A stretch of 64,000 nt of DNA from Mobula hypostoma (GCF_963921235.1 NC_086106.1:25792001-25856000), one strand, 5' to 3'; numbered from the stretch's first letter, positions 1-64,000 are shown. The notes: a model not told the origin generated them from the sequence alone. A program made the numbers and translations.

Positions 1-275
1 CCCCACGTTTTCCTTCTCCCTGGGACTCCTGTCCCATGATCCTCTCACACCCGTTTTGGCAATCACCTGTCCAGCTCTTGGCTACACCGCTCCCCCTCCT
101 GTCTTCTCCTATCATTCTGGATCTCCCCTTCCCCCTCCCACTTTCAAATCTCTTACTAGCTCTGCCTTCAGTTAGTCCTGACGATGGTCTTGGCCGAAAA
201 CGTCGACTGTACCTCTTCATAGAGATGTTGCCTAGCCTTCTGCGTTCACCAGCAACTTTGATGTGTGTTGCTTAA
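1..275 (+). mobile_element. Penelope-like element 3' end (pLTR) fragment
   Basis: Near-identical to the 3' end of the RT/GIY-YIG element at 40.25-40.5 kb; degenerate hammerhead core at 174-208. Confidence 0.8.
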
Positions 276-1294
276 ACACCCCTCTTTCTGGTTTCCCTTG
301 TCCCGTTCTGTCTGCTATCCGTCTCTCTCCCTTAGTTCGTTCTCAGTCCCTCCTTCCCATTTATGATATTTGTTCCTTTCTCTCCCCTGCCCTCACTTGC
401 GTTCTCCCAATCTTATTTCTTATTTCTCTATCACTGACCTCACTTTCTTCCGTCTCTCTCCTCCGCTCTATTTGACTATCTGCATTTACATCCAGATCTA
501 CTGCGTGGTCTTTCGTGTACCTCCAGTAGTTTGCGTGTGCTGTAAAAAATGCAGAAAAAATCTCCATTGATCAAGTGATTGGTCATTTCCCTACGGCTGG
601 AGACAGTAATGCCACAAGTAGGAATGGTAATGCGCATTACTATTCATTGGCCTGTATCTCGGTGACACCTCTCGAACACTCTGCCGAAATCGTAGAGGAA
701 AAAGTAACGGTCTCTATTCTTGTTTGGGCTCTTTATATAAAGGGACCATACGCGCCAGGAAGTACATTCACAGAAGCTCTACTTGGGGTAAAGCAGTGGA
801 CATTTGAGCAGAATACTGAGCACATCGGTGTTTTTAGGGATGATGTTCTGGCGTTTTGAAAAGAAAATTGATCAAGCAATCTTATTTCTTCATTAAAGAT
901 AAGCAATGCTTGTGTTCAACATACAAGACACAGAGAGGGATTTTGAAGGCAACTACAGAGAGAACGCATGGGACGGTTAGGGCAAATAGACATTGATAGG
1001 ATTCAGAGACACTAGAAGTCAGGTCATAGTATACAAGAGATACTGCTAATGTGAATTTGCATATCACGAATTAGATCTCGCTTGAATTATTATGTTTGGC
1101 CGGGTTCCAGATAAAAGAATGGTGACAGTCAACGACATAGGCTGGAGGGTGATATATCGCGGCAACAAATGGCTTCAGCTGATGGGATTGAATAGAAAGG
1201 AAGACAATCACATAAAGGGGCGTATTTGAGTCGATAAGAACAGTTAGGGACAGGAAATGTTCCACACTGTAGGCTTATTCAGAAAGTCAGAAGG

Positions 1295-2374
1295 CATGGG
1301 TTCTAGGGAAGTTTGGCCAGGTGGATTCTGAATTGGCTTGCCTGCAGAAGGCAGAGTGTCGTGGTGGAGGAGGTACATTCACATTGTAGGATTGTGACTA
1401 TTGGTGTCCCACAAGGATCTATTCTGGGAGCTCTACTTCTCGTGATTTTTATTAACGACCTGTATGTGGGGGTAGAAGGGTGGGTTTGCAAGTTTGCAGA
1501 CGACACAAAGGTTGGTGGTGTTGTAGATAGTGTAGAGGATTGTCAAATATTGCAGAGAGACATTGATAGGATGCAGAAGTGGGCTGAAAAGTGGCAGATG
1601 GAGTTCAACCTGGAGAAGTGTAAGGTGGTACACTTTGGAAGTGCAAACTCCAAGGCAGCGTACACATTAAATGGAAGGATACTTGGTAGTGTGGAGGAGC
1701 AGAGGGATCCGCGGGTACATTTCAACAGATCTCTGTAAGTTGCCTCACAGGTGGATAGGGTAGTTAAGAAAGTTTATGGGGTGTTAACTTTGATAAGTCG
1801 AGGGACAGAGTTTAAGAATCGCGATGTAATGATGCAGCTCTATAAAACTCTGTTTCGGCCACACTTGGAGTACTGTGTCCAGTTCTGGTCGTCTCACTAT
1901 AGGAAGGATGTGGAAGCATTGGTACAGAGAAGATTTACCAGGATGCTGCCTGGTTTAGAGAGTATGCATTATGATCAGAGAGTAAGGGAGCGAGGGCTTT
2001 ACTCTTTGGAGAGAAGGAGGATGACAGGTGACATGATAAAGGTGTACAAGATAATAAGAGGAATAGATAGAGTGGATAGCCAGCGCCTTTTTCCCAGGGC
2101 ACCACTGCTCAATGCAAGAGGACATGGCTTTAAGGTAAGGGGTGGGAAGTTCAAGGGGGATATTACAGGAAGGTTTTTTACTCAGAGAGTGATTGGTGCG
2201 TGGAATGCACTGCCTGAGTCAGTGGTGGAGGCAGATACACGAGTGAAGTTTAAGAGACTAGACAGGTATATGGAGGAATTTAAGGTGGGGTCTTATATGG
2301 GAGGCAGGGCTGAGGGTCGGCACAGCATTCTGGACCGAAGGGCCTGTACTGTGCTGTACTATTCTATGTTCTAT
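1295..2374 (+). mobile_element. CR1-group LINE, 5'-truncated 3' fragment
   Basis: ORFs 1313-1738 and 1751-2386 give RT C-terminal motifs (GVPQGSILG, FADDTK, RPHLEYCVQFWS); ends in a (TTCTATG)n tail. Confidence 0.9.
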
Positions 2375-3501
2375 GAAATCAGATAGGACACCGGTTTCAG
2401 ATGATCTTTGTAAGCACAAAATACACTGCAGATTCTGGGGTCAAAGCAACACGCACAACACGCTGCAGATACTCAGCAGGTCGAGCAGCATCCGTGGAAA
2501 CGAAAGTTTCGGGCCGAGATCCTTCGTATTGACGTGTTGTGCGTGTCACATGACCTTTGAATGTACCACTGACAGGATCTGCAAATTACCGATAAACTAC
2601 TGCTCAGTGATACCGTCTCCACTCCTTCGGTCATTAATTCTGTGGGATGGTGCATTACGGAATCAGCCTCACTCCGATCTGTAACAAACCCGCGAGTCTG
2701 TGAGCGGTGCCTCATCACACTGACCATGTAGGAATCGGGCTATTCAAGTAAACAGAACTTTACTGCAGAACAGCCTTGAGGATCCGCATATACCACAATG
2801 GGGACTTCGTGACCGCATTAATTTCAATAGCGGTACTTTTTGACAATATTACCCCGATAGAAGAGAATCAGCAAATATTATGTGGGCAATAGGCGTCATT
2901 TTCTCCGCATCGGATTGGACTTTTGCTCAAGATGAGTGGATCGTGGAACCAATCGGAAAATGAATGTGCTACTACAATCCTCATCGGACCTTCTCGCACC
3001 TCCTCCTGCTACCAGTTTCCTCCCCTCGCTACCCCCTTTCCTTCCCACTACCTCCCTGGCATCTCTCTCTCTCCTTTTTTTCCTATCTTTATTTTCCCTC
3101 ATTCCCACCTTCCCTCTCGTTTTATCTCTCTCACTATTTTTTCTCTCTCTGCCTCTTTCTATCTTCTGTTTCCCCTCAGTCTCTGATATATCCTCTATCT
3201 CTAATTACCTTATTATTTAAATTTCCGTCACTACCTGCCCCTCGACATCTGCACAATACCTCTCTCTGAATTCTATTTCTCTCTCTTTCTCCCCTCACTC
3301 TGGGTATTTTTGAGGTTTGCGAGTTTCGGTTTAGTTTTCCTGCGGCTGGTGTGTGCGGTGGGATTTATGTTTTCTCTCAGTTACAGTTTTTTGTTCTCTA
3401 AGGCCATCTGGAGAAGGGACAGATTTCAGAACTGTATTCTAGATACCTACACAGTAAAATGACGGATAGTACCTCAAAGCAACTTAATTTTTGCTACGCA
3501 A

Positions 3502-4596
3502 ACACGAGGAATTCTGCAGATGCTGGAAATTCAAGTAACACACATCAAAGTCGCTGGTGAACGCAGCAGGCCAGGCAACATCTCAAGGAAGAGGTACAGT
3601 CGAAGTTTCAGGCCGAGACCGTTCATCAGGACTAACTGAAGGCAGAGCTAGTAAGAGATTTGAAAGTGGGAGGGGGAGGGGGAGATCCAAAATGACAGGA
3701 GAAGACAGGAGGGGAAGGGATGGAGACAAGAGCTGGGCAGGTGATTGGCAAAGGGGATATGAGAGGATCATGGGACAGGAGGTCCGGGGAGAAGGAAAGC
3801 TGGAGGGGCGGAGAAAGCCCAGAGGATGGGCAAGGGGTATAGTCGGAGGGACAGAGGGAGAAAAAGGAGAGTGAGAGAAAGAATGTGTGCATATAACTAA
3901 CGGATGGGGTACAAGAGGGAGGTGGGGCATTAGCGGAAATTAGAGAAGTGAATACTCATGCCACCAGGTTGGAGGCTACCCAGACGGAATATAAGGTGTC
4001 CTCACCTACCACTCCACCAGCCTCCGCGTCCAACATATTATTCTCCGTAACTTCCGCCACCTCCAAAGGGATCCCACCACTAAATACGTCTTTTCCTCCC
4101 GCCTCTCCTGCTTTCCGCAAGGATCGCTCCATAAATGACTCCCTTGTCCATTCGACTCCCCCCCCCCCGCCCCCACCAATCCCTCCCATCCGATCTCCCT
4201 CCTGGCACTTATCCTTGTAAGCGGAACAAGTGCCATTACACTTCCTCCCTTACCACCATTCAGGGCCCCAGACAGTCCTTCCAGGTGAGGCAACACCTCA
4301 CCTGTGAGTGGTCTGGGGTGATATACTGCGTCCGGTGCTCCCGATGTGGCCTTCTATATATTGGCCAGACCGACGCAGACTGGGAGATCGTTGTGCTGAA
4401 CACCTACGCTCTGTCCGCCAGAGAAAGCAGGATCTCCCAGTGGCCACACATTTTAATTCCACATCCCATTCCCATTCTGACATGTCTATCCACGGCCTCC
4501 TCTACTGTAAAGAAGAAGCCACACTCAGGTTGGAGGAACAACACCTTATATTCCGTCTGGGTAGCCTCCAACCCGATGGCATGAACATTGACTTTT
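3502..4596. mobile_element. Penelope-like element fragment with inverted 3' portion
   Basis: About 3502-3995 is the reverse complement of the element 3' end; about 3996-4596 encodes the GIY-YIG region (GVIYCVRCSRCGLLYIG) on the plus strand. Confidence 0.85.
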
Positions 4597-5030
4597 AGGA
4601 AGCGAATGTCAAATGAAATTTATCTTCATCAGAAGTATTTAGTGTGACAGCATGTACAATGCTGTCTAGTCATGTACAACCTCAGTATCCCGAGGTTGCA
4701 CTCTTCTTCAGTGTTAATCGCTCAAGGTAGTGAAAAATGAAGTCCAGCAAAAAAGTTAACCACAAGATAGTCTTCTTGGCAACAGAGAGACATGGACATG
4801 CTTCGGAAATGCTTCGGAAAGCCGCCACAATATCACGAGGTAAAGCGAAATTTAAGAAGTGTTCCTCAAGTTTGATCGCATTTTGCAGCTGAATGCAGCA
4901 TTTCAAATCGACCACGTGATCCTCATGCTTTCTGCGTACAGCTGATCCAGTTCCCCAGCAAATGGTGCCCTCTAGTGATCACGTAACACTGGATTTTGTG
5001 CCAGACCCTCTCCCTCCCTGCAACACTGAG

Positions 5031-5320
5031 TGGGTCCTTCACACAGAGGTGCTTTATACACCAGAGTCAGGAACAAAAATTCCAGAGATACTTGAATGAG
5101 CTGACTCTGCGTCTGTGCATTACAACTGTAAACCTCGCCCGACATTCTGAGGCAGCTCCAGTTTTCCTCAGTCATAGAGCTTCAGCAGTTTTTAGGAGAT
5201 TCTCTGCGATGCTGTTTGTATCAAACATGTTTGTCTTAGTTCGCGTGAAACTGCATTTCAGTGTTATAATCTGACTTTCGTCAGCCGATAATTTAGGAGC
5301 AGAATTGTACTTTCTAGTCC
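5031..5320 (-). pseudogene. TCR V pseudogene, family B (V exon only, leader deleted)
   Basis: Acceptor ttgcag at 5321-5326; remnants QIITLKC, ECRARF, ISGIFVPDSGV in different frames, with stops; heptamer mutated to CTCAGTG (5024-5030); intron fused to a family-A 3' flank. Confidence 0.85.
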
Positions 5321-5852
5321 CTGCAATAAAGAACAGATCATCCGACAGATAATCTGTCCGATTAACTAAATACTCAGTATAAATCATGAGTAGCTGTTGT
5401 ATCTTCCTTAATTTCAGTGGATTGTTCATTTCCGGCTTTCATTGTCATGCCACTTGCAATTATCTGTCATTCTGAAAAGCAACAATTTTGCTACACTCTG
5501 TTTTCCATTGAGCACTTTAAACATATCCCGGTTCCACTCGGTCCGTTTAATTTTCCTTGCAAACAAACGGACAAAGTGGCCAAAGACAATGTCAGTCAAG
5601 GCTGTCCATCGTTATATACCCTTACAACAGAAGAAGATGGGCGAATGCACATTGCGTTATTCAGGAAGTGAATTGCAAATGTGCAGTTCGGTTGCGACTT
5701 ATAATCAGAAACTGTTCCTTCAGCTTCGGCGCCTTGTGCTGCTGCTTACGCGTGCAGGGCACGTGACCATGGATGATTTCCGGGTGCGTCCCTTCCAGAT
5801 TCGCCGCGAAAAGGCGCCCTCCTTTACGAGTTTTTTGCATCATACAGGACCA

Positions 5853-5891
5853 GTTTTTTGTCCGGATCTGCTGTCTCCATACAACAGCGTG
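5853..5891 (-). other. 23-RSS of V at 5.9 kb
   Basis: Heptamer CACGCTG (5891-5885), 23-bp spacer, nonamer ACAAAAAAC (5861-5853). Confidence 0.85.
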
Positions 5892-6310
5892 GTCCTCATT
5901 GCACAGAGATACCTGCCACAGTCCGACACGAGCGTTTCACGGATCTTTAATTCAGCCGTCTTGCTGTCCTTAGCCAACTAGCGGTAAACCGATGCATTCG
6001 ATTCATTTCTCCACTGCCAAATGTCTCCAGCAAATAATTTGGAGGTTTCCCACTTTGTTGAATGTACCAAAAGATATATGGATTATCGTAAGTGTAATTA
6101 CAGTTCAGTGTTATGTTCTGGCCTACCTTGGCCGTTAAATCGGGATGATCCTGCTTCACTGAATCATTCCCACTCGCTCCTGCAATAAAGGACAAAATAC
6201 ATCAACGACGCCGGCTTGTATTGAACGCAGAGATAATTCGCCAGCCACCTTCGCAGACACTCACCAGGCAGCACAGTCAGTGTAATCAATAATAAACAGA
6301 GCGAAATCAT
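5892..6310 (-). pseudogene. TRAV: TCR alpha/delta-type V, family A short-CDR2 subgroup, single-base frameshift
   Basis: Leader 6310-6265 MISLCLLLITLTVLPG, GT donor, AG acceptor at 6180-6182, V exon 6179-5892 (288 nt vs 289 in the intact paralog). A 1-nt deletion near 5970 shifts FR3; the downstream frame reads KTAELKIRETLVSDCGRYLCAMR. Confidence 0.88.
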
Positions 6311-6481
6311 GGTGTATAAATTCTGACTGAATCTAACGTCAGCTGCCTTCAAGGACGTAAGTATTACTGAATAGATATTGTGTTGTGAGGTCTTTTCAGC
6401 TATACCTTTCACGATATGTAAGAGCGGGTGCGTTTTCTTGGTCAAAGGACTGACTGACACAATGAACCGCGATTTTCTGAG

Positions 6482-6491
6482 CACCAATCAG

Positions 6492-6495
<4 letters not shown>
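6482..6495 (-). promoter_or_regulatory. Inverted CCAAT / Y-box (CTGATTGG on the coding strand) of V promoter
   Basis: caccaatcagaatc about 175 bp upstream of the ATG; the same motif sits upstream of other family-A leaders. Confidence 0.6.

Positions 6496-6569
<74 letters not shown>
6495..6569. repeat. (CT)n microsatellite
   Basis: Pure CT dinucleotide run. Similar runs at about 15895-15963, 20978-21018, 41051-41092, 42362-42413, 49295-49340 and 59890-59950. Confidence 0.95.
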
Positions 6570-6574
<5 letters not shown>

Positions 6575-7515
6575 CAAGATGTTCTTACAGGCAACGAACA
6601 TATAGTAGAAATGCTTCGGAACCCGCCACAATATTCTGAGGTAAATCTAAATTCAAGAAGTATTCCAGAGGTATGGGTTTCACATTGTGTTGGACTGAGA
6701 GCGTTTCCCTGTTTAAAGGATCCGTTGCCAGAAACAGCCGACACCTTCTGAGCACCAATCAGAATCTGTTTTGTTTCCATAGTATCATTCTGACTATTTC
6801 TTTGCTTTATCCTGGTAACGCGTCCTTCCCTCTCTCTCTCTCTTTCTCTCTACCTGTCTCCCTCTCTCCATTTCTCTCTCTCTCTCACCTGTCTCACGGT
6901 ATGTAGAACATCTTCCCTAACCCTACATCTTACTCAAAAGTGCTAGAGCACATTTATCAATAAAATGATAAGTATTTGTCACCCTATCTTTCAGTGTCAT
7001 ACCATTCGTTATGCATAGTCAAATCGAGGAACACCGATTTTCCCCCACTCTCTGACATTCTTTATTGAATACATTCCACATGCGCATTCGCCTTGATCTG
7101 TAGCATTTGATGTTGCACCGCATTCAATATTTTCTATCTCCAAGTTCGACGATAACCTCACGGTTGCTCCATTAAGGATCCCTGACAAACTGGCAAAAAA
7201 ACAACGTTGAATACAGTTGACTACCGTGATATGGCATCCCATGCAAAAGAGGGTATTTAGATACTGTAGATATACACGAAATGCAATGTAATGCTTTCAA
7301 TTGAGTTGCATCCAGGATAACTACTCAAGCTCGACATATGTTGCGACCAAGCGGCGCCCATTTAAGTCGACCACGTAACCTTACTAATATCTGTGTCCGC
7401 TCCTTGCAGTTAAATGGCAAAAGCAAAACAGGCCCTCCGCTGACATTTATTGCATCACCCAGAACTGTTATATTTCTGTTTACGACCAGACCAGAGGTTT
7501 CCCTGCAGGAGCGTG

Positions 7516-8170
7516 GTTCCTCATAACACAGAGGAACATTGTGCTGTACAACAGACAGCTCCAAGATATTCTTGGCGTTAACTCTAACCAGACATTATGG
7601 AGGACGCTCGAAATTTTCCTGGAATTATTTTAGAGATTCCCCGCAATGTTGATTGCACTAAAAGTAGATACGCCAGCGCTAGTGTTGTGTTCTCTCTTAC
7701 TCAAACTTTAATTGAAGGGAAGCCTACATCACTAATTTATTTCACTTAATAAAAGGTTGAATATTGGAAGACCCCTGGCTTGCACTAATCTTACTAGAAT
7801 CAGTTTGACACCACTTCCCGACACTCGCTGGGCAAAAGGCCAGTGAAAGCTATAAGGAACAAAGGAATGGCGCATGGCGTTGGGCTTCTGACTCTGTCGA
7901 AAGGCAGTCTAGTTTCCAAGTAGCTACTTTTAATTGACAGATATTGGAAATCGTTACTATAAGTAAAATTCAGTGTTATGGTCAGTCCTTCTTCGAGCGT
8001 AAATTCAGGAGGGTCCAGTTTTACTAAATCTTCCCTCTCGCTTCTGCAAGAAAGAACATGTGCATGAGCATCCCTGGTTTGCAATGAAACCACGGGCCAC
8101 TGATTGCCCATCACAGAGACTCACTGTACAGAACATATAATGTAATTAGTGAGGAACGGAGGGGACCAAT
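7516..8170 (-). pseudogene. Highly degenerate TCR V pseudogene split by a ~270-bp insertion
   Basis: 5' part EDLVKLDPPEFTLEEGLTITLNFTYSND (8043-7945); 3' part YF*CNQHCGESLK*...FLCVMR (about 7670-7516); heptamer CACGCTC at 7515-7509; donor gtgagt at 8124-8119. Confidence 0.7.
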
Positions 8171-10505
8171 AGTGTTGGCACAGACGACAGATCAGAAGTG
8201 AAATTGTAGGGTGAGAATGAATCAGCGACATCGATCTCCGTGGGTAGGATGTGGGGCGTTTTCCTGCTAAAGTATTAGATGATAAAGCGGAATCGGGCTT
8301 ATTTACGCAGAAATCGGCATCCACTTTCGTTCTTTCCCTTGCTGCTATTTTTTCCGTTCCATCAATCATCGAAGTCATCAGGGAATCTGATAACTATCGC
8401 TGCCCTACAGTCTCCCTACACCCTACGTGCCTACCTTTCCACAAATCTTTACTTTGTCGTTTCCTCTCTACCGTTGGTGATCGTCCTCTCGTGTTCCCTG
8501 CTCTGTTGCAGTCGCTGAAACATTGAGTTATTGAGGCTCCAAGACAAATGGGTGACGTGGTCGAGTGTTCAAGATGGACTAAATTTCCATTGCCTCTACA
8601 TGCGGGTGTTCCCATCCCACCCTGGTCTATTGAAGTAATTTCTACTGCTGTTTATCGGTGACTTTTTTTTGAATGGAAAGAATGGACGTTTAAATCCGAA
8701 ATGACGCCTAACGGCGACTCCTTTGCTTGTGCCTTGGGAAACAGTTCAATTTCCATCTTGAATATCTCTATTTTATTCACTTTCAGGGTTCTTTTGAAGA
8801 GCCTGACACGGAGTTACGTGCTGACTTCAGTTCTTTGAGAAATCGGGCCTGCTCCCGGGGTTCCGCGACTGACCGTTATTCGATATCAAGGATGCGGCCT
8901 GAGAGTTCAGTGGCTCTGAGACGGGCGGACCGACGTGCGCTGTCTCTGCAGGAATCCGGTGTGTCGAGTGCACTAGAGAAGGAGAGCAGGGAGTTGGCTG
9001 CTGGCTGTGTGCCCCTAGACCCTCTATATTTGGGCACAGAGCTCGGAAAACGGACTTTTGACGTCGCCAATCGCCGATGTTTGTTATGTCTCCCCTCTGA
9101 ATGTGAAACGGAGACACCTATTTCTCCCTTATCAGGTAGAGAGAGACCTGTAGTATGTCGAATAACGGGTGAACAAATAGTCTTTCGGGTAGTGGAAGTC
9201 TGTGTCTCTGCTGATGCTTTGCTGCACGCTTAAGTTACGGTGGTGGGTGCCGAACCCTTTTTTGCTGGTGGAGGAGAGGGGATTGTTGATTTGCTGCTGT
9301 TTTCGCGTTGGACGGAGGAGCTGCGGGTGGTGTTGCGGTTCTAACATTTAAATGTCGTTCATTCTTTGGGGGTAGTCCTCTGTTTTTCCTGGATGGTTGC
9401 GAAGAGAATGTATTTTAGCATGTATATGCTACATATTTCTCTCACATTAATTGTACCTTTGAAGCCTTTGAAATCTAATCAGCGTTGACAAAAGAAGAAA
9501 TAGGACCACATGACTTGAAATATTAGGCTCGTCTAAAAAGATCTGAGGGGAGAGGACGTTTAGGCTTTTCATCAGCACGTTCTCCTGTAAATGTCCAAAG
9601 GGCAGTAGTGCGCAAAAAAACAGAAGTCTCATACATCTTATATTTATCAGGATGGCCATTGCTGATCCAAGGTGAGAGTGTTAACGTGATTACGGCTCTC
9701 CATAAATCAAATTATCGTAAAATGCAACTCGTAAAAGTCAACGTGGAAGAGCACAGCCTTTCCAAATCAGCTTCAAGTATTCTATATCTGTTGTGAACAG
9801 AAGAGAGCAGCTGCGTTACGATCCACACAGAGACCTTACAATGCACATGAAGCCACAGTCAGCGCCGTGGACGTAAGGTCCATGATCCGTGGAAAGTACC
9901 AGGACTGGGTGGTGTCTAAGGCACTATGGTTAGTTGCTGCATAACTCAGTTCGCGGGGCTAGATGCTTAACATTTTCACCTCGTCCCACTTCAATATGAG
10001 GCTCTTACCTGGCTTAGAATATTACTATTAAGTTTGCACCTCAGAACAAATGTAAAGTAACGTGCCTAATTGACCACCGGCCAGTGACTCTGAATCTCTG
10101 AATCCATCATCATTACGTGATAATGGCACAGATTAACTCTAGCTATCCAGCCAAACTCGACCCACTACTGTTCACTACTACCAAAGTAATTTAACAGTGG
10201 ACGCCTACTTCCTAGTCTTACATGCTTCTACGGGTGTACTTGAAGCGAACCCACATTCGCTAGACAGCTGTTATCAGCTGCGCTATGTAAAGTCCCAGTT
10301 TGGGTGCGCGTTGTAATCAGGAACATTCCTTTAGCTGCCACGTCCTGTGCTGCTGGTTGCAGCGGTCTTAAGTAAGGCAGAAAACCATGGCTGATTTCCG
10401 ATTGCGCCCCTCCCACTTTCTGGGCAAAAAGAGAGCACTGAGAGCATTTTGCATTATTCAGGACCAGTTTTTCGTCCGGACCCGCCATCTACATTCAACT
10501 ATATG

Positions 10506-10801
10506 ATACTCATTGAACAAAGATACATGCTGGAGTCAGAAACATGAGCTTAAACGATCTGCAATTGAGCTGTCTTGCTGCCTTCCTGCAGAATAGCGGT
10601 GAATCTCACTGGGCAATCTGGATGCCGCTGTATTCTTCCTGTGCTATATAGCATCAGCAAATAATTTGGAGGTTTTCCACAATGCTGAATCCACCAAAAG
10701 ATATCTGCATCATCGTTGGTGTAATTACAGTTCAGTGTTATGGCCTGTCCTTTTTCAACCGAGCCTTTCTGAGTGCCAATCAGAATCTGCTTTGTTTCCA
10801 T
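10506..10801 (-). pseudogene. Leaderless TCR V pseudogene, family A
   Basis: EKGQAITLNCNYT...IFWWIQH...HPDCPVRF...LQIV*AHVSDSSMYLCSMS with an in-frame TAA. Heptamer mutated to CATATAG (10505-10499) with a 23-bp spacer. The V exon 5' end is fused directly to promoter sequence at about 10756. Confidence 0.88.
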
Positions 10802-12578
10802 TCGTCATTCTGGGTTCTTCTCCGCTCATTCAAGGTCCCGCGTCAACCCCCCGCCCTATTCCGTCTCTCTGTCTCACACTCTCTCTTTCTCAGTGTGCCC
10901 AACTGCCTCTGCCCCCGTTCTCTGCAGAATTACAGCATATTCACATACTTATCGATGTGCAATCCAGATGAATTATGAATTTTCACGTGGTCACTTCGTC
11001 GCTTTCGTCAATATTACGCTGGAAGTATGTATTTATTCATTTGTTTATTTAGTCAGTTATTTGGAGATATATCCCACAATTGTCCCTTAGCTCAACATTT
11101 ATCGGTCTTCCGGCATTGAACTAGTTATTCAATGTCAGCAAGTGTTCGTCTGGTTGTTCCCTAGTCTTTGTTTTCTGTTAGGGAGCCAATCTCCTATCCA
11201 CGCCAATAGACTCCTGACATCACCCTTTACGCAGCCACCACTCCTTTCGTTAAAAAAAAATCACATCTGGCAGTCCCCTTGTAATTGTTTCCCATCGCAA
11301 AATATCGTCCTCTCGCATGATCCATTTTCACACTTAGGTTGTCCACTCTGTCTTGCTTCTTGTCATATTATACATAGCTACAAACTAACCCCTCATCTTC
11401 CGTCTTTCCAAAAAAAAAAATAACTTGTTCCCAGAAACTGAAACGTCCCGGGAAGTATGCATGCACTTCCGGATGTGCAACTGAACTTCAGCATTACCAT
11501 TCGCCCTCCTTTAATCGTCAATGCAGAGAGCTTAATCCTTCCCAAACGGTTCTACAAAAGAGGGACAAAATGACTAAACATCCATTGCTCCTGCTGCACC
11601 TGCAACACACCCACTGTATATTCGCCCAAAAATTCACCAGGCAACACAGCCCATATAATCAGTAGCAATCAAGGAAGCACATGGTGTCTGCTTTCAAGCG
11701 CGATCTAAATCCAGATTACATACAAGAAGCTAGTACCACAGATTTGAAGGAATGTTATCAGATACGCTGCACCCTTCATTTCGTGTAAAACCTGTGAATA
11801 TTGCTCTGCTAAATGGGAATTGAACCGGGGAAGGCACAGCTGAGCCTGTTTAGCCACCGATCTGACTGGAACTACTACACACTGTTTAGTTCTATATTTC
11901 TATTCTACTTGGCGATCTCAAACCTCATCTCTTCGTTCCTTCTTCCTCCTATATTTCCATCCCTGTGTCACTCAGTCGCCCAATGGCTGCCTGTATATTC
12001 CAATCTCCATTTTTTCTAAATCATCAATGCAGATGTTAACTAGTTGTGGGAACATCGTTTAATCCACTTCCAGTCCACTCGGGATTCATTTTCAATCCGA
12101 AAGATAAACACCCGTTTTTCTCCACTTTGAGGAAGCTAATGTTAAATGACGCCACCTAAAATTTATCTTCATCTAAGCATTTAGTGTTACAGCTAATAGG
12201 ATGTTGTCTGGTCATATACACCCTCAATATCTCCAGATTGCACTCATCTTCACTGCTAATCCCTCAAGGTGGTGGAAAATACTGTCCAGCAAAAAAAAAG
12301 CCAGAAGATATTGTTATAGGCAGGAAAGACAGACATGGTCACCGAGATGTAGTAGAAATGTTCCGGAAAACCGCCACGATATCCCTAGGTAAAGATAAAT
12401 TTAAGAAGTTTTCCACAAAGTTTGGCGCATTTTGCTGCTGAATACCGCGTTTTAAGTTGACCACGTGATCCTCATGCTCTGCGCGTGCAGCTGTTCCAGT
12501 TTCCCAACAAAAGTCGCCCTCTTGTCATCACACAAGGCTGGATGTTGCCCGTAACCGCTGTCGCACTGCAACACTGAG

Positions 12579-12988
12579 TGGTCCATTGAACAGAGGGATA
12601 CGCCAGAGTCCGGGACAAGAATTCCAGAGATATTTAAATAAGTTTTTTCAGCGTTTGTGCACGTCAGCTGGAAACCTCGTCGAATATTCTGGAGGCCGCT
12701 CCAGTGTTCCTGAGACATGTAGCTTCAGCAGTATTTTTTCCGAAATTTTCAGCAATGCTGAGTGTATCAAAATATTTGCATTAGTTCGTGTATAATTTCA
12801 GTGTTATGATCTGACTTTCGTCAGCCATTAATTTATGAGCATTCTAGATCATTCAGTTGTTCCCTCTCGTTCCTGCAATGAAGCGCAGAATGCTGTAATA
12901 TCCCTGACTTGCTCTGAACTAACGTGGCACTCTCGGGTTGTGTATGCAGGGTGACGAATGTAATCAATGATAAACGGAGGGAACACAT
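12579..12988 (-). pseudogene. TCR V pseudogene, family B
   Basis: Leader MCSLRLSLITFVTL (ATG 12988, no GT donor); V exon 12872-12579 with stops and frameshifts, ending NISGILVPDSGVSLCSM; RSS CTCAGTG-23-GCAACATCC. Confidence 0.85.
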
Positions 12989-13181
12989 ACTCCCTGTCTT
13001 CAGAGTCGACAGAACGGCAACTTACTTCCGAGAATTTAACACTACGGCAAGTATTGAAGAGTAAAAGTGTATCAGAAGAGACTTCACGGTGCCCTGCTCA
13101 ACGATGGCAGATGACACAAACTGAGGCTACATGTGGACGAATCAGAATCCGCTTTCTTTGAATTCCCATTATTGCCTTTTT

Positions 13182-13318
13182 NNNNNNNNNNNNNNNNNNN
13201 NNNNNNNNNNNNNNNNNNNNNNNNNNNNNNNNNNNNNNNNNNNNNNNNNNNNNNNNNNNNNNNNNNNNNNNNNNNNNNNNNNNNNNNNNNNNNNNNNNNN
13301 NNNNNNNNNNNNNNNNNN
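13182..13318. other. Assembly gap (N run)
   Basis: 137 Ns. Further gaps at 36807-36967 and 45850-45995; all lie where paralogs carry CT-rich tracts. Confidence 0.99.
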
Positions 13319-13899
13319 CTACCTACCTTCCTCTCTCTCTCCGTCTCAACCCGAATATTAATCTCAAGTTTTTTTCGATTTATCCACCTCTTTTGCTCGC
13401 TCTATCAGCTCATTCTCGTTTACATTAGCATTCTACCCTGCTCTCTCCATTCTTACACTATGTGACACCATGAGAAGCAACGTATTATTGATTCATTCGC
13501 AACATTTTGACTTTCAGCTGTTTCTGTTATCTAAAATCATCAGGATTTTAAGTTATTGACCAATACCTCTCAATCTTTCAGCATTCCGCTGGATATTCCT
13601 TGTCAATAGCACACCAAATATTTATTCCTGTGGACCAGCTGGGCTTGGATGCTGAGGGGATCCCGTAGGCACCCGTTAGAGCAAGCAAACACTGCGAACA
13701 CTGTGGTGTCTGGATCCTGTATCGCTGTGGAAATTTGAGGGCTGCTCTGCGAACGCTATTCAGCGGTGTCCGGCACAACGTTCCCGAAGATATTTAAACG
13801 CAAACAACAGGAATTCTGCAGATGCTGGAAATTCAAGCAACATACATAAAAGTTGCTGGTGAACGCAGCAGGCCAAGCAGCATCTATAGGAAGAGGCGC

Positions 13900-13935
13900 A
13901 GTCGACGTTTCAGGCCGAGACCCTTCGTCAGGACT
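13900..13935 (-). ncRNA. Minimal type-I hammerhead ribozyme motif
   Basis: Reverse complement reads agtc-CTGACGA-agggtctcggcct-GAAA-cg-TC-gact: stem I agtc/gact, stem II hairpin, palindromic ACGT stem III. Confidence 0.75.
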
Positions 13936-14010
13936 AACTGAAAGAAGAGTGAGTAAGGGATTTGAAAGCTGGAGGGGGAGGGGGAGATCTTACTCACTCT
14001 TCCTTCAGTT

Positions 14011-14046
14011 AGTCCTGACGAAGGGTCTCGGCCTGAAACGTCGACT
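14011..14046 (+). ncRNA. Minimal type-I hammerhead ribozyme motif
   Basis: agtc-CTGACGA-agggtctcggcct-GAAA-cg-TC-gact read directly on the plus strand. Confidence 0.75.
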
Positions 14047-14769
14047 GCGCCTCTTCCTATAGATGCTGCTTGGCCTGCTGCGTTCACCAGCAACTTTGAT
14101 GTATGTTGCGAAGATATTTAAGCCTTTTTTGCCCAGAGACCAGAAAAACTGTACAGACTGTCCTCGAGTAGACCAAAATCTCCAATCTTGAATATTCTCA
14201 TCGGTTTTCCAGTATATTCAACACACAACATACAGGCTCTGCCAGATTCCAAGCCACTACAACTCACTGACATGGTCTGCCCTTCCACATTCATTAAACC
14301 CTCCTATTTGTACACAAAATCTGCCCCACTTCTCCCTGTAAGAAGCACGAACGTGTGAGGGGCATCGGAACGCAGTGATCCTGCAGGACACATTCAACAG
14401 ACAAAGTAGTCGATACAGAGCAATTCCAGGGGGTGGTTGTACGGGAACATGGTACATTGCATAATGTAAACAAAGCTGGATTTGAAGATATTACTGCAAC
14501 AAAAGAGAAGTAATTCTAGTAAAGATAAGCAGAAAGTTCCCGAGAGAATCAGCGCTTACGTTTCGAAGAATATGCAGATTTTATTTCTAAATTCGGGCAC
14601 TATAGCAATCCTAAGACTGCAGTGGAGTAAATCGACTCCTCCTTCAACTCCCCTCCATGCATTTTGCTTCCGCCTCACTCCGTCATGCTCCTGTTCGTCT
14701 TTTTCTGTTCCTCTCTTTTACTATCACTTTAAAGAGGAAGTTAAACTGCTATTAAACATTATTACACAT

Positions 14770-15120
14770 CAGGTGATTACACATGAGTCTGACTACAGAG
14801 TACAGCGAGGAAATTAAGAACCTGGTGGCATGGTGCGAAGATAATAACCTATCCCTCAACGTGAGCAAGACGAATGAATTGGTTGTTGACTTCAGAAGGA
14901 GTAGTGGACCGTACGCCCATTTTACATCGGTGGTTCGCAAGTGGAACAGGTGAAATGCTTGAACTTCCTGGGGGTCAATATCACAAATGACCTGACTTGG
15001 TCCAACCAAGCAGAGTCCATTGCCAAGAAGGTACGCCAGCCTTCCTGAGAAAGCTAAGGAAATTTGACCGGTCCCCTAACACCCTCACTAACTTTTTGAG
15101 ACGCACCGTACAAAGCATTT
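14770..15120 (+). mobile_element. Rex1/Babar-like LINE RT C-terminal fragment
   Basis: Translates as LVAWCEDNNLSLNVSKTNELVVDFRR...FLGVNITNDLTWS...FLRKLRKF (frameshifted). Confidence 0.75.
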
Positions 15121-15134
15121 CCACGAACGGTTTT

Positions 15135-15611
15135 ACAGAAATGCCAGAATTCAACATAAGAGCTTGAGCGCTTTGCAACTGAGCCGTCCAGCTGCCTTTA
15201 TGCAAACTAGTGATAAATCTCCCTGGGCGCATCTGGATGCCGCTCCATTACTACTGTGCTATAATTTGCTTCAGCAAATAACTTCGAGTTTCTCCACAAT
15301 TTAAATGCATCAGCGTAAATGTAATCACATTTGAGTGTTATGGTCTATCCTCTCTCAGCCTTTCAGTTGGAAGGATCCGGCGTCACTGAATCTTTCCCAC
15401 TCGTTTCTGCAATAAAGGACACAATGCATCAACATAGCTGGCTTGTATTGAACGCCGGGGAAATTCGCTGGCCAACTTCGCAGACTACCCAGGCAACACA
15501 GCCAATGCAATCAGTCTAAAACAGAGATTAGATTAGATTCAACTTTATTGTCGTTATGCCGAGTACAGGTACAAAGCCAATGAAATGCATTTATTAAGAG
15601 AGGGAAAGCAT
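15135..15611 (-). pseudogene. TCR V pseudogene, family A (RSS lost, leader interrupted)
   Basis: Acceptor at 15407-15409; exon homologous to the 18.2 kb V with internal deletions; 3' end abuts the LINE fragment; the leader (ATG 15611) carries a ~70-bp retroelement tail insertion at about 15526-15598. Confidence 0.82.
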
Positions 15612-15891
15612 GGTGTCTAATCTTTGTCTCGATCGAACGGCAGATTTATTCCAGGACGTAATTAACACTCAACAGATATTGTGGTGGGAGATCGTGTCAG
15701 CACTACCTTCACTTTGCACAAGGCCGGGAGCGTTTCTCTGGTTAAAGATTCACTGACTGGAAGAACCGAAAACTTTCCGAGCACCGAACAGAATCAGCAA
15801 CTTTCCGAGCACCGAACAGAATCAGCTCCGTTTCCATTCGTCATTCTGCTCGTTTCTCCGTTCGTTCAAGGGCGCATGAACACCACACCAC

Positions 15892-15964
<73 letters not shown>

Positions 15965-18050
15965 GATGCCAATGGGAGAGATGGAGAAATTACTGCCTAT
16001 TCCCAGATGAGCATATCGGTATAAAAAGAATGCTTAATACTGACTGTAACATCAAAACAGTGAGAGCTGATTCCTCTCTTGCTTTTGAACCAGCCATATC
16101 AGTCTCCAATTTATTAGTGGGAGAGAGAGCAAGAATGCCTGTGAAACGATGAAATGTTGCAGTAAACAGCTAGCTTTGTTGTACTGTAGACCAAGCCACT
16201 CTTTGTGTTTGTGGTTGTTTCGATGGTGATTGGTGGTGGAAATGCTGATGCTTTATGCTAGAATAAATGAGAGAGGCAGAAGCTGGTTAGGTTAATGCTG
16301 CTTGTCGCTGATTGAGCGACGGATATGGCAGGGGACTTTTAGGTTCTTATCTTTTTTTCTGATATTGATGCTTTGAGTTTTTGTTCTGTTTTAAGGATGT
16401 CTGTGGAGACTTAAATTTCAAGTTGTGCATTTTCTACCTCTCTGATTTTAGGCGGAACCATTCAAACAAGCTGGACATTCGTTTCGCTGCCCCCTGGTAC
16501 ATCTGACAACAACAAATGATATACATAAACCAGTTTCATGTAACTGTCAGCGTCTGCAAAGTGAAGGAATATGTCAGGCTGTCCTTCATTAGTTCATTGA
16601 ACATGGGTTGAGCAGGAAAGTGGCGGTGGTGATGGACTGCAGAGCGCCTATCATGACACCCTGGCGATATCTGGTGTCATGTCCCAGGGATTCGGTTCGA
16701 TTCCGACCTTCCGGTGTGTTGCGGATACTTACATGCTCAGCTTCCACAATTCCCGAGTTGCTGTGTTTTCCACTGCCCGAAAAGGACGCTCTGGATAGCA
16801 CGTGTTCGTGATCGGAGATCACTGAATGTACATGTTAAGAGGAATTTGTGAAATTGGACAGACAAATCAGTTGACAATAAGACCATTAGATATAGGAACT
16901 GAAGTAGGCCATTTGGCTTGTCGAGTCAGATCCGTCATTTCAGAGGAGAAGATACACTAAACATATAATTAAAATGAGATTTTCAAAAAGTCGAAATATA
17001 CCTTTGGAAACAGATGCTATCAGTTTGTGCTCCTTCGACAGTAACGGGACGTTCTCACTGTTTTTCTCTGTCATCCATGAGAAAAAAACAAAGTTCTCAA
17101 AGCAAGTTCCATGAAACAACAATAGACTATTCCCACTTGCAAGAGTACTAAACGGCAGCATGGAATTGAATCTTAATCTTGGTATGAACTATCTCTCTAT
17201 TACCTGCCTGCTCTGTTTTTTAATACGTCTGTTACAGTTTATTTATGTATCCTTTTATTGTTTTACTTTGTAGTCACTCAATAAGCTGTGCAGTGAATTC
17301 ATCTGGACAAACAGAATCAATGCAATAATGCGTCAATAATTAACGATATCCGTTTTCAATTCAGATATGTAGCAAAATGCTGCACGTGGTGATAACATCG
17401 GATCCGTTCAATCCGACTGGGAAACCAGATTATACTAGCAATCAATCTTTTATGATACCATTCCCTCTCTCTTCCTTCGTTCGCTTTTATACTGAAAATG
17501 CCTTCAAAAATATGAATCTCGGGGTAGTATGCGGTCACGTATATATACTTTAATCATAAATTTAATTCAAACATTGAACTTTTTTCTCACAGCTTGGGAA
17601 TGCAACGACCAAACGAGTATCTGCATTCTCCAACACGCTAGGCATCCGCTGGTTCTGCCGAATTATCTAAATACTCAGTATAAATTGTAAGTAGCTGCTG
17701 CAACATCCTTAATTTCAGTAGCATGTCACTTGCAGTTACTTGTCAATTCGCAAACGTCTAACTTTCACACCCTCTGTTTTCCTTTAGTCAGCCGTTGTAC
17801 CATTTAAATATATCCCGGTTCCACTGCGTCCTCATTATTTCACACTGCAGGTACTTGAACAAAGTGGCCAAAGACGATGTCAGACAAGGCTGTCAATCGT
17901 GATCAGCCGTTGCGGCAAAAGGTGGTGGGTGATTGCACATTGCGGTATCCCAGAAAGTTATAAAGCTGAGTTTGTGTCCGCGTTGTAATCAGGAACTGCT
18001 CCTTTAGCTTCGGCGCCTTCTGCTGCTGAATGCAGTGGTCTGAAGTAGGG

Positions 18051-18118
18051 CACGTGACTGTGACTGATTTCCGGGCGCGCCCTCTGCAGATTCCTCGGAA
18101 AAAGGCGCCCTCCAGTGA
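18051..18118 (-). promoter_or_regulatory. E-box (CACGTG) plus CTCF-like motifs downstream of RSS
   Basis: CACGTG 18051-18056; gcgccctctgcaga 18077-18090; gcgccctccagtga 18105-18118, matching the CTCF core consensus in reverse complement. Confidence 0.65.
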
Positions 18119-18142
18119 GAGCTTTTTGCAGTATACAGAACC

Positions 18143-18181
18143 AGTTTTTGCACGGAGCCGACGTCCCCATATAACAGTGTG
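18143..18181 (-). other. 23-RSS of intact V at 18.2 kb
   Basis: CACACTG (18181-18175), 23-bp spacer, GCAAAAACT (18151-18143). Confidence 0.92.
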
Positions 18182-18613
18182 GTACCCATTGCACAGAGAT
18201 ACATGGCAGAGTCCGACACAAGAGCTTCATGGATATTCAATTGAGACGTCTTGCTGCCTTTCTGTAAAGTAGCGGTAAACCTCTCTGGGCAATCAGAATG
18301 CCGCTGCATTTCTCCTGTGCTATATAGCTTCAGCAAATAATTTGGAGGTCCTCCACTATGTTGAATGTACCAAAATATATCTGGATTAGCGAGGGTGTAA
18401 CTACAATTCATTGTTACGTTCTGTCCTTCCTCAGTCGTTACATCGGGAGTATCCTGCGTCACTGAATATTGCCCACTCGTTCCTGCAAGAAAGGACAGAA
18501 TATAACAACAACGCTGGCTTGTATTGAATGCCGGGAAAACTCGCTAGCCAGCTTCGCTGAGACTCACCAGGCAGCACAGCCAATGCAATCAGCAATGAAC
18601 AGAGGGAAATCAT
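18182..18613 (-). CDS. TRAV: Intact TCR alpha/delta-type V gene segment, family A (leader 18613-18568, V exon 18482-18182)
   Basis: MISLCSLLIALAVLPG/TSGQYSVTQDTPDVTTEEGQNVTMNCSYTLANPDIFWYIQHSGGPPNYLLKLYSTGEMQRHSDCPERFTATLQKGSKTSQLNIHEALVSDSAMYLCAMG; GT-AG 85-bp intron, canonical Cys/Trp/Cys, good RSS. The alpha vs delta assignment is inferred. Confidence 0.92.
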
Positions 18614-18785
18614 GCTGTCTAATTTCTGGCTGAATCGAACGGCAGATTCCTTCCAGGGCTATACTATCACAAGAGATATTGTGGCAGGAGATATTTTTTA
18701 GCGATACCTTTCACCTTGTGTAAAACTGGAGGTGTTTGTCTGGTTAAAAGATTGGCTGACAGAAAGAACCGAGCCTTCCTGAGCA

Positions 18786-18826
18786 CCAATCAGAAGCTGC
18801 TTTGTATCCGAACGTCATTCGTCATT
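18786..18826 (-). promoter_or_regulatory. V promoter module: CRE-like TGACG half-sites plus Y-box
   Basis: ccaat 18786-18790; cgtca 18813-18817 and 18820-18824; about 175-210 bp upstream of the ATG; shared with the 10.8 kb and 45.8 kb copies. Confidence 0.6.
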
Positions 18827-19534
18827 CTGCCTGCATTGAAATACTTATTCAAAGGTCATCAAGAGTTCATCCAGATACTTCCAAATCTTTGTTTGCTGCT
18901 AGGATGCCAATTTCTTATCTACGCTAATAGACTCCTGTCAGCACTTTCTGTGTAGCCACCACTTCCTTCATAAAACAAAAAAACCTCACATGTGGCATTT
19001 TCCTTGTAATTTCTTCCATTCGCCTCAAGATTTCGTCCTCTCGCATGAGCCATTTCCACCCTTAGGACAAAGCGCTAGTTGTCCACTTTATTATGACCCT
19101 TATCATATCATACACAGCTATTAAGTGACCCCTTACCTTCAGTCGTTCCAAAAACAAAGGTCCTTGCTCCCAGAAACTGAATGTCCCGTGGAATATAAAT
19201 GCACTTGCGGATGTGTAACTGAATTTCAACATTACGATTCGTTCTCCTTTAATCGTCGATGAAGAGAGATAAATCTTTCCCAGACGATTCTGCAAAAGAG
19301 GGACAAAATGACTGAACATTCAATGCCCCCATTGCACATGCGAGACACCAGCTCACTATTTGTACAAAGGTAGGCCGAGCAGCATAACCCATATTATCGG
19401 TAAGGATCTGGAAGCACATAGTGTCTACTTTCAGGCGAAATGTGAGCCAGATTACATTCAAGAAGCTGATACCATATACTGGTGAAAATTATGTCAGATA
19501 CGCTACACCCAATCACTTTGTGAGAAACCTCCGT

Positions 19535-20665
19535 TGTTGTAAGAGGATGTTTAAGGAGCCGACCCAAAAGCAAGACACAGACACCGAAGTACGAGGAACT
19601 GGACTAAGATTATCAAGAATGCAAGGGAAGTTGGGAAGCAGGATTGATCAGAGGGTAATCCAGGAAAGAACAAAGCGTAAGCAGGGATAAGCGTAGCTAG
19701 ACACGGACACAGGCCCTGGACTAGAGTAGCACTCAGGTCCTGGGACAGGACTTGCACTAGGAGCACAGGCCCGGACGTGGAACTTGGAACAAGGAGCCTG
19801 GACTAGGAACTCGGAACTCCGGAACTGGACTCTGGGCAAGGAAGCTGGGTCTTATCTCGGACCCGGAACCCAGGCCTAGGCTAGGACTCGGGACTATGAT
19901 CTTGGCTAGGACTCGGGAGGAGGACTTGGATCGAACTTGAAATTCAACTAGGACTTGGATCGGAATTGAAACTCGACTGGGACCTGGAACACGAATCCTT
20001 GACCTGGACTGGATTGGAACACGAAGCCTTGACTTGGACTGGACTGTAACACGAAACACAGAGCCGGGACCCCTCCTTGGATACAGGATATGGGGCCGGG
20101 GCACATCTTAGACACGGAACTCCGAGCCACGAGCCCTCCTTGGGGAAAAAACGTAGGGCAGGGACACTTCTTATGCACAGAACACTGAACACGAAGAGAC
20201 AGATCTCGACTCAAGCTAGCGGCAAACAGCTGGCCCTACCAAGCGAAGGCGAGGACACGAGGAGACAAGTCTACACAACAATAGACTGTTCCTTATATTA
20301 ACGACACAAGGCTCCAGTCTCACACCGGCGGGTTATTGACGGGGATTCTGACGAAGTCACAGACGAGGTCGCAGACAAGTTCGCAGACGAGGTCACTAAA
20401 GAGGTCACTGACGAAGGTTGCTGACAAGGTTTACGAGCAGGTTTCAAACGAGGTTACAGACGAGGTAACTCACGGGTTTCTGAAGGGAACGGTCCAGCCG
20501 TTATCAATGGACCCCAGAGCAATTTATGTTGCCAGCCCGAGACGAGAATCAGGTGCCTCAGTTAAGGCCCCCCACGGAACAAGGGAAAAACGAAATAACC
20601 GGAGTACCAAATCCACGGACCGGACCGTGAACCGGAATGGTCACTTCGCTGAATGGACCGTAACA
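19535..20665. mobile_element. Solo LTR (TGTT...AACA, 5-bp TSD tccgt)
   Basis: TSD at 19530-19534 and 20666-20670; the paralogous site near 46888 is empty (aaacctccgtaatttg); internal short tandem repeats. Confidence 0.82.
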
Positions 20666-20973
20666 TCCGTAAGTTTGTCTTCTAAATGAGAGCTGAACCA
20701 GGGAAATCAGAACTGAACCTATTTAGCTAGCGATCTGAATGGAACTGCGACACTTTCAGTTTCTTAATAATTTACTCTAATTCTAATGTATGTGCCGATG
20801 TCACAACTCCGTCCTTCGTTGTGCTTTAAATGATACTTCTTTTCTAGCAATGGATCTCCGTCCTTGGTCCGTCTTTCGTGACTCTCTTAAATTTTCGTCA
20901 CCATTGCACGTTGTGTCTGTCTCTGTAGGCCAATCTAGTCCGTTATTTGTCTACCCTACAGCCCCGCCGTCCA

Positions 20974-21022
<49 letters not shown>

Positions 21023-21568
21023 CACGCTCCCTAGCTCTGTGGGTACATCCGTTTACAAGCGGCAGTTGACTCGGTATTCCGGTATTCATTGTCAATATGA
21101 AAAACAGCAATTGTTCTCCACTTTTAAGAAGCTAATGTTAATAAAGTCCATCTGAAATTTATCTTCATCAGAAGGATTTACATGACAGCTTAGCCGATGC
21201 TGTCCAGTCACATGCACCCTCCGTATCTCCAGGTTGCACTCATCTTCACTGTAAATCCCGCAAGCTCGTCAAAAATTATGTCCAGCCAAATGTTAACCAC
21301 ATAATATTGTTATAGGCAACAGACACACAATATTGTTATGGACACTGAGATATAGTGAAAAATGTTTCGGAAAAATGTCACAGTAATCGGAGGTAGAGCT
21401 GAATTCAAGAAGTGTTCTTCAATGTTTGGCGCATTTTGCTGCTAAATGCAGCATTTTAAGTCGACAGGGTGATCCTTATGCTTTGTGCGTGCGGCTGTTC
21501 CTGTCTCCCAGCTAAGGTGCCCTCTAGTGATCACGAATCCGGACCCGCGGTGTCCCTGCAATTCTGTA

Positions 21569-21999
21569 GAGTGCATTGCACAGTGGTATACACCAGAGTC
21601 TGGGACAAAAACTCCAGATATATATATAAATGAGCTGACTCTGCCTCTGCGTATATCAGCTGAAATTCTCGCCGAACATTCTGGAGGTTGCACCAGTGTT
21701 CCTGAGCCATATACATTCAGCATTTACTTTTGAAGATATTCCGCGATGCTAAGTGTATCAAAAATATTTGCATTAGTTCTTGTGTAATTGCAGTTTAGCG
21801 TTATGAGCTGACTTTCGTCAGCCGTTAATTTGGTAGCATGCTAGATCACCGAACCTTTCTCTCTCGTTCCTGCATTAAAGAACGAAATTCACTAATATCC
21901 CTGACTTGCACTGAACTCACGTGGCACTCTCTGGTCATATGTGCAACTGTTGCCTGTCACAATGACGAATGTAATGAATAAGAACCAAAGGGAGCACAT
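21569..21999 (-). pseudogene. TCR V pseudogene, family B
   Basis: Leader MCSLWFLFITFVIVT (21999-21954, GC donor); V exon 21869-21569 with an early TAG and frameshift at the conserved Trp, ending YISGVFVPDSGVYHCAMH; heptamer degenerate (TACAGAA). Confidence 0.87.
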
Positions 22000-23421
22000 G
22001 CTTCTGGCTTCAGCCTCGACAGGACGGCGGATAACTTCCAAGAAATTATCGCTATAGCAGACGTTAGGGAATAAAATTGTATCACAAAGGATTTCACGGT
22101 GCCCTGCTCAACGATTGGTCGAGAATACGGAGCAGGTGCTCTATGAACGCGAAGAAGAATCGGATTTCGTTGATTTTCGCTCTCTGCCTTTCCCCCCACA
22201 CTGTAAAACTTCCTCCGCATCTCTCTCTCTTTTTCCCTCCTCTCTCTCCACTCTCTATCTCTCTCTATCTATCTATTTATCTGTCTTTCTCTCTTTCTTG
22301 CTCTTTCTCTCTGTCTCTCTTTCTCACTCTCTTGCTCTTTTCCCGCCTTGTTCTCTGACACTTCAGCTCTCTTTCCGAACATTGATTTCTATTTATCTAC
22401 CTCTTTTGTTCCCTCCATGAATTCATTCTCGCTCCATTTGCCTCTGCTCTCTCCCTTCTGACACCATGTCACTCCATGCTAACCAGCGTATTACTGAGTC
22501 ATCCACCATGTTATGACTTTCTATTGGTCCTGCTATTTATCTTATCAATAGCCTTTTAATTCATTGACGAAATACCTTTCAATCTATCAGCATCCCGCTA
22601 GATATTGCTTGTCAATAGCACACCAAATATTTACTCCCTAATATTTTTCCATAAGTGAGCCAATCTCCTGTACATTGCAATAGACTCAATTGAGAATTTA
22701 TTTTCTGCAGTTGCCTTCGGCCTCACATCTTAATGGCTCCTTTCGCAGAATATAAAGACCCTTTAATTCCTGTTCACCGGGTGCCATGACGGAAATCATG
22801 CGAAGTGTTCAAAGTCGTGACCGTGTATTGTAGACAACAAGAGGAAATGGATATTGTGATGTCTCGGAAGTCTTTTAAATTCTTATGTGTACCGACAAAC
22901 TGAATTTAGGCCTAGCCGCCTGCGATCCTGAGAGTTGCCAGGTTAAGGCGAACGAGAGACCCTCCTTCGTTTCCGCGTCTATTCTTAATTCGTTTTCTTG
23001 TCAGCGCTCTGTACACTAGCTAGCGACTGTATTGCCGTGTCGCTTAATCCCCTTTAACGGTGCGTGCTGCATGGCAGAAAGATACAATGAAGAGTCCGAC
23101 TTAAGAGCCTCGGTGATGTATCATTGAACTATCTTCGTTCATTTCGCAAACCAGTGGTAAATAGCAAAACATATTTTCGATGTTTCTACGTTTCTAAGTT
23201 TCTATGTCTTGACGTGCCCATGTGTCTCGCTTCCGACGGAATCAGAAAGACCATAAGACCATAAGATATAGCTACAGAAGTACGTCATTTAGCCCATCGA
23301 GTCTGTTTTGCATTCAATCATGGGCCGATCCAATTCTTCCAGTCATCGCCATTCCTCTGCCTTCTCTCCATACCCTTTGGTGTTCATGCTAATCAAGAAC
23401 TTAGCTCTCTCAGCCATAAAT

Positions 23422-26295
23422 CAGTGGTCCCCAACCACCGGGCCGCGGACTGCTATCGGGCCGCAAAACATGTGCCACCGGGCCACGGGGAAACTGTATG
23501 ATTTGGTGATATGAAACGATGTGAGTCAGCTGCATCTTTCCTCATTCCCTGTCACGCCCACTATTGAACTTGAACGCACGCGAGGTCACTACTCACGCGA
23601 GGACATCAGTTTGTCATTAACCTGCAACTACTCAATCAGTAAAAAACAAAACGTCGCTTGAGAATTTATTTGAAAGAGATGGTAGGAGACATAAAAGGCC
23701 TAACGATGATGATAACGCAGAGACAACTGAGGCCGAGACTGCGAAAAATAAAAAAAAACAGAAGGGCTTCCTTCAACAGAAAATGCGACGAGTCGTACAT
23801 AAAATATGGCTTTATTGCGACCGGTGACTCACAGGCTCCAAGCTCCCTGTATGTGTTTTATGGAGACATGCTGTATAATGAGGCAATGAAGCCCTCAAAA
23901 CTGCGACGGAACCTTGAGTCCAAGCATCCTGCATTTAAAGACAAAGCCGTTGAGTTTTTTGAGCAGAAGAATCGTAATCAAGCGGAACAGAAGCAAGTAC
24001 TGAGAACCACCACATTCACAAATGCTGCTGCTCTGAAAGAGCAGTAGTTAGCGGCTAGCCGTATTGCTGAGGCTAAGAGGCCATTCCATTGTTGGTTAAG
24101 AATTGATTCTGCCTGCTGCCAAAGATGTGCGGTGAACAGTTGGGAGAAGCTGCAGCTAACAAGATGGCACAGGTTTCTCTTTCGGTTACCACAATTTCAA
24201 GGAGAATCGATGACATAGCGGAGGACATCAAAGCACAACTTTTGGAACGGCTTAACGAGTCTGGTTTCACTACCCGAGTCAAAGAGGTTGCTCCCGAATG
24301 ACAGTCTACACATTCTGTCACACGCAGGGAAATGCTGGCTCGCCGAAAATGTCACCTGACCTTAACAGCGTATTGAGTGACGTTGTTGAAGTTATCAATC
24401 ACATCAAAGCAAAAGCCCTGACCTCACGTCTGTTTGAGCAGCTTTGCGAGGAAATGGATACAGAGCACAAACGCCTTCTCTTACACACTGAAGTCAGCTG
24501 GCTATCAACGGGGAGAACCCTGGCCAGAATTTTCGATATAAAAGGGCAGCTACAGAGATTTCTTTCGAGAAAAAAAGTCACCACTGACAGCACACTTCAG
24601 TGACGAGAAATGGACAGCAAAACTCGTTTATCTGTGTGACATCCTCAACATGCTCAATGAACTCAATTTGTCACTTCAGGGGAAAATGACAACTGTTTGG
24701 AAGTTGACAGATAAAGTGTCTGCTTTCACAGCTAAACCGTAACTGTGGGGACGGCGAGTGGACATGGGCATATTTGACATATTCCCAACATTAGCTGGGA
24801 ATTTGGGAGAGACTGAGGCTCAGAGCTGGTGCGTGAAAACCTATCTTCGCTGTCGACAGAATTCGAACGTTACTTCCCAACCGCAAATGACCCAAGACGT
24901 GTGAAGGAATGGGTCCGTGACCTATTTGTGAATATCCCCGGTGAAACATCTATGTCAGCGTTAGAAGAAGATCAACTCATCGAGCTTCCAAATGACGGTG
25001 GGCTGAAAAGTATGTTTGACATAACATCTCTTCCAGCATTCTGGATTAAAGTCAAGGCTGAGATAGCCACGAAAGCACTGAAAACGTTGCTTCCATTTCG
25101 AACATCATATCTCTGCGATACGTAGATTGCTGCAAGGAATGCAATGGAAACTAAATTGCGGAATAGACTGTACATTAGGAACCCTCTTATAATTGACTTA
25201 TCACTATATTCATCCAAGGAAAATATGCGCTGTGTATTTAATATTAAATTCGTTAGATAAACCGTTTTAGGAAAGAAATTGAGTGATTATATTAGATTAT
25301 TAGATTATGAGGACACGCAGTCCTCTTTTATTGTCATTTAGTAATGCATGCATCAGAAAATAATACAATATTGCTCTGGTGTGATATCACAAAAACACAG
25401 GACAGACCAAGGCGGAAAAAACTAACAAAACCACATAAATATAACATATAATTACAACAGTGCAACAATACCATAACTTGATGAAGAACAGTCCATGAAA
25501 GGGCTGCTTCCATTTCCAACATCATATCTCTTCGATACGGAGTTTTCTGCAAAGAATGCAATGGAAACTAAATTGCAGAATAGACTGGACATAAGGAACC
25601 CTCTTATAATTGATTTATCACTATATTCATGCAAGAAAAATATGCGCTATGTGTTTAATATGGCACAGTAAAAAGAAAAGTTCAAAGTTTCTCGGAAGTC
25701 CGACATCTCACGCCGACGGGAGAAGGCGGAAAACTCCCCTGCCATACCCGGCCACACTCCGACTCTGCGTCGTCCGAAAACTTCCAGCTCTGATCAGCCT
25801 TCCGACATAGAGTATAGAGCACCATCTCTGTGAGAACGTTTCGATCTGAGCCTCGGTCGCCAGCAGCAGGCAAAGCCGGGGATTTTGGGGCCTACCCTTC
25901 GGAGATTCTCGATCGCACGGTAACTACAGCAGCGAACCAGGCATTCCAGAAATTTCTCCAGATGTTCCTCTGCTTCTCACGCCTGTCTTCATCAAATCAG
26001 AATTGTCCACGGTCCCTATTTAACAGATACACTATCATTTTCACCGGAGAGCTGCGCGTGCGCGTCGCGCTGCCATCTTCTCCTCCCGCCTGAACGGATC
26101 AGCCACTGACTGAGCGTATTAGATTGAATGCATTAGCCACTGATAATTGACTTACAGTTGATTTATCACCTATATTCCGGTTCTGATTGACACCCCTCAC
26201 CGCACCCCCCCCCCCCCCCACACTTCAAGGCCAGTCCGCAAGAATATTGTCAATATTAAACCGTTCCGCGGTGCAATAAAGGTTGGGGATCCCTG
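23422..26295 (+). mobile_element. hAT/Buster-family DNA transposon, internally deleted
   Basis: TIRs cagtggtccccaacc / cagggatccccaacc; broken transposase (EAMKPSKLRRNLESKHP, LLHTEVSWLS, LLPF.TSYLC); flanks fit NNNTANNN. Confidence 0.9.
25290..26090 (-). mobile_element. Retroelement 3' tail inserted in Buster (paralog 54035-54655)
   Basis: Begins with an (ATTAG)n tail and ttttattg (AATAAAA on minus); interrupts the Buster 3' region at the same point in both copies. Confidence 0.6.
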
Positions 26296-27740
26296 CTCTA
26301 ACAAACCCAAAATTTGTGAGAGGCGCCGGATCCTTATGGGTTGAGTTAAGAAACTGCAAGGGTTAAGCAACCCTGCTGGCACCTATATACAAGCCTCCCG
26401 ACAGTATGTAGAATGCGGAGCACAGATCACAAGTGGAAATAGAAAAGGCATCTCAAAGGGTAATGTTATGATAGTCATGGGAGATGACAACATGTAGGTT
26501 GATTGCGAAGGTCAGGTTAGATATGGATCTCAAGAGAGTGAGTTTGTTGAATACCTATGAAACGACATTTTAGAGCAGATTGTCCATCACCCCGCAAGGT
26601 GATCAGTTGTACAGCATTGGGTGTTGTGCAATTAACTGGAGATAATTAGTGACCTTATGATAAAAGAACAATTTCAAGGCCGCGATCCCAATATAATTGA
26701 GTTCAACTTGAAATTTGCCAGTGAGAAAATGAATTCTGACGAAGCAGTATATCAGCACAGGAAAGGTAATTTCAATGCTGTGACAGAGGAATTGGCCAAT
26801 GAATTTAGAATGCATGACTTGAAAGGACAGGCTGCAAGGGAGCACAACTGCGCAGTAAGGGTGTGAATTTCTGCGGAAAATGAGAAACGAGTCCGGTAGC
26901 TCTATCCAAAAAAATGAGGAAATACGCATATGGAAAAGTGGTGCACACGTGGCTGACAAGGGGAGTCAAAGCTAATGTAAAAGCAAAACAGGGGGTAAAC
27001 AACTAAGCAAAACTTAGTAGCAAGACAGGGAATCAGGAGGCTTTCAAAATCCTAGAGAAAAACTAAAAGAATCATTAGGAGGAAAAAAGATTATATATGA
27101 GCGCAAACTAGCAAACAATATCAAAGTGGATAAGAAAAAGTTTTTTTCAAGAATGTAAAAAAAAAAGTAAATTGAGAGTGCATATAGAAACCATGAAAAT
27201 GAAGCCGAAGTAATAATGCTGGGAGACATGTTGATGGCAGCTGAACGATATGGGTATTTCCCATTAGGCTTTACTGTGGAAGACCCGAGTAGCGGGTCAG
27301 ACATTGAAGGGTGCAAGGGAAGACATGTGAGTGCAATTACAGTTGCAAGGGTGAAGGTCCTCAAAACGCTGAAGGACAGAAGTATATGTTAGTCATCCGA
27401 ACCAGATGAACTGCCCTCCTTGCGCCCTGAAAGTGGTAGCGGTAGAGATTGCGGAGGCATTAGGAATGATTTTTCAAAATCATTGTTAATGATATAGATG
27501 ATGGAATATATGGCTGTGTTGCGAAGTTTGTAGATGATACAAAGATTGATGGAAGGACAAGTCGTTCTGAGGAAAAATGCAGGCTACAGAAGGACAGAAA
27601 GATGAGGAGAATGGGCAAGAGATTGGCAGATGAAGTACAATGCACCAAAACGCATGTCATGCACATTGGTATAAGAAATAAATGTGCAGACTATTATGTA
27701 AGCGGGAAAAAAAATCCAAAAATCTCTGATGCAAAGAGAA
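26296..27740 (+). mobile_element. Old, degenerate CR1 LINE (continues at 30664-30900)
   Basis: Decayed endonuclease/RT similarity; collinear with 54839-56490, which lacks the younger nested insertion. Confidence 0.75.
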
Positions 27741-27759
27741 TTGGAAAAGGTTGTGAGTG

Positions 27760-30663
27760 GTGGTAAAAATCTTCTGAGGTGCATATATTTCAATGATAGC
27801 GTTTCAATGCTAGGAGTTGAGCCGTGGATTGACACGTGGAAAAATAACGTTATAGCAATTAGTGAAACTTGGCTACCGGAGGGGCAGGACGGGCAGCTTA
27901 ATATTGCAGGGTTCCGATGTTTCAGATGTGATCGAGGCAGAGGAATGAAAGGTGGGGAAGTAGCATTGCTTGTTAGGGGAAATATTACAGCAGTGCTCAG
28001 GCAAGACAGATTAGAGGGCTTGTTTACTGAGTCCTTATGGGTGGAGCTGAGAAACAGGAAGGGTATGGCCACATTAGTGGGATTGTATTACAGACCACCC
28101 AATAGTCAACGAGAATTCGAAGAACAAATCTGCAGAGAGATAGCAGGCAACTGCAGGAAACATAAAGTTGTGGTGATAGGGGATTTTAATTTTCCATATA
28201 TTGATTGGGACTCCCATACTGTTAGGGGTCTAGATGGTTTAGAGTTTGTAAAATGTGTTCAGGAAAGTTTTCTAAATCAATATATAGAGGGACCAACTAG
28301 ATGGGATGCAATATTGGATCTCCTGTTAGGAAACGAATTAGGACAAGTGACGGATGTCTGTGTAGGGGAGCACTTTGGGTCCAATGATCATAACACCATT
28401 AGTTTCAAGTTGATCATGGACAAGGATAGATCTGGTCCTAGGGTTGAGGTTCTTAACTGGAAGAAAGCCAAATTTGAAGAAATGAGAAAGGATCAAAAAA
28501 GCATGGATTGGGACAGGTTGTTCTCTAGCACAGATGTGATCGGTAGGTGGGAAGCCTTCCAAGGAGAAATTTTGAGAGTGCAGAATTTGTATGTTCCTGT
28601 CAGGATTAAAGGCAAAGTGAATAGGAATAAGGAACCTTGGTTCTCAAGGGATATTGCAACTCTGATTTAAAAAAAAAGAGGAGGGAGTTGTATGACATGT
28701 ATAGGAAGCAGTGAGTAAATAAGGTGCTTGAGGAGTATAAGAAGTGCAAGAAAATACTTAAGAAAGAAATCAGGAGGGCTAAAAGAGGACATGAGGTTGC
28801 CTTGGCAGTCAAAGTGAAGGATAATCCAAAGAACTTGTACAGGTGTATTAAGAGCAAAAGAATTGTAAAGGATAAAATTGGTCCTCTTGAAGATCAGAGT
28901 GGTCGGCTAAGTGTGGAACCAAAGGAAATGGGGGAGATCTTAAATATCTTTTTTGTTTCTGTATTTACTAAGGAAACTGGCATGAAGTCTATGGAATTAA
29001 GGGAAACAAGTAGTGAGATCATGGAAACTGTACAGATCGAAAAGGAGGAGGTCCTTGCTGTCATGAGGAAAATTAAAGTGGATAAACCCCGGGACCTGAC
29101 AGGGTGTTCCCTCGGACCTTGAAGGAGACTAGTGTTGAAATTGCAGGGGCCCTGGCAGAAAAATTTAAAATGTCGCTGTCTACAGGTGAGGTGCCGGAGG
29201 ATTGGAGAGTGGCTCATGTTGTTCCGTTGTTTAAAAAAGGATCGAAAATTAATCCGGGAAATTATAGGCCAGTAGATTTAACGTCGGTAGTAGGTACGTT
29301 ATTGGAGGAAGTACTAAGAGACAGAATCTACAAGCATTTGGATAGACAGGGACATATTAGGGAGAGCCAACATGGCTTTGTGCCTGATAGGTCATGTTTG
29401 ACCAATCTATTGGAGTTTTCCGAGGAGGTTACCAGGAATGTGGATGAAGGGAAGGCAGTGGATATTGTCTACATGAACTTCAGTAAGGCCTTTGACAAGG
29501 TCCCGCATGGGAGGTTAGTTAGGAAAATTCAGTCATTAGGTATACATGAAGAGGTGGTAAATTGGATTAGACATTGGCTCAGTGGAAGAAGCCAAAGAGT
29601 GGTAATAGAGAATTGCTTCTCCGAGTGGAGGCCTGTGACTAGTGGTGTGCCACAGCGATCAGTGCTGGGTCCATTGTTATTTGTCATCTATATCAATGAT
29701 CCGGATGATAATATGGTAAATTGGATCAGCAAATTTGCTGATGATACAAAGATTGGAGGTGTAGTAGACAGTGAGGAAGGTTTTCAGAGCCTGCAGAGGG
29801 ACTTGGACCAGCCTGAAAAATGGACTGAAAAACGGCAGATGGAGTTTAATACAGACAAGTGTGAGGTATTGCACGTTGGAAGACAAACTAAGGTAGAACA
29901 TACAGGGTTAATGGTAAGGCACTGAGGAGTGCAGTGGAACAGAGGGATCTGGGAATACTGATACAAAATTCCCTAAAAGTAGCATCAGAGGTAGATAGGG
30001 TTGTAAAGAGAGTTTATGATACATTGGCCTTTATTAATCAAAGTATTAAGTATAAGAGCTGGAATGTTATGATGAGGTTGTATAAGGCATTGGTGAGGCC
30101 GAATCTGGAGTATTGTGTTCAGTTTTGGTCACCAAATTGCAGGAAGCGTATGAATAAGGTTGAAAGAGTGCAGAGAACGTTCTCAAGGATGTTGCAAGGA
30201 CAAGGACTTGATAAACTCAGTTACAGAGAAAGGTTGAATAGGTTAGTACTTTATTCCCTAGAGCGTAGAAGAATGAGGGGAGATTTGATAGAGGTATATA
30301 AAATTATGATGGGTATAGATAGAGTGAATGCAAGCAGGCTTTTTCCACTGAGGCAAGGGGAGAAAAAAAAAGAGGACATGGGTTAAGGGTGAGGGGGGAA
30401 AAGTTTAAAGGGAACATTAGGGGGGGTATCTTCAGACAGAGAGTGGTGGGAGTAATGGAATGAGCTGCCAGACGAGGTGATAAATGCGGGTTCTTTTTTG
30501 ACATTTAAGAATAAATTGGACAGATACATGAATGGGAGGTGTATGGAGGGATATGGTCCGTGTGCAGGTCAGTGGGACTAGGCAGAAAATGGTTCGGCAC
30601 AACCAAGAACGGACAAAAGGCCTGTTTCTGTGTTGTAGTTTCTATGGTTTCTATGGTTTCTAT
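27760..30663 (+). mobile_element. Younger CR1 LINE ORF2 (APE + RT) nested in the old CR1
   Basis: ORF 27729-28670 APE (AISETWL, IGDFNFP, GSNDHN); ORF 29104-29925 RT (QHGF, FSKAFDKVPH, FADDTK); (TTTCTATGG)n tail; frameshifted. Confidence 0.92.
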
Positions 30664-31118
30664 GGATCCAAGTGCAGAACACCCTGACGGTTAACTTGCA
30701 GGTAGAGTCGGTGGTATGGAAGGAAAATACAATGTTACCATTCATTTCAAGATGTCCAGAATACATTGGCTGAGACGTAATGCAGAGGATTTATAAGACA
30801 CGTGAGGCCTCACCTTGAGCATTCTGACAATTTTGGGTTCCTATTCTAAAAAAAGATGTGCTGCCATTGGAAAGGGTTCAGAGGATATTCACATGGATGA
30901 CACAGTCAGTCCCGCAAGCAAAGCAGCTGTCCAACTAACTGAAGAATGTAGTCTGTAATTTCTCCCCTTTCCCCTGGAGTTCCGCCTTCTTAAGTCACTC
31001 ATGTGACAATGGTGACTATGTGTTTGCGCCCCGGCTGTTTTTCGGCAAAGGGCTCCCTCTAGCGAGCGCTCACTGCATCACGGAGGTCCGATTTTTTCCA
31101 GAGCCGTCATCGCCTGTG

Positions 31119-31550
31119 CGTATCATGGCACAGAGATAACTGGCGGAGTCCGACACAAGAGCACCAGAGATGTTCAAATGGGCTGCTTTGCTGCCACGCT
31201 GCCAACCGGCGGTAAACCTCACTGGACATTCTAGATGCCTTTCCATCTTGCCAGTGCTATATACCGTCAGCAAATATCTTGGAGATTCCACGCCATGCTG
31301 AACGTACCAAACAATAGATTGAGGATCTCCAGTGTAATTACAGTTCAGTGTTACAATTTGTTCTTCCGCAATCGATAATTCAAGAGGCCATTGCGTCACC
31401 GAATCTTTTCCATTTTTTCCTGCAATAAAAGAACAGAATGCATGAACAGATCGGGCTTTCTTCGCACATACGGAAGAGATATAGGCCGTTATCGCGGAGA
31501 CTCACCGGGCATCATAGTCAACATAATCAGCAGTAACACAGAGAATTCAT
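31119..31550 (-). pseudogene. TRAV: TCR V pseudogene, family C (open V exon, frameshifted leader, damaged RSS)
   Basis: V exon 31419-31119 is open (DSVTQWPLELSIAEEQIVTLNC...YLCAMI); the leader is 45 nt (MNSLCYC*) vs 46 in the paralog; a 9-bp deletion removes the heptamer end and part of the spacer. Confidence 0.88.
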
Positions 31551-33029
31551 GGTGTCCAGCTTCAAACTCGATCGAAATACAGCTTTCTTTCAACAAGTTA
31601 ATATCCTTTACCGATATTGAAGGCGAAACTCAGATCTGCAGCTTATTTCAGTTTGCGTTGTCCTGCCAATGAATTGATTGGCTGTGAGTACCGATCTGCG
31701 CCGGTCCGAGCACCAATCGCAGATTGGTTTGTTCAGGTTCTCTATATGCTTTTAAAGATCCGACGCCCGGAGCTGTAATTAGCGTCGTGCTAACCACTGT
31801 GCAAGAGTCGTTATACTTCACTCGCTCTCTCTTGCATTCTTCTTCCAATCAGGCTCCCATCCCTATTTCTTTCTCCTCCTGACGTTTTTCGCTCCACTCT
31901 CTGTTCATTGATCACCATCTCTCGCTCTCTCACTTCATTTCTCTTACGTCTCCCTGAGTTATCCACTTTGTCATTCCATCAAACCAAACAGCCCCCTTTC
32001 GCCTCCCATTTCACTCACCATATCAACCGCCCTCCGTTTTCCCTGGATATCACTTCCTCTGCCCACTCGCAAACCGCAATTCACACTCAGACGCATTTAT
32101 CTCCACATCTCTTCCCTCCGGCAAACGGGCGAAACGCCACTGACGCAGACAATAATAAAAACGTCTTCACTCTGGGGACCGGGGAATGCGCGCTGTGTGT
32201 TAGTCTCTTGCCTCTCTACGATTCCGCCTTCTGTCTCCAGGAAAGATTTTGTCGCTTGTGTCTTGTGGACGGACGAGAGTTGGATGAAAAAATTGCAGAT
32301 GCTGAAAATCCAACGCAACTCACAAAACTCTGGAGGAAGTCAGCAGGTCAGGGTAAATATGGGGAAAGTGTAAATAGTCGACGTTTCGGGCCGAGACCCT
32401 TCTTTAGGACTGAGAAGTAAGGGGGGATATGCATAAATTAAAATGTGAAGGAAGATGGAAGAGTCTGACTGAAAGGCTACAGGTTAAAATAACTAGCTGG
32501 GACAGGCCAAGGGCTGTAGAAGAAAGAAACTGATGATCTTATTAAGGCATGATCTTCTTCAATTGCGCAGCAGGTTCGACGGGTCGAATGCAATACTCCA
32601 AGAATTATTTCTTACGGCCTTATATTCTGCCCGTCCACGGCCATTAATTACCTCACATCCTGAGTCACTGAAATTACCCTACTCGTATCTGTAACAAATC
32701 ATGGAGAGCGTTAGTGCCGACGGAACTTAATGACTGTTTATAACACGCGCAAACTGATGAAGAAGAAATTATCCAGATAGAAGAGCCATTAAAATCAGCA
32801 ACAAACACCAGGGTGATACAGAGTCGGAATTAACATCAACAATAGGATTTTTTCAAATTGTGATCCAGGTGAAGGTAATTACGTCATGTCCGGTGCATCA
32901 GAGTCTCGGGGGAGACACGTGCGCTTCCTCTCGAACCGGATTGGTATATTGCCTATGATGTGCCTTCGACTCGAAAGGCGTGTTGGGTCTTGGTCATTTT
33001 CTCTTAGGGTTTCATTTTACCCCTCTGAC

Positions 33030-35295
33030 TTTACATAGAGTAGTAGATGGCTGTTGTGTTTTCTTCATGACAGATGTTGGAGACCTGGGAGATCCAGAGT
33101 CTCCTAGGGAACTACGTCTGCAAGGAATGCATCTGGAAAAGTTCCTTGCAGACCATAGCAGGGATCTGGAGTGACCATCTCAATGACCTTCGGCTTGTAC
33201 GGCAGAGCGAGAAAATAATCGATCGGTGTCATTGGGAAGTAGTCATCGCGAAGCTGTAGGAGGCAAGTGGCTATTGGACTACCAGTAGAAATGGAAATGT
33301 AAATTGACAGTTAGCGCAGCGCAACCCTGTGGTCATTCCTGTCAATAGTAAGAATATTTTTCTGCATACCTATCTGGGGGATGAACTCCCAGGGGCACGC
33401 TAGGGAGATACGGCTACTGCAACGCAGCATGGGACGTGCTGCAGATGGTAAAGAGGAGGAAGAAGGAAGCAGTAGCGATAGGAGACTCAACAATCATGGG
33501 AACAGACAGGAGATTCTGTGGACGTGAGCACAGCACCCTGATGGTATGCTGCCTTCGACATGTCAGTTTCGATTCGCGTCCACGACATTTTAGAGAGGAA
33601 GGAGCAGCATCCAGATGTCATGGTACACATTGGCAACAATCACACACGAAGGAAAAGTAAAGAGATCCTGACAAGGGTATTTGCAAAACAAGGAAGAAGG
33701 CACGAGCTGATGCTGACGGGTACGAGGGATATGCAGTTACTATTACAAGGCTCAAAGCACAGAAAGGGTTAAGTTACTCGTACCAGATGAACTGCAACCT
33801 CAGGTTCTGAAAGAAGTGGTGGTAGAGATTATGGCGATATCATTAATGATCCTTCAAAGTTATCGGTCTGTGGCATGGTGCCAGAGGAATGTAAAATTGG
33901 AAACGTCAGTCCACTCTTTAAGAAAAGAAGAAATTAATGACCTGTTAGCCTGATCTCAGTGGTTGGGAATAGGTTGGATTCAATGGTTAAGGCTGAAGTT
34001 ACGGTCTGTTTGGTGCACAGGACCAGATAGGAGAAAGGCAGCATGGTTTCCTTAAGGAAAAGATTGCCTGACGATCATGTTGGAATTATCGGAGGACACT
34101 ACATGTAAGTCAGATAAAGCGGGTGCAATGGATGTTGTATGTGAGGAGTTTCGTAAGGCCTTTGCCAAGGAGCCAAATATGAGGATGCTTACCAAGTTAA
34201 AAACCTATGGTATTACAGGAAGTTTACTGGCATAGTTAGAGCACTAGCTGTCTGGCAGAAGGTTGCGAATAGCACTAAAATAATCACTCTCCGGTTGGCT
34301 ACCGCTGTCAAATGGTGCTCTGCAGTGTTCCGTGCTGGGACCAATGGTTCTTATGTTGTACATCAATCATTTAAATGATAGAATCCTTCGCTTTGTTGCC
34401 AGGTTTGCAGATGTTTCGAAGACTGAGGAAGGGTCGGGGTGCATTGATAAAATAGGTAATCTGCAGAAGGTCTGAGACAAATGACCAGAATAGGAAAGAA
34501 GTGGTAAATGAAATATAATGTTGGAAAATGCATGGTCATGCACTTTGTTGGAAGAAATAATTGTGCAGACTACTTTCTGAACGTGGACAAAAGGCCAACC
34601 GAAAATGTGCAAAGTTCTAACACAGTTTGGTAGTCCTTGTGCAGAACACTCTAGAGATTAATTTTCTCCCAGAGTCGGCGGTGAGGAAGACAAATACAGT
34701 GTTAGAACTCATTTCAGGGAGTGGAGAATACAAGGGTAGGGATGTGATGCTGACGCTTAAAGGTACTGGTTAGGCCCCACTTTCTGTATTGTGAACAGTT
34801 TTGGGCTCCTCATTGCAGAAAAAATTCCGCTCGCAATGGATGATTCCAATAATGCAAGTGTTATCATACGAGGAAAGTTTGATATTGACGAGTCTCTGTT
34901 CCTTGGCATTTAGAAGGATGAGGGGGATCTCACTGAATCCTTTCTAATATTGAAAGTCCTAGACAGAGTAGATGTGTAAAGGATGTTTCATATGGTGGGA
35001 AAGTCAAGGACAAGAGGGCATAGCTTCAGGCAAGACAACGTCACCTTAATACAGAAATGCGGAGAGATTCCATCAGCGCGAGTGTGGTGAATGTGTTGCA
35101 TTTATTAGCACGGGCAGCTGTGGAGGGCAGGGGATTGGGTGATATGTTTTCAATTGGCCACGGTATCAAAGGTTCCGAAGTGAAGGCCGGGAGTGGGGCT
35201 GAGGAAATGTCAATCGATCAGTCATGTTTTAATGGCGGAGCAGATTCGACGGGCCAAATGCCCTAATACTTCTGCTATGTTTTATGGTCTTATGG
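33030..35295 (+). mobile_element. Degenerate, internally deleted CR1 (paralog 57770-59635)
   Basis: ORF1 esterase remnant (AVAIGDSTIMGTDRRFCG) followed by RT remnants and the 3' tail. Confidence 0.78.
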
Positions 35296-35899
35296 TCTTA
35301 CCCTCTCTTTCAAAATGGGCAAATTGTACCAGACTTTCAATTTTTCGCTCTCGACCCTTGTCGCACGTTTCCTTTTGCTGTATCCTTACCAGGAGATGTC
35401 TCCTTTCCTTCTTTGTCTTCCTCAATCACTCTTATCACCTGTTTCTCTCCTTTCTGACCATTCCCTCAGCCCTGCTCTTTCCGTTTCTCTTTTTTTTTGT
35501 CCTCCACTTTTCTCTCTAACTTCCGTTCACGAAACTGCTACTAGGGGTTCTGGGTGTATTGTAGCTCTTGTCGCCCTGCCCCTTCACCCCCTTGTAGCCT
35601 CTGAGCAGAGAGGTTGTGCTGTCTCATGGCTCCTGAGGACGAGAAGTTGTTCGATGATGAACAGGATGCGGTGGGCCGCGGGTGCCCTTCATTGCATGCG
35701 TCCATTGTACGCAGGATCTGTTCTGTCCAGATCGGCTATCGCACTGAATTAGGGAGGGCTGACCATGCAAATATACATAGCGGAACCCGGCACAAAACCA
35801 TTGAACGTAATTGAATCCAAGTAGTGGCAATTTCATGTTAAACAACCTGAAATCTTCACCGATGAAGCCTGCTACTGGGTTTCACTCTCATAAGTCAAC

Positions 35900-35965
35900 C
35901 ACGTGATTCTCGCAAATATTTGGGTGCGCCACTTCGACTTTTCTAGCACGACTGCCCTCTAGCGA
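35900..35965 (-). promoter_or_regulatory. Orphan E-box + CTCF-like module without adjacent RSS or V
   Basis: CACGTG 35900-35905 and ctgccctctagcga 35952-35965, at the same offset as the V-linked copies. Confidence 0.55.
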
Positions 35966-36591
35966 CGGTTTACTGCATCGCACTTCGCACAGACAGTATG
36001 TACTTTCAACATAAATTCACGTTGAACAATGGCCATTTCTCACAGCCCGGTAATACAACGACCAAAATACTATAAGCATTCTCTGTCACGCTAAACATCC
36101 GCAGGATCTGTCGCATGATCTAAATGCTCAGTATAAATCATGAGTAGCCACTGCAACATCCTTAATTTCAACAGCATGTCACTTGCTGTTATTTGTCAAA
36201 CTCAAAACAACGATCTGCCCACGCTCTGTTTTTCCTTAGTGAACTATTGTCCTACTTAAATATATTGCAGTTTCACTCCGTCCTTATTACTTCTCCGTGC
36301 AGAACCTCGAACAATGTGGCCAAAGGCGAAGTCATACTATGTTGTCAATCGCGATATGCCGTTGCAGCAAAGAGGGTGGGTGAATGCACATTGCCGTATC
36401 CCGGAAATACATTATAAACACACGGTCTGGGCGCGCGTTGTAGTCAAGAACTGTTCTATTACCTTCGGCGCCTTGTGTTGGTGATTGCAGCGCTGTTAAG
36501 TAGGGCACGTGACCACAGCTGTTTTCAGTGTGCGCACTCCCAATTTACCGGCAAAAGACGCCTTCCAGTCAGACCTTTTTGCTTTATACAG

Positions 36592-36617
36592 AACCTATAA
36601 GAAACTGAGGGACACAT
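36592..36617 (-). pseudogene. Orphan family-B leader remnant fused to a family-A 3' flank
   Basis: acctataagaaactgagggacacat matches the leader at 49058-49082; the sequence to its left matches the A flank up to the RSS nonamer position. Confidence 0.7.
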
Positions 36618-37821
36618 GCTCCCTCGCTTCAGCCCCGCTGGGATCGCGAATCACTTACAACAATTTATCAACATGACAGAAAACGGAGTGTAAAACGTAT
36701 CGGAAGTAGACTGAATGGTGCAATGCTCAACGATTGCAAGATAAAACCAGAACAAAGGCTATATGAGCATTAGTCAGAATCCAGTTCAGTTGAAAGCCCC
36801 TTTTTGNNNNNNNNNNNNNNNNNNNNNNNNNNNNNNNNNNNNNNNNNNNNNNNNNNNNNNNNNNNNNNNNNNNNNNNNNNNNNNNNNNNNNNNNNNNNNN
36901 NNNNNNNNNNNNNNNNNNNNNNNNNNNNNNNNNNNNNNNNNNNNNNNNNNNNNNNNNNNNNNNNNNNCACCCTACCTGTCTCCATCTATCTGTTTATCTA
37001 CCTTTCTCTGTATATCTCATTCTCCCTTTCTCACTGTTTTGCTCTATCCCTACCGACTTCTCTCTCTCATTCTCACTCCGGACATTGATTTCTATTTTTC
37101 TATTTATCTACTCAGTCTCGCTTTCTTTGGCATTCTGCCCGTGCCCTATCCTTTTTCACAGCATGTCACTCCGTGCCAACCAGCGTATCAGCGACAATTC
37201 CAACGAGTCATCCGCAAAGTTAGGACTTTCCGCTGTTGCTGTTATCTAAATTATGATTAGCCTTTTAAGTTATTGACGGAATACCATTGAATCTTCCAGG
37301 ACCCCGTTGGATATTTCTTGTCAATAGCAGATTAAATATTTATTCCCATAGAGGAAATGGGATTAAATGGTTAGCGGTCATGGAAGGCACTGGTTAGAGC
37401 AGACACACATTGCGAACACTGAGGTGTCCAGATCCTGTATCGCCGTGGAACGTTGAGTGTTGAACTGCGCAAAGTTATTCAGTGGAGTCCGGCACGATGC
37501 CCACGAACCTATATGAGCGAAACATCTTTCCCCAGAGACCGGAATTATTACTGGACTTGTCTTCGCGTAGAAAAATACAGTGACACAGTCTGCTCTTCCA
37601 CGGTCGTTACATCTCTCCTTTTTGGGTTCACAAACTCTGCTCCACTCGTCCCTTTAATAGGCCCCGAATGTACAGGGGCGACAGAACGCACTGACCGTGC
37701 AGGACGCGCTCAGACCGATTAGACTGATTCACCAAGCAGAGTAGCCGATACAAAGACCATCCAGGGGTGGTTGTAGCGGGAACATCGTACATTGAGTAAA
37801 GTAAACAGAGAGTGATTTAAG

Positions 37822-40500
37822 GCTCCATCTTCCTCTCACCCCAACCCTCCCCTCTCCACTGACACCCCCAGCCTCCCCCCTCCCCGCTCTGATCCCAGTT
37901 CTCATCCGTGCCCGGTCTTTACCATCCCCTCCGACCTTCAACTGTCGGAGGCAGAACGCTCTGTTCTCAGTAAGGGCCTCACCATTGTCCCCCTTCGCCC
38001 ACACCTCAGCGAGCTCCGTGTTCGCCATGATGCGGAACTCTTCTTCCGCCGCCTCCGTCTCCCAGCCCACTTCTTCGGAAAGGACTTTTCCACCCCCACC
38101 GATGACCCCTTCTCCCGTCTTCAACCCCCCTCTTCTTCATGGACACCCCGCTCTGGTCTTCTGACTCCTCTGGATCTCTTTATCGCTAAATGCCAACGGG
38201 ATATCAACCGTCTCGACTTCACCGCACCTTGTTCCCATTCCAACCTCACTCCTTCTGAATGCTCTGCTCTCCACTCCCTCCGCACTAATCCTAACCTTAC
38301 TATAAAACCCGCCGATAAGGGGGGTGCTGTTGTAGTCTGGCGTACTGACCTCTACCTTGCCGAGGCACAGCGACAACTCGCGGATACCTCCTCTTATTTA
38401 CCCCTCGATCGTGACCCCACTAAGGAGCACCAGGCCATGGTCTCCCACACCATCACCAACTTTATCCGCTCAGGGGATCTCCCATCCACTGCTACCAACC
38501 TTATAGTTCCCACACCTCGCACTTCCCGTTTCTACCTCCTACCCAAGATCCACAAACCTGCCTGTCCTGGCAGACCTATTGTCTCAGCTTGCTCCTGCCC
38601 CACCGAACTCGTTTCTGCATACACCGACACTGTTTTATCCCCCCTTGTTCGATCCCTTCCGACATATGTTCGTGACACTTCTCACGCTCTTAAATTTTTC
38701 GATGATTTTAAGTTCCCTGGCCCCCACCGCTTTATTTTCACCATGGATCTCCAGTCCCTGTATACTTCCATCCCCAATCATGAAGGTCTCAAAACTCTCC
38801 GCTTCTTTTTGGATTCCAGACCCAATCAGTTCCCCTCTACCACCACTCTGCTCCGTCTAGCGGAATTAGTCCTTACACTTAATAATTTCTCCTTTGGCTC
38901 CTCCCACTTCCTCCAAACTAAAGGTGTATCCATGGACACCCGTATGGGTTCTAGTTATGCCTGCCTTTTTTTGTTGGCTTTGTGGAACAATCTATGATCC
39001 ATGCCTATTCTGGTATCAGTCCCCCACATTTCTTTCGCTACATCGACGACTGCATTGGCGCTGCTTTCTGCACGCATGCTGAGCTCGTTGACTTTATTAA
39101 CTTTGCCTCCAACTTTCACCCTGCCCTCAAGTTTACCTGGTCCATGTCCGACACCTCCCTCCCCTTTCTAGATCTTTCTGTCTCTATCACTGGAGACAGC
39201 TTATCCACTGATGTCTACTATAAGCCTACTGACTCTCACAGCGATTTGGACTATTCCTCTTCTCACCCTATTTCTTGCAAAAATGCCATCCCCTTCTCGC
39301 AATTCCTCCGTCTCCGCCGCATCTGCTCTCAGGATGAGGCTTTTCATTCCAGGACGAGGGAGATGTCCTCCTTTTTTAAAGAAGGGGGCTTCCCTTCCTC
39401 CGCTATTAACTCTGCTCTCAAACGCATCTCCCTCATTTCACACACATCTGCTCTCACTGCATCCTCCCGCCGCCCCACTAACAATGGGGTTCCCCGGGTC
39501 CTCACCTACCACCCCACCAGCCTCCGGGTCCAACATATTAATCTGCGCAACTTCCGCCACCTCCAACGGGATCCCACCACTAAGCATATCTTTCCCTCCC
39601 CCCTCTCTCTGCTTTCCGCAGGAATCGCTCCCTACGCGACTCCCTTGTCCATTCGTCCCCCCCATCCCTCCCCACTGATCTCCCTCCTGGCACTTATCCG
39701 TGTAAGCGGAGCAAGTGCTACACATGCCCCTACACTTCCTCCCTTACCACCATTCACGGCCCCAGACAGTCTTTCCAGGTGAGGCGACACTTCACCTGTG
39801 AGTCGTCTGGGGTGATATACTGCTTCCGGTGCTCCCGATGTGGCCTTCTGTATATTGGTGAGACCCGACGCGGACTGGGAGACCACTTTGCTGAACACGT
39901 ACGCTCTGTCCGCCAGAGAAAGCAGGATCCCCCAGTGGCCACACATTTTAATTCCACGTCCCATTCCCATTCTGACATGTCCATCCACGGCCTCCTCTAC
40001 TGTAAAGATGAAGCCACACTCAGGTTGGAGGAACAACATCTTATATTCCGTCTGGGTAGCCTCCAACCTGATGGCATGAACATCGACTTCTCTAACTTCC
40101 GCTAGTGCCCCACCTCCCCCTAGTACCCCATCTGTTACTTATTTTTATACACACATTCTTTCCCTCTCTCCTTTTTCTCCCTCTGTCCTTCTGACTATAC
40201 CCCTTGCCCATCCTCTGCTCCCCCCCCCCCGCCCCCACCGTCTTTCTCCACGGATCTCCTGTCCCATGATCCTCTCATATCCCCTTTGCCAATCACCTGT
40301 CCAACTCTTGGTTCCATCCCTCCCACTCCTGTCGTCTCCTATCATTTTGGATCTCCCCCTCCCCCTCCCACTTTCAAATCTCTTACTAACTCTTCCTTCA
40401 GTTAGTCCTGACGAAGGGTCTCGGCCTGAAAATTCGACTGAAACTCTTCCAATAGATGCTGCCTGGCCTGCTGCGTTTACCAGCAACTTTGATGTGTGTT
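37822..40500 (+). mobile_element. Penelope-like retroelement (RT + GIY-YIG), frameshifted
   Basis: YLLPKIHK...GRPIVS, MDLQSLYTSIP, GVSMDTRMG, FRYIDD; GIY-YIG VIYCFRCSRCGLLYIGET; 3' pLTR with a mutated hammerhead at 40404-40439. Confidence 0.93.
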
Positions 40501-41046
40501 GTCAGAGGATGATTTGAAATGTTTCTCCGATAAAAGAGAAGTTATTCAAGTAAGGGCAATCAGAGACTTTCCGGGCAACTCGGCGCTCTTATTTCAAAGT
40601 ATATGCGGATTATACTTTTAAATACAGGGCTGATACTAACCACAGGACGGTCTGGCGTTAATATACTCACCTCTCCCACCACCGCTCCCCACCCGCTTCG
40701 TCTCCGTCACTGTCTGATCTCTCTGGCTGTCTCTTAGTCTCAGTCCATCAATTTTGACTCCACATCTCCGATTATCCTCCGAATCGTCTCCCTCCGTATC
40801 TCTCTCACTCACTCTCACTTTCCAGTGGATGTGAAGGAGTTTATTTTTGCGTTCTTTTAGTGTTTCACTTTCTACTACCTCGATAAGCTGTTTAATTAAT
40901 GCATCTGTTAAATCCCAGTCAATCAATCATCCGACAAGAATAAAAAAGCATATCCAGCAAAATGCCCCACGCGGTGATAACATCAGATCCGTTAAATCTG
41001 TTTGGGAAACCAGATGATACAAGTTATCACTCTGTTGTGCTCCCAT

Positions 41047-41095
<49 letters not shown>

Positions 41096-41726
41096 CTCTT
41101 TCCTCCTGAAAATGGCTTCAGAATATAAGTGTATGGGTAGTATGCGGTCAAGTATATGTACTTTAATTATAAAGTAATTTTAAACATTGTACCTCATACG
41201 CTATCACGTTAAACATTGGCAGGTTCTGTCGCATTATCTAAATACTCAGTATAAATCAATGTCGCTTTTGCAACATCCTTAATATCGACAGCATGCCACT
41301 TGCAAATCTTTGTCAATCTGCAGACCACCATTTTTCCCACCTGTGTTTTCCTTTTGTCAGCAATTATCCTATTTAAATATATCCCGCTTCCATTCTCATT
41401 ATTTCTCGCTGCAGACAGTGGAACAAAGTGCCCATAGACAAGGTCACGCAGAGTTGTCAATCGTGGTATGCAATTGCAGCAAAAGCGTTTGAGTGAAAGA
41501 ACATTGCAGTACCCCGGAAATGCATTTCAAAGTTCCAGTTTAGTTGCGCATTGCAATCAGGAACTGCTCCTTTAGATTCGGCGCCTTCCGCTGCTGATTT
41601 CAGCGCTCTTGAGTAGGGCACGTGACCATGGCTGAGTTCTATGTGCGCCCCTTCCAGTTTCCCGGAAAAAGATGCCCTCCATTGCGAGCCTTTTTTTTTG
41701 CATTATACAGAACCAGTTTTATACAG

Positions 41727-42109
41727 ACACAGATACATGCCAGTATTCGACACAAGAGCCACAACAAAATGTAACTAAGCCGTCTAGTTGTCCTTCTGCA
41801 ACTGCGGTAAATCTCACTGGGCAATCCAAATGCCGCTCCATTAGTTTCTCCTCAGTTTTGAATATACGAAAAGATATTTGCATCAGCTTAAGTGTAATTA
41901 CATTCAGTGCATGTTCTATCCTTTCTCAGCCGTTATGTCGGGAGGATTCCACGTCGCTGAATCTTTCCCGCGCTTTCTTGAAATAAAGGACACAGTAAGT
42001 AAACATCGCTGTCTTGTATTGACCGCAGGGGAAATTCACTGTCCACCTTCGCAGAGACTCATTCAGGCAGCACAGCCAATGCAATCAGTAATGAACAGAG
42101 GGAAAGCAT
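41727..42109 (-). pseudogene. TCR V pseudogene, family A (RSS and FR2/CDR2 deletions)
   Basis: Leader MLSLCSLLIALAVLP (ATG 42109, donor mutated); HLDCPVRFTA retained; spacer, heptamer and post-Cys codons deleted near 41720. Confidence 0.83.
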
Positions 42110-42358
42110 GGTCTCTAATTGCTGTCTGAATCGAACGGCAAATTCCTTCCAGGACGTAATTATCACTCAACAGATATTGTGTTGTGGGGTCGTTTCAGTG
42201 ATAGCTTTCAACTTGTGTAAGACTAGAGGCGTTTCCCTGCTCTTCGTATTCGCTGACATAAAGAACCGAAAACTTTCTGAACAACAATCAGACTCTGCTT
42301 CATTTCTGTTCAGCTTTCTACTCGTTTCTCCGTTCTTTGAAGATAGCACGTGAACCCC

Positions 42359-42418
<60 letters not shown>

Positions 42419-42884
42419 CTCTCTTTCCCATGCTGCTTTGGGTTTTTGTACTGTTTGGAGGATGTCTGTGGAAGGTATGAATTTCGTGATGTATATTGTG
42501 CACATTCTCTGATTTTAAAAGTAACCAAATTTATCAGCAGATACCTATATGCTCAGTTTCCACGTTTCCCGAGTTAGTATGTTTTCAACGTCCCACAAAA
42601 GACGCTCTAGGTAGCATTCCTTCTGATCGATCGAAGGATCACTGAGGTACGTGTTAAGAGGAAGTTCCGAGAATCGGACAGGTAAATCTGTGAACCATTA
42701 GAACATAATAAATAGGAAAAGAATTAGGCCATTTGTCCGATCGACTCTGCTCCGCCATTTCAGATCAGACAGTGTAGTAATGGAATCTTCCGAAACGGTA
42801 AACGTACCATTAAATTGAGAGTTTCAGAATTTCGAAATATAGCTTTGGAGACAGATGTATTAAACTTCTCTTTTTTCGACAGTC

Positions 42885-44030
42885 ACGAGGAAATCTGCAG
42901 ATACTGGAAATTCAAGCAACACACACAAAAAATGCTGGTAAACACAGCAGGCCAGGTAGCATCTATAGGAAGAGGTACAGTCGACGTTTTCGGCCGTGAC
43001 CCTTCGGCAGAACTAACTGAAAGAAGTGATAGTGAGAGATTTGAAAGAGGGAGGGGGAGTGGGAGATCCAAAATGACAGGAGAAGGCAAGAGTGGGGGAG
43101 TGGATCGAAGAGCTGAAAAGCTGATCGGCAAAAGGATACCAAACTGGAGGAAGGAGAGGATCATCGGACGGTAAGCCTAGGGAGCAAGAGAACGGGGGAA
43201 GGGGAGCCCAGAGGGTGGAGTGCAGGCAAGGAGTGATAGTGAGAGGGGCAGAGGGAGAAAAAAAGAGAGAGGGAAAGAAAAAAGGGGGGAATAAACATAT
43301 ATTAAATAAATAAGGGTTGGGGTGTGAAGGAGATATGGGGCATTAACGGAAGTTGGAGAAGTCAATGTTCATGCCATCAGGTTGGAGGCTACCCAGACGG
43401 AATATAAGGTATTGTTCCTCCAATCGGAGCGTGGCTGCATCTTGACAGTGGAGGACGCGTGGACAGACATATCACAATGGGAATGGGACGAGGAATTAAA
43501 ATGTGCGGCCACTGGGACATCTTGCTTTCTCTAGTGGACAGAGCGTTTGTGTTCAGCGAAACGGTCTCCCAGTCTGCGTCGGGTCCCGCCAATATATAGA
43601 AGGCCGCACCGGGAGCACCGGGCGCAGTATAGCACGTCAGCCGAATCACACGTTAATTGTCGACTCAACTACTAGGACTGTCTGGGGCCCTGAACGGTGA
43701 TGAGGAGGAGGTGTACGGCATGTGTAGCACATATTCCGCTTACAAGGATAAGTGCCGGGAGAGAGATGGGTGGGAAGGAATTGTGGTCCGGGGTGGGGGA
43801 GTGAACTAATGATCAAGGGAGTCGCGTAGGGAGCGATCCCTGCGGAAAGCAGAAAGAGGGGGTGGAGGGAAAGATATGCTTGGTGGTGGGATCCTGTTGG
43901 AGGTGGCGGAAGTTACGGAGAATTATATGTTGCACCTGGAGGCTGGTGGGCTGGTGGGTAAGAACAAGGGGAACCCTATTCCTAGTGGGTTGGCGGGAGG
44001 ATGGGGTAAGTGCAGATGTGCGTGAAACAG
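42885..44030 (-). mobile_element. Penelope-like element 3' fragment
   Basis: Reverse-complement homology to 39.4-40.5 kb (RVPLVLTHQPTSLQVQHIILRNFRH, GIY-YIG region, pLTR). Confidence 0.85.
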
Positions 44031-45167
44031 TCATCAACAGTAATCGGTTGTTCTCTCAATGTGTCTCTTCCATCGGAGGGAAAACACAAAAGTGGAAAAG
44101 CAGGTTCCAGTGTGCACAAGTATACATTCTACCCGATTATAAGAGTATTGAACTGTGCAATGAAATTGAATCTCAATCCCAATCCACCAGGGTCTGATCG
44201 TGTTCTTTATTTGCTGGCTGTGCAGCATTTTTATACGTCTGTACACTTTGTTTATATTGTTTTATTATTTTACTTTCTACTACCGCGATAAGCAGTGCAG
44301 TGCATTCAACTGCAATAACCGAATCGATGCAATCCTGCAACAATAATAAACACATTCCGTTCGTAATCTAGATACATACACCAAAATACTCCATGTGGTG
44401 ATTACATCAGATCCGTTAAGTCTGGTTGGGAAACCAGATTATACAAGTTATCACTCTGTTGTGATCCCATTCCCTCCATTCCTCTCTCGCTCTTTCATAC
44501 TGAATATGACTTCAAAATATGAGTCCTGGGGTAGTATGCGGTCGCCTATATGTATTTTAAACATAAAGTTACTTTCAACACTGAGCCTCTTTCACACAGC
44601 ACGGGAATACACCGACGAACATCGTATCTGCATTCTCTATCACGCTAAACATACACAGGTTCTGTCGGATTATCTGAATACTCAGTATAAACCATGAGTA
44701 GCTGTTGTATCTTCCTTAATTTCAGTGGGTTGTTAATTTCTGGGTTTCGTTAGCATGCAACTTGCAATTCTTTGTCATTCGGGAAAGCACCAGTTTTTCC
44801 ACGCTCTGTTTTCCACTGACCATTTTAAATATATCCGGGCTCCGGTCCGTCCGTATTACTTTTCTTTGTGAACAAACGAACAAAGTGGCCAAAGATAATG
44901 TCAGACAAGGCTGTCTATCTTTTTATACCCTTACAGGAAAAGAAGACGGGCGAATGCACATTATGTTATTCAGGAAATGAATTGTAAATTTCCAGTTCGG
45001 TTGCGCCTTGTAATCAGAAACTGTTCCTTCAGATTCGGCGCCTTGTGCTGCTGCTTACAGCGCTCTTCCGCAGGGCTCGTGACTATGAATGATTTCCGGG
45101 TGCGCCCCTTCCAGATTCGCCGCGAACAGGCGCCCTCCTGTGAGAGAATTTTGCATCACACAGAACT

Positions 45168-45206
45168 AGTTTCTGTCCGGACCAGCCGTCTGCATAGAAC
45201 AGTGTG
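45168..45206 (-). other. 23-RSS of intact V at 45.2 kb
   Basis: CACACTG (45206-45200), 23-bp spacer, ACAGAAACT (45176-45168). Confidence 0.92.
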
Positions 45207-45626
45207 GAACTCATTGCACAGAGATACCTGCCAGAGTCCGACACCAGAGCTTCACGGATGTGCAATTGAGCCGTCTTGCTGACTATCTGCGAACTAGCGG
45301 TAAACCGATTAATTCGATTCTTTCCTCCAATGCCAGTTCCCATCACCAAATACTTTGGAGGTTCTCCACTATGTTGAATGTACCAAAAGATATCTGGATC
45401 ATCGTAAGTGTAAGTACAGTTCAGTGTTATGTTCTGTCCTTCCGTGGCCATTAAGTCGGGAGGATCCTGCGTCACTGAAGCTTTCCCACTTGCTCCTGCA
45501 AAAAAGGACAGAATAGATCAACAACGCCGGCTTGTATTGAACGCCGGGGAAATTCGCTGGCCACCTTCACAGACACTCACCAGGCAGCACAGCCAGTGCA
45601 ATCATTAGTAAACAGAGGGAAACCAT
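45207..45626 (-). CDS. TRAV: Intact TCR alpha/delta-type V gene segment, family A short-CDR2 (leader 45626-45581, V exon 45495-45207)
   Basis: MVSLCLLMIALAVLPG/ASGKASVTQDPPDLMATEGQNITLNCTYTYDDPDIFWYIQHSGEPPKYLVMGTGIGGKNRINRFTASSQIVSKTAQLHIREALVSDSGRYLCAMS; GT-AG 85-bp intron; good RSS. Confidence 0.92.
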
Positions 45627-47009
45627 GGTGTCTAATTTCTGGCTGAATCGAATGGCAGATACCTTCCAGGACATAATTGTCACTCAACAGATATTGTGGT
45701 GTGAGGTCGTTTCAGCGATACCTTTCACCTTATGTAAGGGCGGGGGCGTTTTCCTGGCTGACACAATAAACCGAGACTTTCTGAGCACCAATCAGAATCC
45801 GTTTTTCTCATACGTCATTCTGTCTGTTTCTTCGCCCGCTATTTTCAATNNNNNNNNNNNNNNNNNNNNNNNNNNNNNNNNNNNNNNNNNNNNNNNNNNN
45901 NNNNNNNNNNNNNNNNNNNNNNNNNNNNNNNNNNNNNNNNNNNNNNNNNNNNNNNNNNNNNNNNNNNNNNNNNNNNNNNNNNNNNNNNNNNNNNNTACCC
46001 TGTTATCTTGTTATCTGCATAATCACACCATATTCAGAAACTTATCAAACTGTAATCATATGCAATTAGGCATTTTCCACATGGTCGTTTCTTCAATATC
46101 GACAGTATCCTGCTTGAAGTAGTTCATTTATTTATTTGTTTTTTTTTAGTTAGTTATTTGGTGATATAGCCCACCATAATCTCTTTGGTCAACATTGTTC
46201 AATCTTTGGCATTGAAGTAGTTATTCAATGGCAGCAAGTGTTCATCTAGTTTTTGTTTGCTGTTGTGGCGCCAATCTGCCATCCACGCCAATAGACTCCT
46301 GAAAGCACACTGTGTGCAGCCAGCAATCTCTTCGTTAAGAAAAATACTCACATCTGCATGCCCCTTGTAATTATTTCAAATCGCATTAAAATATCGTAAT
46401 AACGCATTCGCCATTTCCACCCTTATGTCAGAGCGCTGATTGTCCTCTCTGTCTCTGCCTCTGGACATATTATACACAGTTATTAAGTTACCCCTCATCT
46501 TCCTTCTTTACAGAAAGAAAGGGGCTTGTTCGCAGAAACTGAGATGACCGGTGGAATATACAGGCACTTGCCGATGTGTAACTGAAGTTGAGCATTACGA
46601 TTCCTCTTCCTTTAATTGTTGATGCAGAGAGCCAGATCTTTCCCAGACGCTTCTACAGAAGAAGGACAAAATAACTGAACATCAAGTGCTTCCATTGCAC
46701 CTGCAAGACACCCACTGACTATTTGCGAAAAGAATCGCCTGGCAGCGTAGACAATATAATCAGTAAGGGTCAAGGACGCACATGGGGTCTGCTCTCACGC
46801 ACGGTCCTAAGCAGATAACAAGAAGCTGATACCACAGATTGGCGAGAATTATGTCAGATACGCTGCACCCTTCACTTCGTGGAAAACCTCCGTAATTTGC
46901 TCTTCTAACTGGGAGTTGAACCTTGGAAGTCAGAGCTGAGATTATTTCACCACCGTCGTGAATGGAACTTATACACTCTCTGTTTATTTATCAGTCACTC
47001 ACTTTCATT

Positions 47010-47740
47010 CAGGTGCCTTGTCGTTCGGCGTTGGCGATCATGTGTCTCCATCCATCACGGTCCCTGACCCTCCGAATTGTAATTGTTGCCTGCCCTGTTT
47101 CTAACCATGATGTTATTCCATCTATCATTTTCATTCTCTGTCTCGATCTGCTTCATTTTCTTCCAGATTTCCAGTTGTAATTAAATGTTCTAATGTCTCT
47201 CTTCGGATGAAGTGTCCAAAGAATTTTGATTGCTGTTTTCTGAATTTTTAAGTAATGTACGTTTTCTTTTCGTTCTCTGTAGTACTTCTTCGTTGGTTAT
47301 TCTGTCCGTATATGATATGCATATCATTCTTCTGAGGAACCACATCTCTGCTAAATTGATTCTATTTCCCGTTGCATTCGGTATTGTCCATGACTCGCAA
47401 CCATACATCAAGATAGGAAGAATTTAGCAGCTAAGTGCTCCAAGGCGGATGTCAATTGCTGTTTTCTTGTTCGTTCGGATATTTCTGATTTCTGTAAATG
47501 CTGATCTTGCCATTGCTATTCTTGCTTTTATGTCTGTTTCGCATTTGGCATCAGATGTTACCCATGATAGAAGGTACTTGAAGTCGTGAACATGTTTCAG
47601 GATTTTGTTTCCCAATACGATCCTACAGTTTGGGATATCAGTTTTATTTATATTACCATTACTTCAGTTTTCTTTTTGTTTAAGGTTCGTCCAAGTCTTT
47701 CGCTGTCTGTGTTGAAGGTAAATCATTCACTCTAACTATA
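47010..47740 (-). mobile_element. RTE-clade LINE 3' fragment
   Basis: MMYGCESWT...AEMWFLRRM..ISYTDRITNEEVL and FKYLLSWVTSDAKCETDIKARIAMA are typical RTE ORF C-terminal motifs. Confidence 0.8.
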
Positions 47741-47753
47741 TTCTGTTTGTCAA

Positions 47754-47931
47754 GCAGCATCTATAGGAAGAGGCGCAGTCGACGTTTCAGGCCGAGGTTC
47801 GTCCTGACGAAGGGCCTCGGCCTGAAACGTCGACTGCGCCTCTTCCTATAGATGCTGCTTGGCCTGCTGCGTTCACCAGCAACTTTGATGTATGTTGCTT
47901 GAATTTCCAGCATCTGCAGAATTCCTGTTGT
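47754..47931. mobile_element. Penelope-like pLTR insertion with inverted 5' end, 13-bp TSD, hammerhead motif
   Basis: TSD ttctgtttgtcaa at 47741-47753 and 47932-47944; hammerhead core gtc-CTGACGA...GAAA-cgTC-gac at 47801-47834. Confidence 0.85.
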
Positions 47932-48656
47932 TTCTGTTTGTCAATCTCACTTTTCCCTTTTTCGTTCTACTTTAATAAATACTTCATTTCTTGCAATGAA
48001 TCTCCGTCTTTGTTCCCTATTCTGTTACTGTCCTATATTTCCGTCGCTATGTCACTCAATAGCTCCCAGTCTGCCTCTGTATTCCAATTTTACTAAATCA
48101 TCAATGTAGCTTTAAATAATGTTATGGGAACTTCCCTTCATCCAACGCCAGCCCATTCGGTATTAATTTGAAATTCGTAAAATAGACATCAATTTATCTG
48201 AACTTTTAGGACGCTAATGTCAATAGACACCACCTGCAATTTATCTTCATCGGAAGCATTTAGTGTGAAAGCCTGTCGAATGCCATCTAGTTATATACAC
48301 CCTCAGTATCTCTTGGTTGTACTCATCTTCACTGTTAATACCTCGAGGTAGTGAAAAATGAAGTCTGGCAAAAAAATTAACCACAAGATATTCTTAGAGG
48401 CAACAGAGCGACATGGACACCACCATATAGTAGAAATGCTTCGGAAAGCCGCCACAATTTCCCTGGGTAAATCTAAATTCAAGCAGTGTTCCACAAGTTG
48501 GGTCACATTTTGTTGCTGAATGCGGCATTTCAAATCCACCACGTGATCCTCATGCTTTCTGCGTACAGCTGTTCCAGTTCCGCAGCAAAAGGCGCCCTCT
48601 AGTGATCACGCAACGCTAGACTTTGTACAGACCCGCTGTTTCCCTACAACACTGAG

Positions 48657-49082
48657 GGGTCCTTTGCACAGAGGTACTGTATACACTTGAGTCCGGGACA
48701 AGAATTCCAGAGATACTTGAATGAGCTGACTCTGCGTCTGTGCATTACAACTGTAAACCTCGCCCGACATTCCGAGGCCGCTGCAGTTTTCCTCAGCCAT
48801 AGAGATTCAGCAGTTTTTAGGACAATCTCCGCGATGCTGAGTGTATCAGATAGGTTTGTCTTAGTTCGTGTGCAACTGCATTTCAGTGTTATTATCTAAC
48901 TTCCGTCAGCCGATAATTTAAGAGTATTCTGATCACAGATTTGTACTTTCTCGTTCCTGCAATAATGGACAGAATGCAGTGACTTCTCTGACTTGCACTG
49001 AACTACGCTCTCGTTGGTCATGTGTGCAGTACCTTAGCTGTCAGGATGGAGAATGAAACCTATAAGAAACTGAGGGACACAT
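48657..49082 (-). pseudogene. TCR V pseudogene, family B
   Basis: Frameshifted leader (ATG 49082); V exon 48956-48657 with stops, ECRARF and ...LCAKD end; RSS CTCAGTG-23-ACAAAGTCT. Confidence 0.86.
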
Positions 49083-49296
49083 ATTCACTCGCTTCAGCCC
49101 CGAAGGGATCGCAAATCACTTACAAGAATTTATCAACATGACAGATAATGCAGAGTAAAACGTATCAGAATTAGAGTGAATGGTGCACTGCTCAACGATT
49201 GCAAGATAAAACCAGAAGACAGGATATATGAGAACTGGTCTGAATCCAGTTACGTTGGAACCCCCATTTTGCCTTTTCGCACGCTAAAAATCTCTT

Positions 49297-49338
<42 letters not shown>

Positions 49339-52173
49339 GCTTCCTCTCTTTCTTTCACTTTGTTCCCTCCTCTCCCCACTCTACCTCTCGCCATCTATCT
49401 ATTTATCTATCGTTCTCTCGTTATCTTCGTCTCCCTTTCTCACTCCTTTGTTCAATTCCAACCTACTTCTCTCTCTCGTTCTAACTCCGGACATTCATTT
49501 CTATTTCTCTGTTTATCTACATGTTTGAACGCTCTAACAACTCACTCTCGCTTTCTTTGCCATTCTGCCACTGCTCTATCCTTTTTCACAGCATGTCACT
49601 CCATGCTAACCAGCGTATCCGCGACGATTCCTCCCAGTCATCCGCAAAGTTGTGACTTTCCGCTGCTGCTGTTATCTAACTTATTATTAGCCTTTTAAGT
49701 TATTGACGAAATACCTTTCAATCTTCCAGAACCCTGTTGGATATGTCTTGTCAATAGCACATCAAATATCTATTCCCAGGGGCGAGCTGGGATTAAATGT
49801 TTAACTGACATGAAAGACTCCGGCAAGAGCCGGCAAACATTGCGAACATTGAGGTGTCCAGATCCCGTATCGCCGTGGAACGTTGGTGCTGAACTGCGGA
49901 AATCTATTTAGTGGATTCCGGCACGATTCCCTCGAAGTTATTTAAGCGGAACGTCTTTGCCCAGAGACACAAAATATTACTGGACTGTCTTCGCGTAGAA
50001 CAGTATTTCCTGTCAGGAATATTTTCATCGGTTTTCCAGAATATTGAACGCACGACAAACAGGTTCTGCCAGATTCCAAGTGACTGAAGCTCAGTGACCC
50101 GGTTTGCCCTTCCATGGTCATTAAATCTCACCTTCTGAGGTTCACGAATCTGCATCACTCGCCCTTATATCAAACCCCGAATATGTGAGGGGCGCCTAAA
50201 CCCAGTGACCTTTGGAGGGTACGCTCTGACGCTTTGCCAGATTCATCAAACAGAGTAGTAAGTACACAGAACATCCCAGTGGGAACTTGGTGATTTGAAT
50301 AAAATAAACAGAGGAAGATTTGAAGATGTTACCCCGATAAAACAGAAGTTACTCAGGTAAGTACAGCAACAGACTTTCCGGGAGACTCGGGGCTTTCGTT
50401 TCGATGTATCTTCGTTCTCCCTCTCTCTTCCTATGTTCCGATGGGAGAATTTACTGCCGATTGCCTGTCGGGGATATTGGAATTAGAAGAATGCTTGACT
50501 GTAACATCGAAACAGCGACTGCTTTCTCCTCTCTCGCTTTCGAACAAACCATACCAGACTCTCCCTTGTCAGTGTGAGAGACAGAATGCCTGTGGGACGG
50601 TGGCTGGTGGTGGAAATGCTAATGCTTTATATTACAATGAGTGACAGAAATAGAAGCGGGTTAGGTTAATGTTGCTGGCCGCTGATTTTCGAGAGATGTG
50701 GCAGTGGGCGTTCAACTACTTACATTTTTCTGACATTGATGCTTTGGGTTTTTGTTCTGTATTAAGAATATCTGTGGAGACTATATATTTCAGGTTATGT
50801 ATTGTGTCCATTCTCTGATTTTAAACGTAACTGTTTAAGCATGCTTGGCATTCTTTTCGCAGTACCCTGTTATATCTGACAACAGCAAAATATATAATAA
50901 AACGTAAACCAGTTTGGGGTATCTGTAAGTGTCTGTAAAGTGAAGGGATACTAAGGCTATCCTTCATTAGTTCATAAAAATATCGGTTAAGTGGGGAAGT
51001 GGCGATAGCTGTGTAATGCAGAGTGCCTATCGTGGCACCCTGCGATATCTGGTGCTATTTCACCATGGATCCAATTGGATTCCGACAATTTCGATGCTGT
51101 CAGCAAATACTTCTGTGCTCAGTTTCCACATTTTGCGCGTTACCAAGTGTTACACTACCTGCAAAAGACGTTCTGGGTAGCATGTGCCCGTGATCGGAGT
51201 ATCACTGAGTGTGTACGTTAAGAGGAATGTGCAACAATTGGACCGATAAATCAGTTGACTATAAGACCATAAGAATCGAGGAACGGAATTAGGCCAGTTG
51301 ATCTATCGAGTCTCCTCCACCATTTCAGAAGAGACAGTGTGGTATTGGAATCCTTCGACACAGTAAACATATATTTAATATAAGAGGTTCAAAAAATCGA
51401 AGTATACCTTTGGAAACAGAAGCTATCACTTTGTGCTCCCTCGGTAGTAATCTGATGTTCCCTCTCTGTGTCTCTTCGATCGTGAGGTGATTCAAAGTTC
51501 TAAAAGCAGCAATAGATTATTTCCTCTGCAAGAATATTGAACGGTAGGGTGAAATTGAATCCCAATCCCATCCACCTCGGTATGACCTTCCTCTTTATTC
51601 ATGCCTGCACTACATTTTTATACGGCTCTTACAATTTATTTTTGTATTCTTTTATTGTTTAAATTTGCACTACCTCTATCAGGGGTGTAGTGAATTCATC
51701 TGTGAAAACCGAATCAAGGCAATCATGTGACAATACTAAACAAAATTCCTATCCAATTTACATACGTAGCGAACTTCACCTGGAAATAAAATTATATCAC
51801 TTAAATCCGGTTGGGAAAGTAGATTATTCAAGCAATCATCCTGTTGTGATCCCATTCCCTCTCTCCTCTCTCGCGCTCTTTTACACGGAAAATGCTTTGA
51901 AAAATATAAATCTTGGAGTAGCATGCGATCACGTATATGTAGTTTAATCATAATTTCACTTTAAATATTGAAGCTCTTTCCCACAGCAACGACCAAAATA
52001 GTATCTGCATTTTCTGTCACGCTAAGCATCCGCTGGTTGTGTCGCATTATCTAAATTCTCAAAATATACAATAAGTAGTTTTTCCAACAACCTGACTTTC
52101 ATTAGCGTGTCCCTTGCAATTCTTCATCAATCGGAAAACCACAAACTTTCTCACCATCTGGTGCCCTTTAGTC

Positions 52174-54838
52174 CAGTGGACCCCAAACACCGGTCGCGGA
52201 CCTGTACCGGGCCGGAAAGCATGTGCTACCGTGCCAAGGGGAAACGATAAGATTTGTCGATATGAAACCATATGAGTCAGCTGCACCTTTCCTCATTCCC
52301 TGTCACGCCCACTGTTGAACTTGAACGCACCCGAGTTCATTACTCACGCGAGGACACCAGTTGGTCAATCACCTGCAAGTACTCAATGAGTAAAAAAGCA
52401 AACGTCGCTTGAGAGTTTCTTTGAAATAGATGGTAGCAGATATAAAAGGGCCTAACGATGACGGTAACGCAGAGACAGCTGAGGCCGACACTGCAAAAAA
52501 AAAACAGAAAACTTCGTTCAACAGAAAATGGTGACTCGCACGATCCAAGCCCCCTGTGTGTGATTTGTGGCGACAAGCTGTCTAATGAGGCAATGAAGCC
52601 CTCAAGACTGCTTCGGAAACTTGAGTCGAAGCACCCTGCATTTAAAGACAAAGCCGTTGAGTTATTTGAGCGGGAGAAACGTGAGCAAGCGGAACAGAAG
52701 CAAGGGCTGAGAACCACCACATCCACAAACGCTGCTACTCTGAGAGCGTCGTACTGAGCGGCTAGCCGGAATGCAAAGGCTAGGAAGCCTTTGACTGTCG
52801 GTGAAGAATTGATTCTGCCTGATGCCAATGACATATGCTGTGAACTGTTGGGAGACCCTGCAGCTAGCAAGATGGCACAGATTTCTCTTTTAGCTACCAC
52901 AATCTCAAGGAGAATCGATTACATAGGGGAGGACATTGAAGCACAGCTGTTTGAACGGTTTAACTAATCTGGTTTCACTACCCGAGTCAAATAGGTTGCA
53001 CCTGAATGACAGTCTACACAGTGTGTCACACACAGGGAAATGCTGGCCAGCCGAAAAATGTCGCCTGACCTTAACAGCGTATTGAGTGACGTTGTTGAAG
53101 TTATCAATCACATCAAAGCAAAAGCCCTGACCTCACGTCTGTTTGAGCAGCTTTGCGAGGAAATGGATTCAGAGCACAAACGCCTTCTCTTACACACAGA
53201 AGTCAGGTGGCTATCAAGGGGGAGCGCCCTGGCCAAGTCAGGTGGCTATCAAGGGGGAGCGCCCTGGCCAGGGTTTTCGAGAGGGAAGGGCGGCTACAGA
53301 TATTTATTTCGAGAAAAAAAGTCTCCACTGGCAGCACACTTCAGTGACGAGGAGTGGACAGCAAAACTCGCGTATCTGTGTGACATCTTCAACCTGCTCA
53401 ATGAACTCAATTTGTCACTTCAGGGAAGAATCACAACTGTCTTCAAGCTGGCAGATAAAGTGTCTGCTTTCACAGCTAATCTGGAACCGTGGGACGGCGA
53501 GTGGACAGGGGCATATTTGACATGTTCCCAACATTAGCGGGGAATTTGGGAGAAACTGAGGCTCACAGCTGGTGCAGGATCACCTAACTTCGCTGTCGAC
53601 AGAATTAGAGTGTTACTTCCCAACCTCAAATGACCCAAGACGTGCAAAGCAATGGGTCCGTGACCCATTTGTGAATGTCCCTGGGGAATCATCTATGTCA
53701 GCGCGAGAAGAAGGTCCACTCATCGAGCAAGCAAATGACGGTGGGCTGAAAAGTATGTTTGACGTAACATCCCTTCCAGCATTCTGGATCAAAGACAAGG
53801 CTGAAAAGACTGTGACAGCCACGAAAACACTGAAAACGTTGCTTCCATTTCCAACATCATATCTCTGCGAAGCGGAGTTTTCTGCAATGAATGCATTAAA
53901 ATCTAAATTGCGGAATAGACGGGACATAAGGAACCCCCTTATAATTGACCTATCACTATATTCATGCGAGGAAAATATGCGCTGTGTGTTTAATATTAAA
54001 TTCGTTAGATAAACCCCTTTAGAAACGAAATTGAGTGATTAGATTAGATTATTAGATTGTGAGGACACACAGTCCTCTTTTATTGTCATTTAGTAATGCG
54101 TGCATTAGGAAATGATACAATATTCCTCCGGTGTGATAACACAAAAACACAGGACAGACCAAGACTGAAAGAAGAACAAAACCACATAATTATAACATAC
54201 AGTTACAATAGTGCAACAATACCATAACTTTTTGAAGAACAGTCCATAGCACAGTAAAAAAGGTCGAAGTTTCTCGAAATTCCCACATCTCCTGCAGACG
54301 GAGCAAAGAAGAAAACTCTCCCTGCCATACCCGACTGCACTCCGACTCTGAGTCGCCCGAAAACTTCGAGCTCTGATCAGCCCCAAGAACCATCTCTGTT
54401 CGAAAGTTCCGAGCTCAGCCTCGTTCGCCAGCAGCAGGCAAAGCCGGTGATTTTGGGGCCTACCCTTCGGCGATTCTCGATCGCACAGTAACAACAGCAG
54501 CGAACCAGGCATTCCAGAAATTCTCCAGATGTCCTCTGCTTCACACGCCTGTCTTCATCAAATCCGAATTGTCCACGGCCCCCATTTAACGGATACGATA
54601 TCATTTTCACCGGAGAGCCGCGCCCGCGTCGCGCTGCCATCTTCTCCTCCCGCCTGAGCGTATTATTCACTGACAGAGAATATTAGATTGAGTCAATAGC
54701 CACTGATAAATGACTTAGAGTTGACGTATGACCTATACTCCGGTCGCCACCCCATCCCCCCCACCCCCGTCGGCCAGTCCGCAAGAATATTGTCAATATT
54801 AAACCGTTCCGCAGTGCAAAAGAGGTTGGGGACCCCTG
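52174..54838 (+). mobile_element. hAT/Buster-family DNA transposon, internally deleted (paralog of 23422-26295)
   Basis: TIRs cagtggaccccaaac / caggggtccccaacc; BED-finger remnant (LCVICGDKLSNEAMKPS) and broken transposase. Confidence 0.9.
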
Positions 54839-56490
54839 CTCTACCAAACCCAAACTTGTGAGAGGCGCCGTATCCTTATGGGTTGAGTTAAGAAACTGCG
54901 AGGGTGACGGAACCCTACTTGCAGCTACATACAAGCCTCCCGACAGCAGGCAGAATGTGGAGCACAGATTACAAGAGGAAATAGAAAAGGCGTCTCAAAG
55001 GGTAATGTTATGATAGTCATGGGAGATGTCAACATGCAGGCTGATTGGCAAAGTCAGGTTAGATATGGATCTCAAGAGAGTGAAACAGCATTTTAGAGAA
55101 GATTGTCCATCACCCTGCACGGCGATCAGTTGTACAGGATTGGGTGTTGTGGAATAAACTGGCGATAATTAGTGACCTTAGGATAAAAGAACAATTTCAA
55201 GGCAGTGATCCAAATACGACTGAGTTCAACTTGAAATTTGCCAGTGAGAAAGTAACGTCTGACGAAGCAGTATTGAAGAACAGGAAAGGAATTTTCAGTG
55301 GCATGAGAGGGGAGTTGGCCAACGAATTCAGAATGCAGGACTAGAAAGGACAGGCTGCAAGGGTGGACAACAGAGCAGTGAGTGCGTGAATTTCTGGGGA
55401 AAATGAGAAAGGAGCCCGATAGCTGTATCCAAAAAATGAGGATATACGCAGATGGAAAAGTAGTACAACCGTGGCTGACAAGGGGACTCAAAGCTAATGT
55501 AAAAGCAAAAGAGCGGGTATACAACTAAGCAAAAATTAGTAGCAAGACAGAGGATCAGGAAGCTTTCAAAACCCGAGAGTAAAACTAAAAGAATCATTTG
55601 GAGGAAAAAGATGATATATGAGCGCACACCAGCAAACAATATCAAAGTGGATAAAAAAGGTATTTTCAAGAACGTAAAAAAAAAGTGAATTGAGAGTGCA
55701 TATCGAAAGCAAGAAAATGTGGCCGAAGAAATAATGCTGGGGGACAAGTTGATGGCAGATGAACGATATGAGTATTTCGCAACAGGCTTCACTGTGGAAG
55801 ACCCGAGCAGCGGGTCAGACGTTGAAGGGTGCAAGGGAAGACATCTGATTGCAATTACAGTTACAAGGGTGAAGGTCCTCAAAACGCTGAACGACAGAAG
55901 GGCATATAAGTCATCCGAACAACATGAACTGCACCTTTGCGGCCTTAAAGCGGTAGCGGTAGAGATTGCGGAGGCATTAGGAATGATTTTTCAAAATCAT
56001 TGTCAATGATAAAGATGATGGAATATATGGCTGTGTTGCGAAGTTTGTAGATGATACAAAGACTTGTGGAAGGATAAATCGTTCTGAGGAAACATGCAGG
56101 CTACAGAAGGACAGAAAGATGAGGGAATGGGCAAGAGAGTGGTCGCGAAGTACAATGCACCAAAACGCATGTCATGCATATTGGTATAAGAAATAATTAT
56201 GCAGACTATAATGTAAAAGTCCAAAAATCCACGATGTAGGGAGACTTGGAGGACCCAAGTGCAGAACACCCTGACAGCTAACTTGCCGGTAGAGTCTGTG
56301 GTGAGAAAGGAAAATACGATCTTAGCATTCCTTTCAAGATGTCCAGAATACATGGGCAGAGACGTAATGCAGAGGATTTATAAGAAACGTGAGGCCACAT
56401 CTTGAGCATTGTAAACAGTTTTGGGTTCCTATTCTAACAAAAATATAGTGGCATTGGAAACGGTTCAGAGGACAGTCACATGGATGACAC
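54839..56490 (+). mobile_element. Old degenerate CR1 LINE
   Basis: Collinear with 26296-27740 plus 30664-30900. Confidence 0.75.
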
Positions 56491-56587
56491 TGTGAGTCCC
56501 GCAGGCAAATCAGCTTTCCAACTAACTGAAAAAATGTCGTCAATAATTTCTCCCCTTTCCCCTGAAGTTTCGCCTGCTTAAATCAAT

Positions 56588-56653
56588 CACGTGACAGTAG
56601 TGGCTATGTGTTTGCGCTCCGGCTGTCTTTCGGCAAAGGGCTCCCTCTAGCGA
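56588..56653 (-). promoter_or_regulatory. E-box + CTCF-like motif downstream of RSS
   Basis: CACGTG 56588-56593; gctccctctagcga 56640-56653, 23 bp beyond the nonamer. Confidence 0.65.
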
Positions 56654-56676
56654 ACGCTCACTGCATCACGGAGGTC

Positions 56677-56715
56677 GGATTTTGTCTAGAGCCGTCATCG
56701 CCTTGCAACACTGTG
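56677..56715 (-). other. 23-RSS of intact V at 56.7 kb
   Basis: Consensus CACAGTG (56715-56709), 23-bp spacer, ACAAAATCC (56685-56677). Confidence 0.95.
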
Positions 56716-57148
56716 GGTATCATAGCACAAAGATAAACGGCGGAGTCCGACACAAGAGCACCAGAGATGTTGAAATGGGCTGCCTTGCTGCCACGCTGCC
56801 AACCAGCGGTAAACCTCGCTGGACATTCTGGATGCCGTTCCATCTTGCCAGTGCTATATACCTTCAGCAAATATCTTGGAGATTCCACGCGATGCTGAAC
56901 GTACCAAACAATCGATTGAGGATTGCCAGTGTAATTACAGTTCAGTGTTCCAATTTGTTTTTCCGCAATCGATAATTCAAAAGGCCATTGTGTCACCGAA
57001 TCTTTTCCATTTGTTCCTGTAATAAAAGGACAGAATGCATGAACAGATCGGGCTTTCTTCGGACTGACGGAACAGATATAGGGCGTTACCGCGGAGACTC
57101 ACCGGGCAGCATAGTCAATATAATCAGCAGATAACACAGAGAATTCAT
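56716..57148 (-). CDS. TRAV: Intact TCR alpha/delta-type V gene segment, family C (leader 57148-57103, V exon 57016-56716)
   Basis: MNSLCYLLIILTMLPG/TNGKDSVTQWPFELSIAEKQIGTLNCNYTGNPQSIVWYVQHRVESPRYLLKVYSTGKMERHPECPARFTAGWQRGSKAAHFNISGALVSDSAVYLCAMI; GT-AG 86-bp intron; consensus heptamer. Confidence 0.93.
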
Positions 57149-57769
57149 GGTGGCTGGCTTCAAATTCGATCGGTAGACAGCTTACTTTCAACAAGTTGAT
57201 ATCCTTGACCGATATAGAAGAGTAAAATCAGATCTGCAGCATATTCCAGCTGGCGTAAATATTGGGGTGTTGCCCTGCCAATGCATTGATTGGCTGTGAG
57301 CACTGATCTGCGCCGGTCGGAGCACCAATCACAGATCGGTTTGTTTCAGTCCTCTATATGTTTTTACAAATCAGACGCCCGGAGCTGTAAATAGCGTCGC
57401 GCTAATCACTGTGTGAGAGTGATCATACTTCACTCTCCACACCCCCCCCCATGTTTATCGCTCTACTCTCTTTTCTATCGATCACCATCTCCCGCTCCCT
57501 CACCTCTATCTAGACAGAGCAGCCATTAAAATAGCAACAAGCACGAAGATGATTCGGTGTCTGTATTAACTTCAAAAATAGGATATTATCAAATTGTGAC
57601 CCAGGTAAAGGTAATTACGTCACATCAGGAGCATCAGAGGCTCGGGGGAGTCACGCACCCCTTCTCTCGAACAGGATGGGTATGTGGTCTATGATGTGCC
57701 TTCGACTCGACTGGAGATTGACTCCATATCAACTTCCCTTAGAGCTTCATTTTTTCGCCTCTTACTTTG

Positions 57770-59635
57770 CATAGTGTAGTAGATGGCAGTTGTGTTTTCT
57801 TCATGGCAGATGTTGGAGACCTAAGAGATCCAGAGACTCCCAGGGAACTACATCTGCAAGGAATGCATCTGGCTGAAGCTCCTTGAAGACCATGTTAGGG
57901 ATCTGGAGTGACCAGCTCAATGACCTTCGGCTTATACGGCAGAGCGAGAACATAATCCATCGGAGTCATAGGGAAGTAGCCACCGAAAAGCTGCAGGAGG
58001 CATGTGGCTATTGGACTACCAGGAGAAATGGAAATCTGAATAGACAGTTAGAGCAGAGCCCATCTGTGATCATTCCTGTCAATAGTAAGAATATTTTATT
58101 TGGATACCGATGTGGGAAATGAACTCCCAGGGGAATACCAGGGAGACAGGGCTACTGCCACGGACCAGAGGGCCATGCTGCAGATGGGAAAGAGGAATAA
58201 TAAGGGAGCAGTAGCGATAGGGGACTCTTCAATCATGGGAACAGACAGGAGATTCTGTGGACGTGAACACGACACGCTGATGGTATGCTGCCTCCCAGGT
58301 GTCAGTTCTGAATCTCGTCCACGACATTTTAGAGAGGGAGGAACAGCATCCAGATGTCCTGGTACACATTGGCTCCAATGACACACGAAAGAAAAGCACA
58401 GAGATCCTGAAAAGGGTATTTGCAAAGCAGGGAAGAAGGTACTAGCAGATGTTGACGGGTACGAGCGAAGTACAGTTACTATTACAAGGCTCAAAGAGCC
58501 GAACGAGCTAAGTCACCCGTACCAGATGCACTGCAACCTCTGGTTCTGAAAGAAGTAGTAGCACTACCTGTTTTGTAGGAGGTAGCGAATAGAACTATAA
58601 TATTCCGGTTGGTTGCCTGTGACAAGTGGTGCTTCGCAAGTGTCCGTGCTGGGAGTAATCTTTTTTTTATGCTCTACATCAATGATTTAAATGATAGAAT
58701 CCTTCGCTTTCTTACCAGATTGCAGACAATACGAAGACTGATGAAGGGTCGGGGTGTATTGATAAAACAGGTAATCTGCAGAAAGTCTGAGACAAATGAC
58801 AAGAATGGGGAAGAGAGTGGTAAGTGAAATATAATCTTGGAAAATGCATGGTCATGCATTCGGTTGCAAGAAATAACTGTGCAGACTATTTTCTGAACGT
58901 GGACAAAAGCTAAAACTAAGACGTGCAAAGCTGCAACGGGGCTTGGTAGACCCTGTGCAGAACACCCTAAAGGTTAATTTTCTCCTAGAGTCGACGGTGT
59001 GGAAGAGAAATCCAATGTTAGCACTCATTTCAGGGGATCGAGAATACAACAGTAGGGATGTGATGATGACGCTTAAAAGCACTGGTGAGACCCCATTTTG
59101 AGTATTACGAACAGTTTTGGGCACCACATTGAAGAAAAAATCCGCTCGCATGTATGATTCCAGTAATGAATGTGTTATCATACGAGGAAAGATTGATATT
59201 TATGAGTCTGTGTCCGCTGGAATTTAAGAGGATGATGGGGATCTCATGGAATCCTTCCTAATGTTGAAAGGCCCAGACAGAGTGGATGTGTAAAGGATGT
59301 TTCATATGGTGAGGGAGTCTACGACAAGAAGGCAAAGCCTCAGGAGAGACGGTCGTCTTTTCAATACAGAGATGCGGAGAAAATCCATCAGCGTGACTGT
59401 GGTGAATTTGTTGCATTATTTCGCACGGACAACTGTGGAGGTCAGATAGTTGGGTATGCTTAAGGCAGAGCGTGATATGTTTTTGATTGGCCTTGGTATC
59501 AAAGGTTCCGAGGGGAAGGCCTGTAGTGGGCTGAGGAAGGGTCAATCAATCAGCCATGATTTAATGGCGGAGCAGATTCGATTGGCCAAATGCCCTAATT
59601 CTTCTTCGAAGTTTTACGGTCTTATCCTCTCTTCC
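57770..59635 (+). mobile_element. Degenerate, internally deleted CR1
   Basis: Paralog of 33030-35295 (GAVAIGDSSIMGTDRRFCG). Confidence 0.78.
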
Positions 59636-59887
59636 AAAATGGGCAAGTTTTAGCGGAATTTCAGTTTTTCGCTTTCGACCCTCTTTGGGTGTCTTCTTCT
59701 TGCTGTATCCGTACCATAATATGTGACGTTCTCTTCTTTGTCTCCCTTAATCACTGTAATCGCCTGTTTCTTCCCTTGTCTGCTCATTCGCTGTACCCTG
59801 CTCTTTCCGTTTCTCAATTTATTTCTTGTCCTCCACTTTTCTCTCTGTCGTTCGTTCTCACACTTTCCATTCCCCTTTCTCGCACTC

Positions 59888-59957
<70 letters not shown>

Positions 59958-60044
59958 GCTCTGTATCTATCTATCTCTCCTCTATCTACGGGATGTTCCT
60001 GACTGGGTGAACGACATCCTGCTACGAGAGGGAAAGCAACCAGA

Positions 60045-63000
60045 ATAGACAATAGATGCAGAAGTAGACCATTCGGCCCTTCGATCCCGCACCGCCATTC
60101 TGAAATCATGGCTGATTATCTACTATCAATACCTGACTCCTGCCTTGTCCCCATAGTCCTTGATTCCCCTAACCATAGGATACCTATCTAGCTCCTTCTT
60201 GAAAGCATCCAGAGAATTGGCCTCCACTGCCTTCTGAGGCAGCGCGTTTCACACCTCCACAACTCTCTGGGAGAAGAAGTTCCTCCTCGACACTGTCCTG
60301 AACGACCCACCCCTCATTCTTAAACCATGCCCTCTGGTACTGGACTCTCCCAGCAACTGGAACATATTTCCTGCCTCTATCTTGTCCATTTCCTTAATAA
60401 TCTTATATATCTGAATCAGATCCCCCCTCAAACTCCTTAATTCCAGCGCATACAAGCCCAGTCTCTCTAACCTCTCTGCGTAAGACAGTCCAAACATCCC
60501 AGGAATTAACCTAGTGAACCAACGCTGCACTTCCTCCACAGCCAGGATGTCCCTCCTTAACCCTGGAGACCAAAACTGCACACAATACTCCAGGTGTGGT
60601 CTCACCAGGGCCCTGTATAAATGCAAAAGAATTTCATTGCTTTCATACTCAATTCCCTTTGTAATAAAGGCCAACATTCCATTAGCCTTCCTCACTGCCT
60701 GCTGCACTTGTTCATTCACCTTCAGAGACTGATGAACAAGTACTCCTAGATCTCTTTGTATTTCTCTCTTACCTAACTCCACACCGTTCAGATAATAATC
60801 TGCCTTCCTGTTCTTGCTCCCAAAGTGAATAACCTCACACTTATTCACATTAAACGTCATCTGCCAAGTTTCTGCCCACTCACCCAGCCTATCCAAGTCA
60901 CCTTGAATTCTCCTAACATCCTCATCACATGTCACACTGCCACCCAGCTTAGTATTATCAGCAAACTTGCTGATGTTATTCACAATGCCTTCCTCTAAAT
61001 CATTGACGTAAATTGTAAACAGCTGTGGTCCTAATACCGAGTCCTGTAGCACCCCACTAGTCACCACCTGACATTCCGAGAAACACCCATTCACTGCTAC
61101 CCTTTGCTCTCTATCTGCCAACCAGTTTTCTATCCATGTCAATATCCTCCCCCTAATGCCATGAGCTCTGATTTTACTCACCAATCTCCTATGTGGTACC
61201 TTATCAAATGCCTTCTGAAAGTCTAGGTACATCACATCCACTGGATCTCCCGCGTCTATCTTCCTGGTTACATCCTCGAAAAACTCCAATAGATTAGTCA
61301 AGCATGATTTGCCCTTGGTAAATCCATGCTGGCTCGGCCCAATCCTATCACTGCTATCAAGACATGCTGCTATTTCATCTTTAATAATAGACTCCAGCAT
61401 CTTCCCTACTACTGATGTTAGGCTAACAGGGCGATAGTTCCCTGTTTTCTCCCTCCCTCCTTTCTTAAAAAGTGGGATAACATTAGCCATTCGCCAATCC
61501 TCAGGAACTGATCCTGAATCTAAGGAACGTTGGAAAATTATCACAAATGCATCTGCAATTTCCAGAGCCACCTCCTTTAGTACCCTAGGATGCAGACCAT
61601 CTGGACCTGGGGATTTGTTAGCCTTCAGTCCCATCAGTCTACTCATCACCGTTTCCTTCCTAATATCAATCTCTTTCAGTTCCTCTGTTACCCTATGTCC
61701 TTGGTCCATCCATACATCTGGGAGATTGCTTGTGTCTTCCCTAGTGAAAACAGATCCAAAGTACATATTGAATTCTTCTGCCATTTCTCTGTTTCCCATA
61801 AGAATTTCTCCCAATTCATTCTTCAAGGGCCCAACATTGTTCTTAACTATCTTCCTTCTCTTAACATACCTAAAAAAAAATTTGCTATCCTCCTTTATAG
61901 CCTTTTTAGTTAAGTTCTGTTGCTCCTTAAAAATTTCCCAATCATCCGTCTTTCCACTCACCTTAGCTCTGTTATACTTCTTTTTTAATACTATGCTATC
62001 TCTGACTTCCTTTGTCAACCACTGTGGCCAGTTTTCGCCCTTTGAATCCTTGCTTCTCGGGGGGGATGAACTGATTTTGCACCTTGTGCATTATTCCCAA
62101 GAATACCTGCCATTGCTGTTCCACTGTCTTTTCTGCTAGGATATCCGACCAGTCAACTTTGGCCAGCTCCTCCCTCATGGCTCCATGGTCTCCTTTGTTC
62201 AACAGCAATACTGACACTTCTAATCTGCCCTTATCCCTCTCAACTTACAGATAAAAACTTATCATATTATGGTCACTACCTCCTAACGGCTCCTTCACTT
62301 CAAGATCACTTATCAAATCCTGTTTATTGCACAACACTAAATCCAGAATACCCTTATCCCTGGTCGGCTCTCGTACAAGCTGCTCCAAAAAATGCATCCC
62401 GTGGGCACTCTACAAACTCCCTATCCTGAGGTCCAGTACCAACCTGATTTTCCCAGTTCACCTGCATATTGAAATCCCCCATAACTACTGTGACACTTCC
62501 TTTGCCACATGCCATTGTTAACTCCCTATTCAACTTGCACCCAATATCCATGCTACTGTTTGGGGGCCTGTAGATAACACCTATTAGTGTCTTTTTGCCC
62601 TTACTGTTCCTCAGTTCTATCCACACTGACTCTACTTCTCCTAATTCTATGTCCCCCCTTGCAAGGGACTGAATCTCAATTCCTCACGAAACGAACAAGG
62701 CGACACCACCCCCTCTGCCCACCTTTCTGTCCCTTTAATAACGCTTATACACTTGTACATTCAGTTCCCAGGTCTGATCCCCCTGCAGCCATGTTTCCGT
62801 TATCCCAACAACATCATGGTTACCCATTCGCTCCTGAGCTTCAAGCTCATCCGCCTTATTTCTGACACTTCGCGCATTCCGATATAGAATTTTAACCCAT
62901 TTCTCCTCTCTCTGTTTAACTCGGTATTTATTGTGCATAACCCAGCTCCCCGAACTCTCACCGGGCTATACGCCCCTTCAATTTTGTTGTCCTTCTTAAA

Positions 63001-64000
63001 TTTACCTACTCTTTCTGCACATTTAACTCCATGCTCCGTCAGGCCATCCCTCTGCACATGCATCCTCCTTATCACTCATTCCGCCTCACCTTTCTCTATT
63101 TCACACTCAATATTCCGGAACCATGTAGACCTCACCTGTCCATTATACTTCACCTCGCTATACCCTCTCACATTCTGGATCGCTGCCCCCTGCAAATTTA
63201 ATTTAAACCCCCTCCCCAAGCAGCACTAGCAAATTTTCCTGCAAGAATGTTAGTCCCCCTCCAGTTCAGCTGTAAACGGTGCCGTCGGAACAGATCCCAC
63301 CTTCCATGAAACAAAGCCCAATTATCTAAAAACCTGAAGACCTTCCACCTGCACCATCCTCTCAGCCACGTATTGATCTGTATAATCCTTCTGTACCACG
63401 CCTCACTCCCACGTGGCACAGGTAAAAATCCTGAGATTGTTACCCTGGAGGTCCTGCCCTTCAGCTTCGCACCTAACTCCCTGAGCTCATTACGCAGGAC
63501 CCCCTCACTCTTCCTACCAACATCGTTGGTCCCTACATGGACCACAGCAACTGGATTCTTGCCCTCCCTCTCAAGAATAACCTGCACCCGATCTGAGATT
63601 TCCCGGACCCCGGCACCAGGGAGGCAACATACCATCCGATACTCCCGATCTCCCCCACAGAATCTCCTATCTGCCTCCCTGACTATAGAATCCCCTATCA
63701 CTACCGCTGTCCTCTCTTCCCTCCTCCCCTTCTGAGTCGAGGGTCCAACCTCGGTGCCAGAGACAGGACCACTGCAATTTGTTCCTGGTAGGTCATCCCC
63801 ACCAACAGTATCCAAAACGGTATATTTATTGTTGATGGGAATGGCCACAGGGGTGCTCTGCTCTCTCTACCTGCTGCCACTCGATCTTCTGACAGTCACC
63901 CAGTTGCCTACCTCCCGGGTATTTCGGTGTGACTACCTCCCGATAACTCTTATCTATCTCTGTCTCTGCCTCCCGAATGATCCGTAGTTCATCCAGCTCC
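60045..64000 (-). mobile_element. Near full-length CR1 LINE (ORF1 esterase + ORF2 APE/RT), runs off the window
   Basis: ORF1 63848-63198 (VVIGDSIV...HVGTND, SGNH-like); ORF2 fragments 62938-61996; a 589-aa RT segment at 62018-60249; 3' tail near 60045. Confidence 0.93.

What the first reader, a model, noticed from the sequence alone, without database searches (positions are those of the whole stretch)
4965..56653. Co-oriented CTCF-like motif immediately 3' of almost every V RSS
Seen: a motif matching the CTCF core (plus strand GYGCCCTCYAGTGA, coding strand TCACTRGAGGGCRC) lies 12-25 bp beyond the RSS nonamer in all three V families. Strong copies are at 4965, 18105, 21517, 31052, 35952, 45130, 48592 and 56640; decayed copies at 5814, 7431, 12514, 36558 and 41672. 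All have the same orientation, pointing downstream of V transcription, and all three intact V genes carry a good copy 23-24 bp from the nonamer. Established: RSS-adjacent, uniformly oriented CTCF elements next to mouse proximal Igh VH genes promote V usage during cohesin-driven RAG scanning. Inference: the same loop-extrusion logic may operate at this TCR V array in a putative cartilaginous fish, which would make it ancestral to jawed vertebrates.
Basis: partly seen in the sequence, partly recalled or inferred. Interest (0 to 1): 0.82.

Follow-up and report, generated by a model that had tools for sequence, protein, structure and literature searches.

The report
CTCF-type box behind ray TCR V signals
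Nearly every T-cell-receptor V gene copy in this cartilaginous-fish window has a same-direction CTCF-like DNA box just past its recombination signal, an arrangement known from mouse antibody genes, but only about a quarter of the copies look like strong CTCF sites and binding is untested.

Summary
The 14-mer occurs 8 times (≤2 mismatches), all on the + strand, against 1.1 expected. The V segments are TCR-alpha type, on the minus strand, with 23-RSS. The box starts 12 nt (family A) or 23–24 nt (families B, C) past the nonamer.

Three of them flank pseudogenes and one has no V.
- The three intact V genes have weak versions (8.9, 7.3, 11.4 bits).
- The box is the best-conserved part of a ~170-bp conserved 3′ module that includes a CACGTG E-box at fixed spacing.
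- Uniform orientation follows from tandem V duplication and is not independent evidence.
- Little skate has strong sites at the same position (2 of 2 V).
- Bamboo shark (0 of 6), toad (0 of 12), skink (0 of 8) and sucker (0 of 5) do not. One Danionella V of 7 resembles the module, but not significantly.

"Ancestral to jawed vertebrates" is therefore not shown. The scan has already flagged this feature in several other windows of this genome. I found no paper describing it.

The parts
4965..4978 (-). CTCF-type box, family A pseudogene unit; TCACTAGAGGGCAC; 19.3 bits; 12 nt past the nonamer
5814..5827 (-). decayed box, family B pseudogene; GTAAAGGAGGGCGC; matrix score below 0
7431..7444 (-). decayed box, family D pseudogene; GGAGGGC core kept
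12514..12527 (-). decayed box, family A pseudogene; TGACAAGAGGGCGA; 2.9 bits
18105..18118 (-). box behind intact V (family B); TCACTGGAGGGCGC; 8.9 bits; 24 nt past the nonamer
18011..18029 (-). second same-strand CTCF-type site in the same module, about 90 nt further 3'; 14.3 bits
21517..21530 (-). box, family A pseudogene; TCACTAGAGGGCAC; 16.6 bits
31052..31065 (-). box, family C V with open frame but partly deleted RSS; TCGCTAGAGGGAGC; 10.3 bits
35952..35965 (-). box in a module with no recognisable V; TCGCTAGAGGGCAG; 13.7 bits
36558..36571 (-). decayed box, B-type module joined to an A-type upstream region, V exon missing
41672..41685 (-). decayed box, truncated family B V; second site at 41579-41597 scores 9.9 bits
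45130..45143 (-). box behind intact V (family B); TCACAGGAGGGCGC; 7.3 bits; 24 nt past the nonamer
48592..48605 (-). box, family A pseudogene; TCACTAGAGGGCGC; 17.3 bits
56640..56653 (-). box behind intact V (family C); TCGCTAGAGGGAGC; 11.4 bits; 23 nt past the nonamer
18051..18056 (.). CACGTG E-box of the module, 48 nt 3' of the box. Equivalent E-boxes start at 4913, 5760, 12462, 35900, 36506, 41619, 48540 and 56588
   Evidence: 9 of the window's 19 CACGTG lie in modules, at 46-48 nt spacing
18143..18181 (-). 23-RSS of intact V B_18105 (heptamer CACACTG, nonamer GCAAAAACT)
45168..45206 (-). 23-RSS of intact V B_45130
56677..56715 (-). 23-RSS of intact V C_56640 (heptamer CACAGTG, nonamer ACAAAATCC)
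18184..18474 (-). V exon, intact, TCR-alpha type; leader ATG at 18613
45209..45487 (-). V exon, intact; leader ATG at 45626
56718..57008 (-). V exon, intact; leader ATG at 57148
10508..10762 (-).

Best explanation
**What it is (shown).** Each TCR-alpha-type V unit in this array carries a conserved module of about 170 bp, on the V coding strand just past its 23-RSS. Its parts, in order:
- a TGCA block;
- a CTCF-core-type box, probably TCACTAGAGGGCGCC in the ancestor;
- a GCGCAC block;
- a CACGTG E-box fixed 46-48 nt after the box;
- in family B, a second CTCF-like site about 90 nt further on.

**How it probably works (inferred).**
- The module belonged to the ancestral V duplication unit and has been copied along with the V genes.
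- Copies that keep a full-strength core probably bind CTCF. These are three family-A pseudogene units, the V-less unit at 35952 and the second site at 18011.
- In these copies CTCF's cohesin-blocking N-terminal side would face away from the V, towards whatever lies downstream.
- They would then act as co-oriented loop-extrusion barriers or anchors spread through the V array.
- Families B and C carry family-wide substitutions at high-information positions and are probably weak binders or non-binders.

**What is not shown.** Whether a bound site raises use of the adjacent V, as at mouse proximal VH genes. In this window motif strength does not track V integrity.
For: - Enrichment: 8 hits against 1.1 expected, all on one strand.
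- Matrix scores of 13.7-19.3 bits for four RSS-side copies. At 12 bits or more there are 5 minus-strand sites and 1 plus-strand site, against about 1 per strand expected.
- AGAGGGC is the most conserved 7-column window of 275 columns, with 5 changes against 10 for the next best. Only 0.5% of column shuffles match it. It is better kept than the heptamer or nonamer.
- The box-to-E-box composite occurs 8 times, only behind V segments, at 61-63 nt.
- Little skate V segments of other subfamilies have 17.3- and 16.6-bit sites at the same position. A profile of the module finds them at E = 4.7e-5 and 0.023.
- The mouse arrangement and orientation are described in 10.1101/2020.01.01.891473.
- Loop-extrusion signatures in little skate are cited in 10.64898/2026.10.19.759930.
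- The N-terminal side lies downstream of the core as written (PMC12885311).
Against: - Its consensus is right and it recovers canonical sites in other species' loci, but the scores are approximate.
- The best copies flank pseudogenes, while the intact V genes score 8.9, 7.3 and 11.4 bits.
- Within families the 14-mer changes at the background rate (P = 0.29 and 0.73). The 8-nt core shows only a trend (P = 0.08 and 0.12).
- Average cross-family identity of the module (0.38-0.57) is no higher than that of the V intron (0.34-0.55).
- The conserved TGCA block abuts the core instead of lying 5-6 bp away, so it does not fit CTCF's upstream motif.
- CpG content gives no sign of germline protection.
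- There are no occupancy data.
Confidence: 0.5

Rival explanations
1. The box is a relic. It is simply part of the flank of an ancestral V duplication unit and has been copied with the V genes. It may have been a CTCF site once, but today most or all copies have no function and are decaying.
For: - Within families the 14-mer evolves at the background rate.
- Module identity is no higher than intron identity.
- Families B and C fixed weakening substitutions before they expanded, yet they include the working V genes.
- V_10508 lost both box and E-box.
- Uniform orientation is explained by tandem duplication alone.
Against: - AGAGGGC is far better kept across five families than any other flank stretch, and better than the RSS itself.
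- Full-strength sites persist at the same place in little skate V segments that are only 53-57% identical in protein.
- The box-to-E-box spacing is free of indels across families.
Confidence: 0.25
2. The module is a different kind of regulatory element. For example, it could be an E-box/GC-rich element read by USF/TFE-type bHLH-ZIP proteins and another zinc-finger protein, opening chromatin or driving germline transcription at the RSS. The likeness to CTCF would then be secondary.
For: - Only the 3' half of the CTCF core (RGAGGGC) is strongly conserved. The 5' CCAC half varies at an ordinary rate.
- The second most conserved element is TCACGTG, at fixed spacing.
- An octamer-like TGCAAA(A/T) block is nearly invariant in families B, C, D and X.
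Against: - The cross-family and skate consensus matches 13-14 of 15 CTCF core positions, more than a half-site.
- No alternative factor with this specificity was identified.
- The E-box is lost in one intact V (45130) and in 31052.
Confidence: 0.17
3. The box arrived on a transposable element that inserted next to V genes, as SINE B2 elements spread CTCF sites in rodents.
For: The window is rich in retrotransposon remains.
Against: - The composite occurs only behind V segments and never elsewhere in 64 kb.
- There is no tRNA-like or Rfam match.
- The homology runs on continuously from the RSS into the module.
Confidence: 0.03

Closest known systems
RSS-associated CTCF-binding elements of mouse Igh proximal VH genes (e.g. 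the VH81X CBE)
   Same: A CTCF-type motif lies immediately 3' of the V 23-RSS, on the V strand. It therefore points towards the downstream recombination centre, and many are co-oriented across the array (for the mouse description).
   Different: - The locus here is TCR alpha/delta type, in a batoid.
- Most copies are degenerate.
- Motif strength does not follow V integrity in this window.
- The box is coupled to a fixed-distance E-box.
- Binding and any effect on V usage are untested.
Intergenic or promoter-side CTCF sites of TCR-alpha V arrays in bony vertebrates
   Same: Strong motifs, mostly on the V strand, are dense in the toad, skink and sucker TRAV-like arrays I fetched (1-4.7 per 10 kb). 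So co-oriented CTCF motifs within V arrays look general.
   Different: In those arrays the sites lie 0.6-8.8 kb from V ends (most within about 2 kb), and none is RSS-adjacent in 25 V segments. Here they start 12-24 nt from the nonamer.
PAIR elements of the distal mouse VH region (my own knowledge)
   Same: Repeated composite elements within a V array that combine a CTCF site with E-box-type sites.
   Different: PAIR elements are intergenic, depend on Pax5 and produce antisense transcripts. None of this is known here, and the position differs.
Chicken beta-globin HS4 insulator (CTCF site plus USF E-box; my own knowledge)
   Same: A CTCF core and a CACGTG-type USF site sit in one compact element.
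   Different: There is no evidence of homology, and USF binding is untested. This is a resemblance only.

Membership tests
CTCF-binding element | Match to the 19-bp CTCF core matrix at the level of typically bound sites (about 13 bits or more) | tested here: inconclusive
   Met by 4 of 13 boxes (4965, 21517, 48592, 35952) and by the second site at 18011. Borderline in family C (10.3-11.4 bits). Not met in families B and D (7.3-8.9 bits in the two intact B copies, below 0 in the decayed B and D copies).
CTCF-binding element | Upstream motif 5-6 bp ahead of the core (optional; present in a minority of sites) | tested here: not met
   The conserved TGCA(G/A)T block ends right at the first position of the 19-mer, not 5-6 bp before it (spacing from PMC9004084). 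The consensus of the upstream motif itself is from my memory.
CTCF-binding element | Occupancy by CTCF and cohesin in vivo | not testable with these tools
   No ChIP, CUT&Tag or footprint data are available here.
CTCF-binding element | Conservation above the neighbouring sequence | tested here: inconclusive
   Across families it is met for the AGAGGGC core (shuffle fraction 0.005). Within families it is not significant.
RSS-associated V CBE (mouse proximal VH type) | Site immediately 3' of the V RSS, on the V strand | tested here: met
   12 nt (family A) or 23-24 nt (families B, C) from the nonamer, all on the V strand.
RSS-associated V CBE (mouse proximal VH type) | Orientation convergent with CTCF sites at the D/J/C end | not testable with these tools
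   No D, J or C segments lie in the window. A scan note places a TCR-delta D-J block about 5.3 Mb towards lower coordinates, which is downstream of these V genes. I did not check this.
RSS-associated V CBE (mouse proximal VH type) | Site strength promotes use of the adjacent V | not testable with these tools
   No repertoire data. The only proxy runs the other way: the strongest sites flank pseudogenes and the intact V genes have weak ones.
Feature ancestral to jawed vertebrates | Present at the same position in sharks and bony vertebrates | tested here: not met
   Bamboo shark 0 of 6 V, plus 0 of 1 on a shark-like contig. Toad 0 of 12, skink 0 of 8, sucker 0 of 5. Danionella 1 of 7, with profile E = 5.2. 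The sample is small and specific to certain V families. Other scan notes report whale-shark cases.

The most novel reading that the evidence does not exclude
An RSS-coupled CTCF plus E-box module was already part of the V gene unit early in jawed-vertebrate history. It would survive today in batoid TCR alpha/delta V genes, in scattered shark and teleost V genes, and perhaps as the RSS-adjacent sites of mouse proximal VH genes. On that reading, guidance of RAG scanning by loop extrusion was built into V units from near the origin of V(D)J recombination.
Probability: 0.12. Interest if true: 0.85.

Novelty: new variant of a known kind. Interest (0 to 1): 0.58.

Why it matters
RSS-adjacent CTCF sites are so far an experimentally understood peculiarity of the mouse Igh proximal VH region. 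There they decide which V genes are used during cohesin-driven RAG scanning.

Finding the same geometry in a TCR V array of a ray, and in little skate, would show one of two things. Either the arrangement arose more than once, or it is much older than mammals.

It also gives a concrete, testable system. Natural variants of the box (full-strength family A, weakened families B and C) sit next to otherwise similar V units. Little skate already has chromatin-conformation resources.

If the sites prove unbound, the case becomes a caution about reading function from motif recurrence in tandemly duplicated gene arrays.

Tried and rejected
- **Word-indexed protein search.** It found no homologue of the V.
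- **Horn shark loci.** They could not be read because the file was too large. Two other look-ups had no record. This exhausted the contig look-ups, so whale shark, chimaera and further teleosts were not examined.
- **CpG observed/expected as a proxy for germline protection.** The module gives 0.90, against 0.73-0.85 nearby and 0.67 window-wide. This is uninformative.
- **Homology of the Danionella flank to the module.** Short blocks (TGCAAA, core, GAATCT, CACGTG) are collinear at similar spacing, but the profile search gives E = 5.2. I do not claim homology.
- **TGCA block as CTCF's upstream motif.** The spacing is wrong.
- **Transposon or RNA origin.** There are no Rfam or tRNA matches and no copies away from V genes.
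- **Within-family test for ongoing purifying selection.** Not significant.
- **Metagenome pattern scan for the module.** I considered it and did not run it, because the expected yield of vertebrate DNA was negligible.
Full report
**1. What is in the sequence**

The pattern GYGCCCTCYAGTGA with up to two mismatches occurs 8 times, always on the + strand. Dinucleotide shuffles give 1.1 on average, and none of 100 reaches 8.

Reading the minus strand around each site shows V gene 3' ends of the type ...YLCAM. These are followed by a heptamer, a 23-nt spacer, a nonamer and then the box, which reads TCRCTRGAGGGMRC on the coding strand. The best solved-structure matches of one V are almost all TCR alpha chains.

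Translation and tblastn give this inventory:

| Family | Boxes at | State |
|---|---|---|
| A | 4965, 12514, 21517, 48592 | Pseudogenes with shared defects; heptamer CTCAGTG in three of four |
| B | 18105, 45130 | Intact |
| B | 5814 | Frameshifted |
| B | 41672, 36558 | Truncated |
| C | 56640 | Intact |
| C | 31052 | Open frame, but part of the RSS is deleted |
| D | 7431 | Pseudogene |
| none | 35952 | Module with no recognisable V |

The nonamer-to-box distance is 24, 24 and 23 nt for the three intact V genes and 12 nt in family A.

**2. Assembly gaps**

The three N runs lie upstream of V leaders, where other units carry a (TC)n microsatellite. Sequence on both sides of each gap is collinear with paralogous units. 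No box, RSS or V exon is touched. I did not fill them.

**3. How CTCF-like is it?**

Its consensus is correct and it recovers canonical sites in other vertebrates' loci, but the scores should be read as approximate.

| Copy or family | Score (bits) |
|---|---|
| Family A, three copies | 16.6-19.3 |
| 35952 | 13.7 |
| Family C | 10.3 and 11.4 |
| B_18105 | 8.9 |
| B_45130 | 7.3 |
| Other copies | about 3 or lower |

- Family B carries a G where the matrix strongly prefers A (the A of YAG).
- Family C carries two changes.
- Both sets of changes are family-wide, so they predate the expansion of the families that contain the working V genes.
- B_18105 has a second same-strand site about 90 nt further on (18011-18029, 14.3 bits).
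- At 12 bits or more the window has 5 minus-strand sites, all in V 3' modules, and 1 plus-strand site. About 1 per strand is expected.

**4. The box is part of a longer module**

Alignment of 13-14 flanks shows collinear conserved blocks over about 170 bp past the RSS:
- a TGCA block, absent from family A through a 12-nt deletion;
- the box;
- GCGCAC;
- TCACGTG;
- GACTTAA;
- CAGCAGCAnAAGGCGCC;
- GGAACAnTTCTTGA.

Cross-family identity by region:

| Region | Cross-family identity |
|---|---|
| 3' module | 0.38-0.57 |
| V exon | 0.41-0.72 |
| Intron | 0.34-0.55 |
| Further out | 0.05-0.45 |

The composite RGAGGG...CACGTG occurs 8 times. It is found only on the minus strand, only behind V units, at 61-63 nt. 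Nine of the window's 19 CACGTG sites lie in these modules.

**5. Is it constrained?**

Parsimony changes per column on a tree of 14 flanks are 1,0,0,1,0,1,2 for AGAGGGC. The heptamer shows 2-4 per column, the nonamer 1-4, and the mean is 2.8.

AGAGGGC is the most conserved 7-column window of 275, with 5 changes against 10 for the runner-up, the E-box. Only 0.5% of column shuffles do as well.

Against this:
- The 5' half of the CTCF core (TCACT) changes at an ordinary rate.
- Within families, the 8-nt core shows only a trend (P = 0.08 in A, 0.12 in B).
- The full 14-mer changes at the background rate.
- CpG content is uninformative.

Long-term preservation of the core is therefore well supported. 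Ongoing selection on each copy is not.

**6. Other species**

HMMER against the representative protein library found V relatives, and I fetched the encoding contigs.

| Species | Locus | V with an RSS-adjacent site |
|---|---|---|
| Little skate *Leucoraja erinacea* (accession checked) | L001 | 2 of 2 (17.3 and 16.6 bits; V only 53-57% identical to the window's) |
| Bamboo shark *Chiloscyllium punctatum* | L003, L008 | 0 of 6; no site of 12 bits or more in 32 kb |
| Shark-like metagenome contig | L004 | 0 of 1 |
| Toad *Pelobates cultripes* | L002 | 0 of 12 |
| Skink-study assembly | L006 | 0 of 8 |
| Catostomid (sucker) | L007 | 0 of 5 |
| *Danionella translucida* | L005 | 1 of 7 (12.6 bits) |

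- A profile built from the window's modules, with the RSS excluded, finds the two skate sites at E = 4.7e-5 and 0.023.
- The Danionella V has TGCAAA before the box, GAATCT after it, and CACGTG at near-skate spacing. The profile search gives E = 5.2 for it, so I treat this as a lead and not as homology.
- The toad, skink and sucker arrays do hold many strong CTCF motifs, mostly on the V strand. These lie 0.6-8.8 kb from V ends, most within about 2 kb.

Co-oriented CTCF motifs inside TCR V arrays therefore look general. The RSS-adjacent position is what is special to batoids in my sample.

**7. Orientation**

All V units in the window share one orientation, so 13 of 13 co-oriented boxes follows from duplication and is not separate evidence.

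The core reads 5' to 3' on the V strand. CTCF's N-terminal, cohesin-facing side would therefore point away from the V, as described for insulating sites (PMC12885311) and as in mouse VH genes.

A scan note places a TCR-delta D-J block about 5.3 Mb towards lower coordinates, which is downstream of these V genes. I could not check this.

**8. Literature**

- Loop-extrusion signatures in little skate are cited in 10.64898/2026.10.19.759930.
- Full-text searches found no paper describing RSS-adjacent CTCF motifs in a cartilaginous-fish antigen-receptor locus.
- CTCF's upstream motif lies 5-6 bp before the 19-bp core (PMC9004084). The conserved TGCA block here abuts the core and does not fit.

**9. 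Earlier notes of this scan**

The same feature was flagged in several other windows of this genome, which those notes call a devil ray.
- The notes on the RSS-CTCF-E-box module, and on only about a quarter of copies being strong, agree with what I found independently.
- The statement that sharks carry the site intact is not borne out by my bamboo-shark sample. Whale shark was not available to me.

**10. Verdict**

This is a real, non-random element that is conserved across V families. Its ancestral form is a near-perfect CTCF core placed 12-24 nt past the V RSS, within a composite module that also holds an E-box.

A minority of copies are probably genuine CTCF sites. The copies beside the working V genes in this window are weakened.

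The loop-extrusion and RAG-scanning role is a reasonable but untested analogy. The claim that it is ancestral to jawed vertebrates is not supported by the species I could sample.

Noticed in passing
window 6494-6570, 15895-15963, 22220-22340, 42362-42424, 49291-49353, 59885-59987 (also 20978-21021, 41050-41099): A (TC)n dinucleotide microsatellite, (GA)n on the V strand, recurs a few hundred bp upstream of V leaders. At least two of the three assembly gaps (13182-13318, 36807-36967) sit at the equivalent position in their units, so the gaps probably mark the same repeat.
   Followed up: partly
window 36558-36806 compared with 49057-49271: The B-type 3' module at 36558 is joined at about 36592 directly to sequence homologous to the upstream (leader/promoter) region of a family-A unit, with no V exon between them. 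This looks like a deletion or unequal-recombination hybrid between neighbouring V units.
   Followed up: partly
window 27729-29925 (+) and 60249-63848 (-): LINE-type retrotransposon remains fill the long spacers between V units. There are endonuclease and reverse-transcriptase ORFs on the + strand. On the - strand there is a reverse-transcriptase ORF plus an ORF with a weak, sub-threshold GDSL-esterase-like match.
   Followed up: partly
window 5353-6496 and 4591-5337: The family-B pseudogene at 5814 and the family-A pseudogene at 4965 lie only about 850 bp apart. The B unit's 3' module therefore lies directly in front of the A unit's leader region, which is much tighter than the spacing elsewhere in the window.
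   Followed up: no
L006 (skink-study assembly) 2810, 8669, 12511, 16658: A repeated strong site of the form TTYCCACTAGAGGGC sits about 840-920 bp past several TRAV-like V ends on the V strand. This suggests a V-unit-linked CTCF site at a different fixed offset in a squamate.
   Followed up: no
window 53200-53270: A perfect 35-bp tandem duplication (two copies), GC-rich and containing GGGGGAGCGCC, lies between V units.
   Followed up: no
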